From positions 2,880,001 to 2,944,000 of the forward strand of contig CAVRAY010000001.1 of NCBI GenBank assembly GCA_963719225.1: a stretch of DNA of 64,000 bases, in the 5' to 3' direction. The position numbers were made by a program, and so were the translations under genes. The stretch comes from Thermoanaerobaculia bacterium (GTDB taxonomy: Bacteria > Acidobacteriota > Thermoanaerobaculia > UBA5066). Below, piece by piece: positions 1 through 64,000 of this stretch. The notes beneath the pieces were generated by a model. It did not search any database and was not told where the DNA came from. It worked only from the letters and a program-made list of their open reading frames with translations. Within the stretch, counting starts at the first letter, position 1. Each line of letters begins with the position of its first letter.

Positions 1-1
1 C

Positions 2-613
2 GAAAAGGGGCTCGCGATCCTATCGGAGGTCAAGGAAAAGACCGACCTCCCGATCCTGACGGACGTCCACGAGCCCGAGCAGTGCGCGATCGTGGCGGAG
101 GTGGCGGACGTCCTCCAGATTCCCGCGTTCCTCTGCCGCCAGACCGACCTCGTTCTCGCGGCGGCCGCCACGAAGAAGGCCGTCAACGTGAAGAAGGGCC
201 AGTTCCTCGCGCCGGACGACTGTAGGCAGATCGTGGACAAATGCCACGCGGCCGGGAACACGAACGTGATGCTCTGCGAGCGCGGCACGACGTTCGGATA
301 CCACAACCTCGTCGTGGACTTCCGCGGCCTTCCGATGATGCGGGCCCTCGGCGTGCCCGTGGTCTACGACGCGACGCACTCGCTCCAGCTTCCCGGCGGC
401 CTCGGGAACGAGACGGGCGGCTCCCGCGAGTACGCGCCGGCCCTCGCGCGGGCCGCGGCGTCCGTGGGAGTCGACGGCTACTTCTTCGAGGTTCACGACG
501 ATCCCGCTCGCGCGAAGTCCGATCGGGCGACGCAGCTTCCGCTCGCGAGCCTGCCGAAATTCCTGTCGGACCTCCTCGCGTTCGACGCGCTCAGGCGGAA
601 AACGCTCTCCTGA
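2..613 (+). CDS. kdsA: 3-deoxy-8-phosphooctulonate (KDO8P) synthase, 5'-truncated by window edge
   Basis: Frame open from base 2; motifs LTDVHE, LQIPAFLCRQTD, NVKKGQF, CERGTTFGY, DATHS. Confidence 0.97.
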   Translation, partial: EKGLAILSEVKEKTDLPILTDVHEPEQCAIVAEVADVLQIPAFLCRQTDLVLAAAATKKAVNVKKGQFLAPDDCRQIVDKCHAAGNTNVMLCERGTTFGYHNLVVDFRGLPMMRALGVPVVYDATHSLQLPGGLGNETGGSREYAPALARAAASVGVDGYFFEVHDDPARAKSDRATQLPLASLPKFLSDLLAFDALRRKTLS

Positions 614-650
614 CGAGACGCGAGACGGCCCTCGTCCGTAAAATCCTCCC

Positions 651-1895
651 GTGGATACGGACGAGCTCAACCAGCTGATCCGGTCGCTCAATCAGGGCGC
701 GTCGTCCGACCGGCGCGAGTCGCCCGAGATCGAGCTCGTGCGTGGGGAAGAGGCCGCTGAGCCGGTTCCCGACCTCGACGCGACGACGAAACTCCCGCCG
801 GCCTCGTTGGACGAGCTCCCTCCCCGCCTCGTGGCGCTCCTGTCCGAGACGGTGCGCCGGGGGGCCACGGATCTCCTCCTCGTGCCCGGCGCCTCGCCGG
901 TCGTCCGGGTCAACGGCGCGCTCGAGAGAGCCGGCGAAGGCGAGGCGATCTCGGCCCGGACGGTATTCGACCTCCTGTCTCCTTCGCTCTCGGGAGATCG
1001 GCGGCGCCGATATCAGGAGACGGGCGTCGTGGATCTCTCGCTCAGGCTCGCGGGCCTCGGCCGCTTCCGGGTGAACCTCCACCGCACGCGAGGGGGCACG
1101 GCGGCGGCCCTGCGGCTCCTTCCGAAGCGCGTGCCCTCGCTCTCCGAGCTGGGGCTGCCGGAGATGCTCTACGACCTGACGAAGGCCTCGCGCGGCCTCA
1201 TCCTCGTCACGGGGGCGACCGGCTCCGGCAAGACGACGACGCTGGCCGCCCTCGTGGATCGGATGAACCGGACGGAGAAGCGCCACATCGTCACGATCGA
1301 GGACCCCGTCGAGTACGAGCACGCGCACGCGAAATCGCTCGTCGAGCAGGTCGAGGTGGGAATCGACGTGTCCGGTTTCGCCACGGCCCTCGTCGCCGCG
1401 CTCCGCCAGGATCCGGACGTGATTCTCGTCGGCGAGATGCGGGACCTCGAGACGACGCGCGCCGCGGTGACGGCCGCCGAGACCGGCCACCTCGTTCTCA
1501 CGACGCTCCACACGAACGACGTCCCGCAGACGATCAACCGGATCCTGGACATCTTCCCGCCCGAGCAGCAGGCGCAGGTGAAGCACCAGCTCTCGCTCGC
1601 GCTGTCGGCCATCGTCTGCCAGCAGCTCGTCCCGAAGAAGGACGGCTCGGGCCGCGCCGTGGCCGTCGAGGTCCTCGTTGCGACGGATTCGATCCGCGCC
1701 CACATCCGCCGGGGCACCTTTCACCAGATCCACACGGAGCTGACGCTCGGGAAGCGCTTCGGGATGATGACGATGGAGGACTCGCTGGCGGCGCTCGTCG
1801 TGGCCGGCACGATCTCGGAAGCCGAGGCCCGCCTCCGCGCCTCGCATCCGGACGACCTCGCCTCGCGGCTCCTGAGCCGCCGCGCTCCGGGCTGA
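651..1895 (+). CDS. pilT: PilT/PilU-family type IV pilus ATPase
   Basis: Walker A GATGSGKTTT, TIEDPVEY Asp box, ALRQDPDVILVGEMRD, AAETGHLVLTTLHT His box. Confidence 0.9.
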   Translation: MDTDELNQLIRSLNQGASSDRRESPEIELVRGEEAAEPVPDLDATTKLPPASLDELPPRLVALLSETVRRGATDLLLVPGASPVVRVNGALERAGEGEAISARTVFDLLSPSLSGDRRRRYQETGVVDLSLRLAGLGRFRVNLHRTRGGTAAALRLLPKRVPSLSELGLPEMLYDLTKASRGLILVTGATGSGKTTTLAALVDRMNRTEKRHIVTIEDPVEYEHAHAKSLVEQVEVGIDVSGFATALVAALRQDPDVILVGEMRDLETTRAAVTAAETGHLVLTTLHTNDVPQTINRILDIFPPEQQAQVKHQLSLALSAIVCQQLVPKKDGSGRAVAVEVLVATDSIRAHIRRGTFHQIHTELTLGKRFGMMTMEDSLAALVVAGTISEAEARLRASHPDDLASRLLSRRAPG

Positions 1896-1920
1896 ATCTT
1901 CAGATTTCCTTCCCCGACCC

Positions 1921-1970
1921 TTGACAAACGGCCCCTTGCATCCGTAGTGTACTAGTGTTGCGATACACTA
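1921..1970 (+). promoter_or_regulatory. sigma70-like promoter overlapped by an inverted-repeat operator (YtrA/GntR type)
   Basis: TTGACA 1921-1926, 18 nt spacer, TAGTGT 1945-1950; inverted repeat TAGTGTA-N12-TACACTA 1945-1970 upstream of the GntR gene. Confidence 0.7.
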
Positions 1971-2016
1971 AGGCGGCACGGGGCTTCACGCTCGTCGGGA
2001 GGAGAGGAAACCCTCG

Positions 2017-2424
2017 ATGAGCCGCGGCCTCTCCGTCGATCCCTCCGACGCCGTTCCGCTCTGGAAGCAGATCGAGGAGAACGTGCGGCGGCTCGTGGCC
2101 TCGGGCGCGATGAAGCCGGGCTCGGCCGTGCCCTCCGTGCGCGACCTCGCGCGCGATCTCTCGATCAATCCCGCGACCGTGGCAAAGGGCTATCAGCGCC
2201 TCGTGGACGCGGGAATCCTCGCCGTGAAACGGGGCGAGGGAACTTTCGTGGCCGAAAAGCCGCCGGCTCTCCCGCGTGGCGAGCGCGAGAAGGAGCTCGA
2301 AGGAGGCGCGATGCGCTACGCAAGCCTCGCCGTCACGCTCGGTGCGCCGAGCGAGGAGGCTGTGGAGCAGGTGAAACGCAGTTTCGGATTTCTTAGAAGG
2401 AAGAGAGAGGGGGGAGCGGAATGA
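2017..2424 (+). CDS. GntR-family (YtrA subfamily) transcriptional regulator
   Basis: PLWKQI...PSVRDLA..L.INPATVAKGY..L...G.L...RGEGTFV wHTH; short C-terminus; precedes ABC ATPase. Confidence 0.92.
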   Translation: MSRGLSVDPSDAVPLWKQIEENVRRLVASGAMKPGSAVPSVRDLARDLSINPATVAKGYQRLVDAGILAVKRGEGTFVAEKPPALPRGEREKELEGGAMRYASLAVTLGAPSEEAVEQVKRSFGFLRRKREGGAE

Positions 2425-2524
2425 CGACGCAGCAGCAGGCCGGTGGTGTCGTTGCCGCTGCGGGCCAGAGGGGCGATCCGTCGCGCGCGACTTCGGCGCA
2501 CCCGGCACATTCACCTTCTAGGAA
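2390..2524. repeat. Inverted pair of the dispersed TTCTAAGAA motif
   Basis: TTCTTAGAA 2390-2398 (minus copy) and caccTTCTAGGAA core 2516-2524 (plus copy). Confidence 0.75.
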
Positions 2525-3458
2525 CTCTTCATTTCCGGTGGTCGAGGTTCGCCGCCTGCTCGTGAGATACGGCGGCAATCCGAAACCCACTCTCGAAGAA
2601 ATCTCTTTCTCCGTTCCCCGTGGCTCCGTGTATGCGCTGCTCGGGCGCAACGGCGCGGGCAAGTCCTCGCTCGTGCGCTGCCTCCTCGGCCAGCAGAAGC
2701 CGACCGCCGGCGCATGCGCGCTCTTCGGCGAGGATGCCTGGAGACGCCGGGCACGTCTCATGGCGAAGGTGGGCGTCGTCCCCGAGGACCCGGACGCGCC
2801 GCCCGCGATGACGGCGAGCGAGCTCTCGGCTTTCTGTGCGCGCTTCTATCCCTCGTGGGACGGCGCGGGCGTCACGGCCCGGCTCACCCGCTTCGAGGTC
2901 CCGGCGACGACGCCGTTCGGCAGCCTCTCGAAAGGTCAGAGGGCGCTCGTCTCGCTGTCGCTCGCCCTGGCTTCCTCGCCCGACCTTCTCGTCCTCGACG
3001 ATCCCACGCTCGGGCTCGATGCCGTCGCGCGCGCGGCCTTCTTCGACGAGCTCGTGGGCGAGCTGGCCGACCGCGGGACGACCGTCCTCCTCACCTCGCA
3101 CGACCTCGCGGGCGTCGAGAAGATGGCCGACCGCGTCGGGATCCTCAAGGGCGGGAAGCTCGTCCTCGACGAGACTCTCGAGAGTCTCAAGGCGCGCTTC
3201 CGGCGCCTGCGCTATGGAAACGAGGGGGCCGAAGATCCGGCCATGTACGGACAGGAGCTTTCGGCCTTCGACGCCGTCAAGGTCAAGGTGCGCGGCTGGG
3301 GCATCGAGGCCCTGGTCTCGAATTTCGGCGACGAGCCGTTTACGCGCTTTCGCGCGCTCGAAGGCGTCGTGGACGCCGAGGCGTCGGCGCTCTCTCTGGA
3401 GGAGATCTTCCTCGCCGTCGTGGGGGAAGCGTCTCCCGCGGCAAAGGGGAATGCATGA
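2421..3458 (+). CDS. ABC transporter ATP-binding protein
   Basis: GRNGAGKS Walker A, LSKGQ signature, LVLDDPT Walker B, SH switch; ATGA overlap with GntR gene. Confidence 0.93.
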   Translation: MTTQQQAGGVVAAAGQRGDPSRATSAHPAHSPSRNSSFPVVEVRRLLVRYGGNPKPTLEEISFSVPRGSVYALLGRNGAGKSSLVRCLLGQQKPTAGACALFGEDAWRRRARLMAKVGVVPEDPDAPPAMTASELSAFCARFYPSWDGAGVTARLTRFEVPATTPFGSLSKGQRALVSLSLALASSPDLLVLDDPTLGLDAVARAAFFDELVGELADRGTTVLLTSHDLAGVEKMADRVGILKGGKLVLDETLESLKARFRRLRYGNEGAEDPAMYGQELSAFDAVKVKVRGWGIEALVSNFGDEPFTRFRALEGVVDAEASALSLEEIFLAVVGEASPAAKGNA

Positions 3459-5398
3459 AAGGCACTCTCGCCGTCGCGGCGCGGGAGATCGCGGAGCGGA
3501 AGCTTCTCTTTCTCGGCGCCTTCGTCGCCGGGCTTCTGCCGCTCGGGTTCCCGCTCATCCCCGTCTTGCATCACAACCCGCGTGAAGCGCGGTCCGTGGC
3601 CGTGCTCCTCGTGGCCGCCACGATCGCGGTGGCCTTTCCGCTGGTCTTCGGAGCCACGATCCTGGTCGGCGACATCGCCCAGAAGCGCCTGAGCTTCTAC
3701 TTTTCGCGGCCCTTGCCTGCCGCTTCGATCTGGGCCGGAAAGCTGCTCGCCGCGCTGGTGATCTCGATCGGTTGCGCCTTCCTCGCCGTGGCGCCGGTTT
3801 TCTTCCTGGAAGGGGAAAGCGCCTTCTCGTCCGACACGGGCGGCTTCGGTTCGCAAGGCCTCCTCGCTCTCGCCGTTCCTGGCGTTCTTCTCCTCCTTCT
3901 TCTCGCACATGTCGTGGCCTCGATGGCGCGGCTGCGCTCGGCCTGGATCGTTCTGGATTTCATCCTGGCTGCGGCCTTCACGGTCGCGATCGCGCTCTCC
4001 CTTCGAAGTCTCTTCCTCACGGGCTTCTGGGATCTCGAAGAGATGCGGCAGTCCCCCGACCCTCTCGCCGGATGGCTAGTCGCCGCGCTCATCGGGGTGC
4101 TTCTCGCCGCGAGCTGCGTGCAGGTGGCCGACGGGCGCACGGACGCACGACGCTCGCACGGAGCGCTCTCCGCGACGCTCTGGGGTCTTATCGCCCTCGC
4201 CGTGGCGATTCTCGGAGGTCTCGCCTGGTGGGCGTCGTCCGCTCGGGCGACGGACCTCGCGCGAATCGAACCCGGAGTCATGACGGCGCCCCGTGGGTCG
4301 TGGGTAGCCGTCGCTGGTCCCCTCCGCGCAGGACGGGGCGCGGGGAGATTCCTCTTCGACACCGAAGGAGGCCGCTCGGTGCGGATCCGGTCGGGCGAAG
4401 CCGTCTTCTCCGCGAACGGGGCGCGCGCGGCATGGGCGGAGGAGAGGATCGGATTCTTCGAAAGGGGGAGAAAGGCAGATCTCTTCGTCGCCGACCTCGC
4501 ATCGGCGAGGACCGTCAAGACGGGCCTCGAGAGCTCCGTGTGGTCCCGGGTCGCCCTCTCTCCGTCGGGAAACCGGCTGGCGGTTTCCGACGGGCACACG
4601 CTCGAGGCTTACGACGTTTCCAATCCCGCGAACCCGAAGCAGGCCGCGGCGATACGTGTCGAAATCAGCTCGAACACAGTCGTCTTCATCGACGATGACA
4701 CCGTCCGGATTTTTCCAAGGTACTACTGGGCGGCGAAGCGGAAGGACGTCACGCCGCGCGATTTCGACATCGAGGAGATCTCTTTCCTTTCTAAGAAATC
4801 TATCGTGACCGGCCGCTTCGATCGCGATGCTCTCCCTTACCTGCGTGTCAGCGCGGACGGGCGATATTTCGTCGGCACGAAAGAAAAGCGCCTCACGCTC
4901 CACGACGGCCGGACGGGCGCGGAGTTGCGGACTCTCGAGAGCGATCTCAAGGGCGCAAGAGCTCTCTTCATCTCGGGCGGCCGTATCGCCGTGGCCGGCG
5001 TCGCAGATGGAAAGGGAGTGTCGAGGATCTTCTTAGAAGGTGATGCGCGCGCGGCGGCTGCGCGCGCGATCGACCTCGGCCCGGCCGCGACCCTCGTCCT
5101 CGGAGGCGAAGTCGCCCCCGGGCGCGTCGCCGTGGCGCTCAATGCCTTTCTAAGCAATGACGAACGGTCACACCCAGCCTGGAAGCTCGCATTCGTGGAC
5201 GTGGTGACGGGTGAGGTCTCTCCCGGCCCCGATGGCCTTGCCCCCGCCGCCCGGTTCTCGTGGTGGTTCTCGCCCGTCCTGCCGCCTTCCGAAGCGGGAT
5301 CCCCCGCCTCGAAGCTCTTCCTCGACGCGTCCGGCGCGCTCGTGCGGCTCGATCCCGCGACTGGCAAGCAGGAAGTCCTCCTCGGCGGCAGACGCTAA
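3455..5398 (+). CDS. ABC-2-type permease-like membrane protein with C-terminal extracytoplasmic beta-rich (propeller-like) domain
   Basis: ATG 3455 overlaps ATPase stop; about 8 hydrophobic segments, FYFSRP....IWAGKL motif, then FSANG/LSPSG/SADGR repeats. Confidence 0.75.
   Translation: MKGTLAVAAREIAERKLLFLGAFVAGLLPLGFPLIPVLHHNPREARSVAVLLVAATIAVAFPLVFGATILVGDIAQKRLSFYFSRPLPAASIWAGKLLAALVISIGCAFLAVAPVFFLEGESAFSSDTGGFGSQGLLALAVPGVLLLLLLAHVVASMARLRSAWIVLDFILAAAFTVAIALSLRSLFLTGFWDLEEMRQSPDPLAGWLVAALIGVLLAASCVQVADGRTDARRSHGALSATLWGLIALAVAILGGLAWWASSARATDLARIEPGVMTAPRGSWVAVAGPLRAGRGAGRFLFDTEGGRSVRIRSGEAVFSANGARAAWAEERIGFFERGRKADLFVADLASARTVKTGLESSVWSRVALSPSGNRLAVSDGHTLEAYDVSNPANPKQAAAIRVEISSNTVVFIDDDTVRIFPRYYWAAKRKDVTPRDFDIEEISFLSKKSIVTGRFDRDALPYLRVSADGRYFVGTKEKRLTLHDGRTGAELRTLESDLKGARALFISGGRIAVAGVADGKGVSRIFLEGDARAAAARAIDLGPAATLVLGGEVAPGRVAVALNAFLSNDERSHPAWKLAFVDVVTGEVSPGPDGLAPAARFSWWFSPVLPPSEAGSPASKLFLDASGALVRLDPATGKQEVLLGGRR
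4789..5156. repeat. Three copies of the dispersed TTCTAAGAA motif
   Basis: Cores at 4789-4797 (+), 5030-5038 (-), 5148-5156 (+, TTCTAAGCA). Confidence 0.75.
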
Positions 5399-5408
5399 GA
5401 TCCCTCCA

Positions 5409-6386
5409 ATGACCACGTCCGCACGGCGGGAAGCGCGCCGCGTGATCGAAGCGGAAGCGGAAGCGGTGCGCGGCCTCGCCGCCGGCCTCGACGAAGGCTT
5501 CGACCGCGCCGTGGAGGCGATGAAGGCGACGGGCGCGACCTCCTGCCGCGTCGTCGTGACGGGCATCGGAAAGAGCGGGATCGTGGGCCAGAAGATCGCC
5601 GCGACGCTCGCCTCGACCGGCACGGCCGCGTTCTTCCTGCACCCGTCCGAGGCGATCCACGGCGACCTCGGGATGATCCTCGAGGGCGACGTCGTTCTCG
5701 CGCTGTCGCATTCGGGCGAAACGTCGGAGGTCGTCGCGCTCATCCCGCACGTCAAGCGCCGGGGCGCGACGCTCGTCGCGATGACCGGCCGTCGCGACTC
5801 CACTCTCGGGAAGAGCGCGGACATCGTCGTCTCCGTCGTCATCCACGAGGAGGCCTGCCCGCTCAACCTCGCGCCCACCGCCTCCACGACGGCTCAGCTC
5901 GTCCTCGGCGACGCGCTCGCGATGGCGCTTTCCGTGGAGAAGGGCTTCCAGCCGGAGGACTTCGCCGCGCTCCATCCCGGAGGGAAGCTCGGGAAGCGCT
6001 TCCTAAAGGTCGCGGACCTCATGCACAGGGGCGAGGCGATCCCGCTCGTCCCCGAGAGCGCCGCCATGAAGGACGTCGTCTACGAGATGTCGCACAAGCG
6101 CCTCGGGATCACGGGCGTCACCGACCCGGCCGGGAGGCTGGTGGGCGTCGTCTCGGACGGCGACCTCCGCCGGCTGCTGGAGCGCGACGGGCCGAAGATC
6201 ATGGGCGACTCGGCCGCGGAGGCCATGAGCCGAAGCCCGAAGACGATCGGCGCCGGCGCGTTCGCCGCCGAGGCGCTGCGGCTCATGGAGGAGCGGAGGA
6301 TCACGTCGCTCTTCGTCCTCGACGGGGCGGGCGCTCCCGCCGGGATCCTCCACCTCCACGACCTTTGGGGAATCGAGTCGATCTAG
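5409..6386 (+). CDS. kdsD: Arabinose-5-phosphate isomerase (KpsF/GutQ, SIS+CBS)
   Basis: VVTGIGKSG, TLASTGT, HPSEAIHGDLG, EACPLNLAPTASTT, HPGGKLG, CBS pair. Confidence 0.96.
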   Translation: MTTSARREARRVIEAEAEAVRGLAAGLDEGFDRAVEAMKATGATSCRVVVTGIGKSGIVGQKIAATLASTGTAAFFLHPSEAIHGDLGMILEGDVVLALSHSGETSEVVALIPHVKRRGATLVAMTGRRDSTLGKSADIVVSVVIHEEACPLNLAPTASTTAQLVLGDALAMALSVEKGFQPEDFAALHPGGKLGKRFLKVADLMHRGEAIPLVPESAAMKDVVYEMSHKRLGITGVTDPAGRLVGVVSDGDLRRLLERDGPKIMGDSAAEAMSRSPKTIGAGAFAAEALRLMEERRITSLFVLDGAGAPAGILHLHDLWGIESI

Positions 6387-6433
6387 CGCGCGGTCTTTCG
6401 GAACGGTCATCTTCACGCGCATAATTCCCCGAC

Positions 6434-7039
6434 ATGCCGGCCGCACCGATCGTCCCCGAGGACCTCAGGAGTCGTCTCGCCCGCATCCGCGGGATCATCC
6501 TCGACGTGGACGGCGTCCTGACGGACGGCTCGATGACGTTCGACGAAACCGGGAACGAGACGAAGTCGTTCGACGTGAAGGACGGCCTCGGCCTCGTCCT
6601 CCTGCGCGACCTCGGCTACCGGATCGGCGTCGTCTCGAGCCGGACGTCCAAGGTCGTGGCGCACCGATGCGCGGAGCTGAAGATCTCCGACGAATACGTC
6701 CTCCAGGGCGAGCGCGACAAGGTCGCCTCGTTCGACCTCCTCGCGAAGCGCTGGGGACTCGACGCAATCGAGATCGTGGCCGTTGGAGACGACCTCCCGG
6801 ACCTCGGCATGCTGCGGCGTGCGGGAGTCGGAGCGGCGCCCGCCGACGCGGTCGGGATCGTGCGGGACGCCGCGGCCCTCCAGCTCACGAAGCCGGGCGG
6901 CGCCGGCGCCGTCCGCGAGCTGTGCGACCTCATCCTCGAGGTGCGGCGCGGCGCGCGCGCCGACCGTCCCGCCGCCGTCGAACAGCCCCAGGCGCCGAGC
7001 GACGGCGACGTCATTCCTTTCCCGTTCGGCCGCACCTGA
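6434..7039 (+). CDS. kdsC: KDO-8-phosphate phosphatase (HAD)
   Basis: LDVDGVLTDG, FDVKDGLG, GDDLPD, GGAGAVRE; next to kdsD. Confidence 0.94.
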   Translation: MPAAPIVPEDLRSRLARIRGIILDVDGVLTDGSMTFDETGNETKSFDVKDGLGLVLLRDLGYRIGVVSSRTSKVVAHRCAELKISDEYVLQGERDKVASFDLLAKRWGLDAIEIVAVGDDLPDLGMLRRAGVGAAPADAVGIVRDAAALQLTKPGGAGAVRELCDLILEVRRGARADRPAAVEQPQAPSDGDVIPFPFGRT

Positions 7040-7067
7040 CCCCGGCTCGCGGTCGCGGCCCGATCTC

Positions 7068-7592
7068 TCAGTTTCCTTCGGTCCCGCGTTCCTTCAGCAT
7101 GCAATCCCGGCACTCGGCGTAGAACGGTCCGGCCGCGAACGGCGACTGGATGGTCGGCTTGCCTCCGGCGTTTCCCGAAACCCGAACTTCGACCTTTCCG
7201 CACGCCGGCAGGGAGACGTGCACCGGGTGCTCCGCGGCTCCCGGCTGCCGATGGAACGTGATCGCACGCTCCTTCCAGGCTCCGGACGCCTGGTACCGGA
7301 ACAGGACCGTCATGCTCTGATCGGTGGCCCCGGTGGGAGCCGAAACAGGAAACGTGATGTTGCAGTGCCCCCCCTTCGAGCCGCAGTCGAACGACTTCGT
7401 CGCGACGGATGCGGGGTTCTCTCCGACCTTCACGACGCCTCCCTTTTCCGTCGAGGACGAGTTCGCGCCGCCTCGCGCGATCACCCATTTCGTCAGCGTC
7501 ATGGCCCCGGGGGGAATCGGGACCGGGCACTCCGCCGCCGCCGTGACGGCCGAGATCAGAGCGACGACGAGGACGGCGAGGACGCGTTTCAT
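7068..7592 (-). CDS. Hypothetical secreted Cys-containing protein
   Basis: GGAGG RBS, ATG 7592, signal peptide MKRVLAVLVVALISAVTAAA, six Cys in the mature part. Confidence 0.65.
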   Translation of the reverse strand: MKRVLAVLVVALISAVTAAAECPVPIPPGAMTLTKWVIARGGANSSSTEKGGVVKVGENPASVATKSFDCGSKGGHCNITFPVSAPTGATDQSMTVLFRYQASGAWKERAITFHRQPGAAEHPVHVSLPACGKVEVRVSGNAGGKPTIQSPFAAGPFYAECRDCMLKERGTEGN

Positions 7593-7750
7593 ACTTGCCT
7601 CCTTTGAGGCTCCGCGGCTCGCGGCAGCAGAGCCCGACATCCTTCCGGGGAAACCGCCTGCTTCTTCGAGGCACAACGCCGGGAATCGCCGGGCCCACGA
7701 TACACCCCGCCTCGCGAACGGAACCAGTCGTTCCTGCTAGGCTCCGCCCC

Positions 7751-8227
7751 ATGCGCTGCCCCTACTGCGGCGCGGGAGACGACCGCGTCGTCGACTCGCG
7801 CGAGAGCCGCGAAGGAGCCGTGATCCGAAGGAGGCGGGAATGCAACGCCTGCCAGCGCCGCTTCACGTCCTACGAGACCGTCGAGGAGATCCCCCTCCTC
7901 GTGGTCAAGAAGGACGGGCGGCGCGAGCCGTTCGACCGCAACAAGCTCCTGCGGGGCCTCATGAAGGCCTGTGAGAAGCGCCCGGTCGAGACGAAGACCC
8001 TCGAGGCCATCTGCGACGAGATCGAGTCGGCGCTCTCGGCGAAGGAGCCGCGGGAGATGACGACCGTGGAGCTGGGCGCCGCGATCATGGAGAAGCTCAA
8101 GGAGCTGGACCAGGTGGCCTACGTGCGGTTCGCGTCCGTCTACCGCCGGTTCGAGGACCTCGGCGACTTCGTCGACGAGCTCAAGGCGCTGCTCGGGCGC
8201 GTGCCGGGAAGCGGGAGGGCGAGATGA
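7751..8227 (+). CDS. nrdR: Transcriptional repressor NrdR
   Basis: MRCPYCG..VVDSR..IRRRREC..C..RFTSYE zinc ribbon, ATP cone, VAYVRFASVY. Confidence 0.98.
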   Translation: MRCPYCGAGDDRVVDSRESREGAVIRRRRECNACQRRFTSYETVEEIPLLVVKKDGRREPFDRNKLLRGLMKACEKRPVETKTLEAICDEIESALSAKEPREMTTVELGAAIMEKLKELDQVAYVRFASVYRRFEDLGDFVDELKALLGRVPGSGRAR

Positions 8228-8624
8228 GGAATCGCGAGAGGTCGGTCTTCGTCTTCGGAACGGAGACGGCCCTGCCCGTCGCCCGCCCGGCTCCCGACGC
8301 CCCCGTGGACATCGTCGAGGACGCGCAGGGGTGGCGGCTCGTCTTCGAGATTCCGGGGGCCGATCCCGACCAGATCTCCGTCGACGTCCAGGGACGCGTC
8401 CTGACCTTGCGCGGCGTTCGCCGCGGGACCGACCGGGCTGGAGGCGTCTTCCTGAGAGTGGAGCGCGCGGCGGGGGCTTTCGAGCGCGTGCTCGAGCTGC
8501 CGCAGGATCCCGACCCGGAGCGCACCCGCGCGACGTACGAGGACGGCCTGCTCGTCCTCGAGGTGCCGAAGCGGTCCACGAAGAGCGGGCACTCCATCCC
8601 GGTCGTGAAGGGAAAGAAAGGCGC

Positions 8625-8628
<4 letters not shown>
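8224..8628 (+). CDS. Hsp20/alpha-crystallin small heat-shock protein
   Basis: PVDIVED...EIPG...ER..GAFER...ATYEDGLL.LEVPK. Confidence 0.9.
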
Positions 8629-11020
<2,392 letters not shown>

Positions 11021-11024
<4 letters not shown>

Positions 11025-12052
11025 AAGCGCGCCTGCCGACCGAGGACGCGATCGTCCAGCGCCTCGCGGCGGCCTTCGCGACGCGCCGCCGCGACGTCAA
11101 GATCGGCATCGGCGACGACGCCGCGATCGTCGCGGCGCCCTCGCGGCTCGCGGTGACCACGGACGTCCTCCTCGAGGATCACGATTTCCGCCGGGACGCC
11201 GACCCGCGCCGCCTCGGGCGTAAGGCGATCAACGTGAACCTCTCCGACCTCGCCGCGATGGGGGCGACGCCGCTGTGGGCCATCCTCGCGCTCGGACTCC
11301 CGAAGAAAACGCGCACCGAGTGGCTCGACGCGCTCGTCTCGGGAGTGCGCGAAGCGGCCGCCGAGCATGGCGTGGCCGTCGTCGGCGGGGACCTGTCCGC
11401 GTCGGAGAAGCTCTTCGTCACCGTGACGGCCCTCGGGCAGGCGCCCGAGAAGCCGCTCCTGCGCTCGGGAGCCGAGCCGGGAGACGCTCTCTACGTTTCC
11501 GGAACGCTCGGCGCGGCGGCGGCCGGCCTGAAGCTGCTCGAAGCCGGCTACCGCCTCTCCGCGGAGAAGGACGTCCTCGACCCGAAGGGCCGGCGCGTTC
11601 CGGCGCCGCGCGCACCCGAGAAGGGGCGGCTCATCCGCCATCAGATCGATCCGCGCCCGCAGCTCGAGCTCGGTGCCGCGCTCGCCTCGGGAGGCCTCGC
11701 GTCGGCGGCGCTGGACGTCTCGGACGGCCTCGTGCGCGATCTCTACAGGATCTGCCGCGCGTCGGACGTGGGCGCGACCGTCGAGGCCTCTCTCCTGCCG
11801 GCGGATTCCGCGCTCTCCAACCTCGCCGGCGTGCTCCGCCTCGATCCGCTCACCACGGCCCTCTACGGGGGCGAGGATTTCGGGCTGCTCTTCACGGTGC
11901 CGCGGCGCAAGCTCGCCGCGGTCGAAGCTCTCTCCGGGCGGTTCGCCCTCCGGCGCATCGGCCTGATCGACGACGGCGCCGGCGTCCGCCTCGTGCGCGA
12001 CGGGCGGCGGGCGCCCCTTGCCGACGCGGGTTTCGATCACTTTGGCGCCTGA
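11021..12052 (+). CDS. thiL: Thiamine-monophosphate kinase
   Basis: [38 protein letters not shown]. Confidence 0.95.
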
Positions 12053-12539
12053 AACGTTCAAGCACAGGTTCCTTCACATGCTCGGGAGCGATTCGCCTCC
12101 CGAGGTCGTCGCCGCGTCGTTCGCGATCGGCGTCGCGATCTCCTTCACCCCGCTCATCGGGCTTCACTGGATCATCGCGCTCGTCCTGGCGGTGATCCTG
12201 AAGCTCAACAAGGTGGACGTTCTCCTCGGGACTCTCGTCGTGAATCCCATGACGCTTCCAGCGGTCGCCGCGGTCGCGATCCCGATCGGCCGTTTCCTGC
12301 TCCGGGCGCGGCGCGAGGCGATCGCACATCTGCCGTGGCGCGACATGTTCCGGCGCTCGTTCTGGACCACCGCGGGACCGACGATGAAGGCGATCGGCCT
12401 CCAGATGGCCGTCGGCATGTTCTTTCTCGCGGTGATCGTGGGGGCGCTCACGTACGTCGTCCTCGTGAACCTGATCCGGCGTCACCGCGCGAAGCTCGCC
12501 GCGCGCGCGAGCTCCCCTCTCACCCCGCCGTCGCCGTGA
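12018..12539 (+). CDS. DUF2062-like membrane protein (start uncertain)
   Basis: [25 protein letters not shown]...NP pattern, hydrophobic helices. Confidence 0.8.
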
Positions 12540-14574
12540 ATGCCGCCAGGGCCTTCGCGAGTCGCGCGTCGGGCTTCGGAATGTTCTTGCGTATGTCCGG
12601 CACCCTCAGGCGCGCACGGAAGCGTGTCTCCGGATGGCGCACGGCGTACTCAAGGAGCTCGGAAGCCAGGATCTGATCCTGCGGGTTCGCGCGCACGGCG
12701 CGGGTCCATTCCGCCCCCGCGGCAATCGTCCGGCCGGCCCGCTCGTAGCCCTCCGCGAGAAAGCGCCGCGCCTCCCCGTTCGCGGAGTCCTTCACGAGCG
12801 CCCAGCGGGCCTCGTCCCAGGCTTCCTCCTCCCGCCCGAGCTTCCGGAGGACGCGCGCGTGCGCCAGGCGCGCCGAGACGGCGCCGTCGCCGTTCTCGAC
12901 CGCGTCGTCCCACGCGTCCTCGGCCTCCTCCAGCGTCCCGTGCTGCTCCAGGAACCCCGCGCGATGGAAGGCGACGGGATACGAATCGGGGAAGCGGTCG
13001 TACGCCGTCTCGAACTGCTTGCGCGCCTCCTCGGTGCGCCCCGATTCCTCGAGGGTCTTCGCGAGCCCCCAGTTCCCGTTCTCGTAGGCCGGGAAGATCT
13101 CCACGGATTTCCGATAGCACCCGATCGCCTCGTCCCATTTCTTCTCGTCCCAGAGCTGCTTGCCGAGCAGCGCCCAGGCGTCGTAGTAATCCGGAAAGAT
13201 CGCGATCGCCTCGCGCAGATGAGGCACGGCCACGGCCCGGCGGCTCTCGCGCTGCGCGTCCCAGGCGACGTTGTAATGAGCCTTCGCCGAGCGCGGGACC
13301 TTCGCGACCATGTCGGCATAGAGGGTCTCGTCGTCCTTCCAAACGCGATTGCGTACGAGCGTCGCGGCCGCATACCCGACGACGGCGACGAGAAGAACGA
13401 CCTCGCGCCAGGGCCGCGCCGGCCGCGGGACCTCGCGTCCCTCGGCGGCGAGGAGACCGACGGCGAAACAGAAGAGGCCTGCCGACGGAAGATAGGCGAG
13501 CCTCTCCGCGAAAATCGTCCCGATCACGAACGGGACGTTCGAGACGGGAAAGAGGGCGCCCGCGAAGAGGCAGAGCCCGAACGCGGCGAGAGGCCTTCTC
13601 TTCCAGAGCACGACCGCGAGAGCCGCGGCCAGGAATGCGCCCAAGGGGCCGACCCATGCCGCCGGCTCGCGCAGCGAACGAACGAGCGGCAGCGCGAACG
13701 CCGAGTGGTCCGCGGAGAGGTTGACCGGCAGGAACGTCTTCCCCATGTAACGAAGAGCGAGGCTCAGCGCGTTCACCGTGCGCACCGGAATGGACATCCC
13801 GACGAGCGGATTCTCGAGCTCGAAAATGCCCGCTTCCCTGGAGATGAGAAAGCCCTTGATGACGACGAAACGGACGGTGAAGAGCACCGCGATCGGAAGC
13901 GTGAATCCCGCGAGGCCCCACCTTGCCGGGGGTGAGAGCGCGCGCCACGCTTCGCGGGGCGACCGGCCGCGGCCTCCCCGGAACAGCTCCCCGAGCAGGA
14001 TGACGCCGGGCGCGACGACCGCGTTCTCCTTGACGAAGACCGAAAGCAGGAACACCACGAGCGCCGCCGCGTACGGGCGTTTCGCGAGCGGGCCGTCGCG
14101 CGTCGCGCGCAGCCAGAGAAGCGACACGACGAAGACGCACCAGGCCGCGAGGAGCTCGGCCCGCCCGACGAGGGACGTCACGGCCTCCACGTGGATCGTG
14201 GCGACCGCAAAGAGCGCGGCCGCGGCGGAGGCCTCCCCCACGGCGAACCCCAGCGCGACGAGCCAGGATGCGAACGTCACGGTCACGGCGGCGTTGAGCG
14301 CGAGGTTCACGGCCCGGAACAGCCATGCCCGGTTCCCGTGAATCCACTCCTGCACCGCGTACGTCAGGAGGAGGACCGGGCGGTAGTTCTGAGCCGAGGT
14401 GAGCGACCCGCCGAAGTACTGCGTCGTGAAGACCTCGCCCACGTTCTCCGGGGTCGCGATGCGCTCGTTGTCGCGGATGATGAGCTTGTCGTCGTACGTG
14501 AAGTCGTACGGAAGCGCGTTCAGGAACGGGAGCAGCGCGAGGAACGCGAGTCCCAGACGGCGGCGGAGCGACAC
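12520..14574 (-). CDS. TMTC-like GT-C glycosyltransferase (putative protein O-mannosyltransferase) with C-terminal TPRs
   Basis: DFTYDD, YRPV, HVEAVTSLVGRAELL, KE, AERLAYLPS, RNRVWKDD, then TPR repeats. Confidence 0.88.
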   Translation of the reverse strand: MSLRRRLGLAFLALLPFLNALPYDFTYDDKLIIRDNERIATPENVGEVFTTQYFGGSLTSAQNYRPVLLLTYAVQEWIHGNRAWLFRAVNLALNAAVTVTFASWLVALGFAVGEASAAAALFAVATIHVEAVTSLVGRAELLAAWCVFVVSLLWLRATRDGPLAKRPYAAALVVFLLSVFVKENAVVAPGVILLGELFRGGRGRSPREAWRALSPPARWGLAGFTLPIAVLFTVRFVVIKGFLISREAGIFELENPLVGMSIPVRTVNALSLALRYMGKTFLPVNLSADHSAFALPLVRSLREPAAWVGPLGAFLAAALAVVLWKRRPLAAFGLCLFAGALFPVSNVPFVIGTIFAERLAYLPSAGLFCFAVGLLAAEGREVPRPARPWREVVLLVAVVGYAAATLVRNRVWKDDETLYADMVAKVPRSAKAHYNVAWDAQRESRRAVAVPHLREAIAIFPDYYDAWALLGKQLWDEKKWDEAIGCYRKSVEIFPAYENGNWGLAKTLEESGRTEEARKQFETAYDRFPDSYPVAFHRAGFLEQHGTLEEAEDAWDDAVENGDGAVSARLAHARVLRKLGREEEAWDEARWALVKDSANGEARRFLAEGYERAGRTIAAGAEWTRAVRANPQDQILASELLEYAVRHPETRFRARLRVPDIRKNIPKPDARLAKALAAFTATAG

Positions 14575-14583
14575 GCGCGGAGT

Positions 14584-17500
14584 CTAGCGTTCGGCGTAGG
14601 GGGCTCCGATCCGGAGCTTCTTCATCTCGTACAGCAGAGACTGGCGCGAGATCCCGAGATGGCGCGCGGCGCGCGTGCGGTTCCCCGCCGTCTCGAGGAG
14701 GGCGTCGTTGATCGCGCCCACGCGCGCGGCGTTCACGGCGGCCCGGTAGGACCGCGCGGCGGGCGTTCGTTCCCCTCTTTCGCGCAAGGCGCGCGGGAGG
14801 TGCTCGAGGCCCACGACGCGCCCGGGCGAGGCGAGCGCGATTGCCGCTTCGATCGCGGCGAGGAGCTCGCGGACGTTGCCGGGCCATGGCCAGCTCCTGA
14901 GAGCGGCCGAAGCTTCGCGTGTCAGCGTCGCGCGCGACCCGAGGGCCGCATTCACGAAACGAACGAGGTCTCGGGGGCGCTCGCGGAGCGGCGGCAGCTC
15001 GAGCTCGAGGCCGGCGAGTCGGAAGTAGAGATCGGCCCTGAACGCGGCGGCTTCGGCCATCTCCTTGAGCGGCCGGTGCGTCGCCGAGAGCACGCGCAGG
15101 TCCACGCGCCTGACGGCGGTCTCCCCGAGCCGCCGCACCTCGCTCTCCTGAAGAACGCGCAGGAGCTTGCCCTGGAGGGCGAGCGGCAGGTCGCCGATCT
15201 CGTCGAGAAAGAGCGTTCCCCCTGTAGATTCCTCGACGAGACCCTTGCGGTCCCGATCGGCGCCGGTGAACGCTCCGCGCGCGTGTCCGAACAGCTCCGA
15301 TTCCGCGAGCGTCCCCGGAAGAGCCGCGACGTTCACGGCGACGAAAGCCCCGCGCCGCCCCGAGAGCCGGTGAAGCTCCTGGGCCAGGATCTCCTTGCCG
15401 GTCCCGCTTTCCCCGAGAAGGAGAACCGAGATCGTCGACCGCGCGACGCGCGCCGCCTTTTCGAAGACCTCTCGTGTGGCGGGATCCTCCGCCACGATCG
15501 AAAGCGCCGCCGGTGCCGGCAGAGGCCGAAGGGCTTCAGCCGGAGCACCGTGTTCGAGGGCCCGTGTCAGGCACTGCTCCGCGCGCACCAGACCCGCTCG
15601 CGCCGCCATGCGGCGGGTCAGACTCAGAAGCGGCCCGGCAGCCGAGGTCGCGAAGACGGACGGAAAACGGCCGCGCCACTCGAGAACACGGCGGACGGCG
15701 ATGCCGGCACCCGCACCCGTGGAGGCGATTCGCTCGAGCGCCGCACACGCGCCATCCGAAGGCGCCCGTCCCGCCCTGAGCGCCGCCTCGGATTCGAGGA
15801 GGGCGATCTCGTTAGCGCTCCAGGCGGAGAGTGTCTCCCGGACCGTGCGCCCCGCGTCGTGGGACGCGGAGGCCCAGAGGCGAAGACGGCGCATCTCCGT
15901 GCGCGAGCGGTTGTCCGGAAGCTCTCCCGCGCGCGCCAGGAGCGCGAGCGCGGCTTCGGGGTCCTGCGCCGCGAGGAGGCGCTCGGCTTCGAGAAGGAGA
16001 ATTTCTCGCCATGCCGGGTGTGACGGGCCCTCGTTTCCCCGTTCCTGAGCCTCGAGAAACGCGGCCGCGGCCTCGCCGTCGTCCCCGTCGAGGAGCGCGA
16101 GCTCCTGCAGGCTCGGAATCGCGAAGAGGATCTGGTGGTTTCTCCCGCCCGCCCGCTCATGGGAAAGGACCCGCGCCAGAACGATCCGCGCGGCGGAGAA
16201 GTCGCCGGACCTGAGGAGGAGGTCGATCCGGTTGCCGAGCGCCGAGAGGTAGCGCTCCTCGTGGCGTCCGGCCGCGTAGAGTCCGAGCGCGGCGTCGAGC
16301 TCGCGCGCGGCGACGTCGAGGCGCCCGCCGTCGAGAGCCGCGTGCGCGACGTCGTACGCCGCGTCCGCCTTTTCAAGTGCAGTCGTGGAGAGATCCTCCA
16401 CGCGGCGGAAGAGCGCGATCGCTTCGTCCGTCCGGCCGAGGTCGTTCGCGAGGAATCCGGCGGTGCGCGCAAGCTCGCGCGCGAGGCGGGGATCTTCGAC
16501 GCCGGGGAGAAGAACTTCGGCTTCGGCGAGCGCGGCGGCCGCGGCCGCGTAGTCGTGGGCGCGCTCGTGGAGCTCGGCTGCGAGGAGCCTCTCCTGCAGA
16601 CGAAACGAGACCGGAGCCCCGTCGACCTTTCGAGCCGCGCGCGCCAGAACGCGCCGGGCCGCCTCGTCGCGGCACGCGCCCGCGAGCACACGCGCGCGCG
16701 CCACGTCCTCGTCGGGAGTCCCCCCGGGGCAGAGCGCCACGGCGCGGTCTTCCTCGCGCAGGGCGACGAGAACGCTGGCCGTCGCGAGCCTCTCTTCGAG
16801 GGAAGCGCCGCGCGAAGCTCCGGCCGTGATTCGGCCCGCTGCTTCCCGCGCGGCCTCGGGCCTTCCCGCGGCATGCAGAATCCGCACGGCGAGGAGCGGC
16901 CGGCCGAAATCGGGGCTCTTCCTCGGAGAGCGGGAGAGAATTTCGGCGGCCACGCCGAGATCCCGGTCTGCGGCCGCCACGTCGAGCGCCGCGTGCGCCG
17001 CCTCGAGGTCGGCGGGTTTGCCTCGTCCGAGCGCTGCGATCGCGAATCGCGTTCCCCCGAGTCCCCACGCCTCGAGCCGCCCGACCGCCTCGCCTCGTGC
17101 GGACGCCGGCACCCGCGCGGCGATCCGGCGGCGCTCGCCTTCGTCCCGAAACGCGAACGTTCCTTCTGCCCCGGTGACCAGCACTCCGCGCTCGGCGGCG
17201 TTCGCGAGCGCCTCCTCCGCGGCCGGGAGAGCGACTCCGGCGGCAACGGCGGCCTCGGCGACGCGGAACCCCGCGGCGAGAAGCGCGGCCGCCTCGAGAG
17301 CAGGACCGCACCTCTCCGATCCCGCGGGCCGCGGGCGCGCGGTCGAGACGCGGCCCTCGGCCGGATCGAAACGCGCCGCGAGGTCACGCACGACGTCGAG
17401 GACACGGCCCGGATCGGTCGTCCCTGTCGCTCCCCGGGCAGCATCCTCCGCCTCGCGCCACGCGGCGACGGCATGGTGCACGGATGCGAACGGAAGCCAG

Positions 17501-18537
17501 AGGAGCGAGGCGGCGTCTCCGGGGCCCAGGCTGAAGGACAGAAGGGGCGCGTCCTCCCAGGGCTCGAGGCGGGCCGCCCTCGTGGCGAAGGGCCGGAAGC
17601 CGAGACCCGAGAGATCCCTTTCGAAAGCGAGGCGCGATCGCGCGTCCCAGCGTTCCAGCGAGACGGCGACGAGGGCAAGGGGAGGGCCCTCGGCCGAACG
17701 TCGTGGGCGCGATCCGTCCGCGAGATCGCGCAGCGTGGCCGCACGCGGATCGTCTTCGAGCGAACACGCGAGGCGCCGGAGGGCGCCGCCCTGGTCCAGG
17801 GCGGAACCCGCCGCGCATTCCACGAACGCCGGCGGCTCCTCCCGCCGCGCGGCGCCCCGTGCAAGCCAGAGAGCAGCGCTTCCTACGGCCGTCGCGGGTC
17901 CCGGCCCGCCCTCGCCCGCGGCGCTCGCGGGGGGAAGCGAAAGGCCGAGGAGGTCCCGCGAAACGTCACGCCCCACGCCGCCCCGCGTCGCCAGCTCGGC
18001 CACGAGTCCCTCGGATCGCCCGCGCGCGTCAGCCGCGCGAAGAGCGGTGACGACGTCCTCCGCGACGTCGCGGGGAAGGACGCCGTCGAGGGCGTCCTCG
18101 ACCGCACGTCGCAGCGATTCCGCGTCCTTGCCGCCCGCTTGCCCGCCCCCCAGCCTGACGGCGGCGGCCGCAACCGCGAGACCGGGTGACACCGCGCGCC
18201 ACGCCGCGACCGGAGGGGCGGCCAGGGCCGGCCGCTCCGGGTCGCTCTCCCGTGCTCCGAGATGGGAGATGTCCTCGGGAGCGAGACCGAGCCCGTGAAA
18301 CGAGAGGAATCCGGCGAGAGAGCCGAGCCTGACGAGATACGCACGGCGGGAGGGCGCATCCAGGCGCGCGAGCGGAGCGGGATCGGGGCCCTCCATGGCG
18401 AGGACGAGCCCCTTCGGTCCGGGGCGGGCGGCGACGAAAACGGGCAGCAGAGGATGCTCGAGCCGCACGAGCGCCGACCCGCCCGCCGCGAGGTCGCGGC
18501 GCGGAATCGTCCACTGCCGGAGCGCCTTCGAAGGCAC
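14584..18537 (-). CDS. Very large sigma54-dependent enhancer-binding protein (long N-terminal region, TPR-like segment, AAA+, Fis HTH)
   Basis: GTG 18537 with GGAGG RBS; [67 protein letters not shown]. Confidence 0.88.
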
Positions 18538-18608
18538 CGTCCGTCCTCCCGCCGACCGCGGCTGCCGGGCTGTCTTACGGCGGACGATTTCCGAAAGGCG
18601 TTCCCTTG

Positions 18609-19307
18609 TCAAGCGGAGGGGCGTCGGGCGGTGACGAGCTCGAACCCGTGGAGATACCCGCGGCCCACGTCGGCGATCCCGACGCGCTCGAGACCCGCGC
18701 CCAGGAGGAGCTCCGCGACCTCCTCGCCCCCGCACGGGGCGACCGCCGCTCCCCGCGTGATCCCGAGGCCGACGGCGAGCCGCTCCTGCGCCGAATCGAG
18801 CCCTCGCTTCCAGCGCGGCCCCCCTCCGCTCGTGAGCACCACGAAGAGCCCGCACGGCGAGAGGGCCCGGGCGGCCTGCGAGACGAAACCGGGCCTCTCC
18901 GAAGGCGGCACGAGGTAAAGGACGTCGATGAGCGCCGCCTGCGAGAACGCCGCCGAAGGAGCCAGATCGATCTCGCCCTGCTGGAACGTGCGCGTCGCGG
19001 TCTCGGGCAGCCATCGCTGGGCGCGCTCGATCTTGCGCGGATCCGGATCGAGGCCGAGATAGGTTCCCGAAAAGCCGGCGCGGGCGAGGAGGTGCGCGAG
19101 AAGGCCGGGTCCGCATCCGAAGTCGACGAGCATCCCGCCGGATTCGAAGGCCGCGACGACCCGCGTCCAGGGGGCGCTTCGAAATCGGAGCAAGAGATGC
19201 ACGCGCTCGGGCAACGTGAGCGCGGCCGCGGCTCTCCAGAGCTCCGTCCGCTCGCCGCTTCCGAGCGCGAGGAGACCCTCCGCCGTGGTCCCGAGGTCTC
19301 TCTCCAT
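18609..19307 (-). CDS. Class I SAM-dependent methyltransferase
   Basis: LVDFGCGPG motif I, LGLDPD, DVLY. Confidence 0.85.
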   Translation of the reverse strand: MERDLGTTAEGLLALGSGERTELWRAAAALTLPERVHLLLRFRSAPWTRVVAAFESGGMLVDFGCGPGLLAHLLARAGFSGTYLGLDPDPRKIERAQRWLPETATRTFQQGEIDLAPSAAFSQAALIDVLYLVPPSERPGFVSQAARALSPCGLFVVLTSGGGPRWKRGLDSAQERLAVGLGITRGAAVAPCGGEEVAELLLGAGLERVGIADVGRGYLHGFELVTARRPSA

Positions 19308-19327
19308 CGCGCCCGTAGACTACAGGC

Positions 19328-20488
19328 ACGAGCGCCGACGAATCCTCCGCCGCCTACCCGTGGCCTTTTCGAGGCGCCGAGAACCGGCGCCTCGCTGCGC
19401 TTGCGATCGCCTGGCTCGCCGCCCTCCACCTCTGGGCCGCGTTCGCCGTCCACGTGCTGCCGCTCGGCCGCCCTTCGCCCTGGGGACAGACGGCGATCCC
19501 TTACTTCGCTCGCTTCGACTCGGGCTGGTACGCCAGCATCGCGCGAGCGGGATACGGCGCGCCTCCTCCCCCGGGGACGGAATCGGCGCACGCGTTTTTC
19601 CCGCTCTATCCGATGCTCGCGCGAGGCGTCGTCCTTCTCACGGGGCTCGATCCCCTCTGGGCGCTCGCCGCGATCTCGTGGATCGCGTTCGCCTTCGCGC
19701 TGCCGCTCTTCGGGGAAGAATGCCGCGCCCGCCTCGGCCCGGAGCGTTCGAGGGGGCCGTTGCCGTTCCTCCTCCTCTATCCCGTGGCGTTCTTCTTCGC
19801 GGCGGCCTACACCGAATCGCTCTTCTTCCTGCTCCTCCTCCTCGCGTTCCGGATGATTCGGACCGAGCGCCCCCTGGCGGCGATCTTCGTCGGCCTGCTC
19901 CTCGGCCTGACGCGCGCTCCGGCAGCGGCCGTCGGCCCTGCGCTTGCTCTCGCGTACGTCCTTCGCCCCGACTGGAGGAAACGGCTGCCCGTCGCCGCCG
20001 CTCTCGCCGTCGCGCCGCTCGCGGGGGTGCTCGCGTACGTCTTCGGGATCGGGTGGTGGAAGGGAGAGCCCGGACTCTTCTTCCGTGCGATGGGTGCCTG
20101 GGAACATCGCTCGACGAGCCCCGTCGGAGGAGTCGTGTCGTTTCTCAGGGAGCAGGTCGCGCTCTTCTCGGGCGGCACCCTGTTCCGCCACCCCGGAGCG
20201 ATCGCGCCGCTCGCGCACTTCACGCTCTTCGCCATTCTGGCTGCCGTGCAGATCCAAAAGCGGCGTTTTTCCGACGCGGCCTGGACCGCGGGAGTCTTGG
20301 GCCTGGCATTCCTCACAGGCACGACGAACGGCGTGCCGCGATACACGGCGACGATCTTCCCCGGGCACATCCTGCTTTTCGAGCTCCTCGAGCACAGGCC
20401 GGGCCTCCGGACGGCGGCGCTCACGCTGTCGACGGCCCTCCTTCTCCTGCGCGCGGCTCTCTTCGTGAACTGGCACTTCGTCTCGTGA
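19328..20488 (+). CDS. GT-C mannosyltransferase-like membrane protein (PIG-V-like); start codon atypical
   Basis: RFDSGWY, AFFPLYP, YTESLF; frame open from 19319 with a first TM helix upstream of the first canonical start (GTG 19454); ACG at 19328. Confidence 0.8.
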   Translation, partial: TSADESSAAYPWPFRGAENRRLAALAIAWLAALHLWAAFAVHVLPLGRPSPWGQTAIPYFARFDSGWYASIARAGYGAPPPPGTESAHAFFPLYPMLARGVVLLTGLDPLWALAAISWIAFAFALPLFGEECRARLGPERSRGPLPFLLLYPVAFFFAAAYTESLFFLLLLLAFRMIRTERPLAAIFVGLLLGLTRAPAAAVGPALALAYVLRPDWRKRLPVAAALAVAPLAGVLAYVFGIGWWKGEPGLFFRAMGAWEHRSTSPVGGVVSFLREQVALFSGGTLFRHPGAIAPLAHFTLFAILAAVQIQKRRFSDAAWTAGVLGLAFLTGTTNGVPRYTATIFPGHILLFELLEHRPGLRTAALTLSTALLLLRAALFVNWHFVS

Positions 20489-20498
20489 GGGGCCGGGT

Positions 20499-21275
20499 AT
20501 GCTTCCGGCCGTGACACCGAGAGACCCCGGTCCGGGCCCGGCGGCCGCCGCGCGTCCCGCCCGCTCCGTCTCTCTCGTCGTCCCGATGTTCAACGAGGAG
20601 AAGAGCGTCACGCGCCTCCTCGACGTCGCGATTCCGGCTCTCGAGGAGCACACCGACGACTGGGAGATCGTGCTCGTGGACGACGGCTCCCGGGACGCGA
20701 CGCTTTCGCTCGCGCAGGAACGCGCCGAGAAAGAGCCCCGGTTGAAGGTGATCGCACACGCCTCGAACCGGGGGCTCGGCGGCACACTGAGAACCGGCTT
20801 CGCCGCCGCGCGGCGCGACTGGATCCTCTACAGCGACTGCGACCTGCCCTGGGACTTCGCCGAGACCGGCCGGCTCTTCCGCGCCGCCGAGATCACGGGC
20901 GCCGACGTCGTCTCCGCGTACCGGCTCGACCGCACGGGAGAAGGAGTCGTGCGCTCTCTCTATTCCTTCGTTTACAACGGCCTCGTACACCTCCTCTTCG
21001 GAATCGTGCTGCGCGACGTCAACTTCTCGTGCAAGCTGATCCGGCGGACCCTCCTCGATACCCTGACTCTCAAGAGCGAGGGGTCCTTCATCGATGCCGA
21101 GCTCCTCGCCCGCTGCGTGGCGCGCGGCGCCGTGATCCAGCAGGTGGGCCTCGACTACTTTCCCCGCACGCGCGGGCTCTCGACGCTCTCGTCCGGGCGC
21201 ACCGTGCTGACGATCCTCCGCGAAATGGCGCTTTTAGAATCCGACATCCGCGCGGAGCGCCGGGCGAAGCGTTGA
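20499..21275 (+). CDS. GT2 glycosyltransferase (polyprenol-phosphate sugar synthase-like)
   Basis: VVPMFNEE, VDDGSRDAT, NRGLG, DCD. Confidence 0.92.
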   Translation: MLPAVTPRDPGPGPAAAARPARSVSLVVPMFNEEKSVTRLLDVAIPALEEHTDDWEIVLVDDGSRDATLSLAQERAEKEPRLKVIAHASNRGLGGTLRTGFAAARRDWILYSDCDLPWDFAETGRLFRAAEITGADVVSAYRLDRTGEGVVRSLYSFVYNGLVHLLFGIVLRDVNFSCKLIRRTLLDTLTLKSEGSFIDAELLARCVARGAVIQQVGLDYFPRTRGLSTLSSGRTVLTILREMALLESDIRAERRAKR

Positions 21276-22120
21276 CGCGGCTCGTCCTGAACGCGGACGA
21301 CTTCGGCCTCGCGCCGGCACACGAGCGCCGCATCGCCGCGCTGCGCGCGAAGGGCCTCCTCACGGACACGAGCCTTCTCGTGAACGGCATGTCCTTCGAG
21401 GCCGCGGTCGCGGATCTTCGCGGGGCCGGCCTCTCCGAGACCGGCGTGCACCTCTGCCTGACCGGCGGCGAGAAGCCCGTGTGCGCCGCGCGCGAGATCC
21501 CGTCGCTCATCGCGGGATCCGTGTTCCGCCCCCACTGGCTTCCGGTTCTCGCCGCGCTCGCGGCCCGCCGGATTCGCCTTGCCGAGGTGGAGCGCGAATG
21601 GGAGGCGCAGGTCGCGCGGGCGACGGACGCCGGCCTCACCGTCACGCACCTCGACTCGCACCAGAACCTGCATCTGCATCCGCGGCTCTTCCCCGTCGCC
21701 GTGTCGCTCGCGCGCCGCTTCCGCGTTCCTTTCGTGCGCGCGCCCCGGGCGGACGACCCGCCGAACCGGCCCGATGCGCCGCCGGCCGCGCGTTTTCGCA
21801 CGGGCCTTCTCACGCGCCTCGGTGGCCGCGGCCGGCGGCTCCTGGAAAAGGCCGGCCTTCCCGAGCCCCCGCGCGTCCTCGGCCTCGCCGAGGCGGGGCA
21901 CATGAACGCCGCTCGGTTTCGACGCGCCGTGGCGGATCTGCCCGAGGGCGACTACGAGGTCGCGCTCCACTCCGGCGAAGAGGACGACGTCACGCGCGCG
22001 CGCTATCACCAATGGGGATACGCGTGGGACGACGAGTCTGAAGCCCTTGAATCCGGCGCGATCGCGGCGGCTCTCGCCGCCCGCGGCATCGCGGCGGTCA
22101 GCTTCGGGGAGCTCGTCTGA
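21272..22120 (+). CDS. ChbG/HpnK (YdjC) family deacetylase
   Basis: LVLNADDFG, GVHL, THLDSHQNLH; TTG start overlaps the GT2 stop. Confidence 0.9.
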   Translation: MTRLVLNADDFGLAPAHERRIAALRAKGLLTDTSLLVNGMSFEAAVADLRGAGLSETGVHLCLTGGEKPVCAAREIPSLIAGSVFRPHWLPVLAALAARRIRLAEVEREWEAQVARATDAGLTVTHLDSHQNLHLHPRLFPVAVSLARRFRVPFVRAPRADDPPNRPDAPPAARFRTGLLTRLGGRGRRLLEKAGLPEPPRVLGLAEAGHMNAARFRRAVADLPEGDYEVALHSGEEDDVTRARYHQWGYAWDDESEALESGAIAAALAARGIAAVSFGELV

Positions 22121-22467
22121 AAAATGAGGGCTGGTGAGGAGTTCCGAGACCACTCGCACCGCAGGATTGATGCCCGTCCCGTTACTGTTGTCCGTCTGTG
22201 CCTCGTGGGCGGCACGGAGCGTCACGTCGGTTCTGACGGTCGCTCTGCTCATGGGCCCGGCCGGCGCATCAGGAGGATCCGACAGCCCAATTACCTTCGA
22301 CAGAATCGGCGTCGTGCAGCGCGTGGTCTACATCCGGGCTGGCCGCCTCCCGGCTGTCGAATACGTGGAGGGATGCCTCTGAGGCGATGCCTTGATCGTC
22401 ACGGCTGGCTCCACCGGATCAGGGGCCGTATGAGCACCTCGCCCGCGCAAGCCCCCTGCTAGTCACA

Positions 22468-22677
22468 TCAGGCAGCTGCCGTTGCGAGATTCAGGCGCAG
22501 CTTCTTGGGGTCGGCGTCGTAGTTCAGCTTCTCGAACCCGATGACGCGGCCCTGGCGGTCCTTCATCAGGATCACCTCGTCGCCCGTTTCCTCGCACACG
22601 TACTCGTCCGACGGCCGGCCGAACCAGACCGTCAGCGTCCGGGCCTTTGCGTCGTGGAATACCTTCACCTCGTCCAT
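22468..22677 (-). CDS. DUF2283-like putative antitoxin
   Basis: 69 aa, pattern HD....TL.VWF...E.GDEVIL..D..GRVIGFE; overlaps upstream partner. Confidence 0.75.
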   Translation of the reverse strand: MDEVKVFHDAKARTLTVWFGRPSDEYVCEETGDEVILMKDRQGRVIGFEKLNYDADPKKLRLNLATAAA

Positions 22678-22997
22678 CGCCGTTCTCCCTCCTTGATCGC
22701 GTCCGTCGGATAGGCCGTGACCAGGAAGCCGTCTTCATTATCGACCTTCTTGACGACCGCCGAAAGCCAACGCCCCGGCTTCTCCCGGACATAGAAGAGA
22801 AAAACCATGGGATCGTGCTTGCTTTGTCGAATCTCCTCCGGTTCCGAAAGCACGCCAAGCACGTCTCTTTCCCGCCTAGCCATCACAGGGTGCTTCTCCG
22901 AGACGATCTTCTCCCATTGCCTTTTCGTTACGCGGACGTCAAAACCCAGCCGCGTCGTTACGACAAAGAGTGTGGCGTCTGGATCTTCGTTAGCCAT
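22665..22997 (-). CDS. DUF4258/RelE-like putative toxin
   Basis: 110 aa, W..I...HP, P..I..S, C-terminal FLVTAY motif; coupled to the DUF2283-like gene. Confidence 0.7.
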   Translation of the reverse strand: MANEDPDATLFVVTTRLGFDVRVTKRQWEKIVSEKHPVMARRERDVLGVLSEPEEIRQSKHDPMVFLFYVREKPGRWLSAVVKKVDNEDGFLVTAYPTDAIKEGERRWTR

Positions 22998-23412
22998 GCC
23001 GCTTCTTCTTCATGGATATGGGATCGCCGTCGCCGCCAGGTCCGGGAAGTCGGCACGCATGCGAAACCAGATAGCGATTGTCCGCGAAGGTCCGATACGC
23101 CCGGTCGAAGATGCGCCGTAGAAGCGGCGCCACCGAGAACAGGTAGAGCGGGTACGCCCACCAGATCCGCCGCATCACGTGGCGGTACACGTCCGCGCCG
23201 CGCACCTGCCTGCCGTCTTCAAGCAACAGGCGCAGATCGGACAGGAGGTCCTCCTGTGGAACACCCAGTTTTCGCGCAACCCACTCACTTTGAAGCGGTG
23301 CGATGTCAAAGCCCCTCTTGCGAAGCGTATTCGCCCAGAACGGAACCCATCGCCGGCAGAACCCGCAGGAGTCGTCATACAGAACCCAGCCGATGGGCCC
23401 TTCCTCCCTCAT
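22990..23412 (-). CDS. DCC1/DUF393 thiol-disulfide oxidoreductase-like protein
   Basis: VLYDDSCGFC (DxxCxxC), APLQ, AY..FADNRY. Confidence 0.85.
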   Translation of the reverse strand: MREEGPIGWVLYDDSCGFCRRWVPFWANTLRKRGFDIAPLQSEWVARKLGVPQEDLLSDLRLLLEDGRQVRGADVYRHVMRRIWWAYPLYLFSVAPLLRRIFDRAYRTFADNRYLVSHACRLPGPGGDGDPISMKKKRHG

Positions 23413-23438
23413 CTGTCCCTGCGAGCGCGAAGGCGTTT

Positions 23439-24725
23439 TCACGCGAAAAGCGCCTCCCACGCTTCCCAGAATCCCGGCCACGACTTCGCGACGACATCTG
23501 GATCGTCCAGCGTCGAACCTCGAGGCAACGCGAGCGCGAGGACGGCGGCCGACATGGCGACGCGGTGATCTCCGTGCGCCACGAATGCCGCCGCTCGCGG
23601 GAAACCCGTCGGGCCGTCCACGACGAGGACGGGGCCGTGCCTGTCTCTCTCCTCACGCGCCGCCGCGCCCGCGCGCGCGAGCAGATCGAGCGCGGCCGCG
23701 AGGCGGTCGGACTCCTTTTCGCGGAGGCGCGCGACGCCCGTCAGGCGCGACGTGCCGCCCGCGAAGGCGACGAGCGCCGCGAGCGGGAGCGCGGCATCCG
23801 GCGCGGCGTCGACGTCCGCGTCGACCGGAAGAAGCGCGCGCGCGCCGCCGTCCGGCCCCGCGACCGTAAGCGCCTCCTCGCCATCCGGCGCTTGCTCCCA
23901 CCCGAGCGTTCCGCCCGCGGCAGCCGCCCACGCCCGGAAGGCCGCGTCCGGCTGCTCCGAGTCGCGCGCGAGGCCGCGCAGCGTCACGCGTCCTCCGGAG
24001 ACGAGCGCGCCCGCGATGGGAAAGCAGGCGGCCGAATCGTCGCCGCTCACGCGAAAGCGCGCCGGTCGGTAGCCGCCGCCCGAAGACGCGCCGAATCCGT
24101 CGAGGACGCGCCGGGTCAGAGCGAGATACGACGCCGACGAAACCTGCCCTTCGACCTCCATCTCGATGCCGTCCGGAACGACGGGCGACACGAGCATGAG
24201 GGCCGACAGGAATTGCGAAGAGACGTCGCCGCGGATCTTCACGCGCCCGCCGCGCAGCGAGCCGCCGCGGATCGCGGCGGGAAGGAAGCCTTCGCGCACG
24301 AGACACGTCACGTCTCCACTCAGGGTTCGGATTGCTTCGAAGAGAGGGCCCATGGGGCGCTCGCGCAGGCGAGTCGTGCCGTCCAGGACGTAACGGCCGG
24401 GGATCGCTGCGAGGAGGGCGGCGAGGAAGCGCGCCGGCGTGCCCGCATCTCCGACGTCGACGGTCAACTCCGCCGCCGCATCGCCGCGGGGACGCAGCGG
24501 TCCGCGCACCCGCCAACTCACACCTTCTAAGAAAATTTCCGCTCCCAGGAGCCTCAGCGCCGCCGCGAGCGCTCGCGTGTCTGTCGAATCCAGCGGATCG
24601 AGCAGCTCGCTCTCGCCTTCCGCGAGCGCCGCGGCGGCGAGCGCACGGTTCGTCAGGCTCTTGCTGCCCGGGACGCGGAGACTTCCGGCGAGACGGCCTC
24701 CCGGAAGGAGTCGGGGAACGTTCAA
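23439..24725 (-). CDS. aroA: 3-phosphoshikimate 1-carboxyvinyltransferase (EPSP synthase)
   Basis: PGSKSLTNRAL, RERPM, SSQFLSAL, LREKESDR, DHRVAM, VAKSWPGFW. Confidence 0.96.
   Translation of the reverse strand: MNVPRLLPGGRLAGSLRVPGSKSLTNRALAAAALAEGESELLDPLDSTDTRALAAALRLLGAEIFLEGVSWRVRGPLRPRGDAAAELTVDVGDAGTPARFLAALLAAIPGRYVLDGTTRLRERPMGPLFEAIRTLSGDVTCLVREGFLPAAIRGGSLRGGRVKIRGDVSSQFLSALMLVSPVVPDGIEMEVEGQVSSASYLALTRRVLDGFGASSGGGYRPARFRVSGDDSAACFPIAGALVSGGRVTLRGLARDSEQPDAAFRAWAAAAGGTLGWEQAPDGEEALTVAGPDGGARALLPVDADVDAAPDAALPLAALVAFAGGTSRLTGVARLREKESDRLAAALDLLARAGAAAREERDRHGPVLVVDGPTGFPRAAAFVAHGDHRVAMSAAVLALALPRGSTLDDPDVVAKSWPGFWEAWEALFA
24525..24533 (+). repeat. Single copy of the dispersed motif inside aroA
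   Basis: caccTTCTAAGAAaattt. Confidence 0.75.
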
Positions 24726-25543
24726 GAGCCGGCTGCGGAGACCGGCGCCGGACCGCCCGTCTCGAGCGCGCCGAACCCGCGGCGGACCGCACGCGCGGCG
24801 GTTTCTTCCTCGACGATCGTGAGCGCACCGTCCGGTGCGATCTCGGCGTGCTTCCTCTCCTCGAGCCACGCGGGCAGGACGTGCGTGACGGACCCCTCGC
24901 CCGTCAAAGTCCGCGCCACGTGGAAGTGGCCCACGAGGAGCGCGTCGTATCCCGCCCGACGCGCGGCGCGGCCCTCGGCGAGGAGCGCGGCCTCGGGGAG
25001 CTTCTCCTTGTGCTTGAAGTTCGAGCGGTAGAGCCGGGCCTCGGTTCGCGAGACGATCGCGCGCGCCAGGGAGCCGGGAATCGCCTTCAGCGCGGCGTGC
25101 GCGACCGGATTCTTCGAAACCACCCGCCAGAACCGGTACGGCAGGTCGGCGGTGTTCACGCGATCTCCATGGACGAACGCGTAAGCCGACGGACCCACGC
25201 GAATCCCGTCGGTCAGCGCCCAGGACGCAAAAGGCGCGGCATAGGGCGATCCGGCGACGAAAAAATCGCGGTTCCCCTCGACGTACCGGAGCGAAAGTCC
25301 GCGTGACGCGACTCCTTGCAGTCCATCAAGCGTCTTTCTGAGGAGCGGGGTCTCGAGCTTGGAGTCGCCGATGAAGTAATGAAAGATGTCGCCGAGGAGG
25401 ACGGCCGTCGAAAATCCGCTCCTTCTCACCCCCTCGAGCGCCTCGAGAAAATCCTCCGCATCCCGCTCCACCTGCCCGAGATGTGCATCCGCGAAGACGG
25501 CCACGCCGCCCGCGACCTGCAGAGGTTGAGGAAAGTGCGTCAC
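24722..25543 (-). CDS. lpxH: UDP-2,3-diacylglucosamine hydrolase-like metallophosphoesterase
   Basis: DAHLG, LGDIF, EGNRDF, HGD, GHFH. Confidence 0.85.
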   Translation of the reverse strand: MTHFPQPLQVAGGVAVFADAHLGQVERDAEDFLEALEGVRRSGFSTAVLLGDIFHYFIGDSKLETPLLRKTLDGLQGVASRGLSLRYVEGNRDFFVAGSPYAAPFASWALTDGIRVGPSAYAFVHGDRVNTADLPYRFWRVVSKNPVAHAALKAIPGSLARAIVSRTEARLYRSNFKHKEKLPEAALLAEGRAARRAGYDALLVGHFHVARTLTGEGSVTHVLPAWLEERKHAEIAPDGALTIVEEETAARAVRRGFGALETGGPAPVSAAGS

Positions 25544-25615
25544 GGTGAGATCTTACCGGCTGAGATCACTTCGGGCACGCCGGTTGCACGGGACGTCGTG
25601 TCCCGTGCCCTCCAG

Positions 25616-28603
25616 ATGAACGTTCGAGCCCTTTACCGGTCCGCGGCCGTCGCCGCACTCGCCCTTGCGTCTCTCTCGGCGCAGGCGGCGGTCGTCTCGT
25701 CCGAGGTCGAAGCGCGCGCGAGGTCCGGACAGTCGCGGATTCCGATCCTCGTATCGCTTCGGGCAGGGGCGGAGCGTCCGGGCCTGACGCTGACTCGCCG
25801 CCTCGTGAACGCGAACGTCGTCGCGGGCTGGGCGACGCCGGCGGACATCGCCGCACTCGCCGCGCATCCGGACATTCTCCACGTCGGTTTCGATCGCCTC
25901 GTCCGGCCGGCAGGACAGATCGGAACGGCGCAGATGGGAGCGGACAGGTTGCTCGGTCTCGGCGTAACGGGACTGGGCCGGAGCGTCGCGATCGTCGATA
26001 GCGGAATCGACCTCGCCCATCCCGACCTGAAGCCGCCGACGACGTCGGGCTGGCCCGGATGGAACTTCGCCGACGACAACGGGGACCTCGCCGACTGCAA
26101 CGGCCACGGGACGGAGGTCGCCGGGGTGGTCGCAGGACCTCAGGGCGTCGCGCCGGAGGCGGGCCTCGTCGTCCTGAAGGTCTTCAGCCTCAACGACGGA
26201 TGCCGCAATACGCGCGCATCGGACGTCCTCGCCGCCGTCGACTGGGCCGTCTCCAACCGCGACGCCTGGAGCATCGAGGCCATCAACCTCAGCCTCGCCG
26301 ACGATTCCTCCCACAGCGGCTTTTGCGACGCGGACGACCCCGCCGGCGCGGCGACGTTCGCCGCCGTACGCGCGGCCGGCCTCGCCGCCGTGGCCGCCTC
26401 TGGAAACGACGGCAAGTCCTCCGGGCTGCCCTGGCCCGCGTGTCTCTCGAACGTGGCCGCGGTCGGGATGGTGTACTCCGCCTCCTCGGGCAGCGTGGCG
26501 TGGAGCGGCCCTCCCTCGTGCGAGGACTCCCTTTCCGGTCCCGACGTCGTGCCGTGTGCAAGCTCGTCGGGCCCGGGCCTTTCGATGCTCGCGCCGGGTG
26601 TCGGATGGACGACGACCGCTTCGGGAGGCGGCCGGACCGCAATCTTCTCCGGCACGTCGGCGTCGGCGCCGGCCGCGACCGCCGCCGTCCTGCTCACGCG
26701 ACAGGCCCGGCCGCTGGCGGATCCGGCGCTCGCGTTCGACCTCCTGCGCGCCACCGGCGTTCCCGTTCTCGACAACCGCACGGACCGCATCACGCCTCGC
26801 CTCGATCTTTCCGCGGCCCTGAACGCGACGAGTCCCGTCGGCTCGTGCGCGGACACGGCAATTCCCGACGGCACGGGAGAGCTCGTCTGCGAGGCCTCCA
26901 TCTCGGCGTTGACGGGCCGCGTGTCCTCGGTCGCCGTCGCCCTGTCGGTCGACCATCCCGACATTTCGCAGCTCATCGTGTCGCTGAGCGGTCCCGACGG
27001 GACGAACATCCTGCTCATGAACCGCGGCGGGCGGCGGGGGGACGCGCTGCGCGAGGTTTTCGGCCGCACGAAAGAGCCTCTCGAGCCTCTCTCGGCCTTC
27101 GCGGGCCGGCCGGCCGCGGGCGCGTGGCGGCTTCGCATTCTCGACGCAGCGCCCGGCGCCGGCGCGGGACGCGTCGTCTCGTGGGCTCTCCTCGTCGAGC
27201 CGGAGGCCCCGGCCGGCGATGCGCCTTTTTCGTTTGCCACGGGGGTGATCGCGTCCTCCGCCCACTCGATCGGCAGGCTCGGCGCGTTCTTCACGACGGA
27301 CCTCCGCCTCTTCAACACGGATCCGGCGAATCCCCGCACGGTCTCCCTGAGGTTCCAGCCGGCGGACGCCAGCCCGGCGCGCACCGTCTCGCTGACCCTG
27401 GCGCCGCTCTCCGCGCGCGCTCTCGACGACGTCCTCGGCAACACGTTCCGCACGTCGGGTTACGGACCGCTGTTCCTCTCCGGGCCGGCGTCCGTGATTG
27501 CCGCATCGCACACCGCCACGACCGCCGTGCGCGGAGGCTCTTTCGGCCTCTCGATTCCGTCGGCACGACCTTCCGCAGCGGCCGGGACCGGCTCGACGCT
27601 CACGCTCGTGCCCGTCTTCCGCAACACGGGCTTTCGCGTGAACGTCGGTCTCACCGAGGTTACGGGCCAGGAGGTCGTGGCCGAGATCGTAGTGAAGGAC
27701 GGGCACGGTGCGGTGCGTGCCGTGCTCCCCCAGACGGTCCCGGGCGGAGGACTCCAGCAGGTGAACGACGTCTACACGGTCGCGCACCTCCTCCCGGACG
27801 CCGCGGACCGATTCGAGATTCGTGTCGTCTCCGGCACGGGACGGGTCATTCCCTTCGCGACTCCGGTCGACGACTCCTCGAACGACGGAGCGTTCGCGGG
27901 GGCCGCGGTGGCGGGCTCGGACCTCCTCATCCCCGCGGTCGCCCGGGCCGATGGGCGCTTCGGCGCGCGCTACGTGACCGACCTGAAGGTCGCGAACACA
28001 GGAGCGTCGCCGGCTCGCGTGAAGGTCTCCCTCTTCGCCACGACGGGGGGAGCTTTCTCCCCGGTGCTCGTCACGCTCGCCGGCGGCGAGACGCGCTTTC
28101 TGGACGATGCCCTCGGCCAGCTCTTCTCTCCGGCCGCGGACGTATCGGGGGCGCTGCGCCTCACCGCGCTCGACGGCGCCGCCATCTTCGCCTCGAGCCG
28201 CACGTACACGCTCGACGGCACCCGAAGCTACGGGGTCGCGATCGAGCCGCTCTCCGGCGCCGGCGAAGCGGGCCCGGGGCGAACGCTCGCGCTCACTTTC
28301 CTGTCGGGCTCCTCGCGTCAGCGCACGAACGTCGGGTTCGTCGAGACGGCCGGCCGAGCGACGAGCCTCCGCGTCTCGCTCCTGACCTCGTACGGCGTCG
28401 CGGTCGCGACGCGCGCGCTCACCCTCGGCCCGAACGAGGCGGTCCAGTGGAGCGACGTTTTCGCGGAGATGTCGACGCCGGCCCTCGAGCAGGCGTCTCT
28501 CCTCGTCGACGTCCTTGACGGCGGCACCGCGACGGCCTGGGCGACGCTCGTCGACAACCGCACGAACGACGGCAGCTACTTTCCGGCGACGCTCGTCCCC
28601 TGA
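25616..28603 (+). CDS. Secreted S8 subtilase with proprotein-convertase P-domain and a duplicated C-terminal beta-rich module
   Basis: Signal peptide; triad DSGID / HGTEVAG / GTSASAP; oxyanion SGN; P-domain (H..ISQL..SL.GPDG...G.WRL); repeated G..GA.(F/Y).TDL...N unit. Confidence 0.9.
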   Translation: MNVRALYRSAAVAALALASLSAQAAVVSSEVEARARSGQSRIPILVSLRAGAERPGLTLTRRLVNANVVAGWATPADIAALAAHPDILHVGFDRLVRPAGQIGTAQMGADRLLGLGVTGLGRSVAIVDSGIDLAHPDLKPPTTSGWPGWNFADDNGDLADCNGHGTEVAGVVAGPQGVAPEAGLVVLKVFSLNDGCRNTRASDVLAAVDWAVSNRDAWSIEAINLSLADDSSHSGFCDADDPAGAATFAAVRAAGLAAVAASGNDGKSSGLPWPACLSNVAAVGMVYSASSGSVAWSGPPSCEDSLSGPDVVPCASSSGPGLSMLAPGVGWTTTASGGGRTAIFSGTSASAPAATAAVLLTRQARPLADPALAFDLLRATGVPVLDNRTDRITPRLDLSAALNATSPVGSCADTAIPDGTGELVCEASISALTGRVSSVAVALSVDHPDISQLIVSLSGPDGTNILLMNRGGRRGDALREVFGRTKEPLEPLSAFAGRPAAGAWRLRILDAAPGAGAGRVVSWALLVEPEAPAGDAPFSFATGVIASSAHSIGRLGAFFTTDLRLFNTDPANPRTVSLRFQPADASPARTVSLTLAPLSARALDDVLGNTFRTSGYGPLFLSGPASVIAASHTATTAVRGGSFGLSIPSARPSAAAGTGSTLTLVPVFRNTGFRVNVGLTEVTGQEVVAEIVVKDGHGAVRAVLPQTVPGGGLQQVNDVYTVAHLLPDAADRFEIRVVSGTGRVIPFATPVDDSSNDGAFAGAAVAGSDLLIPAVARADGRFGARYVTDLKVANTGASPARVKVSLFATTGGAFSPVLVTLAGGETRFLDDALGQLFSPAADVSGALRLTALDGAAIFASSRTYTLDGTRSYGVAIEPLSGAGEAGPGRTLALTFLSGSSRQRTNVGFVETAGRATSLRVSLLTSYGVAVATRALTLGPNEAVQWSDVFAEMSTPALEQASLLVDVLDGGTATAWATLVDNRTNDGSYFPATLVP

Positions 28604-28646
28604 AACGCTGCTCCGCGTCATTCGGGCGGACGTAGACTTCCCCGCC

Positions 28647-29084
28647 ATGAAGATCTCTCTCGGCTGCGACCACGCCGGCTTCCGGTACAAAGAGAAAATC
28701 AAGACGCACCTTCTCAACTTGGGTCATGAGATCAAGGACTGCGGCACGTTCTCGGCCGACATGGTGGACTATCCCGTGTTCGTCCGGCCCGCCGCCGAGG
28801 CGGTCGCCGGCGGCGAATGCGCGCGCGGAATCGTCCTGGGCGGCTCGGGAAACGGCGAGGCCATCTGCGCGAACAAGGTCCGCGGGGTGCGCTGCGCGCT
28901 GTGCTGGAACGAGGCGACCGCGAAAGCCTGCCGCGAGCACAACGACGCGAACGTCCTCTCCCTCGGCGAACGGATGATCCCCCTGGAGACGGCGCTCGCG
29001 ATCGTCCGGATCTTCCTCGAGACGCCGTTCGAGCCGGGTGCCGGCGGCGGCCGCCACGCCCGCCGCATCGCGATGCTCGAATGA
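28647..29084 (+). CDS. rpiB: Ribose-5-phosphate isomerase B
   Basis: GCDHAG, DYP, GSGNG, ANKVRGVRCA, HNDANVL, RH.RRI. Confidence 0.96.
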   Translation: MKISLGCDHAGFRYKEKIKTHLLNLGHEIKDCGTFSADMVDYPVFVRPAAEAVAGGECARGIVLGGSGNGEAICANKVRGVRCALCWNEATAKACREHNDANVLSLGERMIPLETALAIVRIFLETPFEPGAGGGRHARRIAMLE

Positions 29085-29121
29085 TCCGTCGCGGGCGCGG
29101 TCCTGCTATCGTCCGCCGCCC

Positions 29122-30756
29122 GTGATCGCACTCTCCGAAATCAACAAGCAGTACGGCCGCCAGGTCCTCTTCGTCGACGCCTCCTTTCAGCTCAACGCCG
29201 GCGAGAAGACCGGCCTCGTCGGCCCGAACGGCTCCGGCAAGACGACGATCTTCCGCCTCATCACGGGCGAGGAGCACGCCGACGACGGGGACGTCTCCGT
29301 GCCGAAGAAGCTCTCGATCGGTTACTTCAAGCAGGAGATCGACGAGATGGAAGGTTGGCCCGTTCTGGACGAGGCGATCGCGGGCAGCGGCCGCCTCGGC
29401 GACCTCCATCACGAGCTCATCGGGCTCGAGCACGCGCTCGCGGACCCGGAACGCGCGGCCGAGGCAGAGCACCTCCTGGCGCGGTTCGGCGACGTGCAGT
29501 CCGAGTACCAGACGCTCGGCGGGTACGAGCTGGAGGCGCGTGCCCGCGAGGTCCTCCACGGGCTCGGTTTCGACGACGCGCGCGTCGACGGGGACGTCGG
29601 AGAGCTTTCCGGCGGCTGGAAGATGCGCGTCGCGATGGCGAAGGTGCTCCTCGGCAGACCCGACGTTCTCCTCATGGACGAGCCCACGAACCACCTCGAC
29701 ATCGAATCCATCATCTGGCTCGAGGAGTACCTCGCGGGCTTTCCGGGCTCTCTCCTCATGACCTGCCACGACCGGGACTTCATGAACCGCGTGGTCACGA
29801 AAGTCGTCGAGATCGACGCCGGAGAGCTCGTGACGTACTCGGGGAACTACGACTTCTACGAGCGGGAGAGGACCCTGCGAGACGCGCAGCGGGAAGCCGC
29901 CTTCGCCCGGCAGCAGGCGATGCTCGCGAAAGAACAGCGCTTCATCGAGCGCTTCCAGACGCATGCCGCGAAGGCCGCCCAGGTCCAGAGCCGGGTCAAG
30001 AAGCTCGAGAAGATCGAGACGATCGAGCTCCCGAAAAAGCGCGCCGTCGTGCGTTTCGACTTCAAGCCGCCGCCGCGCTCCGGCGACGACGTGGCGATCC
30101 TCGAGAAGATCTCGAAGGCCTACGGGACGAGACGCCTCTACACCGGGTTCGATTTCCTGGTCCGGCGCGGCGAGCGCTGGTGCGTCATGGGCGTGAACGG
30201 CGCCGGGAAGACGACGCTCCTGAAGATGGTCGCGGGGGTCCTCCCTCCCGACGGCGGCACGGTACGGCTCGGCGCGAGCGTGAGGCTCGGCTATTTCTCG
30301 CAGCAAGCCCTCGATCTCCTCGACCCCGGGCTGACCGTCCTCGAGCAGGTCCAGAAGGACTTCCCCGCGGCCGGTCTCGGCGTATTGCGCGCGCTCGTCG
30401 GCGCGTTCCAGTTTTCCGGCGACGACGTGGACAAGAAGGTCCGCTTCCTGTCCGGAGGCGAGAAGTCGCGCCTCGTGATGGCGCGGATGCTCTTCGATCC
30501 TCCGAATTTCCTCGTTCTCGACGAGCCCACGAACCATCTCGACCTCGCCACGAAGGAAATGCTCGTCGTGGCTCTCTCGAAGTTCGACGGGACGATGCTC
30601 TTCGTCTCGCACGACCGCACGTTCCTGCGCGGCCTCGCGAACCGTGTCCTCGAGCTGACCGGCGAGGACGGCACGGCCGCGCCGCACGCGTACGGAGGGT
30701 CCTACGTGGAGTGGGTGGCGCGCACCGGCCACGAGGCTCCCGGCGTGCACGCATAA
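29122..30756 (+). CDS. ABC-F family ATP-binding protein
   Basis: Two NBDs (GPNGSGKT, LSGGW, DEPTNHLD; GVNGAGKT, LSGGEK), no TM segments. Confidence 0.95.
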   Translation: MIALSEINKQYGRQVLFVDASFQLNAGEKTGLVGPNGSGKTTIFRLITGEEHADDGDVSVPKKLSIGYFKQEIDEMEGWPVLDEAIAGSGRLGDLHHELIGLEHALADPERAAEAEHLLARFGDVQSEYQTLGGYELEARAREVLHGLGFDDARVDGDVGELSGGWKMRVAMAKVLLGRPDVLLMDEPTNHLDIESIIWLEEYLAGFPGSLLMTCHDRDFMNRVVTKVVEIDAGELVTYSGNYDFYERERTLRDAQREAAFARQQAMLAKEQRFIERFQTHAAKAAQVQSRVKKLEKIETIELPKKRAVVRFDFKPPPRSGDDVAILEKISKAYGTRRLYTGFDFLVRRGERWCVMGVNGAGKTTLLKMVAGVLPPDGGTVRLGASVRLGYFSQQALDLLDPGLTVLEQVQKDFPAAGLGVLRALVGAFQFSGDDVDKKVRFLSGGEKSRLVMARMLFDPPNFLVLDEPTNHLDLATKEMLVVALSKFDGTMLFVSHDRTFLRGLANRVLELTGEDGTAAPHAYGGSYVEWVARTGHEAPGVHA

Positions 30757-30764
30757 TCGGCCGA

Positions 30765-32504
30765 ATGTCGCGCGCGCGGTTCGCGGCGGCCCTCGCCGCC
30801 GTCGTCCTTCTCGCTTTGCTGGGAGGCGAACGCGCGCGGTTCTCTCTCTGGACGACCTCGGACGAGCCTGCGCACCTCGCGGCCGCGCGCGAGTGGCGTT
30901 ACGGGCCCGGCATGGTCTCGAACTTCGAGCACCCGGTCCTCATGAAGGTCCTCGCGGGAGTCTTCCTCCCGCGCGAGGTCCCCGCCATGGAGATCGACGA
31001 GACGCGCACCGGCCGCACGCCCATGCCCTTCGTGTTCGCCGGCCTCGCCCTCGTCAGCGGCCTTTTCGCGCGCGCCCTCGCGGGAGACCTCGCGGGCATC
31101 GCCGCCGCCGCGCTCGTCGCCGTCGAGCCCACGCTGCGCGGCCACGGCGCCCTCGTCCAGAGCGACGCCCTCGTGACGTTCTTTCTGGTGGCGGCGGCGC
31201 TCGCGCTGGAATACGCGGCGCGCGGCGCGCGCCGCGAACGCGAGGCGAGAACGTGGCTCGTGGCGAGCGGCTTCCTCTACGGCTTCGCGATGGCGTCGAA
31301 ATATTCTGCTTTCCCGTTCCTCGCGGTGTTTGCTGCGATTGCTGCCTTTCGGCTCGCATCAGGCAGTTTTTCTTTGAACGTACGCCCCAGCCCTCTTCAC
31401 CTTCTAAGAAATTCTCTTCGTGCTCTCCCTTCGGTCCTTCTCTTTTTTGTAATTCCCGCCCTCGTGACCCTCTTTCTCATCCAATTCCTCACATTCTTCG
31501 GCACGAGTGATACCGCGTTTCGCGCGGGAATCGCGCACGAGTTCTCCGGCCTCCCGCAGGAGCGCGCCGTGGTCGCGCTGGCGCGCACGTTCCCGAAGTC
31601 GATCGCGGCGTACGGCGCGGGACTGCTCTTCGTGCAGGGCGTCGCAGGCCCCGGCGAACGCTTCAACTACTTCTTCGGTGAGATCTCGGGCCGGGGACAT
31701 GCGCTCTATTTCCCCGTCGCCCTGGGAATCAAGCTCACGACGGCGAGCGTCCTTCTCGTCCTCGCGGCGCTCGTCGCTGCGGTCGTTCTCGCCGCCCGGG
31801 GTTCGCGCTTCCGGAGCCTTCTCGCCGCACGCACGTCTCTTCCGGCCGTGCTCGGCGGAGCCTATCTCCTCGCGGCGTGCGCCTCGAACGTGAACATCGG
31901 CGTCCGCCACGCATTACCCGTGGTCCCGTTCGCGATCGTCGCCGCGGTCGGGACCCTTCGGACGCTCGTTCTCCGGCGCCGGACGCTCGCGCTCGCGCTC
32001 GCCGCCGTCGTCCTCGCCGCCACGGGTGAGGCCGTACTGCGGCTCGGCCGGGAGATCTCGTTCGGGAATCTCCTCTGCGGAGGCCCCGCCGGCATTCCGG
32101 CAATCCTCTCGGACTCGAACGTGGACTGGGGTCAGGAGGAAGGGAAGATCTTCGAGCGCGTCCGGCAGGGCGACCTGGGGCGCGTCGGCCTCGCGTCGCT
32201 CATGGTGGACGAGTCGGGCGCGCGTGCCGTGGGAATCGCGGGACAGGTCACGGCGCCGGACGCGCCGGTCGACACCGTCTTTTTCTCGCGTTTCCTCTGG
32301 GACAACGCGGCCGCGATCGAGAAGAACACGGAAACCTGGTCGAAGTTCGTCTGGCTGCGCGGCTGGCTGCCGCCGCTCAGGCGGGGGCTCGAAGCACGCG
32401 CGGTTTCGATCGAGCCCTTCGGGGATTCGCAGCTCCTGATCCGCCTCCGCCCCGAGACCCCGACTACGGCTTCCCCGTCCGTGCCGCCCGCGCCCACGCG
32501 GTGA
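30765..32504 (+). CDS. GT-C (ArnT/PMT-like) membrane glycosyltransferase
   Basis: TSDEPAH, EHPVLMK, SKYS, IGVRHALP, DSNVDWGQ; many TM helices. Confidence 0.8.
   Translation: MSRARFAAALAAVVLLALLGGERARFSLWTTSDEPAHLAAAREWRYGPGMVSNFEHPVLMKVLAGVFLPREVPAMEIDETRTGRTPMPFVFAGLALVSGLFARALAGDLAGIAAAALVAVEPTLRGHGALVQSDALVTFFLVAAALALEYAARGARREREARTWLVASGFLYGFAMASKYSAFPFLAVFAAIAAFRLASGSFSLNVRPSPLHLLRNSLRALPSVLLFFVIPALVTLFLIQFLTFFGTSDTAFRAGIAHEFSGLPQERAVVALARTFPKSIAAYGAGLLFVQGVAGPGERFNYFFGEISGRGHALYFPVALGIKLTTASVLLVLAALVAAVVLAARGSRFRSLLAARTSLPAVLGGAYLLAACASNVNIGVRHALPVVPFAIVAAVGTLRTLVLRRRTLALALAAVVLAATGEAVLRLGREISFGNLLCGGPAGIPAILSDSNVDWGQEEGKIFERVRQGDLGRVGLASLMVDESGARAVGIAGQVTAPDAPVDTVFFSRFLWDNAAAIEKNTETWSKFVWLRGWLPPLRRGLEARAVSIEPFGDSQLLIRLRPETPTTASPSVPPAPTR
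31402..31410 (+). repeat. Copy of the dispersed motif in an AT-rich patch of the GT-C gene
   Basis: ctcttcaccTTCTAAGAAattctc. Confidence 0.75.
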
Positions 32505-34488
32505 GCGGCCAGCCCTGCCGGCGCGCGAGCTCGAGTCCGCGCGCGAAGCCTTCGCGCTGACCCTCCGGCATGCACGAGAGGTCGCCGGGCGGAGCAGCCA
32601 TCGAACGGACGAAGAGGATCCAGGGATGGCAGGAAAGCGAAGATGAGGAAGACGAAGAGGAAAAAAGAGTCTTCTTGGAAAGGAAAGAGAGGGCGGCCGC
32701 GGCATCTGAATCGCCGGCGCCGCTGCTGGCGCCCGCGCCTCTGCCCCCGCCGAGGCGCAGCGATTCTGCGACCAGGGCCACCGCGCGAGGGTCATTCGAA
32801 GAATCCGAATCCGAATCCTCGCCCTTCTTCCCGAGCAGCTCTTCTCCGAGTACCAGCGCCCGCGCGTACCTCTTCGTGTCGATCGCCCGGATCGTCTGGT
32901 CACGCAGAGCTTCGGTCCAGGGATCCGAAGATCCCGTTCTCTCTTCCTCTTCCAAGAAATATTCTCTTCCCCACCCGACACGAACCGGCCGCAGCGCAAG
33001 GACGAGCGCGGGCGCAGGCTCCTTCGGCAACGTCGGTCTGAAGGGCGGATCGAGCTGCCGGAGTCCTTCACGTGCCAGGACTTCGGATGCCGCCCCCCGC
33101 AGCTTCGCGGCGAGGAGCAGAGCGTGGACGCGGATCGGCGACCAGGAAGGCGTGAGCGAGAGGTGATGGGGCCCCGTGGCGCGAAGGACGCCGTCGGCCC
33201 CGCGCTCGACCTCGTATTCGGTGCCTGCCGCACGGGCGTCGGAGATCGGCTGCGGCGGGACGACGGACGAGAGCGCGTAGACCGCGGGAAACGGAACGAG
33301 GGCGCCGAGAAGATTCACGCCGGCTCCGAGGACGAGCGCGAACGCTCCCGCGAGGCGCATGGGACGACCGGAGCCCGAGCACGCCAGACCTGCGAAGGCG
33401 AGGAGCGGAGGCAGCGCAGGCAGGAGGAGGCGCGGCCCCCATCCCGCCTGTCCGTCCCACGCCCACCAGGCGGACGCGGTGAGGAGAAGAGAAGCGGCCG
33501 AAGCGCAAAGGGCGGACGCGAGCCGCGCGTCGCGCCTGCGAAGCGCAAGAAACCCCAACGGCGCGAGAAGGACGATCGGCGCATACCAGAACAGCCCTTT
33601 GTTCGGGAGCACCGTGAGCCTGAGGAGTCCCGTGAAGAAGGGATACGTGAACGTCTCCCCGGCATACCCGCCGAAGAGCTTGCCGAAGCGAATGAGCTCG
33701 AAGAACGCCCAGAGAAGGAGAAGAGCTGAGAATGAAAAGAACATCGGCCATGGCGCCGCAGGACGGCGAGAGTCCGCCGCGGCCCGGCGCCTGTTTCTCT
33801 TCCCTTCTAGGAAATCTTTCTCTCCCTCTTTTCTTCTTCCGAAGAGTGCGCACGCGAGAAGCGGCGCGACCGCGACGAGCAGGAGGGTCTTCGTGAGAAT
33901 CGCGAAGCCCGCCGCGACCCCGAGGACGATCTGCCAGCGCCGCGAGGCGGGCTCCGCGCGCATCGTGACGACGGCGAGCACCGCGAGCGCGACGCACGCC
34001 GCCTGAAGAGGCTCGCCGTAATCGCTCGCCGCGTAGCCCCAGAGCGGCGTCGCGAGGACGAGGCCGGCTCCCGAGGCCGCGGCCCAGCCGGGCGTCGCAC
34101 CGAGAAGACTCACGGAACGCGCCGTGGCCCACGCGGCGGCGGCCAGGCACGCGATCGGGAGGAGGACGAAGAGGGGCGCCGAGGGCGTCGCGGGCGCCGT
34201 TGCGCGGACGAGGCGCGTCGCGGTCACGGGGACGGCCTCCGCGAGCGACAGCCCCATGCCGTAGCGCGAAACCGCGTCTCCCGCCGGCCGCCGCGGAGCG
34301 TTGGAGAACTCGCGGGAGACGCCGATCTCCAAAAAGCGTGCGACGGCGGCGGCGGCCGAGAGCATCTCCCTGCCGTCGGGGATGAGGCCGTAGGAGCGCG
34401 TGTCGACGGTCGCGGCGAGGACGAGGACGACGCCGAACGCCGCAGCCCGCGCGGCGCGCGGCACGGGCGGCGTTGCGGCGGCGCTCAT
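32464..34488 (-). CDS. Putative GT-C-type membrane protein with low-complexity inserts
   Basis: Multiple TM helices; SRYG.G.S, Y.EP, KGLFWYAP, W.W.G...WGPRLL.P motifs. Confidence 0.75.
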   Translation of the reverse strand: MSAAATPPVPRAARAAAFGVVLVLAATVDTRSYGLIPDGREMLSAAAAVARFLEIGVSREFSNAPRRPAGDAVSRYGMGLSLAEAVPVTATRLVRATAPATPSAPLFVLLPIACLAAAAWATARSVSLLGATPGWAAASGAGLVLATPLWGYAASDYGEPLQAACVALAVLAVVTMRAEPASRRWQIVLGVAAGFAILTKTLLLVAVAPLLACALFGRRKEGEKDFLEGKRNRRRAAADSRRPAAPWPMFFSFSALLLLWAFFELIRFGKLFGGYAGETFTYPFFTGLLRLTVLPNKGLFWYAPIVLLAPLGFLALRRRDARLASALCASAASLLLTASAWWAWDGQAGWGPRLLLPALPPLLAFAGLACSGSGRPMRLAGAFALVLGAGVNLLGALVPFPAVYALSSVVPPQPISDARAAGTEYEVERGADGVLRATGPHHLSLTPSWSPIRVHALLLAAKLRGAASEVLAREGLRQLDPPFRPTLPKEPAPALVLALRPVRVGWGREYFLEEEERTGSSDPWTEALRDQTIRAIDTKRYARALVLGEELLGKKGEDSDSDSSNDPRAVALVAESLRLGGGRGAGASSGAGDSDAAAALSFLSKKTLFSSSSSSSSLSCHPWILFVRSMAAPPGDLSCMPEGQREGFARGLELARRQGWPLTAWARAARTGKP
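32672..33813. repeat. Three copies of the dispersed motif
   Basis: TTCTTGGAA 32672-32680 (-), TTCCAAGAA 32950-32958 (+), TTCTAGGAA 33805-33813 (+), all within purine/pyrimidine-skewed tracts. Confidence 0.7.
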
Positions 34489-34514
34489 GCCGCGATTATG
34501 CGAGAGGGCGGCCT

Positions 34515-36380
34515 TCAGGCCGCGCGGGGGATCGAGTCGAGCGCGGCCTTGGTCTCCTCACGGCCCGTGCGCCAGTGCCTCGCCCAGCGCGGAATCGCGT
34601 CGGCGAGGACCAGGAGGACGGACGCCATCATCACGGCCGTCAGACCCGAGTTCAGCCAGCCCTTGAACGCGTCCCCCGGGCGGACGGACCGTGCGAGAGG
34701 AAGAAAGATGTCGCGGATCGACAGCGCCCCGCCCGCGAGCGTCGTCGTCCCGACGAAGAGGAGTGGCACGATCGTCACCAGGGCGTAACGCGAGCGGCCT
34801 TCGTTCACGATCACGGTCGTGGCGACGGTGAGCGCCACGACCGCGAGGAGCTGGTTCGCGACGCCGAACATGGGCCAGAGCGACTGGATCGAACCGGTGA
34901 AGATGAACCAGCTCCAGCCGCCCACGATGAGAGCCGTCGCGAAAATGCTGCCCGGCAGCCAGTCCGTTCTCGCCATGCGCGGGAAGGCGCGCCCGGCGAG
35001 CTCCTGGACGAGGAAGCGGCCGATGCGCGTTCCCGTGTCGATCGTCGTGAGGACGAAGAGCGCCTCGAACATGATGACGAAGTGGTAGAAGTAGCTCATG
35101 AGGCTCTTGGCGCCGGGCAGATCGCCGAAGATCTGGGCGATCCCGACGGCGAGCGAGACCCCGCCCCCCGTTCGCCCGGCGAGGCGCGGCTCGCCCACGA
35201 GCGCCGCGAGCTCCGACAGGCGGCCGCCGTCGAGATTCATCTTTGCGGCGAGCGCCTCGAACGCCTGCGGCGAGAGGTTGATCCGGAAGTAGTCCGCCGG
35301 AAAGAGCGACGACGCGGCGACGAGCGCCGTCACGCCCACGAGGCTCTCCATGAGCATCGCCCCGTAGCCGATGGCCCGCGCGTGGCTCTCCTTGTCGAGC
35401 ATCTTGGACGTTGTTCCCGACGACACGAGCGCGTGAAAGCCCGAGATGGCGCCGCACGCGATCGTGATGAAGACGAACGGGAAGAGGGCGCCCGGCACGA
35501 GCGGCCCGCCGCCGGACGCGAACCCGCTGACGGCCGGCGCCTTCATCTCGGGGCGCACGAGGAACACCGTGACGACGATTACGGCGATCGTTCCGACCTT
35601 CATGTAGCTCGAGAGGTAGTCGCGGGGACAGAGGAGCATCCACACGGGCAGGACCGACGCGAGAAACCCGTACGCGGCGATGGCGGCCGTGAGCGACGTC
35701 TCCGAAAGCGTGAAAAGGTGCGACGCACCCGCCCACGGATGGCCCGGCGCGAAGAGTCCGCCGAGGACGACGCACGCCATGAGCAGCGACACGCCGATGG
35801 CCGACGCTTCGGCCACGCGGCCCGGCCTGATCCGGTACATGTAGAGGCCCATCAACAGCGCGATCGGGATCGACGCGGCGATCGCGAACGTGCCCCAGGC
35901 GCTTTCGGCGAGCGCCTTGACGACGATAAACCCGAGAACCGCCATCGCGACAACGACGATGAAGAGAATCGCGATCATCGCGACGATGCCGCTCAGGGGG
36001 CTGATCTCGTCGCGTGCGATCTCCGCGAGCGAACGGCCGCCGCGCCGAACGGAAGCCCCGAGGATGACGAAGTCCTGCACCGCACCCGCGAGGCAGACGC
36101 CGAACACGAGCCACAGGAGGCCGGGGAGCCATCCGAACTGGGCCGCGAGGACCGGCCCGATGAGCGGCCCGGCGCCCGAGATCGCGGCGAAGTGATGGCC
36201 CCAGAGGACCCAGCGGTTCGTGGGATGAAAATTCTGGCCGTCGCGGCGCGTGTGCGCCGGCGTCGGTCGCCGGTCGTCCAGGCCGATCACGCGACGCGCG
36301 AGGAATCCGCTGTAGAAGCGGTAGAAGATCGCGTAGACGCCGAGCGCTCCGAGGAGCAGCCAGAACGCGTTGACCGTCAC
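34515..36380 (-). CDS. cstA: Carbon starvation protein A family transporter
   Basis: GHHFAAISGAGPLIGP, PRDYLS, TIACGAISGFH, WPMFGVANQ. Confidence 0.95.
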   Translation of the reverse strand: MTVNAFWLLLGALGVYAIFYRFYSGFLARRVIGLDDRRPTPAHTRRDGQNFHPTNRWVLWGHHFAAISGAGPLIGPVLAAQFGWLPGLLWLVFGVCLAGAVQDFVILGASVRRGGRSLAEIARDEISPLSGIVAMIAILFIVVVAMAVLGFIVVKALAESAWGTFAIAASIPIALLMGLYMYRIRPGRVAEASAIGVSLLMACVVLGGLFAPGHPWAGASHLFTLSETSLTAAIAAYGFLASVLPVWMLLCPRDYLSSYMKVGTIAVIVVTVFLVRPEMKAPAVSGFASGGGPLVPGALFPFVFITIACGAISGFHALVSSGTTSKMLDKESHARAIGYGAMLMESLVGVTALVAASSLFPADYFRINLSPQAFEALAAKMNLDGGRLSELAALVGEPRLAGRTGGGVSLAVGIAQIFGDLPGAKSLMSYFYHFVIMFEALFVLTTIDTGTRIGRFLVQELAGRAFPRMARTDWLPGSIFATALIVGGWSWFIFTGSIQSLWPMFGVANQLLAVVALTVATTVIVNEGRSRYALVTIVPLLFVGTTTLAGGALSIRDIFLPLARSVRPGDAFKGWLNSGLTAVMMASVLLVLADAIPRWARHWRTGREETKAALDSIPRAA

Positions 36381-36425
36381 CGCCGCGAGTGTACCGTCGG
36401 CCGAAGGAGGCGGCCGTCTCTCCCT

Positions 36426-37055
36426 TTACTTCGTGCGCTCGAGCGTGCCCTCGATCCCGAGCGCGATCGGCAGCCGGACGTGCGCGACCTTGTTCTCCAT
36501 GACGAGCGTGTAGATCCCCGGCTCGAACCGGCCCTTCGGTGACTCGAAAAAGAGGTGCCCCCAGGCCAGCGTCTCGTGGTCGACCGTGACCTGGTCGAAA
36601 ACGATCCCTTCGCCCGGCATGGTGAAGAATCCGAGCCGTTCTTCCTTGATGCGTCCGGGGAAATACCCGTCGAGCGGATCGCGTATGACGCGCGCCTGAA
36701 GCAGCATGCGGCTCAGGTCGGGAATCCCGTGGGCCATCTTCTTCTGGCTCGGGAGGGGCATCCGCGTTCCGTCCGGCCCGAGCAGACTGACGTCCTCGCG
36801 ATAGATCTCGACCGGTTGGCTGCCCGTCGCGGAAATGCAGGTTTCGAGCAGGATCCAGCGGCTGTCGAGGTGAGTTTGCGCGTGCTTGTATCCCACGACG
36901 ACCTGGACCACCTCGTCCCGGTACCTCGAAACGGTACGACCCATCTTCTTCACGTTCGGGGACTCGAGGTCGGCGTGGAGACTCGCGACACTCGAGAGAA
37001 GAAGAGTGGCTGCCATCAGAAAGGCCGGACCCGACCGCCGCGGGAATGGATTCAA
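36426..37055 (-). CDS. Hypothetical exported protein
   Basis: GGAGG RBS before TTG 37055; signal-like MAATLLLSSVASLHA; globular composition. Confidence 0.65.
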   Translation of the reverse strand: MNPFPRRSGPAFLMAATLLLSSVASLHADLESPNVKKMGRTVSRYRDEVVQVVVGYKHAQTHLDSRWILLETCISATGSQPVEIYREDVSLLGPDGTRMPLPSQKKMAHGIPDLSRMLLQARVIRDPLDGYFPGRIKEERLGFFTMPGEGIVFDQVTVDHETLAWGHLFFESPKGRFEPGIYTLVMENKVAHVRLPIALGIEGTLERTK

Positions 37056-37179
37056 GATGATTCCTCCGGTGCTCCTCGAAGAGGAGACCTCGATTGCCCC
37101 TTGCACGGAGCATACCGTCGGGAGGACACCTTTTCCGGACGCTTCGCCTCGGGCCAGCCGGAGTAGGATCGCCCCCGAC

Positions 37180-37626
37180 ATGGACGGCAATTCGCTCGCC
37201 GGGGCCTGGAAGCTGCTCGTTTTCGAGTTCCGCTCCGAAGGACAGGTCGTATTTCCATTCGGAACGAACGTCATCGGACTGTGCCTCTATGACGCGACCG
37301 GCCACATGGCATTGCAGATCATGCGCGGAGACCGCCCCCGATTCGCCGCGAACGACCAGCAGCTGGGCACGCCGGCCGAGGTCGCGGCCGCCTTCTTCGG
37401 ATGTCTCGCCTACGCGGGCACGTACGTCGCCGACGAGGTCCACGGCGTCGTCGTGCATCACGTCTCACAATCCCTCTTCCCGAACTGGGTCGGCACGGAT
37501 CAGATCCGCTTCTACCGGATCTCCGGAGACCGTCTCATCGTGAGCGCGCCGACGCAGCAGGTCGGGGGACACCTCATGGACGTGATGCTCGTGTGGGAGC
37601 GGCTCGCTCCCGTCGCGGGGGCCTGA
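37180..37626 (+). CDS. Lipocalin-like domain protein
   Basis: LAGAWKL, G...YD..GHM..QIM, AYAGTY, SLFPNWVG..Q.R, LVWER. Confidence 0.85.
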   Translation: MDGNSLAGAWKLLVFEFRSEGQVVFPFGTNVIGLCLYDATGHMALQIMRGDRPRFAANDQQLGTPAEVAAAFFGCLAYAGTYVADEVHGVVVHHVSQSLFPNWVGTDQIRFYRISGDRLIVSAPTQQVGGHLMDVMLVWERLAPVAGA

Positions 37627-37631
37627 CGCAC

Positions 37632-39293
37632 GTGCAGAGATTCGTCCTTCCCCGCCACGTCTCGCGACGACTGCCGCTCTGTCGCCGGACGGGTCCGTGT
37701 CCGCCGGACGAGGACATCCGCTTCACCGTACTCCTCCATGCCAAGGACATGCGCATGCTCCGGGAAGCGGCAGCTGCCGTCTCGGACCCGAAGAGCTCCG
37801 TCTATGGGCGCCACCTTTCCGCCGACGAGGTACGCACGCTCGTCGCGCCCGGGTATCAGGATCTCGACGCGGTGCTGGCCTTCCTCAGAGACGCCGGCCT
37901 CACCGTGGACGGCGTCGCCGGGGCGCGTACCGCGGTCCAGGGCCACGGCCCGGCGGAGAGGATCTCGCGCGCGTTCGACGTTCCCATCGGCACCTACGCG
38001 CCGCCGCGCACCGTATCGCCTCGCGTGCGGCGCGCGATCGCGGCCGAGCGGGACCCCACGATTCCGGCGTCGCTCGCGTCCGTGATTCGCGGCGTCGCGG
38101 GACTCAACACCCTTCCCGCGGCCCGGCGCTTCCCGCCGATCTTCGCCCCGCCCCGCTCCAAGGTACCGCGGCGCGGACCCGCCGCGGCTCGCGGGCCCGG
38201 CGGAGGCTTCACGCCCGACGAGATTCGCGCGGCGTACGCCCTCCCCGATCCGGCCACGGCGGGAGGCCGCGGTGAGCGCGTGGCCATCCTCGAGTTCGGA
38301 GGCGGATTCTCGGGTGACGACTTCGCGACGTTCTGCACGCACTACGGCCTGCCTGTGGGCGACGTCACGGACGTCTCGGTCTCGGGGGCCAAGAACGACT
38401 ATCAGGGCAGGACGGGCGACGCCGACGTGGAGGTCGCGCTCGACATGGACTGGGTGCGAGGCACGGCGCCGCAGGCGGACCTGGACCTGTGGTGGACGCC
38501 CAACACGGATACGGGCTGGGTCGATTTCCTCAACGCGCTCCTCGATGCGCCGGACGCCCGCCGCCCCTCGATCGTCTCGATCTCATGGGGAATGCCCGAG
38601 GACGGCTTCGCGACGTCCCGGAGGTACGACCAGACCCGCCAGCTCTTCCTTTCGTGTGCGCTCCTCGGCATCACATTCGTCTGCGCCTCGGGAGACGCCG
38701 GCGCCGGCGACATCCTTCCGGAGGACGCCGCCTTCGACGGCCAGCGCCACGTGGACTTTCCGAGCGTCGTCCCGGAGGTGACCGCGGTCGGGGGTACGAA
38801 GCTCGTCCCGAAGGGCAGCTCCTTCGCGGAGAGCGCCTGGAACGACGGCCCGAGTCGCGGCGCGACGGGCGGGGGCTTCTCGAGGTTCGTGGCGGTCCCC
38901 GCGTGGCAGAGGGCGGCTCTGGGCGCGCGCCGCGGGGTGACGGGTCGGGGCATTCCCGATGTCGCGGCGGTCGCGTCGCCCGATCCCGGCCTCTCGATCT
39001 TCGTGAGAAAAAAGTGGACCGCCGCCGGAGGAACCAGCGTGGCGGCGCCGATCTGGTCCGGAATCCTCGCGCACGTGAACGCCGCGCGCGCGGAGGCAGG
39101 GAAACCCCGCATGGGAGCCGCGAACGCGGCCCTCTACGACCTGGCTCGCGGCGTCTCGCCTTTCCGGGACGTCACGCAGGGTGACAATTCGTACGGCGGC
39201 GTTTCGGGATATCCGGCGACGAAAGGGTGGGACCCGACCACGGGCCTCGGTTCCGTCGATACCGGAAAGCTCGTGAAGAAGCTCCTCGCCTGA
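37632..39293 (+). CDS. S53 sedolisin/kumamolisin-family peptidase with prodomain
   Basis: EVALD, SISWG, SGDAG, GRGIPDV, GGTSVAAP, GWDPTTGLGS. Confidence 0.93.
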   Translation: MQRFVLPRHVSRRLPLCRRTGPCPPDEDIRFTVLLHAKDMRMLREAAAAVSDPKSSVYGRHLSADEVRTLVAPGYQDLDAVLAFLRDAGLTVDGVAGARTAVQGHGPAERISRAFDVPIGTYAPPRTVSPRVRRAIAAERDPTIPASLASVIRGVAGLNTLPAARRFPPIFAPPRSKVPRRGPAAARGPGGGFTPDEIRAAYALPDPATAGGRGERVAILEFGGGFSGDDFATFCTHYGLPVGDVTDVSVSGAKNDYQGRTGDADVEVALDMDWVRGTAPQADLDLWWTPNTDTGWVDFLNALLDAPDARRPSIVSISWGMPEDGFATSRRYDQTRQLFLSCALLGITFVCASGDAGAGDILPEDAAFDGQRHVDFPSVVPEVTAVGGTKLVPKGSSFAESAWNDGPSRGATGGGFSRFVAVPAWQRAALGARRGVTGRGIPDVAAVASPDPGLSIFVRKKWTAAGGTSVAAPIWSGILAHVNAARAEAGKPRMGAANAALYDLARGVSPFRDVTQGDNSYGGVSGYPATKGWDPTTGLGSVDTGKLVKKLLA

Positions 39294-39320
39294 GCGCACC
39301 AAGCCGCCTCGGGGAATTCT

Positions 39321-41803
39321 TCAGGGCGCGCTTCTCACGAAGGCGGCGTTGACGGGGGCCGGCATCGGGGAGTCGGCGCCGCGGACGCTCTTCCAGATCG
39401 CCTCGTTGAGGGGCACGTCGGGGGCGGCGTCTTCCCTCGAGAAGTCCCACGTGTCCGCAAGAGCCTGCATCGGCGCGCCGCGCGGATTCGTCTCGTAGAA
39501 CGGGATCGCCGTTTCGCGGTGGACGAAGGGCGCCGGGTCCGGCACGTCTGCGAACGCGGCCGTCATAGGCGTCGCGCCCGCGTCGTGCTGCGACATGGGC
39601 GGAAGCCCGAGGATGAGCTCCATCGTCCGGAGCATGGACGTCGTCGAATACATCGTCGAGTCCACGGCTCGGCGCCGCGTGTACGGCGACACGACGAGCG
39701 CGACCGTGCGATGCGCGTCGACGTGGTCGGGTCCGTTCTGGGCATCGTCCTCGACGACGAAGACCGCCGTCTCGCTCCAGAAGGGCGAGAGCGAGAGCGC
39801 CTCGACGAGGCGGCCCAGGGCGACGTCGTTCTCGGCCACCATCGCGCGCGGCGTCTTGCCGCCCTTCTTCGTCCCCACGGTGTGATCGTTGCCCAGCCGC
39901 ACGATCATGAGCCGCGGCATCTCCTTCTTCTTCACGTACTGGGCGAATTCCTTCAGCCAGATGTCGACGCGCGCGTTGTCGAGGATTTCCGTGTCGAATC
40001 CCGGGTAGTAGGGATTCGTGTTCGCCCTGAGCGCGCCCTCCTGACCCTGCGAGAGGCCCGCCTCGAGCGGCGTTTCGGATTCGGAGGCGATGCCCGTGAA
40101 CTCGCCGTAATTGCGCAGCGAGAGCCCGGCGCGCGCGGCCGCGTCCCAGAGGTAGCCGTTCGTCGGAAACGCCGCGGGATCGTTCCCTTCGAAGAGGTAG
40201 GAGAAGCCGTGGCTGCCGTAGCTCGGAGGCCAGACCTTCTCCACGAAATCCGTCGCGTACGCGCCCATGGACCAGTTGTGGCCGTCGGCGGAGACCTCGG
40301 CATCGCAGTAGAAGTTGTCGAGCGTGACGTACTCCTCGGCGAGCGCGTGCGCGTTCGGCGTCACGTCGCGCCCGAAGAGGACGAGCGACGGGTCGCCGTT
40401 GCCCTTCGGGAGGTCGCCGAGGACCTGGTCGTACGTGCGGTTCTCGCGGACGACGTAGACGACGTGCTTGATCGGCGACGTGCCGCCGGGCGCGGCCGGC
40501 ACGACGGCCGACGCGCGCACGGTGAGGGATCCCCGCGCGGCGGGCCGGCGGTTCGCGTACGCCCGCGTGGTGAGAGATGCGAGCTGGCGACCGTCGGGAA
40601 CCGGACGCGCGAGACGCTGCCGGGGATCGTCCGCGTGAGGCGCGTCGGGTCTCCGAGCTTCGGCTTCGTCGGATCCGGCCCGCCCTTCGAATTCTCCCAC
40701 GAGCCGCCGCCCTTCGCATTCGCGACCCAGAGGGTCCTCCCGTCGCGCGAGAGGGCGAGCGCGTCGGGATACCAGCCGGACGGGATGAATCCCTTCGCGC
40801 GTGCCTTCGCGGGACCGAGGGAAAGATCCACCACCGCCACGGCGTCGTCGTCGGCATTCGCGACGAAGAGCCTCTTCCCGTCGCGCGAAAGGGCCAGCGC
40901 GTTCGGCGTCGAGCCGTCGGGCATCGCGTCCGACGAGGGCGTCCCCGGCCCGTCCGGACCGAGCGCGACCGAGATCTGCCGCACGACTCCCCGCGACGCG
41001 ACGTCCACGGCTGCGACGAGGTTCCGGTTCGCCTGGGCGACGAAGAGCGTTCTTCCGTCGGGCGAAAAGACGAGATCTCCCGGATGGTCCGCCGTCTTCA
41101 CCGAGCCGGTCGCGATCGCCTTTTCCGGATCGACGAACGTCACGGCCGCTCCGCCCCATGCCGCGAGCGCGAGGATCTTTCCATCCGGGGAGAAGACCGG
41201 CCGGTAGGGATGGATGCCCGCGGAAACCCCCGCGACGACCTGCCTTGCGGCGAGATCGACCTTCACGACGTCGTTCGCGAGGATGCGCGCGGCCCAGAGA
41301 GTCTTGCCGTCCGGTGAGATGGCGAGCCCTCCCGGCGTCGCGTCGACTTTCGGCCCGTCCTCCTTGCGCTTCAGCGAGATCGGCTCCTCGGCGACGAAGC
41401 GGTCCCGTTCCAGGCGATAGACGAGGACGTTTCTCCCTTTGGCGCCGGCGACGTACGCCCGCGCGCCGTCCGGCGAGAGCGCCATGCCGAGCCACGAATG
41501 CGGCAGGGGCTGCTTGAAAAGGGACTTCCCCGAGGCGGCGTCCAGCAGGTGGAGCGACTGGTCATCCGCGCCGGTGCAAAGCGCGACGACCCGGCTTTCA
41601 TCGGGCGCGAGCGCGAGCGCGAACGGGTAAGGCGAAACCTCGGTCTGCGTGCCCGTCGGGGTCAGCAGGCGCCCGTTCGGGAGCTGGACCTCGCCGGTCG
41701 GCAGGCGCGACGGTACGACGCGGTCGGCTACGAGGAGCGAAGAAGAAAGAGAAAGAGAGAATGAGAATCTGCTTAGAAAGGAAAGAAAGAACGAGACGCG
41801 CAT
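39321..41803 (-). pseudogene. YVTN beta-propeller plus phosphoesterase (alkaline phosphatase superfamily) protein split by a single frameshift near 40603
   Basis: N-half (signal, LPNG, propeller repeats, GWYP) and C-half (IKHVVYVVRENRTYDQV, SADGHNW, NDHT, EDDAQNGPDHVDAHR) lie in different frames; one extra C at GTC CGG restores continuity. Confidence 0.8.
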
Positions 41804-42602
41804 ATGGGGAAGACTAGCGCGCTCGACAGCTCATTCGCCCTAAATCGATATCCGCGCGACGCCCAGGACCTTCCGGCTCTTTCTCTCCTGAACGAAAGCC
41901 ACGGCGTGTAGCTCATTTCTCTTCCAGTCCGCTTTGAGGCGAAGCGGGCGCTCCGTCTCGAAAAGTCCTCCCGGTCGAACCGTGCTCACGACCGCGAGTT
42001 CGCGAACGACGGCGCCGTGCACGAGGCGCCGCCCCGCGTTCTCGCCCCGCGGCACGTCGCTCGCGAGCCCGTCCTCGGTGATCGCGAGGAGGAGCTCGGC
42101 CGTATCGCCAGGCGTGACGGGCGGCAACGCGCTGACCCGGACCCGCAGGGCGGCCCCCTGCCCGTTCGCCGACGGCAGGATCTCGATCGACGCCTTCGGC
42201 AGACGGGCGGCCTCCTCGACCGCGTGCCGCGCCTTCTTCTCGTCGCTCCCGACGAGCTCCGTGCGCCCATCCACGACGACCTGCGGCGTGTAGACGCGGC
42301 TTTCGCCCCAGGCGCGGCCGTAGTCGCTCTGGCGCGCGCTGAACGACTCGGAGGAGTAAGGATCGGCCCACCCGAGGCGGTTCCAGTAATCGACGTGCAA
42401 GGACAGTGGCACGACCTCGGCACCGGCGACCGGCTGGGTCCGCTCGAGGCGCACGAGCGCGAGGTCGGCCGGAGGGCAGCTCGAGCAACCCTCGGACGTG
42501 AACAGCTCCACGAGGACCGGAATGCGGGCGGATCGAGGTCCCTCGGCGCTCGTCGAGCCGGCGGCGAGTACGAGCACCGCCGTCAAGATGATTCTCTTGG
42601 AA
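41770..42602 (-). repeat. Two copies of the dispersed motif in signal-peptide coding regions
   Basis: TGCTTAGAA 41770-41778 and CTCTTGGAA 42594-42602. Confidence 0.6.
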
Positions 42603-42625
42603 AGGACTTCGAAGACAGAAGACAT
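41840..42625 (-). CDS. DUF1223 secreted thioredoxin-like protein
   Basis: VELFTSEGCSSCPPAD, HVDYW..LGW.DP, YTPQ.VVDG, RGENAG. Confidence 0.92.
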   Translation of the reverse strand: MSSVFEVLSKRIILTAVLVLAAGSTSAEGPRSARIPVLVELFTSEGCSSCPPADLALVRLERTQPVAGAEVVPLSLHVDYWNRLGWADPYSSESFSARQSDYGRAWGESRVYTPQVVVDGRTELVGSDEKKARHAVEEAARLPKASIEILPSANGQGAALRVRVSALPPVTPGDTAELLLAITEDGLASDVPRGENAGRRLVHGAVVRELAVVSTVRPGGLFETERPLRLKADWKRNELHAVAFVQERKSRKVLGVARISI

Positions 42626-42749
42626 CGGACCGCCTCGTTCAGGATATCTCGCGAGGCCATGCGTCTATTCCCACGCCCGGCGCGGCGATCACGTGCTCTC
42701 CGAGCGGGCCGAGAAATCGAGGTGGACCTCTCGGCCTGACGGCCGTTCG

Positions 42750-43280
42750 CTATCGCGTTCGAGACTCGGCGCCCGCGACCGCCCGCGCGATCTCCGAGTC
42801 TCCGGGGCGCTTGCGGTGATCGCTTTCCACGAAACGCCAGGCTTCTCGCCCTTCACGGTCGACGAGAACGAGGGAAGGCGGGAGCCGGGGAGCCGTTCCC
42901 CCGTTTCCGGCCGCCGGGCGGTTCAGGGTTCTCACGCGCGGCGAGGAGAGGAAGCGATGCGTGAGCCGAACCCGGCGCTGCTGTTCGACGGACGCGACGA
43001 GGGCGCGCGACTGTTCGGGAGAGTCCGGGGCGACGACGAGGACGGAAACGTCTTTCAACGCGGTCCCCTTCAGGCGCTCGAGCTGGAGCAACTGCTCCAG
43101 GCACGCCGGTCACCACGCGCCGCGCGTGAACGCGAGAAGGACGAGGCGCCCGCGGTACTCGTCGAGAGTGACCGTCTTTCCGTCCGCGTCGGGAAGAGAG
43201 ATCGCGGGCGCAGGCGGTCTCTCGGCAGCGGCCGAGAGCGCGAGGGCGATCGTGACCGCTCCCAGGACCAGTCTCGTCAC
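42750..43280 (-). CDS. AhpC/TSA (redoxin) family selenoprotein with a UxxC motif
   Basis: GTG 43280 overlaps the kinase stop; reading ...AP.ISLPDADGKTVTL.EYRG..VLLAFTRGAW-TGA-PAC continues in frame into ORF 42750-43091; downstream hairpin. Confidence 0.88.
43083..43100 (-). other. Bacterial SECIS-like hairpin
   Basis: CTGGAGC-AGTT-GCTCCAG starting 10 nt after the in-frame TGA (43110-43112); loop G at +18. Confidence 0.75.
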
Positions 43281-45649
43281 GAGAGCAGTATAGATTCCGG
43301 CCGTGAGCTCTCGATCAGCCGGATGAACCGTGGCTCGCTCTTCAGGCTCTCGAAGTCCGGATCGAGGCGGGCGCGCTCCACGACGTAGACGCGGCGCATC
43401 GCCGCCGCGGCCTCGAGGACGTCGAGCGCCCGTTCCGCGTCGCCGAGGAGGGCCCAGGCCGCGGCGACGTAGTACCGCGTGAACGGCTCGTCCGCTCCCA
43501 ACCGCAGGCGGTCCTCGAAGGCTCCCACGGCGAGCGTGAGCGCCCGGTGCGCCTCCTCGGGATGTTCGAGCGCGAGGTGCGCGCTTCCGATCCGCGTGTG
43601 GAGCTCGATGACCGCGCGGTCCTTCAGCGCATGATCGACGCGCCGCAGGAAAGAGAGCTCCCGGTCGTAGGATTCGAGGGCCTCCGCTGGCCGGCCCTGG
43701 AGCGCTCGGATCTGACCGAGCTTCATGTAGGCCCCCACGATGACGATTCCTTCGCGGCCCGAGAGTCCCCTCTCCTGAAGCTCGATGGCCTGCCGCGCCG
43801 CGCGCTCGGCGCGCGGGAAGTCCCTCAGCAGGGCCGAGACGTGCGCGAGCTGGAGCGCGTACCAGCCTCCTTGCGGATTCAGGGCGAGGGCCCGCTCGAA
43901 GGAATCCACCGCGTTCTGAAACCGCCCGGTGCCGATGAAATGGGCGCGCGCCAGCGCCGCATGCGCCGCGGCGTCGTCCGGGTCCAGCTCCAGAGACCGG
44001 CGAATCGCCTCCAGCCCTTTGTCCGTGCTTCCGATGTCGACGAGCGTTCCGCCGAGCTCCTTCCACGCGCGCGCGAGGCGCGGCTGGAGGGCGAGGCATT
44101 TTCCGAAGCTCGTCATGGCTTTCTCGAGCAGCTCCGGCATCGCGAGATCCGTCGCCTTCACTTCGTAGGCTTCGCCGAGCGAGAGCCACGCGCGGGCATA
44201 GAGCGGATCGAGCGCCACGGCGCGCTCGAAGAAGAGGATCGCGCGGTCGACGGATTCCCGGCTCTCGGCGCGGAGGTTGATGAGACCCTTGGAATACGCC
44301 TCGTACGCGTCGATGACGTGCGTCTCCTCGGGCTCTTTCCCGGCAGGGCTCGAGGCGAGATGCATCGCCGCGGCGAGCTCCGCGACGACGCGGTCCTGCA
44401 AGGCGAAGAGGTCGCTGCGGCTGCCGTCCACCTTCACGGTCGTCACGACCTCGCCGGACTCCACGTCCGTCACGCGCGCCGTGATGCGCATGACGTCCCC
44501 GACGCCCTGGAATCCCCCCATCACGACGCGACGCGCGCCCACCTCGCGGCCGAGCCGGATGGCGAGCTCGCCCGCGCCCGACGCCGACTCGCCGGTCAGC
44601 CGCTTCTCGACCTCGCACACCCGCTCACAGCCGATCACGGAGAGCCCGGGCACGTTCTTCAGGTCGGCGGTGACGGTCTCCATGATGCCGGTCGAGAGCC
44701 AGTTGTCTTCGGGGTTCTTCGTGATGTTCGAGAACGCGAGAACGGCGATCACGCTTTCGGCCGGGGTCGAGGAAACCGAAGGCGCTCCCGATCGCGGCGC
44801 GCCGCCCGCCAGGGCCGAGAGCTCGTGCGCAACGTCGCGCATCGCCACGCGTCGGTCGCGGTCCTTCGCGATCATCTTCAGGACGAGGGCCTCCAGGTCC
44901 CGCGAAACGGCCGGATTGAGCCGCGTCAGGGAGGGCGGCTCCGCGTGGAGCAGCGCGTCGATGACGGCGACCGTGTTCGTGCCTTCGAAGGGCCGGCGGC
45001 GGGCGAGAAGCTCCCAGAGGAGCACGCCCAGCGAGAAAACGTCCGTCCGCGCGTCGACGTCGCGGCCCAGGGCCTGCTCGGGCGACATGTACGCCACGGT
45101 GCCGAGGACGGAGCCCGGCGTCGAGCGGGTCGGATCCGCGCCGATCGCGCTCCAGGTCTCGCTTCCCTCGCCCGGCACGGGCCGGAACGCGGCGAGGCCG
45201 AAGTCCAGGACCTTCACGCGTCCCCTTCCGTCCACCATGACGTTCCCGGGCTTGATGTCGCGGTGGACGACGCCGCGCGCATGGGCCGCCGCGAGCGCGT
45301 CAGCGACCTGATGGACGATGTCCACGGTCTCGCGGACCTCCGGCGGGCGCTCCTTGAGAATCGCAGAGAGCGTGCGCCCCGCGACGTACTCCATCGCGAT
45401 GAAGCTCTGCCTCCGCCCTTCGCGTTCCACCGTGTCGACGTCGTAGACGACGGCGATGTTCGGGTGGTTGAGCTGGGAGGCGAAGCGCGCCTCGCGCAGG
45501 AGGCGCCCTTCGTGGTCCTCCGCGCCCCGCAGCAGCTTCAGGGCGACGGGCCGCCGCAGCTTGAGGTCCTCGGCGCGGAAGACCTCTCCCATCCCGCCTT
45601 CGCCGAGGCGCTCCGCGATGCGGTAATGCGCGAGGACTTCGCCGACCAC
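43277..45649 (-). CDS. Hanks-type Ser/Thr kinase with TolB-N-like domain and TPRs
   Basis: LGEGGMGEV, VALK, HRDIKPGN, DFGLA, YMSPEQ; IAVLAF.N...D.WL..G; TPR repeats. Confidence 0.95.
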   Translation of the reverse strand: MVGEVLAHYRIAERLGEGGMGEVFRAEDLKLRRPVALKLLRGAEDHEGRLLREARFASQLNHPNIAVVYDVDTVEREGRRQSFIAMEYVAGRTLSAILKERPPEVRETVDIVHQVADALAAAHARGVVHRDIKPGNVMVDGRGRVKVLDFGLAAFRPVPGEGSETWSAIGADPTRSTPGSVLGTVAYMSPEQALGRDVDARTDVFSLGVLLWELLARRRPFEGTNTVAVIDALLHAEPPSLTRLNPAVSRDLEALVLKMIAKDRDRRVAMRDVAHELSALAGGAPRSGAPSVSSTPAESVIAVLAFSNITKNPEDNWLSTGIMETVTADLKNVPGLSVIGCERVCEVEKRLTGESASGAGELAIRLGREVGARRVVMGGFQGVGDVMRITARVTDVESGEVVTTVKVDGSRSDLFALQDRVVAELAAAMHLASSPAGKEPEETHVIDAYEAYSKGLINLRAESRESVDRAILFFERAVALDPLYARAWLSLGEAYEVKATDLAMPELLEKAMTSFGKCLALQPRLARAWKELGGTLVDIGSTDKGLEAIRRSLELDPDDAAAHAALARAHFIGTGRFQNAVDSFERALALNPQGGWYALQLAHVSALLRDFPRAERAARQAIELQERGLSGREGIVIVGAYMKLGQIRALQGRPAEALESYDRELSFLRRVDHALKDRAVIELHTRIGSAHLALEHPEEAHRALTLAVGAFEDRLRLGADEPFTRYYVAAAWALLGDAERALDVLEAAAAMRRVYVVERARLDPDFESLKSEPRFIRLIESSRPESILLS

Positions 45650-45709
45650 GGCGGCATCTTAGTGCGCAGGCGCGACCCGCGGCGTGCCGCCCGCCCATAA
45701 TCGGAGGCG

Positions 45710-46954
45710 ATGGCGAGAGGGGACCGCGCGGACTTGAAGGATCTCGCCATGCTCTTTCTCCGCCTCGGCGCCACGGCTTTCGGCGGCCCCGCGGCTCACA
45801 TCTCGATGATGGAGCACGAGGTCGTGACGCGGCGCGGCTGGATGACGCGCGAGGAGTTCCTCGACCTCCTCGGCGCGACGAATCTCGCGCCGGGGCCGAA
45901 CTCCACGAAGATGGCGCTCTTCATCGGCCACGCGCGCGGGGGCTGGCCGGGCTTTCTCCTCGCCGGCCTCGGCTTCGTCCTGCCCGCGACTCTCCTCGTC
46001 ACCGTCTTCGCGTGGGCCTACGTGCGCTTCGGCTCCCTTCCCGCGTTCCCGCATTTCTTCGAGGGCATCAAGCCCGTCGTCCTCGCGCTCATCGCGCACG
46101 CCCTCGTCAGCCTCGGACGCACGGCGGTGAAGAACAAATTCTTCCTGGCGCTCGGGCTCGCCGCGCTCGCTGCGAGTTTCTTCGTCCATGAGCTTCTGCT
46201 GTTGCTCGTTGCGGGTTGTCTCTCGACGGGGGTGATGGTGTTGGAAGATTTGCTTAGAAAGGGTAAGAGGAGCGGCAAAGCTCCGGCATCGTCGGAGCGC
46301 GTCGACGGCGTTGAAGGTGCAGGTGATGCCAAGCGCGGCGACGTGTCGGGAGGCGCGCCTGCCCACCCCCAACCCCCTTCTAAGAAATCTTCTCTTCTCT
46401 TCCTTCCCCTCTTCTCCCTCGGCGTCCCTCTCTCGTCTTTCTCCCTAACCAGCCTTCTCCTCTTCTTCCTGAAGACCGGTGCGGTGCTGTTCGGCAGCGG
46501 CTACGTGCTCCTCGCCTACCTGAAAGCGGATCTCGTCGAGCGCTGGCACTGGCTCACGAGCGCGCAGCTTCTGGATGCCGTCGCGGTAGGCCAGTTCACG
46601 CCGGGGCCGCTCTCGTCCACCGCGACGTTCATCGGCTACGTGCTCGGGGGCCTGCCGGGGGCGTCCGTCGCGACGCTCGGCATCTTCCTTCCCGCCTTCG
46701 TCCTCGTCGCGGTCATGGGGCCGTTCGTGCCCCGTTTGCGGCAGTCGAGACTCCTCGGCGCTTTCCTCGACGGCGTCAACGTCGCGGCGCTCGCGCTGAT
46801 GGGCTACGTCACTCTCCAGTTCGCGCGGCCCGCTCTGACGAACGGCCCGACGGTGGCCCTTTTCCTCGCCAGCGTGGCGCTTCTCTCGACCGTGAGGATC
46901 AACGCGGCCTGGCTCGTCCTCGCGGGCGGGATCCTCGGGGTCGTTTTCGGCTGA
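45710..46954 (+). CDS. chrA: Chromate ion transporter (CHR family, long chain)
   Basis: LG..AFGGP, PGPNST, FGSGYVL, GQFTPGP. Confidence 0.93.
   Translation: MARGDRADLKDLAMLFLRLGATAFGGPAAHISMMEHEVVTRRGWMTREEFLDLLGATNLAPGPNSTKMALFIGHARGGWPGFLLAGLGFVLPATLLVTVFAWAYVRFGSLPAFPHFFEGIKPVVLALIAHALVSLGRTAVKNKFFLALGLAALAASFFVHELLLLLVAGCLSTGVMVLEDLLRKGKRSGKAPASSERVDGVEGAGDAKRGDVSGGAPAHPQPPSKKSSLLFLPLFSLGVPLSSFSLTSLLLFFLKTGAVLFGSGYVLLAYLKADLVERWHWLTSAQLLDAVAVGQFTPGPLSSTATFIGYVLGGLPGASVATLGIFLPAFVLVAVMGPFVPRLRQSRLLGAFLDGVNVAALALMGYVTLQFARPALTNGPTVALFLASVALLSTVRINAAWLVLAGGILGVVFG
46244..46392. repeat. ~20-bp inverted repeats (dispersed motif) bracketing the ChrA linker
   Basis: GAAGATTTGCTTAGAAAGGG 46244-46263 versus CCCCCTTCTAAGAAATCTTC 46373-46392. 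Confidence 0.8.
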
Positions 46955-46967
46955 GCGGTTTCTCTTC

Positions 46968-48989
46968 CTACGGGCCGACCTCGAACGGCGCGCGCCGCAG
47001 ATCGAGCGCGGGATTGCGGTCGAAGAAATGGGCGGGCTTCAGCTCGAACGACAGTGATTCACGCGCCAGGACCGGAGAGTCCTCGGTCACCGGCACGTGG
47101 TGAAATCCAACGGTCAGCCAGAGCACGATGTCCGTGTCGACGAGCCCCTGGTTGTTCGCGATGTACTGAGGCAGCCCGGGCTCGCCGGGGTTCTGGTTCG
47201 GCGTGTCGCCGGCGGCGTAGCGCTCGTCCGGATCGAACGCGGTCACCCAGAGGTTGTGCTCGATGAACCGCGCGCGCCGGAAATCGTCCTTCTTCAGCAG
47301 CGGCTCGACGTTGGCCTGCGATTCGACAACGAAGCCCGTCTCGTAGCCGCGGGCGTTGTGCCGGTGCGGATTGACGACACGCCACAACGAGTTCTTCTCG
47401 TCGAGCTGGCCATCGGCCTCCCGTCGCAGCACCGTTTCGTCGAGGACCCAGACGCTCTTGCGCGGCCCCGGCGCCGGGCGCTCCTTGAGCTGGCCGAGCA
47501 CGAAGCTGTTGTTGCGGCCGTCGACGTCGACGTCCAGGCGGAAGTTGAAGTGGTGGCTGTGATTGATCGCGACGAGGTTCGGCGAGACGAGGGCCCCGAA
47601 CTCCGTCTCCGGCGCGCCGTCGCCGAGCGTCTCGGCCACGACGGCCCTCGGCGCGTCGATGCCCGTCAACCCGACTTCGACGCGGATCGAGCCGCGCTGC
47701 GTGAAGATCCAGTCGACCATGTAGTCGTAGTTGCCGAGCTGGGAGATGGACCGGACCACCAGCTCGACCTCGGCCCGCCCCTCGTACGCGCCGCCCGAGA
47801 ACAGCTCGAAGTGCCGCCACACCGGGCTCCCCGTCAGGCGCTCGAAGACGCCGACGACGTTCGGCAGAGGCAGCGGAATGACCGGCAGGACGGGATCGGG
47901 GATCGCCGCCGCGACGAGCGCGTCGCGCAGCACCGCGTTCGACGGCAGGTCCAGCCCGAGCGCGAGCGGGGACGAGAGCAGCCCGAAACCGAACTCGCCG
48001 GCGTCCATGTACGTGCGATAGAACCAGTTTGTTCCGGGGTCCTGGTACGGGACGAAGATCTCGGCAAGCGAGCCCTGGTAGAGCACGGGGCGGCCGTCGT
48101 AGTTCGCGAGGGAGATCACCGTCCCGGAACGGCGCTCGAAGCGAACGTGGAAACGCCACTTCTGCCACTCGATGAAATTGCCGTCGAACGCAAAGTTGAC
48201 GCCTTGCGGCTGCGCCATCGTGATCGGCTTGAGCGCGGGGCGCAGCCCATAACGCGAGGCGACGGTGGCCTCGTCGAAGTCCTGCGTGTTCGCCGGCAGC
48301 GGAATGACGCCGGTGTCGATCACCTTGATCACCTGCCGGTCGTCGAGGTCCATGATCGCCTGCATGCCCTCGATGGGCCTGGCGTACAGGTTGATGCCGG
48401 CGCCTTCGGTGTAATACATCTGCGCCTTGACGATGCGGCGGGCCTCTTCGGGCAGTCCGAACGAGCCGGGCGTCAGTGGCGTCACGAGGACGTGCGCGAG
48501 CTGGCTCGGCGTCGTGATGCCGCGCCGCGCGAGCGCGGCCAGAAAAGCCGGATTCTGGAATGCAAACGAGAAGTCGCTCACCTCGGTGATCGTCAGACCG
48601 AGCTGGCCGTCGCTCCCGGGTATGAGCTTCGGCGCCGTGAACGTTCCGTGGGTCAGGTCGACGAACGTCTTGTAGCTCTTTTTCTCCTGTCGAAAGAAGA
48701 CCGTTGCCGCGCGCGGGATCGGGTCGCCGGCGTGGAACGCGAGAACGGCGTCCTTCGCCGGCTCGCGCAAGTCGATGCTTTGGAAGATCGCGCCGGGCTT
48801 CGCGACGTGCGCCTGCAGCAGGATGTTCGCCGCGGCGAGGATTTCGCCGTCCTCCAGAGGATCGAGCGGATGCTGGACCGCCGCACGAACCGGTGCGCCT
48901 CCGATGAGAAACGCCCCGACGACGATGACTTTCGCGCCTGTTCTGACTCTTGTGAACATCATCGGCCTCCTGACCACTCTCATACTCAC
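46968..48989 (-). CDS. Copper/TPQ primary amine oxidase (start may be a few codons downstream)
   Basis: HPLDPL, EIFVPY.DP, YMDAGEFG, GNYDY (TPQ site), HSHHFNFRLD and FHH Cu ligands; signal-like N-terminus. Confidence 0.93.
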   Translation of the reverse strand: MSMRVVRRPMMFTRVRTGAKVIVVGAFLIGGAPVRAAVQHPLDPLEDGEILAAANILLQAHVAKPGAIFQSIDLREPAKDAVLAFHAGDPIPRAATVFFRQEKKSYKTFVDLTHGTFTAPKLIPGSDGQLGLTITEVSDFSFAFQNPAFLAALARRGITTPSQLAHVLVTPLTPGSFGLPEEARRIVKAQMYYTEGAGINLYARPIEGMQAIMDLDDRQVIKVIDTGVIPLPANTQDFDEATVASRYGLRPALKPITMAQPQGVNFAFDGNFIEWQKWRFHVRFERRSGTVISLANYDGRPVLYQGSLAEIFVPYQDPGTNWFYRTYMDAGEFGFGLLSSPLALGLDLPSNAVLRDALVAAAIPDPVLPVIPLPLPNVVGVFERLTGSPVWRHFELFSGGAYEGRAEVELVVRSISQLGNYDYMVDWIFTQRGSIRVEVGLTGIDAPRAVVAETLGDGAPETEFGALVSPNLVAINHSHHFNFRLDVDVDGRNNSFVLGQLKERPAPGPRKSVWVLDETVLRREADGQLDEKNSLWRVVNPHRHNARGYETGFVVESQANVEPLLKKDDFRRARFIEHNLWVTAFDPDERYAAGDTPNQNPGEPGLPQYIANNQGLVDTDIVLWLTVGFHHVPVTEDSPVLARESLSFELKPAHFFDRNPALDLRRAPFEVGP

Positions 48990-49134
48990 AATCTCGTCAT
49001 TTCCGCGCTTCAGGGGACACGGCGCGGTCGTACGCGGGTCGAAACCCGAGCGGGCGCTTCGAAGCTATCATCGCCCCCTGAGGGGCGATCAAGCGGAATC
49101 GGACCGGTCCCGTCCGCTCAAAAAAGGAGAAATC

Positions 49135-50562
49135 TTGAGCCCGAACCCACCGTCCTACGACCTGGTCGTGATCGGCTCGGGGCCGGGAGGCTACGTCGCC
49201 GCCGTTCGGGCCTCCCAGCTCGGCCTCAAGACCGCGATCGTCGAGAAGGACGCGAAAGTGCCGAACGTCGGTCTCGGAGGCGTCTGCCTGCACCGCGGCT
49301 GCATCCCGACGAAGGCGATGCTCAAGTCGGCCTCTCTTTACGACGAGGCGAAGAACCACGCCGCCGATTTCGGGGTGAAGGTCGCCGGCGTCGAGCTCGA
49401 CTTTCCCGGCGTCGTGAAGTTTCGCGACAAGGTCGTCTCGCGGGGCGCCAAGGGCGTCGAATACCTCATGAAGAAGCACAAGGTCGACGTCCACGCGGGG
49501 CTCGGGCGGCTCGTCTCGCCGCAGAAGGTCGCCGTGAAGGGTGACGCGGGCGAAACGACCCTGGACACGAAGAACGTCCTCGTCGCGACGGGCTCGGTGC
49601 CGCGCGATCTGCCTTTCCTGAAGGCGGACGGCGAGAGCGTCCTGAACTCGGACCACATCCTGAAGTCGCAATCGATCCCGAAATCGCTCCTAGTGATCGG
49701 CTCGGGGGCCGTAGGTGCGGAGTTCGCGTCCTGCTTCTCGCGCTACGGCACGAAGACCGTCCTCGTCGAGGTCCTGCCGCGCGTCCTGCCCGTGGAGGAC
49801 GAGGAGATCTCGAAGGAGGTCGAGCGCGTCTTCAAGAAACGCGGCATCGAGGTGCGCACGAAGACGAGTGTCGAGTCCGTGGCGCCGAACGGGGACGGAA
49901 CGGTCACCGTGAAGGCGAAGGGGCCGGACGGCGGGCCGCTGTCGTGGTCCGTCGAGAAGGTGCTCCTCGCGGTCGGCAGGAAGCCCTTGTCCGAAGGCCT
50001 CGGCCTCGAGGCCGTGGGCGTCGCGACGGACCGCGGCTACGTGAAGGTGGACGCGAACCAGCGCACGAACGTGCCGGGCGTGTGGGCGATCGGCGACGTC
50101 ACGCCCACGATCTGGCTCGCGCACGTCGCATCCGCGGAAGGCATCGTGGCCGCCGAGACGATGGCCGGCCATCCGACGGTGCCCGTGAACCGCGACCAGG
50201 TCCCCGGCTGTACGTACTGCGATCCCGAGGTCGCGTCCATCGGGCTCAGCGAGGCGAAGGCGAAAGAGCGCGGCTACGTCGTGAAGACCGGAAAGTTCAA
50301 CTTCTCGGTCCTCGCCAAGACGATGATGGAGCACACGCAGGAGGGCTTCGTGAAGATCGTCTCCGACGCGAAGTACGACGAGATCCTCGGCGTCCACATC
50401 GTCGGCCCGCACGCCACCGAGCTCATCGCCGAGGGCGGAGCCCTCCTCAGGCTCGAGGCCACGACCGAAGAGATGATCCGGACGATCCACGCGCATCCGA
50501 CGCTGTCGGAGGCCATGCACGAGGCGGCGGAGGCCGTTCACGGCCACAACATCCACGGCTAG
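49135..50562 (+). CDS. lpdA: Dihydrolipoamide dehydrogenase
   Basis: AGGAG RBS + TTG; GSGPGGY, GGVCLHRGCIPTK, HAHPTLSE. Confidence 0.96.
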   Translation: MSPNPPSYDLVVIGSGPGGYVAAVRASQLGLKTAIVEKDAKVPNVGLGGVCLHRGCIPTKAMLKSASLYDEAKNHAADFGVKVAGVELDFPGVVKFRDKVVSRGAKGVEYLMKKHKVDVHAGLGRLVSPQKVAVKGDAGETTLDTKNVLVATGSVPRDLPFLKADGESVLNSDHILKSQSIPKSLLVIGSGAVGAEFASCFSRYGTKTVLVEVLPRVLPVEDEEISKEVERVFKKRGIEVRTKTSVESVAPNGDGTVTVKAKGPDGGPLSWSVEKVLLAVGRKPLSEGLGLEAVGVATDRGYVKVDANQRTNVPGVWAIGDVTPTIWLAHVASAEGIVAAETMAGHPTVPVNRDQVPGCTYCDPEVASIGLSEAKAKERGYVVKTGKFNFSVLAKTMMEHTQEGFVKIVSDAKYDEILGVHIVGPHATELIAEGGALLRLEATTEEMIRTIHAHPTLSEAMHEAAEAVHGHNIHG

Positions 50563-51637
50563 AGGCATCGCGCGGGCGGTCGCGGCGCTCGCCGCCGTCG
50601 CCGTCACGACGGCGCTCGGGCAGGTCCTCCGGGCCAACGCGACGACGATCGGGTTCGTCTTCCTCGTCGTCGTCCTTCTGGCCGCGCTCAGGCTCGGCCT
50701 CGCCGCGGCGATGTTCGCGTCTCTCGCGGCGACTGCATGCTTCAACCATTTCTTCCTGCCCCCCGTCGGAACCTGGACGATCGCCGACCCGGCGAACTGG
50801 GTCGCGCTCGCGACGTTCCTTCTCGCCTCCGTCGTCGTGAGCCGCCTCGCGGCTCGTGAGAAGAGGCGCGCCGAAGTCGCGGAAGCGCGGCGGCGGGAGA
50901 TCGAGACCCTCTCGGCAGAACGCGAAAGACTGCTCGAGGACCGGGTTCACCTCGAGGCGCTGCGGGAGAGTGACGCGTTCAAGACCTCGCTCCTGCAAGC
51001 CGTGTCACACGACCTGAGGACGCCCATCACGTCCATTCGCCTCGGGCTCGACCGCCTGAGGCGCTCGCCGGGAACGAACGGGATCGTGGAGGACGTGGCG
51101 CGAGAGACGGAGCGGCTGTCGCGACGGATCGACAACCTCCTCGCGATGGCGCGACTCGACGCGGGTACGTTCGTGCCGCGACCGGAACCGACCCCGGCGG
51201 CGGACTTGTTCCGGGCGACGCTCGAGGCGCTTCCGCTCGCCCTCGCGGGCCGCGCCGTCGACGTTTCCGTGGCGCTCGAGACCCCGGATCTCTTCGTGGA
51301 TCCGGCCCTCACGGTCGAGATCCTCGCGAACCTCGTGGAGAATGCCTCACGAGCCGCTTCGTCCGGAGCGCTGGCCCTCTCGGCCGAGCCGAGCCGAAGC
51401 GCTGCCGGGCGGGTCTGTCTCGACGTGCTCGATCGCGGCTCCGGCGTCTCGCCGGACGTGAAACGGGCCGCTGCGGGTGGTGCGCCGGGTGACGCGGGCC
51501 GTGCCGGCCTGGGACTCACGATCTGCCAATCGCTCGCGCGCGCGATGGGAGGCAGCGTCGTCCTGCTGGACCGGCCGGGCGGCGGGACGATCGCGCGGCT
51601 GGACCTGCCCGCTGCGCAGATCGAGGCGGCCCTTTGA
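50555..51637 (+). CDS. Short KdpD-like sensor histidine kinase (DUF4118-type TM domain + HisKA + HATPase); start codon atypical
   Basis: FNHFFLPP...TI.DP.N, SHDLRTP, NLVENA, DRGSG, GLGL; two TM helices are encoded upstream of the first ATG (50711); ACG at 50555. Confidence 0.85.
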   Translation, partial: TARGIARAVAALAAVAVTTALGQVLRANATTIGFVFLVVVLLAALRLGLAAAMFASLAATACFNHFFLPPVGTWTIADPANWVALATFLLASVVVSRLAAREKRRAEVAEARRREIETLSAERERLLEDRVHLEALRESDAFKTSLLQAVSHDLRTPITSIRLGLDRLRRSPGTNGIVEDVARETERLSRRIDNLLAMARLDAGTFVPRPEPTPAADLFRATLEALPLALAGRAVDVSVALETPDLFVDPALTVEILANLVENASRAASSGALALSAEPSRSAAGRVCLDVLDRGSGVSPDVKRAAAGGAPGDAGRAGLGLTICQSLARAMGGSVVLLDRPGGGTIARLDLPAAQIEAAL

Positions 51638-52326
51638 TGGTGGCCCGCCCCGTCGTCCTGGTCGTCGACGACGATCCGTCCATCCGACGCGCGCTCGTCG
51701 CGGAGCTCGAGGCCGGCGGCTATGAGGCGACCGAGGCGGCCGACGGCGCCGAAGGAGAGAAGGTCTTCGTGGAGCGCGAGCCCGATCTCGTCCTCACGGA
51801 CCTGGCGATGCCGGTGAGGGACGGCTTCGAGCTCGTGAGGAGTATCCGACACCGCGGCGCGACGCCCGTCATCGTCCTGTCGGTGCGCGGCGGAGACGCG
51901 GACAAGATCCGCGCGCTCGACCTGGGCGCGGACGACTACGTCGTCAAGCCGTTCTCCGTACCGGAGCTCCTCGCGCGCGTGCGGGCACAGCTCCGGCGGC
52001 ACGCGGAGGAGGAGGTGGGCGTCCTCGAGTTCCCTGGCCTCACGCTGGACCGCGAGAGGCGGCGAGTCATCGTCGAGGGCAAGGAGGTACGGCTCACGCC
52101 GACCGAGCTCGCGATCCTCGACCTCCTCGCGTCCCAGGCGGGCAAGCCCGTCACGATCCGAAAGATCATCGGCCGGGTGTGGCATGGGGCCCCCGGAACC
52201 ACGCCCGACGCCGTCCGCGTCCACGTCGGCTCTCTGCGTAAGAAGATCGAGCCGGACCCCGCCCGCCCGCGCTACGTCGTGACGGAGCCCTGGGTGGGCT
52301 ACAGGTTCGTGGCTGAACCCATCTAG
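51637..52326 (+). CDS. KdpE-like OmpR-family response regulator
   Basis: LVVDDD, DLAMP, LSVR, ALDLGADDYVVKPF, LRKKIEPDPARPRY..TEPWVGYRF. Confidence 0.92.
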   Translation: MVARPVVLVVDDDPSIRRALVAELEAGGYEATEAADGAEGEKVFVEREPDLVLTDLAMPVRDGFELVRSIRHRGATPVIVLSVRGGDADKIRALDLGADDYVVKPFSVPELLARVRAQLRRHAEEEVGVLEFPGLTLDRERRRVIVEGKEVRLTPTELAILDLLASQAGKPVTIRKIIGRVWHGAPGTTPDAVRVHVGSLRKKIEPDPARPRYVVTEPWVGYRFVAEPI

Positions 52327-52330
52327 ACCC

Positions 52331-54307
52331 TCACACCGCGGCCCGCACCGGAAGCACGATCGCCTGGACCCCCTCGAACTGGAGTCGGCGCTGGATCGCC
52401 ATTGCGGTCTCGTTGTGGAGGAGGCGGTGGTACCAGTCCTCCTTCTTGAACACGAGCTTGCCGCTGAAGACGACGGAGCGCGGAAACTCCTCGCGCAGCT
52501 GCTTGCAGATCTTCACGACCTCGTCCACGGCTTCCGTCGCAATCGCCATCCGGTAGCCCGCGTTCCAGCCCTTCTCCCGGCACCACGCGACGTATTTCTC
52601 CAGGTTCTGCCGGGTATCCGCCTCGAGGTGGCCCATCTCGTCGCTGCCCTTGAAGTTGCCGGAGTCCACCACGGCCACAGACACGAAAATGAAGTTCTTG
52701 TAGTAGTTCGGGAACAGCATATGGATGCTCAGGATCTGATGGATCCCGTAACCGGAGAAGCGATCCACGGTGAGGACCGCGGTCGGCACCTTGTGGTCGA
52801 GCGCGGCCACGCAGTTGTCCGCGACCGGAACGGGAGCCACCGGCACGAGGACGTCGTCGAGACGCTTGAGGTCCTGTTTCACGCTCTCGTAGTGCCGCCG
52901 GATGAGAAAGCAGACGGCGATCGTCGCGCTCGTCACGAGCGAGGTCATCCAGCCCCCCTCCGCGAACTTCTCGTAGAGCGTGACGCAGAGGATCGTCACG
53001 CACATGACGAGCCCGGTGCCGTGAATCGCGAGAAGGCCCTTCCAGTGTGGCTCCTTGTGCCGCTCCACGATCCAGTGGCGGGACATGCCGAGCTCGGTGA
53101 GCGAGAACGTGATGAAGACGTTGATCGAGTACATGACGACGAGCATCGTGATGGCGCCGCGCGTGTAGAGGAGAGCCGCGATCGCCGCGAGGCCCATCAG
53201 GAAGACGCCGTTCTTCGTGACGAGGCGGTCGGAGAGCTGCGAGAAGCGGTGCGGGACCCACGAGTCGATCGCCATGTTGCCGAGGACGCGCGGCCCGTCC
53301 AGGAACCCTGCCTGGGCCGCGACGACGAGGAGAGCCGCCTCGGACGCGAGGAGGATCAGCACGAAAAGAGTGCCTGCGCCGAAACTGCCGATGTGCCAAT
53401 GTCCGAAGAGCGCGTCGAAGAGTACCCAGTTCATCGTCTTCCCTTCGGCGGGACGCGCGCCAACGAGGAGATAGCCGAACAGGATGCCGCCGGCCGTGAA
53501 GGCGAGCGAGGCGGCCATCATGGCCATGGTCCTTTTTCCGGTCCTGACGCGCGGCTCGCGCAGGATCGAGACGCCGTTCGAGACGGCTTCGATTCCCGTG
53601 TACGTGCCGCCTCCCAGCGAATAGGCCCGAAGGAGGACGAAGGCGAGCGGCCAGAAACCCATGGTCGATACCGACGCGTGGAAGTCGCGAGAGGCGCCCG
53701 CGAAGACGGTCGGAAGACCCGAAGCGTGGGTCGCGAGCGCGTAGAGGATCGAGAAGGCGTGCGTGCCGACGAAGACCAGGAAGATCGGCGCCAGGACCGT
53801 GACCGACTCCTTGACGCCCCGGAGGTTCAGGATGATGAGAAAGACGAGGACGACGATCTCGGCCGGCAGCTTGTAGCGAACCATTCCGGGTTCGAGGAAG
53901 TTCCAGACCTGGTCGCAGGCCGAGGCGATCGATACCGTGATCGTGAGGACGTAGTCGACGAGGAGGGCGCAGCCCGAAACAACACCCACCTTCGGTCCGA
54001 GGAGCTTGGTCGCGACGAGGTACCCGCCCCCTCCTCCCGGGAAGTGCTGAATGAGGTTCGAGTACGCGATGGAGATCACCGCAATCGTGAGGGCCGTCAT
54101 CGCGACGAGGACGATTGCCAGCGAGCGGTGGGTCCCGAGGGCCCGGAAAGCCTCGTCCGGGCCGTACGCAGAGGACGAGAGCCCGTCGGCCCCGAGGCCG
54201 ACCCACGCGAGGAAGGCCACCAGGGATACCCGATGGAAAACGTGCGGATCCTTGACGTCGCGAGGCTTGCCCAGGAGGACCTGGGAGATCTTGCTGGGCT
54301 CGGACAT
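52331..54307 (-). CDS. APC-superfamily transporter, KimA/YdaO-like (K+ uptake), copy 1
   Basis: DGLSSSAYGP, FPGGGGGY, LLVDYVLT, NLRGVKES, TGIEAVSNG; cytosolic C-domain with LLHNETA. Confidence 0.85.
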   Translation of the reverse strand: MSEPSKISQVLLGKPRDVKDPHVFHRVSLVAFLAWVGLGADGLSSSAYGPDEAFRALGTHRSLAIVLVAMTALTIAVISIAYSNLIQHFPGGGGGYLVATKLLGPKVGVVSGCALLVDYVLTITVSIASACDQVWNFLEPGMVRYKLPAEIVVLVFLIILNLRGVKESVTVLAPIFLVFVGTHAFSILYALATHASGLPTVFAGASRDFHASVSTMGFWPLAFVLLRAYSLGGGTYTGIEAVSNGVSILREPRVRTGKRTMAMMAASLAFTAGGILFGYLLVGARPAEGKTMNWVLFDALFGHWHIGSFGAGTLFVLILLASEAALLVVAAQAGFLDGPRVLGNMAIDSWVPHRFSQLSDRLVTKNGVFLMGLAAIAALLYTRGAITMLVVMYSINVFITFSLTELGMSRHWIVERHKEPHWKGLLAIHGTGLVMCVTILCVTLYEKFAEGGWMTSLVTSATIAVCFLIRRHYESVKQDLKRLDDVLVPVAPVPVADNCVAALDHKVPTAVLTVDRFSGYGIHQILSIHMLFPNYYKNFIFVSVAVVDSGNFKGSDEMGHLEADTRQNLEKYVAWCREKGWNAGYRMAIATEAVDEVVKICKQLREEFPRSVVFSGKLVFKKEDWYHRLLHNETAMAIQRRLQFEGVQAIVLPVRAAV

Positions 54308-54367
54308 CGCGGGGGCGACTCGCGCCCATGGAAAGTCTAGAGATCGGGAAGCCTCGCCAGCGCGACC

Positions 54368-54384
54368 TTTAGAACTTCTTTAGG
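54368..54384. promoter_or_regulatory. Candidate OmpR/KdpE-type direct-repeat site
   Basis: TTTAGA-N5-TTTAGG (11-bp period) upstream of a minus-strand TAGACT -10 (54334-54339). Confidence 0.5.
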
Positions 54385-54702
54385 TCTTTCTCCGGACTTC
54401 CTTGGCCGCCGGGTGCGAGGGTTCAAATGTGGAAGAGCACCCGACCCCGCCGCGTTCCCTCGCCTCCTCTCTCGGGCTCCTCGCGACGTCGCTCCTCATC
54501 CTCTGCGGGGGCGCGCTCCTCGCGGTTTCCTTCGAGGGAACGCTCCGACCCGTGCTCGGAATCGCGGGTTTCGCGGTCTTCGTGCTCCTCTCCGCACGGG
54601 CACTGCGCGAGCTCGTTCTTCGGGGAGCGCTGATCGACGGGCCGCCGGGGCCCGCCGGCGAGCCCCTCCACGCATGGAGCGCGCTCCGGGTGCAGAGCCG
54701 CT

Positions 54703-56679
54703 CTACACCGCGGCGCGGACCGGCAGGACGATCGCCTGCACACCCTCGAACTGGAGCTTCCGCTGAATCGACATCGCCGTCTCGTTATGCAGAAGGCGGT
54801 GGTACCACTCCTCCTTCTCGAAGACGAGCTTCCCGCTGAACACGACCGATCGCGGGAACTCCTGGCGCAGCTCCTTGCAGATCTCGACGACCTTCTCGAC
54901 GGCTTCGGTCCCGATTGCGAGCTTGTATCCCGCGTTCCATCCCTGAGCGCGGCACCACGCGACGTATTTCTCCAGGTTCTCCCGGGCGTTCGCCTCGAGG
55001 TGCCCCATCTCGTCGCTTCCCTTGAAGTTGCCGGAGTCGACGACGGCCACCGACACGAAGACGAAGTTCTTGTAGTAGTTCGGGAACAGCGTGTGGATGC
55101 TCAGGATCTGGTGGATCCCGTAGCCTGAAAACCGGTCTACCGTGAGGATCGCGGTCGGCAGCTTGTGGTCCAGCTGTTCGAGGGCGTTCTCCGCGACCGG
55201 GACGGGCTGGACGGGCACGAGGACGTCGTCGAGACGCTTGAGGTCCCGCTGCACGCTCTCGTAGTGCCGCCGGATGAGGATGCAGATGAGGATCGTCACG
55301 CTCGTCACGAGCGTCGTCATCCAGCCCCCGTCCGCAAACTTCTCGTAGAGGGTGATGCAGAGAATCGTCACGCACATCACGAGTCCGGTGCTGTGGATCG
55401 CAAGCTGCTGCTTCCAGCCCGGCGTCCGGCGCTCCAGGATCCAATGACGCGTCATGCCGAGCTCGGTCAGCGAGAACGTGATGAAGACGTTGATCGAATA
55501 CATCACGACGAGCATCGTGATGTTGCCGCGCGTGTAGAGGAGCGCCGCGATCGCCGCGATGCCCATCAGGAAGACGCCGTTCTTGAAGACGAGACGGTCG
55601 GAAAGCTGCGAGAAGCGGTGCGGCACCCACGAGTCGATAGCCATGTTTCCGAGGACGCGCGGCCCGCCGAGCAGTCCCGCCTGGGCCGCCACGAAGAGGA
55701 GAGCCGCCTCCGCGAGAAGGAGAGTGAGAATGATCGCGGTCCCGATTGCGAGGCCTCCGATCTTCCAGTGTCCGAAGAGCGCGTCGAAGAGGACGAAGTT
55801 CATCGTCTTTCCCGGGTGCTCCCGCGCGCCGACGAGGAGATAGCCGAAGAGAATGCCTCCGGCGGTGAAGGCCAGCGATACGGCCATGAGCAGCATCGTC
55901 TTCTTCCCGGTCTTCACGCGCGGCTCGCGCAGCATCGTGACGCCGTTCGAAACCGCCTCGATGCCCGTGTACGTGCCACCTCCCAGCGAATAGGCCCTGA
56001 GGAGGATGAGCGCGAGCGGCCAGAAGCCCATCGTCGCCTTTGCGGAACGGTAATCCCCTGCCGCGCTCGTGAACACCGTCGGGAGCTCGGGCGCGTGGGC
56101 GCCGAAGGAATAGAGGATCGCGAACGCGTGCATCCCGATGAAGACGAGGAAGATCGGCACGAGGAACGTGACCGACTCCTTGACGCCCCTGAGGTTCAGG
56201 ACGACGAGGAAGACGAGGACGACGACCTCGGTCGACAGCTTGTACCGGATCATCCCGGGTCCGAGAAAGTTCCAGATCTGGTCGCACGCCGATGCGATGG
56301 ACACCGTGATCGTGAGGACATAATCCACGAGGAGGGCGCAGCCCGAGACGACGCCGGCTTTCCGTCCGAGGAGCTTCGTCGCGACGAGGTACCCGCCGCC
56401 GCCGCCTGGGAAGATCTCGATGACGTTCGCGTAGGCGGTGGAAATGACGGCGACCGTGATCGCGGTCATCGCGACGAGGATGATCGCGAGCGAATGGTGG
56501 CTGCCGAGCGCGCGGAACGCCTCGTCGGGCCCGTATGCCGACGAAGAGAGGCCGTCGGCACCCAGGCCCACCCATGCGAGAAACGCGACGAGCGAAATCC
56601 GGTGGAAGATCTTCGGATCGTTGACGTCCCGGGGCTTCCCCAGGACGAGGCGAGTCAGCGAGTTGCGTTCGGGTGACAA
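54703..56679 (-). CDS. APC-superfamily transporter, KimA/YdaO-like, copy 2
   Basis: Same length (658 aa) and highly similar to copy 1. Confidence 0.85.
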   Translation of the reverse strand: MSPERNSLTRLVLGKPRDVNDPKIFHRISLVAFLAWVGLGADGLSSSAYGPDEAFRALGSHHSLAIILVAMTAITVAVISTAYANVIEIFPGGGGGYLVATKLLGRKAGVVSGCALLVDYVLTITVSIASACDQIWNFLGPGMIRYKLSTEVVVLVFLVVLNLRGVKESVTFLVPIFLVFIGMHAFAILYSFGAHAPELPTVFTSAAGDYRSAKATMGFWPLALILLRAYSLGGGTYTGIEAVSNGVTMLREPRVKTGKKTMLLMAVSLAFTAGGILFGYLLVGAREHPGKTMNFVLFDALFGHWKIGGLAIGTAIILTLLLAEAALLFVAAQAGLLGGPRVLGNMAIDSWVPHRFSQLSDRLVFKNGVFLMGIAAIAALLYTRGNITMLVVMYSINVFITFSLTELGMTRHWILERRTPGWKQQLAIHSTGLVMCVTILCITLYEKFADGGWMTTLVTSVTILICILIRRHYESVQRDLKRLDDVLVPVQPVPVAENALEQLDHKLPTAILTVDRFSGYGIHQILSIHTLFPNYYKNFVFVSVAVVDSGNFKGSDEMGHLEANARENLEKYVAWCRAQGWNAGYKLAIGTEAVEKVVEICKELRQEFPRSVVFSGKLVFEKEEWYHRLLHNETAMSIQRKLQFEGVQAIVLPVRAAV

Positions 56680-56794
56680 CTCACTTCACCTATCTGCGCG
56701 CGAGCACCGCGGGAGTTTAGTCTGAAAGCTTGATTTCCCGGTGTTCCCTGACTTAGGTTGGTCCCCGGGCGAACTCACCGGAAAGGAGTCGACT

Positions 56795-57241
56795 ATGGCC
56801 CTTACCGTCAAGAAGATCACGCTCTGGCGCCGTGAGTCCGGGGATCATCCCGGCCTCATGGCGGAAACGCTCAGGCCGCTCGCCGGGTACGGATTCAGCC
56901 TGAAGGTCGCGATGGGATACAGGCAACCCGGGGGCAGTACCGCCGTCATCGAGGTGTCGCCGGTCATCGGAAAGAAGGCCGTCGCCGCCGCGGATTCGGT
57001 GGGCCTCGGGGCCTCCAGAATCCCGACGCTTCTCGTCGAAGGAGACGACCGGCCGGGCCTCGGATACGCGCTCGCGCGCGGAATCGCGGACGCCGGGATC
57101 AACCTCGACTTCCTGATGGCGCAGGTCGTCGGCCGGAAGTTCTCGGCGGTCTTCGGCTTCGCGAACGAGGCCGACGCGAAGGCAGCGACGCGCCTCATCA
57201 AGAAGGCGGCACGCCCGGCAAAGAAAAAGAAGAGGAAGTAG
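56795..57241 (+). CDS. ACT-domain-containing protein
   Basis: AAGGAG RBS; two D(H/R)PGL ACT-like units. Confidence 0.8.
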   Translation: MALTVKKITLWRRESGDHPGLMAETLRPLAGYGFSLKVAMGYRQPGGSTAVIEVSPVIGKKAVAAADSVGLGASRIPTLLVEGDDRPGLGYALARGIADAGINLDFLMAQVVGRKFSAVFGFANEADAKAATRLIKKAARPAKKKKRK

Positions 57242-57290
57242 CTCAGAAGAGAAACGATCCTCGTTCCTGTATATCCTGCGATCGATCAGG

Positions 57291-57989
57291 ATGAAGGAAG
57301 CTCTCGTTCTCGTCTTTGCCGCCGCGAGCCTGACGGACGCCTTGACGGCAATCGGGGCGGCCTGGGAGAAGGGCGGGGGCGGGAAGATCGCATTCAACTT
57401 CGCGTCCTCCAGCACGCTCGCCCGGCAGATCCGCGAAGGGGCCCCGGCGGATCTCTTCCTCTCGGCGGACGAGGACCAGATGGATGCGCTCGAGGAGGCC
57501 GGGCTCGTCGCGCCCGGAACCCGAAGGAGTGTTCTTTCGAACGCGCTCGTCGTCATCGTGCCGGAAGAGAGCCGGACGGAGATTTCCTCTGCAAGGGATC
57601 TGGCCGACGCGCGTGTCCGCCGCCTCGCTCTCGCGGAGCCGCACAGCGTGCCGGTGGGCGTCTATTCGAAGAAATTCTTCGAAAGCAGCGGACTCTGGTC
57701 CTCCGTCGCCGGCAAGGTGATCCCCACCGAGAACGCCCGCGCGACTCTGGCTGCCGTGGAGTCGGGCAACGTCGACGCGGGGGTCGTCTACCGCACGGAT
57801 GCCCTGATCTCCAGGAGGGTGCGGATCGCCTTCGAGGTCCCGGCGGCGTCCGGTCCCGCAATCTCGTATCCGTTCGCGCTCGTCCAGGGGGCGCCGCGCG
57901 AAAAGGAGGCGCGGAGATTCCTCGCGTATCTCGGCTCAGCCGCTGCCCGCGAGCTCTTCGTCCGTTACGGCTTCCTCGTGAAGAACTGA
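57291..57989 (+). CDS. modA: Molybdate ABC transporter substrate-binding protein
   Basis: VFAAASL, FASSSTLARQI..GAPADLFLSA, VPVG.Y, VY.TDA. Confidence 0.92.
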   Translation: MKEALVLVFAAASLTDALTAIGAAWEKGGGGKIAFNFASSSTLARQIREGAPADLFLSADEDQMDALEEAGLVAPGTRRSVLSNALVVIVPEESRTEISSARDLADARVRRLALAEPHSVPVGVYSKKFFESSGLWSSVAGKVIPTENARATLAAVESGNVDAGVVYRTDALISRRVRIAFEVPAASGPAISYPFALVQGAPREKEARRFLAYLGSAAARELFVRYGFLVKN

Positions 57990-57990
57990 C

Positions 57991-58668
57991 GTGTCCGAGC
58001 TCGCGGTGGACCTCCCGGTCGTCTGGTTCACGATGCGCGTGGCGGCACTGGCCGTCCTCCTCCTCGCTCCTTTCGGGCTCGCCCTCGCGCTGCTGCTCGC
58101 GCGGCGGCGCTTTCCGGGGAAAGCCCTCCTCGAGACGATCGTCTCTCTTCCGCTCGTCCTCCCTCCCGTCGCCACGGGACTCCTTCTGCTGAAGTTCCTG
58201 GGGCGCCGCGGCCCCGGCGGGCGCGCCGCACACGTCCTGTTCGGCGTGGACGTCGTGTTCACGTGGAAAGCCGTGGTCGTCGCGATGATGGTGATGTCTC
58301 TCCCCCTCCTCGTGCGCACGGCGCGCGTCGCCTTCGAGGAGGTGAACCCGCGCCTCGAAGCGGTCGCCCGGACGCTCGGGGCGAGCGAGGCGCGCCTCCT
58401 CTCGACGGTCACGTTTCCGCTCGCGTCCCGTGGCATCGCCGCGGGCCTCCTCCTCGCCTTCGCGCGCGCCCTCGGCGAGTTCGGCGCCACGATCCTCGTC
58501 GCCGGGAACATTCCGGGCCGCACGACGACGATCGCGACCGCGATCTACAACGACGTGCAGACGGGCGCGGACTCTCGCGCGTACGGCCTCCTCGCCGTCT
58601 CGGCGGCGCTCGCGTTCGGCGCGATCTTTCTCTCCGAGGCCTGGTTGAAGCGGCGGACGAACGCGTGA
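57991..58668 (+). CDS. modB: Molybdate ABC permease
   Basis: LPLVLPPVATG, ARTLGA, FARALGEFGAT..AGNIPG.T. Confidence 0.94.
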   Translation: MSELAVDLPVVWFTMRVAALAVLLLAPFGLALALLLARRRFPGKALLETIVSLPLVLPPVATGLLLLKFLGRRGPGGRAAHVLFGVDVVFTWKAVVVAMMVMSLPLLVRTARVAFEEVNPRLEAVARTLGASEARLLSTVTFPLASRGIAAGLLLAFARALGEFGATILVAGNIPGRTTTIATAIYNDVQTGADSRAYGLLAVSAALAFGAIFLSEAWLKRRTNA

Positions 58669-59372
58669 CTCTGTCCCTGGAAGGCGTCCGTCTGCCGCTC
58701 ACTCCTTTCGCGGTCGAGCTCGACGCCGTGCTGAGCGCCCACGTCACGGCCATCTTCGGACCGTCCGGCGCCGGCAAGACGTCACTCCTCGAGGCCGTCG
58801 CGGGCCTGAGGCATCCGGAGAGAGGGCGCATCGTCCTCTCGGGCCGCGTGCTCGACGACGCGGCCGCGGGAATCCGGGTTCCCCCGCGTCAGCGGGCCGT
58901 CGGCTACGTCACGCAGGACGATTCGCTGTTCCCCCATCTCTCCGTCGCCCGCAACCTCCGCTACGGGACGGGACGCGGCGCGCGCAAGGCTTTTCTCGGG
59001 GAGGATCGAATCGTCGAGACGCTGGGCCTTGCGTCTCTTCTCGACAGAAGTCCGTCGACGCTCTCCGGTGGTGAGAGGCGGCGCGTCGCTCTCGGCCGGG
59101 CCCTCCTGTCAGCGCCGGAGATCCTGCTTCTCGACGAGCCGCTCTCCGGTCTCGACCGTCCGCTCAAGGAGAGGGTCCTCGGGCACCTCCTGAAGATCAA
59201 GGCGGCCTTTCCGCTGCCGATCCTCTACGTCACGCACGAGGCTGGGGAAGTGGCCGCCCTCGCGGACGAGGTCGTCGTCCTCGCCGCCGGGCGGCTCGTC
59301 GCGCGTGGCTCTCCCGCGGACGTGCTGCGGGACGGCACTCCGGCTTTCGGCGACGTACCCATGACCGGCTGA
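58665..59372 (+). CDS. modC: Molybdate ABC ATPase (short form without TOBE domain)
   Basis: GPSGAGKT, LFPHLSV, LSGGE, LLDEP, YVTH. Confidence 0.92.
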   Translation: MTLSLEGVRLPLTPFAVELDAVLSAHVTAIFGPSGAGKTSLLEAVAGLRHPERGRIVLSGRVLDDAAAGIRVPPRQRAVGYVTQDDSLFPHLSVARNLRYGTGRGARKAFLGEDRIVETLGLASLLDRSPSTLSGGERRRVALGRALLSAPEILLLDEPLSGLDRPLKERVLGHLLKIKAAFPLPILYVTHEAGEVAALADEVVVLAAGRLVARGSPADVLRDGTPAFGDVPMTG

Positions 59373-59385
59373 AGATCTGCATGAC

Positions 59386-59434
59386 TTGACGTCCGTGCGG
59401 TCGTTCGCTACATTGCGATTGAGACTGAGTCGCA
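59386..59434 (+). promoter_or_regulatory. sigma70 promoter with overlapping Fur-box-like palindrome
   Basis: TTGACG 59386-59391, 17 nt, TACATT 59409-59414; TGCGATTGAGACTGAGTCGCA 59414-59434. Confidence 0.7.
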
Positions 59435-60414
59435 TGAGCAACGAGACGATCGTCCGCCACCTCGCGGCCATGGGCACCGCCCTTGCCCTGACGGTGTCGG
59501 CCCCGACGCGCGACACGGCGCTCGCCGCAAGCGAGGCGGGCGTGAGGGAAATCGAGCGGATCGAGGCGCTCCTCTCCACCTGGCGCGACGACACTCCCCT
59601 CGCCCGGCTGAACGCCGCCGCGCCCGGGACGGCGGTCGAGTTGCCGCCGGAGCTTTTCGCGCTGCTGAAAAGAGTCTTCGAATGGAGAGAGAGAACCGTC
59701 GGCGCGTTCGACCCGACGGTAGCGCCTCTCGTGAGGGCATGGGGGCTTCGCGGCGGGGGGCGCATTCCGGGCTTCGCGGAGCTGCGCGCCGCGCGCCGGG
59801 TCACCGGCCCTTCCCTCTTCTCATTCGAAGAATCCTCTTCGTCCATCTCGCGGCGCGACTCCGCCGCCGGCATCGACGAGGGCGCCTGGGGCAAGGGCTG
59901 GGCGCTCGACAGGGCGGCCGCCGCAATGCGTGACGCGGGTGCGGTCGCGGGAGTCGTGGACCTCGGCGGGCAGATTCTCTCGTTCGGGGAAGAGACGCCC
60001 ATCAGCGTCGCGTCTCCTGTCGACCGGAACCGAACCGTCGCCAGGCTGCTTTTGAAGGACTCCTCCGCGTCGACGTCGGGAAACTCCGAGCGCGGCCTCG
60101 CCTTGAACGGCCGGCGCATCGGCCACCTCCTGGATCCGCGCACCGGCGAGCCCGCGCCCGCTTTCGGCTCGGTGACCGTCGTCGCGCCAACGGGTTTCGT
60201 CGCGGACGTCCTTTCGACGGCGTTCTTCGTGCTGGGACCGAAAGACGGTTTGGTGCTCTCGGAGCGCCTTCGGGCGGCAGGCGTCGCTCATGAAACGCTG
60301 TTTTTCTTGGAAGGTGAAGAGGGGAAACGGCTGCGGGTCTCCGCGCGTAGCCCGCGCACCGGACCTTTTCCTCTTACCCATTCTAAGAAATCTTCCGAAG
60401 GAGTCCACCCATGA
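59434..60414 (+). CDS. apbE: ApbE-family FAD:protein FMN transferase
   Basis: AMGT, GAFDPTV.PL..AWG, KGWALD, DLGGQ, STSG..ER, HLLDPRTG, AD.LSTA. Confidence 0.92.
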   Translation: MSNETIVRHLAAMGTALALTVSAPTRDTALAASEAGVREIERIEALLSTWRDDTPLARLNAAAPGTAVELPPELFALLKRVFEWRERTVGAFDPTVAPLVRAWGLRGGGRIPGFAELRAARRVTGPSLFSFEESSSSISRRDSAAGIDEGAWGKGWALDRAAAAMRDAGAVAGVVDLGGQILSFGEETPISVASPVDRNRTVARLLLKDSSASTSGNSERGLALNGRRIGHLLDPRTGEPAPAFGSVTVVAPTGFVADVLSTAFFVLGPKDGLVLSERLRAAGVAHETLFFLEGEEGKRLRVSARSPRTGPFPLTHSKKSSEGVHP

Positions 60415-60477
60415 ACAAACGTTCCTCGACGCGCTTCCGAGGTGCTGCCGCGATCGGCCTCTTTTTCTTTCTAAGCA
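60304..60477. repeat. Three copies of the dispersed motif
   Basis: TTCTTGGAA 60304-60312 (-), TTCTAAGAA 60381-60389 (+), TTCTAAGCA 60469-60477 (+). Confidence 0.75.
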
Positions 60478-61778
60478 GTCTTCTCTCCTCCCCCGCCATA
60501 TGCGACGAGCCCCCCCCGAAGGCCGAGGAGGAGCGCGAGCAGCGCCTGAAGGATCTCGAGGGAAAGGTCGACGTCCTCACGAAGGAGATCGAGGCCTTGC
60601 GTCTCGGCGAAGCGCCCGCCGTCCCGGCCGGCGCTCTGGCCACCCCGACGCCCGAAGCGTCCGCGTCGCGCTTCGGCCTCGGGCCTGCCGCGTCGCGCGT
60701 CTACTCGAGGAAAGGCGTCTCGATCGGCGGGTACGGGGAGGTCCTTTACCAGCGCTTCGCCGCGTCGAAGCAGGATGGATCGCCATCCGGCGTTTCGGAC
60801 ACGATCGACCTCTCCCGCGCCGTCCTCTACTTCGGCTACAAATTCGACGACCACTTCGTCTTCAACTCCGAGGTCGAGTACGAGCATGCCGTGGCCGCGT
60901 CCGACAAGGAAGGCGAGGTCGAAGTCGAGTTCGCTTACGTCGACTGGCTCAGCAGCTCGCGCGCCCTCCGCGCGCGGGCGGGCCTCATCCTGGTCCCGAT
61001 GGGTTTTCTCGACGAGCTGCACGAGCCGCCGACTTTCTTCGGCGCGCGCCGCAACGACGTCGAGACGCTGATCCTTCCGACGACCTGGCGCGAGCTCGGC
61101 CTCGGCGCCTACGGCGAGGCGGGACCTCTCGCCTACCGCCTCTTCCTCCTGAACGGTCTCAGCTCCGAGGGCTACACGGCCGAGGGCATCCGGGAGGGCC
61201 GGCAGGAAGGCTCGCTCGCGAAGGCACGCGACTTCGCCCTCACGGGCCGTCTCGATTTCGTCGGGACGAACGGCCTCGTTGCCGGCGCCTCGTTCTTCGC
61301 CGGCTGCTCGGGCCAGGGCCGGACGACGGCCTCCGGCGAGAACATCTGCGGCCAGACGACGGTGTGGGACGTCCATGCCGATTTCCGGTGGCGCGGGCTC
61401 TCGTTGCGGGCGATCGTCGCCGGTTCGACCATCTCGGACACCGCCGCCATCAACGAGCTGAACGGCCTCTCGGGCGACGAGGGAGTCGGAAGCCGGCAGC
61501 GAGGCTGGTACGGCGAGGCCGGGTTCGACGTTCTCGCTCTCGTTCCGCGCACGAAGCTCTCGCTCTCGCCGTTCGTGAGGTACGAGGAGTGGGACACACA
61601 GGCTTCCGTGGCGGACGGCTTCGAGCGGAACCCCGAGAACGACGTCACGCAGTGGACGGCGGGCGTCGTCTTCAAGCCCATTCCGCAGGTCGTGCTTAAA
61701 CTCGACGGTCAGTGGCGCCGCAACGCGGCGCGAACCGGCGTGAACCAGGTGAACATCGCATTGGGATATGAATTCTAA
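60411..61778 (+). CDS. Outer-membrane beta-barrel/porin-like protein
   Basis: Signal peptide, coiled coil, IGGYGE, EVEYEH, HEPPTF, alternating beta pattern, C-terminal GYEF. Confidence 0.8.
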   Translation: MNKRSSTRFRGAAAIGLFFFLSSLLSSPAICDEPPPKAEEEREQRLKDLEGKVDVLTKEIEALRLGEAPAVPAGALATPTPEASASRFGLGPAASRVYSRKGVSIGGYGEVLYQRFAASKQDGSPSGVSDTIDLSRAVLYFGYKFDDHFVFNSEVEYEHAVAASDKEGEVEVEFAYVDWLSSSRALRARAGLILVPMGFLDELHEPPTFFGARRNDVETLILPTTWRELGLGAYGEAGPLAYRLFLLNGLSSEGYTAEGIREGRQEGSLAKARDFALTGRLDFVGTNGLVAGASFFAGCSGQGRTTASGENICGQTTVWDVHADFRWRGLSLRAIVAGSTISDTAAINELNGLSGDEGVGSRQRGWYGEAGFDVLALVPRTKLSLSPFVRYEEWDTQASVADGFERNPENDVTQWTAGVVFKPIPQVVLKLDGQWRRNAARTGVNQVNIALGYEF

Positions 61779-62304
61779 AGTCTTCCTCCTCCTTCTTCTC
61801 TCCTCTTGCTCACTTTCCCTCGCCAAGAGCTTCCTGACGCAGGAGGAGGCGCTGCGGCTCGCGTTCCCGAAGGGCGCGGTCGTGACGCGGAAGACCGTGT
61901 TTCTCTCGGAGGCCGATCGCGCGGACGTCGCGCGCCGTTCGGGCGGTGCTCCCCCGCCGCGCCTCGTCATTTATTACACGGCGACCGTCGAGGGGCGCGC
62001 AGCCGGGACCGCCTACTTCGACACGCACGTGGTGCGGACGCTGCCCGAAACGATTCTCGTGGCCGTGGATCCGAAAGGCGCGATCGCGCGGATCGAGGTC
62101 TTCTCCTTCTCCGAGCCCGAGGAGTACATGCCGCGCGAGGCGTGGTACGGCCAGTTTGCGGGGAGGACGCTGGGCGAGGAGCTTTCCGAGAGAAAGGGCA
62201 TCAGGCCCGTCACGGGCGCGACCATCACGGTGCGCGTCACCGTCGAGGCGGCGCGCCGCGTCCTCGCGCTGGACGCTTTCCTCGAGGAGAAGGGTCGGAA
62301 GTGA
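61768..62304 (+). CDS. Exported FMN-binding (flavinylated) domain protein
   Basis: Signal peptide; W..QF.G and VTGATIT ([S/T]GAT flavinylation motif). Confidence 0.85.
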   Translation: MNSKVFLLLLLSSCSLSLAKSFLTQEEALRLAFPKGAVVTRKTVFLSEADRADVARRSGGAPPPRLVIYYTATVEGRAAGTAYFDTHVVRTLPETILVAVDPKGAIARIEVFSFSEPEEYMPREAWYGQFAGRTLGEELSERKGIRPVTGATITVRVTVEAARRVLALDAFLEEKGRK

Positions 62305-62738
62305 AGCGCTGGGCCGTCGTCCTGAACCACCTCGCCTGCGTCTTCGTCGGGCTCTCCGGAATCGCGTACGGCGTCATGAAGTACTTCCTGGCGGGCTCGG
62401 ACCCGGATTCGCGCGTCGGGCATCCGTGGCAGCAGCCGATGCTCAAGGTCCACATCCTCGCGGCGCCCTTCCTCGTCTTCGCCCTCGGCCTCATCTTCAG
62501 CGGCCACGCTCTCGCGCGACTGAAGGGGGGCATGGATACGGGCCGCACGAGCGGCTCGGGCCTCCTCGGCCTCGCGGCGCCGATGATCCTCACAGGCGCG
62601 ATGATCCAGGTTCTCACCGGCGACGCGGCTCGGCAGTGGACCGGGTGGATCCACGCCGCGCTCGGGGTCGTCTACGTCCTCGCCTACGCCGCGCACCTCC
62701 TGAAGAAGCTGCCCCTGGACGAGATCTCCCCCGGCTAG
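62301..62738 (+). CDS. 4-TM His-rich membrane protein (cytochrome b-like)
   Basis: GTG overlaps upstream stop; His pairs in TM2 (H..H) and TM4 (IHAALG...AAHL). Confidence 0.7.
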   Translation: MKRWAVVLNHLACVFVGLSGIAYGVMKYFLAGSDPDSRVGHPWQQPMLKVHILAAPFLVFALGLIFSGHALARLKGGMDTGRTSGSGLLGLAAPMILTGAMIQVLTGDAARQWTGWIHAALGVVYVLAYAAHLLKKLPLDEISPG

Positions 62739-63235
62739 GCGGCGGACGGGAGGGCTGGGAGCCAGCGGTTCGTCGCCCGTTTGTAAGCGAGATACGTCTC
62801 TCCGAAACGCGCCGCGAGGCCCGGCTCCTCGACGAAGATCACGAAGAGGTTCGAGAAGAAGAGCGCCGCGAGGGCGACGCCGAAAACGGACGGCGCGTCG
62901 AGGACGAGGCCGGAGCCGACCATCAGCGTGATCGCGCCGACGTACATGGGATTGCGCACGAAGCGGTAGGGCCCGACGGCGACGAAGCGCCTCGGCGCGT
63001 CGAACGGGGCCGGCGTTCCCTCTCCCCGCGCGACGAAAAGGACGACGCAGGTCAGCGCGAGGAGACCGCCGGCAACGGCGAGCGTCATACCGACCTCGGG
63101 CAGCCCCGCGATCGCCGGCAGCGCACGTCCGGCCGCCCGATCGAGGCGCGCGGCCTGCAACACGAGCCACCCCCACAGGGAAACGAAGCCTGTCGCATAC
63201 GCCAGCGCCCTGACCATCACGAAGAGCTGCCTCAC
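62735..63235 (-). CDS. ICMT/PEMT-family membrane methyltransferase
   Basis: GTPAPFDAP, GPYRFVRNPMY, EEP.L..RFG..Y..Y. Confidence 0.9.
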   Translation of the reverse strand: MRQLFVMVRALAYATGFVSLWGWLVLQAARLDRAAGRALPAIAGLPEVGMTLAVAGGLLALTCVVLFVARGEGTPAPFDAPRRFVAVGPYRFVRNPMYVGAITLMVGSGLVLDAPSVFGVALAALFFSNLFVIFVEEPGLAARFGETYLAYKRATNRWLPALPSAA

Positions 63236-63262
63236 AACGCCCTCCTCTCTCCGCTCTTCACC

Positions 63263-63271
63263 TTCTAAGAA
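63263..63271 (+). repeat. Intergenic copy of the dispersed motif
   Basis: ctcttcaccTTCTAAGAAaactcc. Confidence 0.75.
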
Positions 63272-63284
63272 AACTCCCCTCTTC

Positions 63285-64000
63285 TCACTCCCCCATCTTT
63301 TTCGGCTGGCCGAGCGCCGTCAACCCGGCGAGGCCGCCGAGACCCATCGTCTCGACTGCGCTCGACGGCACGATGACCATCGAGCCTTTCTCCTTGATCG
63401 CCTCGTAGAGCATGTTCATGGCGCGAAGATGGAGGGCGAGCGGGCGGTCCTTGTAGGCGTCCCCCGCCGCCACGAACCGCTCGGCGATCTCGGTCTCCGC
63501 GGTTCCGAGGATGATGCGGGCCTGGCGCTCGCGCTCGGCCTGGGCCTGACGCGACATCGCGTCCTCGAGCTCGGCCGGGATCTTCACGTCGCGGATCTCG
63601 ACGGATCCGACCGTGATGCCCCAGGGGTTCGTCTTCTCGTCGAGGATCGCCTGGAGCTGCTTGCCGAGCTGCTCGCGCTCGGTGATCATCTCGGCGAGCA
63701 TGTGCCGGCCGATCGTCTCGCGGAGGGCGGTCTGCGCCGAAAGCGCGATCGCGTCGAGGAAGTCAGCAACCTCGAGAACCGCCTTCTGCGCGTCCCACAC
63801 GGTCCAGAAGACGATCGCGTCCACGTTCACGGGGACCGTGTCCTTCGTGAGCGCGGACTCCGCGGACACGTCCGTCACGCGGACGCGCTGGTCCACGAGC
63901 TGCGAAATCTCGTCCACGACAGGGATGAGGAAGAACAGGCCGGGGCCCTTGAGCCCGACGAAGCGTCCGAACCTCAGCACGACGGCGCGCTCCCACTGGT
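63285..64000 (-). CDS. SPFH/stomatin-like (slipin) protein, 5'-truncated by window edge
   Basis: WERAVVLRFG, GPGLFF, LTKD.V.V.VDA, WGI.V..VEI.DV, AM.RQA.AERE. Confidence 0.93.
   Translation of the reverse strand, partial: QWERAVVLRFGRFVGLKGPGLFFLIPVVDEISQLVDQRVRVTDVSAESALTKDTVPVNVDAIVFWTVWDAQKAVLEVADFLDAIALSAQTALRETIGRHMLAEMITEREQLGKQLQAILDEKTNPWGITVGSVEIRDVKIPAELEDAMSRQAQAERERQARIILGTAETEIAERFVAAGDAYKDRPLALHLRAMNMLYEAIKEKGSMVIVPSSAVETMGLGGLAGLTALGQPKKMGE

Follow-up and report, generated by a model that had tools for sequence, protein, structure and literature searches.

We describe a one-directional DNA motif, present at about 800 profile sites (809 in the site set) in the genome of a Thermoanaerobaculia bacterium, whose working unit is an oriented back-to-back pair and not a single site. 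Within 300 bp of one another, 307 site pairs in this genome stand back-to-back (minus site before plus site) as against 8 that stand face-to-face. The motif was first noticed in a window, by which we mean the whole 64,000-nucleotide stretch of DNA analysed. That observation is confirmed, and the motif is more structured than in the preliminary description, which took single sites as the unit; the pairing is the new point. The pairs very probably form a DNA element that is read by a protein.

Results

Structure of the motif and its sites in the window

All 18 cores previously listed in the window were recovered, positions and strands included, eight of them as exact TTCTAAGAA. Matches with at most one mismatch numbered 32 over both strands, compared with a mean of 2.5 and a maximum of 6 in 100 dinucleotide shuffles. 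The proposed core word holds for the exact copies, but its position 4 is not fixed (T 49%, G 32%, A 11%, C 6%). The full consensus is YYYTTYMCY-TTCNAAGAA-WWYYTYY with a G-poor pyrimidine tail of ~30 bp, giving a site of ~30-40 bp that points in one direction. The asymmetry reported for the flanks stands; the core, previously called quasi-palindromic, is also asymmetric in its conservation and is not a palindrome. The degenerate profile carries 24-28 bits of information, against 13.5 needed. An Rfam search of the window returned no match.

Seventeen of the 18 cores lie inside open reading frames (ORFs), the one at 2516 being genic only with the ATG at 2421 as start, and the peptides FLRR, FLSKK, IFLEG, LLRN, PSKK and LLRK are encoded at cores as described. 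The hosts include a GntR C-terminus, an ABC ATPase, aroA, a chromate-transporter linker, ApbE and a DUF1223 protein. Five further sites of at least 14 bits were found (2592+, 4454-, 57675-, 59674- and 59824+), and two of the original 18 are weak (5148, 13.9 bits; 42594, 17.3 bits). At the left of the window, the GntR C-terminal site 2390(-, 28 bits) and 2516(+, 26 bits) form a back-to-back pair (2390-2524, spacing 126 bp), with the extra outer plus-strand core at 2592-2600 (24 bits) read in the TLEEI frame of the ABC ATPase. The ORF at 3455-5398 holds both a wide pair, 4454(-, 21 bits) and 4789(+, 34 bits) (4454-4797, spacing 335), and the pair 5030(-, 24 bits) and 5148(+) (5030-5156, spacing 118). 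Two sites of 32.5 bits each, 32672(-) and 32950(+), are paired within the minus-strand ORF 32464-34488 (32672-32958, spacing 278). The pair 46251(-, 33 bits) and 46378(+, 34 bits) (46251-46386, spacing 127) falls at residues 181 and 223, directly after the first chromate-transporter domain. Within apbE lie the pair 59674(-, 19 bits) and 59824(+, 30 bits) (59674-59832, spacing 150), absent from the earlier list, and, at its C-terminus, the first two members of a minus-plus-plus triple at 60304-60477, namely 60304(-) and 60381(+), spaced 77 bp; the third, 60469(+), lies at the N-terminus of the next ORF.

Other sites stand alone or nearly so. The best opposite partner of the aroA site (24525-24533, +, IFLEG) is weak (24333, 5.7 bits, 192 bp away), as is that of the 32-bit site at 33805-33813 (+), whose partner 33724(-) scores 12.7 bits at 81 bp. 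Unpaired are a strong 40-bit site in a PMT_2-like membrane protein gene (31402-31410, +, LLRN), a 32-bit site at the N-terminus of a beta-propeller ORF (41770-41778, -), the weak site at the N-terminus of the DUF1223 ORF (42594-42602, -) and the strong intergenic 36-bit site at 63263-63271 (+). A weak 17-bit match in a solute-binding protein gene (57675-57683, -) may be background.

Number and gene context across the genome

Exact cores number 273 genome-wide; for contig C1, which holds 259 of them, an order-4 Markov model predicts 6.7. Genes contain 160 exact cores, versus 0-3 in codon-resampled nulls; the count against a codon-aware null, proposed in the preliminary description as a check, thus gave a large enrichment. 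Of the 809 sites, 541 lie fully within called genes; since called genes cover 89% of the genome, intergenic DNA is richer in sites per base. Genic sites use all six frames without preference for sense (269 sense, 271 antisense), and along both replichores each 200-kb bin holds plus- and minus-strand sites in nearly equal numbers. Same-sense sites are most frequent 30-90 bp upstream of called start codons; genes were called with a hexamer model of our own that cuts some N-termini short. The site profile holds no information at the -35 position, and no enrichment was seen upstream of operon starts. Sites are absent from a foreign-looking end of contig C2.

Sites are paired back-to-back

An opposite-strand partner scoring 18 bits or more stands on the inner side of 416 of the 603 strong anchors and on the outer side of 10, and in 251 of 259 mixed-orientation clusters every minus site lies to the left of every plus site. 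Spacings fall mostly between 65 and 250 bp, with a mode at ~75 bp and a sharp drop below about 65-75 bp; a second peak near 138 bp in this genome was not clearly reproduced in relatives. No helical phasing of the spacing was detected at periods of 8-14 bp, nor any 10.5-bp dinucleotide period within spacers. About 193 of the 809 sites are isolated, with no other site scoring 18 bits or more inside 300 bp, and loci are unevenly spaced and clustered (gap CV 1.22).

The spacers are native sequence: 230 of 255 are unique, and a repeated 93-bp class is kinase coding sequence. Their GC content is 0.71-0.76, and the arms that point outward are AT- and pyrimidine-rich. Partners resemble one another at random level (19.7 versus 19.6 of 41 positions), the core centre included. 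Spacers show no tendency to fold (z=0.01), and the duplex energy with the own partner (-20.7 kcal/mol) is matched by that with a swapped partner (-21.1 kcal/mol).

Constraint acts on the DNA at a cost to protein

In orthologues from motif-free families, identity at the sites is 22% with 20% gaps, compared with 53% and 3% elsewhere in the same genes; spacers score 38% identity. The peptides are thus not conserved where the motif is missing, so the constraint lies on the DNA, as the preliminary description had argued. Short in-frame insertions occur at sites relative to these orthologues, sites tend to sit where genes, and positions within them, are weakly conserved, and the orthologues align collinearly through the pairs. 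The motif overwrites protein sequence, that of kinases and aroA included.

The pattern is confined to two genera

Outside this Thermoanaerobaculia genus and the genus sister to it, no pairs were found. Pattern pairs in the genus number 770 back-to-back and 4 face-to-face, with all 29 of 29 genomes represented, and regions fetched from five relatives gave 77 and 1. Pair positions are kept while spacing shifts (143 to 182, 119 or 128 bp; 166 to 144, 133 or 112 bp). Both partners are retained in 24 of 36 genus alignments, a co-retention short of significance (p=0.054, with rows that are not independent). Judged from their sequences, the genes next to the best-conserved pairs have ordinary housekeeping roles. 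Most sites are gone from sister genome G082, which makes the system dispensable, and close relatives form a natural series from motif-rich (g1, G174) through motif-poor (G082) to motif-free (g13).

Searches outside these genera were negative within their scope. Stretches of 400 kb from G033 and from G028, which belong to other families, showed no analogous motif. Viral contigs held 0 strict pairs and 17 loose matches, 16 of them in AT-rich DNA and chance-like. A metagenome scan with the strict pair pattern returned three contigs, all with proteins 72-92% identical to those of this genome. The sequencing runs listed for this genome (shares at most 0.15) included no RNA run, and none of the joints listed from four contig sets, aligned at 82% with mixed cover, lay at a pair. 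Searches of open-access literature yielded no description of the motif.

Sites are sparse near the origin

GC skew, dnaA, parS and dif define a single ordinary ori-ter axis, and an SMC gene and parS are present. In five genomes sites are 2.6-8 times rarer at oriC than at dif (per 100 kb, parS/dif: 9/23, 6/43, 4/28, 5/40 and 4/18), with ori windows 1-3 points more GC-rich; the contrast is present in all five codon-score quintiles. Mapping along this axis, proposed earlier to tell uniform, regional and polarised signals apart, gave a regional bias and no replichore polarity. In this genome the bias is broad and only 2.6-fold, and dif is over 1.1 Mb away for 249 of the 809 sites. A ter bias is not evident among the G174 matches listed, and on G019 C2 density is still high far toward oriC among 100 of 165 matches listed. 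Of 149 intergenic stretches near the terminus that measure 250-700 bp, only the dif region contains four sites, and at 14 of 23 loci in the genus dif has a site facing it. This genome also carries separate, polarised G-rich octamers.

Candidate reader proteins

No co-distributed DNA-binding protein of the kind anticipated in the preliminary description was found, ParB and HU/IHF being present in motif-free genomes as well. Homologues of the dif-adjacent ParB occur in 41 of 41 genomes, motif-free families included, with a nearly identical recognition helix (6 versus 6 aligned), and a parS/NBS-type cognate co-distribution fails. The genus mostly has 4 HU/IHF copies compared with 3 in most other genera; we rejected HU/IHF because the extra copy is also found in motif-free G075 and motif-poor G082. 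No histone matched PF00808, the sole family tried, and small basic proteins and genes missing from syntenic outgroup stretches, covering about a tenth of the genome, gave no candidate.

Discussion

The preliminary description had offered two readings, a binding site for a nucleoid or segregation protein and a DNA-uptake sequence. Binding of a chromosome protein is still the best reading, although the tests for matS-, KOPS- and ParB-type roles fail. It is plausible, at somewhat short of an even chance, that the motif is read by a putative lineage-specific dsDNA-binding protein and that pairs act as two-way stops or anchors in chromosome organisation; a role in chromosome architecture at large deserves the same guarded weight. 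Each site would bind one protein complex with fixed polarity, and the room taken up by two complexes would account for the drop at spacings under about 65-75 bp. Such a polar complex might halt or hold a DNA-tracking machine, for example SMC loaded at parS, when it arrives from one side but not from the other; blocking both directions would take two sites set back-to-back. Around oriC, the expected SMC loading area, sites would be kept rare. An asymmetric site in an orientation-dependent arrangement is what a polar SMC barrier would present, yet a barrier to SMC specifically is a doubtful proposition. Equally doubtful is the fuller version, a CTCF-like orientation code in which hundreds of pairs, bound by a putative new reader, cut the chromosome into ~7-15-kb domains by blocking SMC loop extrusion or the diffusion of supercoils from both sides. 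The question bears on whether bacteria use sequence-defined, oriented domain boundaries.

A polar stop and a bidirectional loading platform look alike at sequence level. In the latter, inverted sites would flank the point at which a large ring machine is loaded, or would launch two opposite motors (a helicase, translocase or repair/restart complex); yeast and archaeal origins, with their inverted initiator sites, have a similar geometry. The strict orientation rule, the minimum gap without phasing, the GC-rich spacer between AT/pyrimidine-rich outward arms and the greater number of sites in late-replicating DNA all suit it; the one ordinary ori-ter axis and the lack of a candidate loader speak against it, and we consider it unlikely. 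A DNA-uptake signal spread by biased transformation, with pairs favoured by a receptor gripping both arms of a kinked loop, would agree with the lack of sites at the foreign-looking end of C2. It would also resemble DUS/USS, which are likewise described as hundreds to thousands of non-palindromic, clade-specific copies on both strands, in all frames and in weakly conserved positions and genes (PMC2817400). DUS/USS, however, are reported to be spread more evenly than random, to pair mainly as intergenic dyads and to be nearly neutral for proteins (PMC2817400), whereas here sites are clustered, ori-depleted in five genomes and paired over 65-250 bp inside genes, and carry a clear protein cost, with in-frame insertions and encoded residues less conserved than their surroundings. 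Because of the clustering, the sparseness near oriC and the strict intragenic pairing, uptake is the less supported of the two original readings, and we regard it as improbable.

Outward-firing promoter pairs or bidirectional RNA-level termination signals would agree with the intergenic richness, with the same-sense peak before called starts and with a G-poor pyrimidine tail that resembles a Rho-loading tract. Near dif, though, divergent intergenic regions are the least dense (0.82 sites/kb, against 1.19 in tandem and 1.35 in convergent ones), a bipartite -35/-10 structure is missing, and two thirds of sites are intragenic without sense bias, which makes this reading quite improbable. A REPIN/MITE-like mobile doublet, or its relics, is largely refuted and has very little probability left. 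Inverted doublets are over-represented, short insertions occur at sites, and the modal spacing is close to the 71 and 110 bp of REPINs, which form inverted doublets ~70-110 bp apart, hundreds per genome (PMC3116915). REPINs, though, are extragenic, palindromic and hairpin-forming, with conserved spacer length and a RAYT (PMC3116915), and none of these latter traits is seen here: sites are mostly intragenic, spacers are mostly unique and unfolded, partners are alike only at random level without duplex advantage or co-varying arms, and the Y1 transposase (PF01797) has 0 matches in this genome (G000, 97% complete), compared with 2-4 in each of four motif-poor relatives. Least credible, to the point of being nearly negligible, are invertible or excisable segments between recombination sites: the inverted-repeat geometry is right, but partner identity is not above random even at the core centre, and inversion would wreck conserved genes (kinases, apbE) whose orthologues are collinear.

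Known genome-wide bacterial motifs are single sites (DUS, matS), replichore-polarised (KOPS, Chi) or extragenic hairpins (REPINs), and a short-range orientation grammar inside genes fits none of these types. KOPS shares an oriented, purine/pyrimidine-asymmetric motif but is replichore-polarised (PMC2680272), whereas here strands are balanced and orientation inverts locally at each pair. The matS/MatP system of enterobacteria and the XerD-dependent unloading of SMC in Bacillus subtilis offer lineage-specific, terminus-biased sites and a proposed control of SMC traffic (PMC8669397); matS is a palindrome that acts singly and is confined to Ter, in contrast to some 800 asymmetric genome-wide sites with a broad bias and back-to-back pairing. 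Archaeal TrmBL2 gives a prokaryotic precedent for a Smc-ScpAB roadblock on AT-rich DNA, by analogy only and not homology, and the available part of that report describes no short-range pairing rule (PMC11840125). With CTCF, again by analogy and not homology, the likeness is that the orientation of an asymmetric motif carries function (PMC7566886, PMC4542312).

Results

An AT-rich 9-bp core had been reported at 18 positions in the window and attributed to selection on the DNA rather than the protein. All 18 cores were found there, 8 of them exact, and one-mismatch matches in the window, which spans 2,880,001-2,944,000 of contig C1, numbered 32 versus 2.5 expected. On contig C1 of the source genome (G000; 4.75 Mb in two contigs, 68% GC, 97% completeness, 6% contamination), TTCTAAGAA was the most over-represented 9-mer, with 259 copies against 6.7 expected from an order-4 model. 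An iterated 30-column profile with a site threshold of 18 bits identified 809 sites in G000. Their consensus is YYYTTYMCY-TTC(T/G/a/c)AAGAA-WWYYTYY, and beyond it a pyrimidine tail poor in G dies out by ~30 bp. Site information was 24-28 bits, a figure inflated by thresholding, versus the 13.5 bits required to specify the sites. The attribution to DNA-level selection withstood a codon-aware null that redrew the codons without altering the encoded proteins (2 replicates): 541 in-gene sites were observed versus 32-40, and 160 exact cores versus 0-3. Since the null itself produced 32-40 sites, background may account for ~7% of the sites called inside genes at 18 bits. Sense and antisense sites were equal (269/271), and all six reading frames were used. 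Within the window, a solute-binding protein gene carries a short palindrome (57665-57683) made of a pair of TTCGAAGAA cores that overlap in inverted orientation, offset by 10 bp; two adjacent, closely similar 658-aa membrane-protein genes are tandem paralogues (52331-54307 and 54703-56679). For the aroA of the window, relatives 76-89% identical were found in MAGs of Thermoanaerobaculia/Acidobacteriota.

The motif is an oriented, degenerate site at the level of DNA. It works in back-to-back pairs of loose spacing, with the minus-strand site left of the plus-strand site. At separations up to 300 bp in G000, 307 site combinations were minus-then-plus and 8 plus-then-minus, with ~0.7 expected per 20-bp bin. 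Few pairs were spaced below ~65 bp; the distribution peaked near 75 bp with a tail to 250-300 bp. When the 603 sites of at least 24 bits were taken as anchors, an opposite-strand partner of at least 18 bits lay 40-300 bp away on the inner side for 416 and on the outer side for 10; lowering the partner threshold to 10 bits gave 469 and 14. All minus sites lay left of all plus sites in 251 of 259 mixed-orientation clusters, extra outer sites being tolerated in the orders --+ and -++, and 193 sites were solitary. When the pair was searched as a set pattern allowing a gap of 50-80 bp, it occurred back-to-back 770 times in 29/29 genus genomes and face-to-face 4 times in 4/29, and regions from five relatives held 77 back-to-back pairs versus 1 within 400 bp.

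The two sites of a pair resembled each other no more than after shuffling of partners (19.7 vs 19.6 ± 0.2 of 41 positions), and pair spacing showed no 8-14-bp period. Among 90 sampled pairs, spacer folding did not exceed that of shuffled sequence (z 0.01 for spacers, -0.13 for controls), nor did arms pair better with their own partner than with other arms. No Y1 transposase match was found in G000. No second copy in the genome was found for 230 of 255 spacers; the sole repeated class, 93 bp long, belongs to the coding regions of Ser/Thr kinases. The pattern caught 17 kinase paralogues, 14 with the pair, encoded as xFxEGEE...RFEREA...YSFEEIP, and 3 that keep ordinary sequence. About ten Ser/Thr-kinase paralogues form a tandem array (C1:2,293,000-2,320,000), each with a 93-bp pair and then a poly-Ser stretch that the motif tail encodes.

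Pairs are restricted to one clade and costly to proteins. CYTTCTAAGAA occurred 64-289 times in each of 14/14 genus genomes including G000, and in two genomes of the sister genus it occurred 45 and 3 times. It was absent from 7 other family genomes, and no genome in the remainder of the 251 from the class had more than 6 copies. The near-zero group includes two unpublished genomes (G025 and G193), on which none of the conclusions rests. The pair pattern was present in 28/28 genomes of the genus, 5/8 of the sister genus and 0/26 of other genera. We compared 52 site alignments with 800 kb from two motif-free families, orthology being assigned by best hit and some sites counting against both outgroups. 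Consistent with the DNA-level selection proposed in the preliminary description, the peptides were not conserved where the motif is lacking: amino acid identity was 22% at sites and 53% over the remainder of the genes that carry them, and gaps made up 20% and 3%, respectively, which indicates that sites occupy tolerant regions and overwrite them, often with short in-frame insertions. Spacer identity to the same outgroups was 38%. Within the genus (n=36 alignments) both partners were kept in 24, a single partner in 8 and none in 4; spacing varied freely among retained pairs. In the sister genus both were kept in 6/14 cases in G174 and 0/12 in G082. G273 scored 0 with the strict pattern, yet a pair is present there at an orthologous place. 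G033, from a motif-free family, contains apparently intergenic inverted heptamer-repeat arrays (GAAACCT, TCACAAT and related units; C1:780-1180 kb, e.g. 789880, 899598, 968512), which are unrelated to the paired motif.

Sites are sparse at the origin. By match to consensus sequences, parS lies with dnaA at C2:326-334 kb and dif at C1:2,037.6 kb, where GC skew switches. The regional bias that would favour a matS-like site held in G000 (0.255 sites/kb within 1.1 Mb of dif vs 0.098/kb elsewhere) and was not evident in G174, where density was nearly flat along the sites listed; among the matches listed for G019, dense sites lay well toward oriC. In G000, enrichment near dif held alike for coding and intergenic DNA and in every codon-score quintile. 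Counts in 100-kb windows at parS and dif were 9/23, 6/43, 4/28, 5/40 and 4/18 in five genomes, which are kin and not independent. In G000 dif is bracketed by two pairs, and a site faces dif in 14/23 genus loci, 12 of these at 68-76 bp. A second parAB operon directly adjoins dif (C1:2,037,566-2,039,524); a dif arm follows parB in 23/24 genus loci, and dif adjoins parB also in G174, G033 and G028, so that terminus-located ParAB is conserved across the order. Both C1 replichores carry polarised G-rich octamers, GGGGGGGG (143:8 leading:lagging) and CGGGGGAG (251:78), presumably the KOPS equivalent. A C2 segment (~774,000-871,796) with reversed GC skew, lower GC, foreign-looking genes and zero sites is possibly contamination or a large island. 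In G019, a genome of 3.9 Mb, only ~740 kb separates dif (C2, 108 kb) from parS/dnaA at oriC (847 kb), which suggests a large rearrangement or misassembly.

Discussion

We infer a putative protein reader with polarity. A promoter reading failed: divergent intergenic regions near dif were the class poorest in sites, and the profile held no -35-like information. A rigid two-site loop predicts phasing and hairpin models predict co-variation, and neither was seen. The remaining options are polar complexes that act independently and a flexible clamp that holds the DNA in a U-turn. A polar complex would act as a one-sided stop, and two back-to-back copies would be required for stopping both ways; the order rule, the tolerated outer extras and the steric minimum would follow from that doubling. 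SMC and parS are present, and both SMC unloading at the terminus (PMC8669397) and SMC roadblocks (PMC11840125) are described as established in other organisms, so we favour chromosome organisation as what the pairs may serve, with confidence a little short of even. Sequence alone cannot separate this from a bidirectional loading platform, which we consider improbable. The geometry of yeast and archaeal origins resembles the pairs.

No description of the motif or its paired grammar was found in the open-access literature. Uptake sequences (DUS/USS) inhabit genes in a similar way (PMC2817400), REPINs have similar doublet spacing (PMC3116915), matS has a similar regional bias, and KOPS is likewise an oriented motif (PMC2680272). 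The preliminary description had favoured an uptake sequence or a binding site for a nucleoid or segregation protein. The motif shares traits with these families, but it falls outside DUS/USS, REPINs and matS alike on one test that defines each. CTCF borders hold back-to-back pairs. It is the orientation logic of CTCF, as outlined in PMC7566886 and PMC4542312, that the paired motif resembles.

Follow-up and report, generated by a model that had tools for sequence, protein, structure and literature searches.

Two questions are raised by a minus-strand frame in the genome of a Thermoanaerobaculia bacterium (Acidobacteriota; assembly GCA_963719225.1): whether its in-frame TGA encodes selenocysteine (Sec), and whether its product works with the Ser/Thr kinase encoded directly upstream. 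The window that we analysed is a stretch of 64,000 nt of contig CAVRAY010000001.1, and coordinates without a contig prefix count from its first nucleotide. An original prediction, made from the letters of the window, described an exported selenoprotein translationally coupled to the kinase, the two forming a kinase-linked extracytoplasmic redox module. Features of the window are collected in Table 1.

The frame spans 176 codons, from a GTG at 43280 to a TAG terminator at 42752-42750, and holds a single internal TGA (codon 57, 43112-43110) in the context FTRGAW-U-PAC. With U read as C, the translation scores 62.6 bits against PF08534 Redoxin (cut-off 26.6) and 53.1 bits against PF00578 AhpC-TSA (cut-off 26). 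Sequence and alignment agree with the original prediction that the TGA occupies the first Cys of the W-x-P-A-C motif of these families and that the frame continues to 42750; the TGA pairs with Cys in homologues, and homology continues past it. The gene had indeed been overlooked, as standard open reading frame calling returns only a 113-aa tail that begins at a TTG after the TGA. Among 44 protein-database matches, 26 are likewise short pieces (96–118 aa) with no Pfam domain; the four of these that were aligned each start past the U position, and one N-terminal database fragment stops at RGAW. Ten of the 44 are full-length Cys forms, all of them aligned, the Cys state of P0002-P0010 being read from protein sequence rather than from codons. 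One full-length homologue, P0005, reads CTAG and has lost the resolving Cys. A related-locus search with the single selenoprotein returned three genome loci and one metagenome locus.

Table 1. Coordinates of features in the 64,000-nt window
Feature	Position	Strand	Basis or remark
CstA	34515-36380	-	Pfam
Kumamolisin-like S8/S53 protease	37401-39293	+	Pfam
DUF1223 gene, CSSC motif, signal-like N-terminus; possible partner	41840..42625	-	124 nt downstream of the selenoprotein gene
Prx-like/Redoxin thioredoxin-fold selenoprotein gene, 176 aa, U57-P-A-C60, GTG start	42750..43280	-	Frame, Pfam, model
Bacterial SECIS (bSECIS) upper stem-loop, 7 bp, loop AGUU (G at 43092), 16 nt past UGA; lower stem extends to 43073-43107	43083..43100	-	Folding and homologues
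Cys60, second residue of the UxxC motif, invariant in 30/30 aligned homologues	43101..43103	-	
In-frame TGA, codon 57, selenocysteine (very likely); pairs with Cys of homologues	43110..43112	-	Alignment
Likely Sec-pathway signal peptide, residues 1-19: basic start, hydrophobic core, SAAA end	43224..43280	-	By eye and hydropathy
Ser/Thr kinase-TPR gene, neighbour; 4-nt overlap not conserved	43277..45649	-	
-10 box TATACT, 6 nt before GTG, within the last codons of the kinase	43287..43292	-	Likely own promoter, leaderless mRNA
-35-like hexamer TCGAGA, 16 nt ahead of the -10 box	43309..43314	-	1 site in 1.8 kb
Chromate transporter	45710-46954	+	Pfam
Copper amine oxidase	46968-48989	-	Pfam

The TGA is shared by relatives. 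Nine of 29 genomes of the genus match the selenoprotein at E<=1e-20, and six of the 29 have close orthologues (>=73% identity): the host genome G000, G011, G005, G023 and G003, all with TGA, and G004, with TGC. The three remaining genus matches are Cys forms of 40–44% identity. A class-wide draw of 401 genomes gave 48 with a match, and in 42 of the 48 a TGA lies within the match; 30 of these 48 loci were examined, and every TGA locus among them carries the TGA at the same W-x-x-x-C position. The annotation is thereby corrected for the class, where this selenoprotein has been split into ‘hypothetical’ fragments by gene callers. A tree of 43 rows, which leaves out a broken copy in G003 and P0011 (identical to the G004 protein), calls for about four changes between Sec and Cys states, at least two of them forced by well-supported branches. 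When the tree is rooted at its midpoint, Cys forms seem to nest within Sec forms, the direction of change being uncertain because of long branches. Locus L030 (genome G025) was dropped from the SECIS, start-site and tree counts, and L057 has no motif match. The broken G003 copy (L062:7877-8700, G003:C4) has an internal deletion after residue 77; this copy and the patchy presence of close orthologues in the genus indicate that the gene is dispensable.

Given this distribution, it is scarcely credible that the TGA stems from nonsense mutation or faulty assembly, in a gene that would then be a pseudogene or encode an ordinary Cys protein. The assembly does contain a 1-nt frameshift 2.5 kb away and 6.2% contamination, and one relative's contig has TGC at the codon. 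Yet dozens of genomes of the class have the TGA with intact frames downstream, and a hairpin and rare codons, described below, go along with it. Of 13 contigs from four other public runs that span codon 57, one is listed as different there, and this one is the relative with TGC; the contigs support the TGA. A contig from another public run matches 43060-43182 with no differences, although the best holder may share its source sample with the assembly.

The host genome (4.75 Mb, 97% complete, 6.2% contamination) encodes the machinery for Sec insertion, as the original prediction requires: selA (E 1e-132), selB (5e-88) and selD (6e-100) all score above curated cut-offs, and a tRNA-Sec gene (selC) with anticodon UCA was likewise found above cut-off. 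selA matches were present in all 26 other TGA-bearing genomes searched and also in seven of eight Cys-form genomes, so the presence of selA does not separate the two forms. The selD gene itself has one internal TGA (C1:3642345, -). Further candidate selenoproteins in the host genome are a BCP-type peroxiredoxin with PKADTTG-U (TxxU; C1:116472, +), a protein with a WAPW-U-HSC motif (C1:251373, +), which we take to be thioredoxin-like, and one with a VPL-U-PMC motif (C2:437698, -), presumably PrdB-like. Two in-house selenoproteome screens proved too strict, the former missing this gene and selD and the latter this gene, and we give no selenoproteome count. On the sequence evidence, codon 57 is very likely read as selenocysteine.

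The predicted 7-bp hairpin behind the TGA, with its loop G at +18, was recovered. Its energy is -11.3 kcal/mol, or -19.3 kcal/mol with the lower stem. The bSECIS model in PMC13188914 asks for a loop of 3–9 nt, a stem of 4–16 bp, a G in loop position 1 or 2, a distance from the UGA of 16–37 nt and a minimum free energy of -7.5 or less; the hairpin, with a 4-nt loop, 7 bp, G second in the loop, a UGA-to-loop distance of 16 nt and -11.3 kcal/mol, fits. Against shuffled sequences it is modest (z of -1.95 for 80 nt, -1.64 for 36 nt and -0.26 for 60 nt), and it is convincing because of the comparison with homologues. We looked at a fixed place: a loop beginning 17 nt after the codon and closed by a stem with six or more base pairs. 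Such a stem is found in 24 of 27 TGA genes, a count that overstates independence because the genomes are kin, against 1.6 expected with synonymous codons drawn by host usage. No such stem is present in the eight TGC genes (0.14 expected), and among 828 ordinary TGA stops 20 have one. A looser rule, a 7-bp hairpin with a G in the loop at any place, is also satisfied by 89 of the 828 ordinary stops and two of the eight Cys genes.

Codon choice follows the hairpin. The Leu in the loop is encoded by TTG or TTA in 20 of 20 such TGA genes, and in the host genome a Leu that follows CAG is encoded by TTG in 1.2% of cases; the Cys genes with Gln-Leu use CTC (5/5, G004 among them). G004 has the same CLEQLLQLE peptide behind its TGC, encoded with CTC, and the stem is lost. 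These close orthologues form a natural comparison, in which the same nine residues stand behind TGA or TGC: the Sec form keeps a rare-codon hairpin, and the Cys form has lost it though its host retains selA. With this pair one can test what a SECIS requires and what an exported oxidoreductase gains from Sec. The hairpins fall into two loop registers, of 4 and 5 nt, with two-sided changes in the stem, and because of the two registers a single consensus structure for all 27 fits only partly: 82% of cells are paired with the 5-nt loop and 64% with the 4-nt loop. In the selD gene of the host a stem lies at the same positions after the TGA, its loop starting with AGU.

The protein is likely exported, judging by its N-terminus, which is signal-like as predicted (hydropathy averages 1.89 in residues 1-19). 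A hydrophobic stretch (12-residue mean 1.8–3.2) lies 47–77 residues ahead of the Sec or Cys in all 32 homologues scanned, and export is therefore likely a trait of the family. An AlphaFold model of the mature part (pLDDT 87, pTM 0.84) has a thioredoxin fold with a Prx/TlpA insertion; a 14-residue loop (98-112), unlike that of distant homologues, is unresolved in it. Structure matches to BCP/PrxQ peroxiredoxins and to ResA/DsbE/TlpA proteins are about equal. The protein might be a genuine selenoprotein that acts mainly as an exported peroxidase or sulfenic-acid scavenger, its Sec reacting directly with peroxides. BCP/PrxQ peroxiredoxins are the top structure and profile matches, and each of the 30 members has a weak match to the BCP model NF006960; ResA/TlpA structures, however, match about as well, and the genome has a separate TxxU peroxiredoxin (C1:116472). 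A thioredoxin-type Pro at the position of the peroxiredoxin Arg, where the other peroxiredoxin residues are missing too, is a signature of thiol-disulfide oxidoreductases and not of peroxidases. When aligned to 2ywn, the protein has R53, U57 and P135 where peroxiredoxins have Pro, Thr and Arg: the PxxxTxx(U/C) motif is absent (FTRGAWUPAC versus FYPAAFTQVC of 2ywn), and the catalytic Arg before the late beta strand is replaced by Pro135, invariant in 30 of 30 homologues. We consider the peroxidase role quite unlikely, and the protein likely to be a thiol-disulfide oxidoreductase, one of the Prx-like UxxC selenoproteins, a known family. The host genome also gives two DsbD membrane-domain matches, whose products could supply electrons to the redoxin.

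This unannotated UxxC selenoprotein belongs, to judge from Pfam and motif searches, to a family that has already been described. Table 1 of PMC13188914 gives, as a high-confidence prediction, a ‘Prx-like thiol:disulfide oxidoreductase’ (PF00578, UxxC/UxxU); a ‘Redoxin family protein’ (PF08534, UxxC) stands there as well. In the Global Ocean Sampling (GOS) survey, passages of PMC2398784 report 225 ‘Prx-like 1’ selenoproteins, and its supplements contain 14 occurrences of RGAWUP, 30 of RGHWUP and 32 of RGFWUP, the earliest of them placed under ‘Prx-like 1’. PMC1794560 records the family in several Deltaproteobacteria. With these proteins ours shares PF00578 and PF08534 scores above cut-off, UxxC, the F-x-R-G-x-W-U-P-x-C motif, a SECIS within the frame and Cys homologues; it differs in its soil-type lineage, the signal-like N-terminus (32/32 homologues), the leaderless-promoter signature and a DUF1223 neighbour or fusion. 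Export of selenoproteins is not new either, since the preprint 10.1101/2022.07.06.499078 describes selenoproteins exposed outside the cell. Searches of the open literature returned no paper combining Thermoanaerobaculia and selenocysteine.

ResA/TlpA/DsbE proteins resemble the redoxin in fold (TM 0.66–0.71), in the xxxC active-site pair and in the thioredoxin-type Pro before the fourth core strand; they are exported, as the redoxin likely is. Their first Cys is, however, replaced by Sec here, the context of cytochrome c maturation is missing, and scores against the ResA/TlpA NCBIfam models are far under the cut-offs (25 versus 170; 30 versus 230). Three residues past the second Cys there is a Gln, where ResA has E80 (numbering from PDB titles). 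BCP/PrxQ and the Sec peroxiredoxins (TxxU) share the fold, with 17–24% identity to archaeal BCP structures, but differ in PxxxTxx(C/U), which is absent here, with Sec at the Thr position and Pro in place of the catalytic Arg. The best NCBIfam match is to the SelL-related redox protein NF040769, over the N-terminal half (E 2e-9), at 37 bits where the cut-off is 120.

The gene is likely transcribed from a leaderless promoter of its own, to judge from its upstream motifs. TCGAGA-16 nt-TATACT is the single such site in 1.8 kb, where 0.1 is expected, and TATACT or TATAAT stands 6–8 nt ahead of the start in five of the six close orthologues, G005 having no TA..T box. According to PMC3160421, TANNNT about 12 bp ahead of the start marks leaderless genes, and such genes are present in 3/3 Acidobacteria; here the first T of the -10 box is 12 nt upstream of the start. 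Genome-wide in the host there are 45 TATACT sites, of which 10 are followed by ATG or GTG at a distance of exactly 6 nt, and for the TANA(A/C)T set the number is 105 of 788 at 6 nt versus 4–22 at distances 0–5 and 11–24. Starts thus peak exactly 6 nt past TANNNT boxes across the genome, GTG as much as ATG. A literature search on leaderless bacterial selenoprotein genes with SECIS found nothing on the topic.

The link to the kinase, the striking part of the first reading, drops out. On that reading, translation of the selenoprotein is coupled to that of the kinase, and the two make up a kinase-linked redox module. The GTG does overlap the kinase stop (GTGA, 43280-43277), the kinase gene lies immediately upstream in three of the six close orthologues, with G003 having it one gene farther upstream, and the region has no terminator-like site that we found, so read-through co-transcription in the host is possible. 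But the overlap is seen in the host alone: it gives way to a 33-nt gap in G011 and a 38-nt gap in G005, and in two of the six, G023 and G004 (96–97% complete), the kinase is absent at the locus and was not found genome-wide, a divergent chromate-transporter gene standing directly upstream of the redoxin. In G003 a second, unrelated kinase with a beta-propeller-like tail is inserted upstream of the redoxin.

Co-occurrence is not conserved either. Although a kinase-domain gene (~35% identity, unrelated) lies within 1.5 kb in four of 25 distant loci, three of the four are divergently oriented, these three in one genus, and genomes of the genus studied here hold 28–80 kinase candidates each. Among 19 genomes of the genus that hold the kinase, 14 gave no match to the redoxin at E<=1e-20, and five of five redoxin-less genomes inspected keep the kinase at the locus, beside chrA. 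Past its last conserved motif the kinase tail differs among the nine genomes examined; in the host this variable tail (last residues ESILLS) runs across the redoxin promoter, and the match of a relative's contig extends through 43298, beyond which the two differ. As it contains no membrane or hydrophobic segment, the kinase is likely cytoplasmic. Coupling to the kinase is very improbable; because relatives do not keep the overlap, it is likely a local accident and the kinase an unrelated neighbour. Of the proposed module, the Sec residue, the SECIS and the signal-like N-terminus are supported and the kinase is not; none of this alters a general view.

DUF1223 is a better candidate partner, on thin, sequence-level evidence. 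As the original prediction noted, a putatively secreted DUF1223 gene with a CxxC motif (CSSC) follows on the same strand. It follows five of the six close orthologues, G005 being without it, and in G023 (L060:8150-9364 (+), G023:C4) the Sec-redoxin and DUF1223 are joined in an in-frame fusion of 404 residues that lacks the DUF1223 signal region and keeps UPAC...CSSC intact. A passage of PMC3091736 places DUF1223 in the thioredoxin fold. The two proteins might work together as an exported thiol relay of two steps, with the CSSC of DUF1223 reduced by the selenoenzyme; this would give the DUF1223 thioredoxin-fold family its first redox partner. We regard the relay as rather unlikely: the one fusion sits in a deletion-prone locus (as the G003 deletions show), and nine of 14 genus genomes with DUF1223 have no redoxin. 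No DUF1223 was found within ~1.5 kb of distant homologues, and Pfam annotation of 72 neighbouring frames at 29 loci (flanks of ~1.5 kb) revealed no recurring redox partner among them. A search among longer proteins for further redoxin fusions, with DUF1223 or otherwise, gave two TlpA-like matches only, and with the fused G023 fragment as query 0 of 473 candidates were fused; both are weak searches, in that neither returned the G023 product itself. The DUF1223 copy in G003 is cut after about residue 138.

Taken as a whole, an exported UxxC oxidoreductase with its own leaderless promoter, hairpin-driven UGA recoding and an unrelated kinase is a probable account of the locus. A sigma-70-type promoter would start the mRNA at or near the GTG, as the motif and the genome-wide spacing suggest. 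SelB carrying tRNA(Sec) would bind the AGUU-loop hairpin, and Sec would be inserted at codon 57; from the machinery, the hairpin and the Sec/Cys pairing we infer this incorporation. The N-terminal signal would then direct export. Outside the cytoplasm, the U57 selenolate is expected to attack an oxidised sulfur, such as a disulfide, of a client in the periplasm, with C60 then resolving the intermediate to a Se-S bond, a step that we infer from the fold and established thioredoxin chemistry; DUF1223 is the first candidate for the client. A DsbD/CcdA-type membrane protein, encoded in the host genome, would likely re-reduce the redoxin.

Some minor observations concern the rest of the window and of the genome. 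Two tmRNA genes were found in the host (C2:222382-222743 and C2:609793-610153; tags ANNSDLALAA and ANNSELALAA), each near a tRNA-Pro(TGG) gene; they may reflect the 6% contamination or a duplication. The copper amine oxidase gene was not found in the syntenic loci of relatives and may therefore be a recent insertion. A beta-propeller/phosphoesterase gene (39321-41803, -) is split into two frames near 40585, as 1 nt is missing in comparison with G011, in which a single open frame (872 codons) crosses the region; the split is either an assembly indel or a sign of a pseudogene. G017 shows a two-frame pattern for this gene as well, there owing to split queries.

What the first reader, a model, noticed from the sequence alone, without database searches (positions are those of the whole stretch)
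46244..46392. Motif copies form same-polarity inverted pairs that bracket variable protein segments
Five times a minus copy is followed by a plus copy: 2390/2516 (126 bp), 5030/5148 (118), 32672/32950 (278), 46251/46378 (127) and 60304/60381 (77). In chrA the ~20-bp arms flank a hydrophilic ~45-aa linker segment (LLRKGKRSG...QPPSKKSS). Other pairs flank the N-terminal extension of the ABC ATPase and the C-terminal tail of ApbE. The interiors are unrelated to each other. Three spacings cluster at 118-127 bp. Inference: cooperative or looping paired protein sites, or relics of in-frame palindromic insertions analogous to Rickettsia RPEs.
Basis: partly seen in the sequence, partly recalled or inferred. 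Interest (0 to 1): 0.75.

Follow-up and report, generated by a model that had tools for sequence, protein, structure and literature searches.

The report
Paired DNA signals written into genes
One genus of uncultured Acidobacteriota carries about 900 copies of a short DNA signal, most of them in inward-facing pairs about 60-250 bases apart, kept even inside conserved genes and densest near the replication terminus, which likely mark paired binding sites for a still unidentified protein that would loop the chromosome.

Summary
A polar motif (short pyrimidine run, TTCNAAGAA, longer pyrimidine tail) has 943 copies against about 62 expected. A minus copy is followed by a plus copy within 500 bp in 303 of 327 cases; the reverse order in 32 of 327. 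Modal spacing is 75-77 bp with a tail to about 250; 118-127 bp is no peak, and there is no 10.5-bp phase. 181 of 302 pairs lie inside one gene. Interiors are host sequence, often colinear with motif-free homologues, never found inverted (0 of 89), with no target-site duplication and no RAYT found; arms barely co-vary. So these are not RPE- or REPIN-like cassettes. Synonymous A/T bases in the cores diverge 3-4 times less than elsewhere. Density is about four times higher near dif than near the origin, also in ancestral genes. A strict pair pattern occurs in 21 of 401 Thermoanaerobaculia genomes: 20 of 20 of this genus and 1 of 3 of a sister genus. Best reading (inferred): two-site anchors of an unidentified DNA-looping protein with a terminus bias. 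Main rival: an uptake-sequence-like drive. No binding protein was found.

The parts
45710..46954 (+). chrA, long-chain chromate transporter; the pair sits in its inter-domain linker
   Evidence: Pfam Chromate_transp, two stretches; pair present in 10 of 11 full-length genus sequences, spacing 76-139 bp
46251..46259 (-). left core of the focal pair (TTCTAAGCA on the minus strand)
   Evidence: 32.5 bits
46260..46377 (.). interior of the focal pair: GC-rich chrA linker sequence including the two short inner tracts; varies freely in length and sequence among species
46378..46386 (+). right core of the focal pair (TTCTAAGAA)
   Evidence: 31.5 bits
46387..46420 (+). outer pyrimidine tail of the right arm (TCTTC/CTCTT repeats; edge not sharp)
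   Evidence: sequence; genome-wide profile
2390..2600 (.). pair 2390(-)/2516(+) plus third site 2592(+); left site in the end of gntR, right sites in the ABC ATPase N-terminus
   Evidence: kept in G003 (335) and G019 (338)
5030..5156 (.). pair, 118 bp, inside gene 3455-5398
32672..32958 (.). pair, 278 bp, inside gene 32464-34488 (minus strand; weak PMT_2 hit, below cut-off)
   Evidence: 266 bp in G003, 281 bp in G019
   Evidence: 20 of 23 genus sequences keep it at 150 bp
60304..60477 (.). ApbE tail pair 60304(-)/60381(+), 77 bp, plus third site 60469(+)
   Evidence: 21 of 23 genus sequences, spacing 41-149 bp, 77 bp in 8
63263..63271 (+). unpaired intergenic site; present in some species and missing in others
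24525..42602 (.). further sites in this span without a >=14-bit partner: 24525(+), 31402(+), 33805(+), 41770(-), 42594(-); elsewhere also 3803(-) and the overlapping 57665(+)/57675(-)

Best explanation
These are pairs of a polar, genus-specific DNA motif kept at the DNA level inside and between genes and enriched toward the replication terminus, and they likely act as two-site anchors for an unidentified protein that would bridge both sites and fold the 60-250 bp between them into a loop. Shown: one arm is a short inner pyrimidine run, the near-palindrome TTCNAAGAA and a longer outer TCTTC-rich tail. Arms face inward. The interior is ordinary host sequence. Sites sit in permissive parts of proteins and in long-resident genes. 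Inferred: sites arise in place by substitution in folded domains, and by small expansions and tandem arm duplications in loops. Inferred: two inverted polar sites on a DNA U-turn lie side by side with two-fold symmetry, so a symmetric dimer or oligomer could hold both. The floor near 60 bp and the mode at 76 bp would reflect the tightest loop or footprint. The terminus gradient would reflect a chromosome-organising role that works like MatP/matS but is broader and pair-based. The protein, the loop and the function are untested.
For: Polarity: 303 of 327 vs 32 of 327. 649 of 818 strong sites have an inward opposite-strand partner of >=8 bits against 26 of 818 outward. Arms follow a consensus, not their partner: identity 0.567 vs 0.566 permuted, 285 pairs. 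DNA-level constraint: synonymous A/T positions in cores differ in 34 of 172 vs 6712 of 10480 elsewhere (G003) and 13 of 60 vs 3416 of 3986 (G019); the tracts are also slower. Pairs persist while spacing changes: chrA 76-139 bp, ApbE tail 41-149 bp. No tie to promoters or terminators: intergenic pairs number 27/23/16/6 in 375/358/371/139 tandem/tandem/divergent/convergent gaps, and sense/antisense sites number 316/335. Terminus gradient: coding 25 to 7.5 and intergenic 84 to 14 sites per 100 kb from dif outward. In genes with an outgroup orthologue: 41 sites in 119 kb within 0.5 Mb of dif vs 12 in 141 kb beyond 2 Mb, at equal mean identity. Ori and ter were placed by dnaA, parS, dif, GC skew and KOPS skew.
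Against: No candidate protein was found: MatP and the histone family PF00808 were not found in 5 genomes. HU/IHF copy number and the recognition helix of the dif-proximal ParB paralogue are the same in motif-free relatives. There is no helical phasing, which short rigid protein loops usually show (10.5 bp p=0.35; best p about 0.02 over 21 periods). Single sites are about as well kept as paired ones (13 of 18 vs 61 of 77; 13 of 15 vs 34 of 36). Sites are lost freely in single lineages, and 5 of 23 dif loci have no site nearby. In G060 the gradient is only partly seen: by hand count (100 of 104 places listed), 50 sites lie within 0.7 Mb of dif, but 16 lie in the first 0.27 Mb of the contig, far from dif. 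Partner arms show a slight excess similarity (p 0.02-0.055). Enrichment in resident genes fits an uptake-like drive equally well.
Confidence: 0.45

Rival explanations
1. Uptake-sequence-like molecular drive: a DNA uptake or transfer machine prefers fragments that carry two inward-facing sites (for example to thread a DNA U-turn), so mutation plus homologous recombination accumulates pairs without any benefit at each locus.
For: Shares the hallmarks reported for DUS/USS in PMC2817400 (passages seen): origin by mutation rather than insertion, both orientations, poorly conserved residues, scarcity in acquired genes. Here 28-34 sites per 100 kb lie in genes with close orthologues vs 2.7-11.5 in genes without. 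Residue divergence beside sites is about 0.28 vs 0.12. ComEC is present. Single sites are lost freely.
Against: DUS/USS are reported as evenly spread, and their pairs as intergenic terminators. Here cluster gaps have CV 1.22, 181 of 302 pairs are intragenic at 60-250 bp, and density falls about four-fold toward the origin. ComEC is also in motif-free relatives (5 of 5), so it does not discriminate.
Confidence: 0.22
2. Relics of a small mobile element (RPE, MITE or REPIN type) whose terminal repeats survive while the interior has decayed.
For: Inverted doublets with a mode of 76 bp resemble the 71-bp REPIN peak (PMC3116915, passages seen). In loops and intergenic gaps, arms or whole pairs are present/absent as blocks of about 14-130 bp. 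3 of 26 outgroup comparisons show at least half of the interior as extra residues.
Against: 253 of 302 interiors are unique. In-domain pairs are colinear with motif-free homologues. No target-site duplication signal. No Y1 transposase found in a 97% complete genome. 651 of 943 sites lie in genes. The two block differences checked across the genus are losses in single lineages.
Confidence: 0.08
3. The arms pair with each other in RNA or single-stranded DNA to form a long stem read by a nuclease, recombinase or ssDNA-binding protein.
For: The cores pair in the predicted RNA fold in 69% of 109 real elements vs 57% with a swapped arm. Core identity p=0.021, gapped alignment p=0.055. The focal element folds with its arms paired (z -1.69).
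Against: The true partner ranks at 0.45 on average among all arms and is in the top 5% for only 6.7% of pairs. Ungapped identity equals the permuted value. Interiors fold no better than controls (z -0.13 vs -0.10). A stem alone does not explain why only one order occurs.
Confidence: 0.1
4. A self-mark or repair signal: a modification, restriction or recombination enzyme that needs two inverted asymmetric sites treats marked DNA as self, or biases repair toward the motif.
For: Clade restriction and absence from acquired DNA. Need for two inverted sites is recalled from type III restriction enzymes (memory, not tested).
Against: No enzyme was tested. Long soft tails and a ~76-bp mode are unlike methylase sites (inference). 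The viral scan gave 1 match, in a 34% GC contig that looks like chance. Site-specific inversion is not seen: 89 same, 0 opposite, 99 without match.
Confidence: 0.12

Closest known systems
DNA uptake sequences (Pasteurellaceae USS, Neisseria DUS)
   Same: Hundreds of copies of a short polar motif with soft flanks, arising in place, in both orientations, inside genes at permissive residues, scarce in acquired DNA (PMC2817400 passages).
   Different: Here about 80% of strong sites have an inward-facing partner within 40-300 bp, mostly inside genes, not as terminators. Distribution is clumped and terminus-biased. Uptake was not tested.
REPINs (REP doublets forming hairpins) with RAYT transposases
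   Same: Inverted doublets with a preferred spacing near 70-76 bp (PMC3116915 passages).
   Different: Mostly intragenic, no hairpin-forming spacer, almost no arm co-variation, broad spacing tail, no RAYT found.
Rickettsia palindromic elements (RPE) / intragenic MITEs
   Same: Repeats embedded in frame in unrelated proteins, leaving recurrent peptides (FLEGEE, PSKKS, TFEEI, Ser runs).
   Different: RPEs are ~150-bp inserted elements with a conserved peptide (PMC10969869 passages). Here the interior is host sequence and often colinear with motif-free homologues.
MatP/matS terminus macrodomain system
   Same: A motif over-represented in the terminus part of the chromosome, bound by a dedicated protein (PMC4786541 passages).
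   Different: No MatP found. About 900 sites in a broad gradient, where matS is recalled as about two dozen palindromes confined to Ter (memory). Polar paired architecture.

Membership tests
REPIN/REP | Doublets of inverted repeats with preferred spacing | tested here: met
REPIN/REP | Mainly extragenic | tested here: not met
   651 of 943 sites in called genes; 181 of 302 pairs in one gene
REPIN/REP | Spacer and arms form a hairpin with compensatory changes | tested here: not met
   interior z -0.13 vs -0.10 control; arm identity equals permuted; only marginal excess
REPIN/REP | Associated RAYT (Y1 transposase) | tested here: not met
   PF01797 not found in G000, 97% complete; relatives not searched
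RPE / MITE | Conserved inserted cassette absent from homologues | tested here: not met
   (13 of 26 within 3 residues; 3 of 26 mostly extra)
RPE / MITE | Target-site duplication | tested here: not met
   27 of 285 with a repeat >=8 bp vs 25 permuted; arm edges are soft, so a short TSD could be missed
DUS/USS | Over-represented motif arising in place, in resident genes at permissive residues | tested here: met
DUS/USS | More even than random around the chromosome | tested here: not met
   gap CV 1.22; ori-ter gradient
DUS/USS | Preferential uptake of motif-bearing DNA | not testable with these tools
   ComEC present but also in motif-free relatives
MatP/matS | Motif enriched in the terminus region | tested here: met
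   G000; only partly in G060
MatP/matS | MatP protein | tested here: not met
   PF06303 not found in 5 of 5 genomes; E. coli control positive
Invertible segments (invertons) | Interior found in both orientations | tested here: not met
   89 same, 0 opposite, 99 no match among orthologous comparisons; reads of the same strain not available

The most novel reading that the evidence does not exclude
A clade-specific chromosome code unlike any family tested: about 300 convergent, polar site pairs written into the coding sequence of hundreds of genes, each pinning a 60-250 bp DNA U-turn through a new bridging protein, graded toward the terminus, and strong enough to reshape the proteome (Ser runs, Glu/Lys runs, fixed peptides in kinases and core enzymes).
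Probability: 0.4. Interest if true: 0.9.

Novelty: categorically new. Interest (0 to 1): 0.78.

Why it matters
Known genome-wide bacterial motifs are single sites (uptake sequences, KOPS, matS) or mobile hairpin cassettes (REPINs, MITEs). Here the unit is a pair with fixed polarity and a free interior, kept inside conserved genes across a whole genus and present at low density in a sister genus. That gives a natural gradient for tracing how such a code arises. If a protein bridges the pairs, it would be a new way to organise a bacterial chromosome. If it is a drive, it would be an uptake or transfer signal with a two-site geometry. Either way it explains odd peptides in this genus's proteins. 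The 'categorically new' rating rests on the architecture failing a defining feature of each family tested; the function may still turn out to be MatP-like or DUS-like. Nothing on it turned up in 9 literature searches of an open-access library that lacks most subscription papers.

Tried and rejected
93-bp spacing peak as a MITE family: it is a Ser/Thr kinase paralogue family with both sites inside the kinase domain. ~120-bp preferred spacing and 10.5-bp phasing: not found. Link to dif recombination: in G000 dif lies between two pairs, and 18 of 23 genus dif loci have a site nearby, but 5 have none and most share one or two ancestral sites, so this is not counted as evidence. Histone PF00808, MatP and Y1 transposase: not found. 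HU/IHF and ComEC: no difference between motif-bearing and motif-free genomes. A different 'dialect' of polar pairs in outgroups: none seen in 400 kb of G052 or 240 kb of G027 by a 6/7-mer scan that recovers the motif in G000. Gene-content comparison over 800 kb of one outgroup: no convincing clade-specific DNA-binding candidate, judged by eye; this covers only part of the genome. Sequencing runs: only small shares from relatives, contigs only, uninformative on inversion or expression. Viral scan: one match, probably chance. The origin-region comparison with the sister genus was not made, so the gradient in g11 is open.

Full report
Observation. The five pairs are at the stated coordinates. Two further pairs (4454/4789 and 59674/59824) and two third sites were missed. 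The window lies in G000, 4.75 Mb, 68% GC. All 80 titled loci that I saw from an exact pair-pattern scan of species genomes are Thermoanaerobaculia or Acidobacteriota bins; the scan stopped at 120 stretches.

The motif. An iterated weight matrix gives a core of (C)(C/T)TTC(T/G/A/C)AAGAA(A), a pyrimidine run about 10 bp inward and a TCTTC/CTCTT-rich tail of about 20-25 bp outward. There are 943 sites at >=14 bits against about 62 expected, and 818 against about 10 at >=18 bits. Minus-then-plus neighbours lie within 500 bp in 303 of 327 cases, plus-then-minus in 32 of 327. Of 818 strong sites, 649 have an inward opposite-strand partner of >=8 bits within 40-300 bp and 26 have one outward. Spacing has a median of 113 bp and a 5-95% range of 60-238 (285 pairs, the 17 pairs of 93 bp left out). 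The mode is 75-77 bp in G000 and among 120 exact matches from other species, whose pattern allowed only 68-98 bp. There is no convincing periodicity (10.5 bp p=0.35 and 10.0 bp p=0.036 among ten periods; best p about 0.02 among 21).

Context. With my own gene caller (4163 genes; it recovers the window genes that Pfam supports), 651 of 943 sites are in genes (316 sense, 335 antisense). Of 302 pairs, 181 are inside one gene. Intergenic pairs show no bias to divergent or convergent gaps. The encoded peptides recur (FLEGEE, LLRK, ISSK, PSKKS, TFEEI, Ser runs).

Not a cassette. 253 of 302 interiors are unique; the 93-bp group is a kinase paralogue family with sites inside the catalytic domain. The ApbE in-domain pair is kept at 150 bp in 20 of 23 genus sequences (three partial loci dropped) and aligns without insertion to four motif-free homologues. 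The tail pair is kept in 21 of 23 at 41-149 bp. The chrA pair is in 10 of 11 full-length genus sequences at 76-139 bp. Three distant chrA homologues (31-34% identity, perhaps not orthologues; one is from the unpublished G025, and the point stands on the other two) have a linker of similar length and no site. Against motif-free outgroups, 13 of 26 gene comparisons (kinase paralogues counted separately) differ by <=3 residues across the pair, and 3 of 26 have half or more of the interior as extra residues. There is no excess of flanking direct repeats, no inverted interior (89 same, 0 opposite, 99 unmatched) and no Y1 transposase found. Against a pure point-mutation story: in loops and intergenic gaps arms come and go as blocks and duplicate in tandem. 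In a nucleotidyltransferase-like gene (name from my reading of the sequence) the left arm sits in an expanded loop in 24 of 26 species, with up to four copies in one; it is missing in two species from different subclades, which reads as loss (two frameshifted loci dropped). An intergenic single site shows a similar patchy pattern.

Constraint acts on DNA. At synonymous positions that are A/T in G000, cores differ in 34 of 172 cases vs 6712 of 10480 elsewhere against G003, and 13 of 60 vs 3416 of 3986 against G019; both tracts are intermediate. Residues beside sites diverge more than average (about 0.28 vs 0.12). Sites are 2.5 to 12 times denser in genes with close orthologues than in genes without. 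Partner arms are no more alike than random arms without gaps (0.567 vs 0.566) and only marginally so in finer tests (p 0.02-0.055, mean rank 0.45). Interiors fold like controls. Singles are retained nearly as well as paired sites, which weakens an obligate-pair model.

Chromosome position. dnaA is at C2:326 kb and a parS-like palindrome at C2:333.8 kb. A dif-like site is at C1:2,037,575, conserved in 22 of 28 other genus genomes; GC and KOPS skews agree (the dif, parS and KOPS patterns are recalled). Density falls from dif outward: coding 25 to 7.5 and intergenic 84 to 14 per 100 kb, and near/far ratios are about 2 to 2.7 in every codon-score quintile. Among genes with an orthologue in outgroup G052, density is 34.5, 22.8, 8.6, 4.1 and 8.5 per 100 kb in successive distance bins at equal mean identity. 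Caveats: contig order is assumed, and the last ~270 kb of C2 look like a 78%-identical inverted copy from a related organism (two tmRNAs). G060 supports the trend only in part (hand count).

Distribution. A strict single-site pattern is abundant in 28 of 28 other genus genomes, at low level in most of sister genus g11, and at background in the rest of the order. A strict pair pattern is found in 21 of 401 class genomes: G000, 19 of 19 g1 and 1 of 3 g11. With the weight matrix, even g11 genome G042 shows a few pairs (3.7 sites per 100 kb near its terminus, against 33.8 in G000, 0 in 400 kb of G052 and 1 in 240 kb of G027). G025 (unpublished) is one negative row; no claim depends on it. An earlier AI note on another genome (e1-3532296) saw the same repeat and called it class-wide; my counts restrict it to two genera.

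Mechanism. Fixed polarity, a free interior, a floor near 60 bp and consensus-type arms point to recognition of double-stranded DNA by a protein that sees both sites (inference). Two inverted polar sites on a U-turn are related by a two-fold axis, which suits a symmetric bridging protein (inference). The terminus gradient favours chromosome organisation over uptake drive (0.45 vs 0.22), but the drive model explains resident-gene enrichment and free loss of single sites equally well. No protein was identified: MatP, histone PF00808, HU/IHF, ComEC and the dif-proximal ParB paralogue do not track the motif, and a partial gene-content comparison gave no candidate.

Comparison with known systems. 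It works most like DUS/USS in origin (PMC2817400, passages seen), like REPINs in geometry (PMC3116915, passages seen), like RPEs in its effect on proteins (PMC10969869, passages seen) and like matS in position (PMC4786541, passages seen). It fails a defining feature of each. Nine literature searches (listings only, apart from the four papers above) showed no description of it; the library lacks most subscription papers.

Verdict. A real, strongly non-random, genus-wide paired motif of unknown reader. Interest 0.78.

Noticed in passing
G000:C2 about 600-870 kb: Inverted, about 78% identical copy of C2 about 20-220 kb, with a second tmRNA; likely a chimeric join from a related organism, matching the 6% contamination.
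   Followed up: partly
L246 / G000:C1:2037865-2039524: A second parA-parB pair next to dif, present in all five genomes checked across the order, with its own conserved recognition helix distinct from the origin ParB.
   Followed up: partly
L250 (G147:C545): A short contig in a genome of another family carries the g1-type dif and three motif sites; probably a misbinned contig.
   Followed up: no
G000:C1:2295000-2320000; L218-L220: Tandem array of about ten Ser/Thr kinase paralogues, each with the 93-bp pair and a variable Ser-rich insert after it; a similar array occurs in sister genus g11.
   Followed up: partly
L275 (G012:C51): A second dif-like site in G012 with a different central spacer, possibly from a Xer-integrated element.
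   Followed up: no
window 52331-56679: Two adjacent 658-aa genes, about 82% identical at DNA level (tandem paralogues).
   Followed up: no
G000 genome-wide: A separate rare 9-mer family (ATATCGTTAG-like, about 22 copies against 0.1 expected) tops the over-representation list; it may be a CRISPR or other repeat.
   Followed up: no
window 57665-57683: Two overlapping opposite cores 10 bp apart in plus-then-minus order, one of the few outward arrangements.
   Followed up: no
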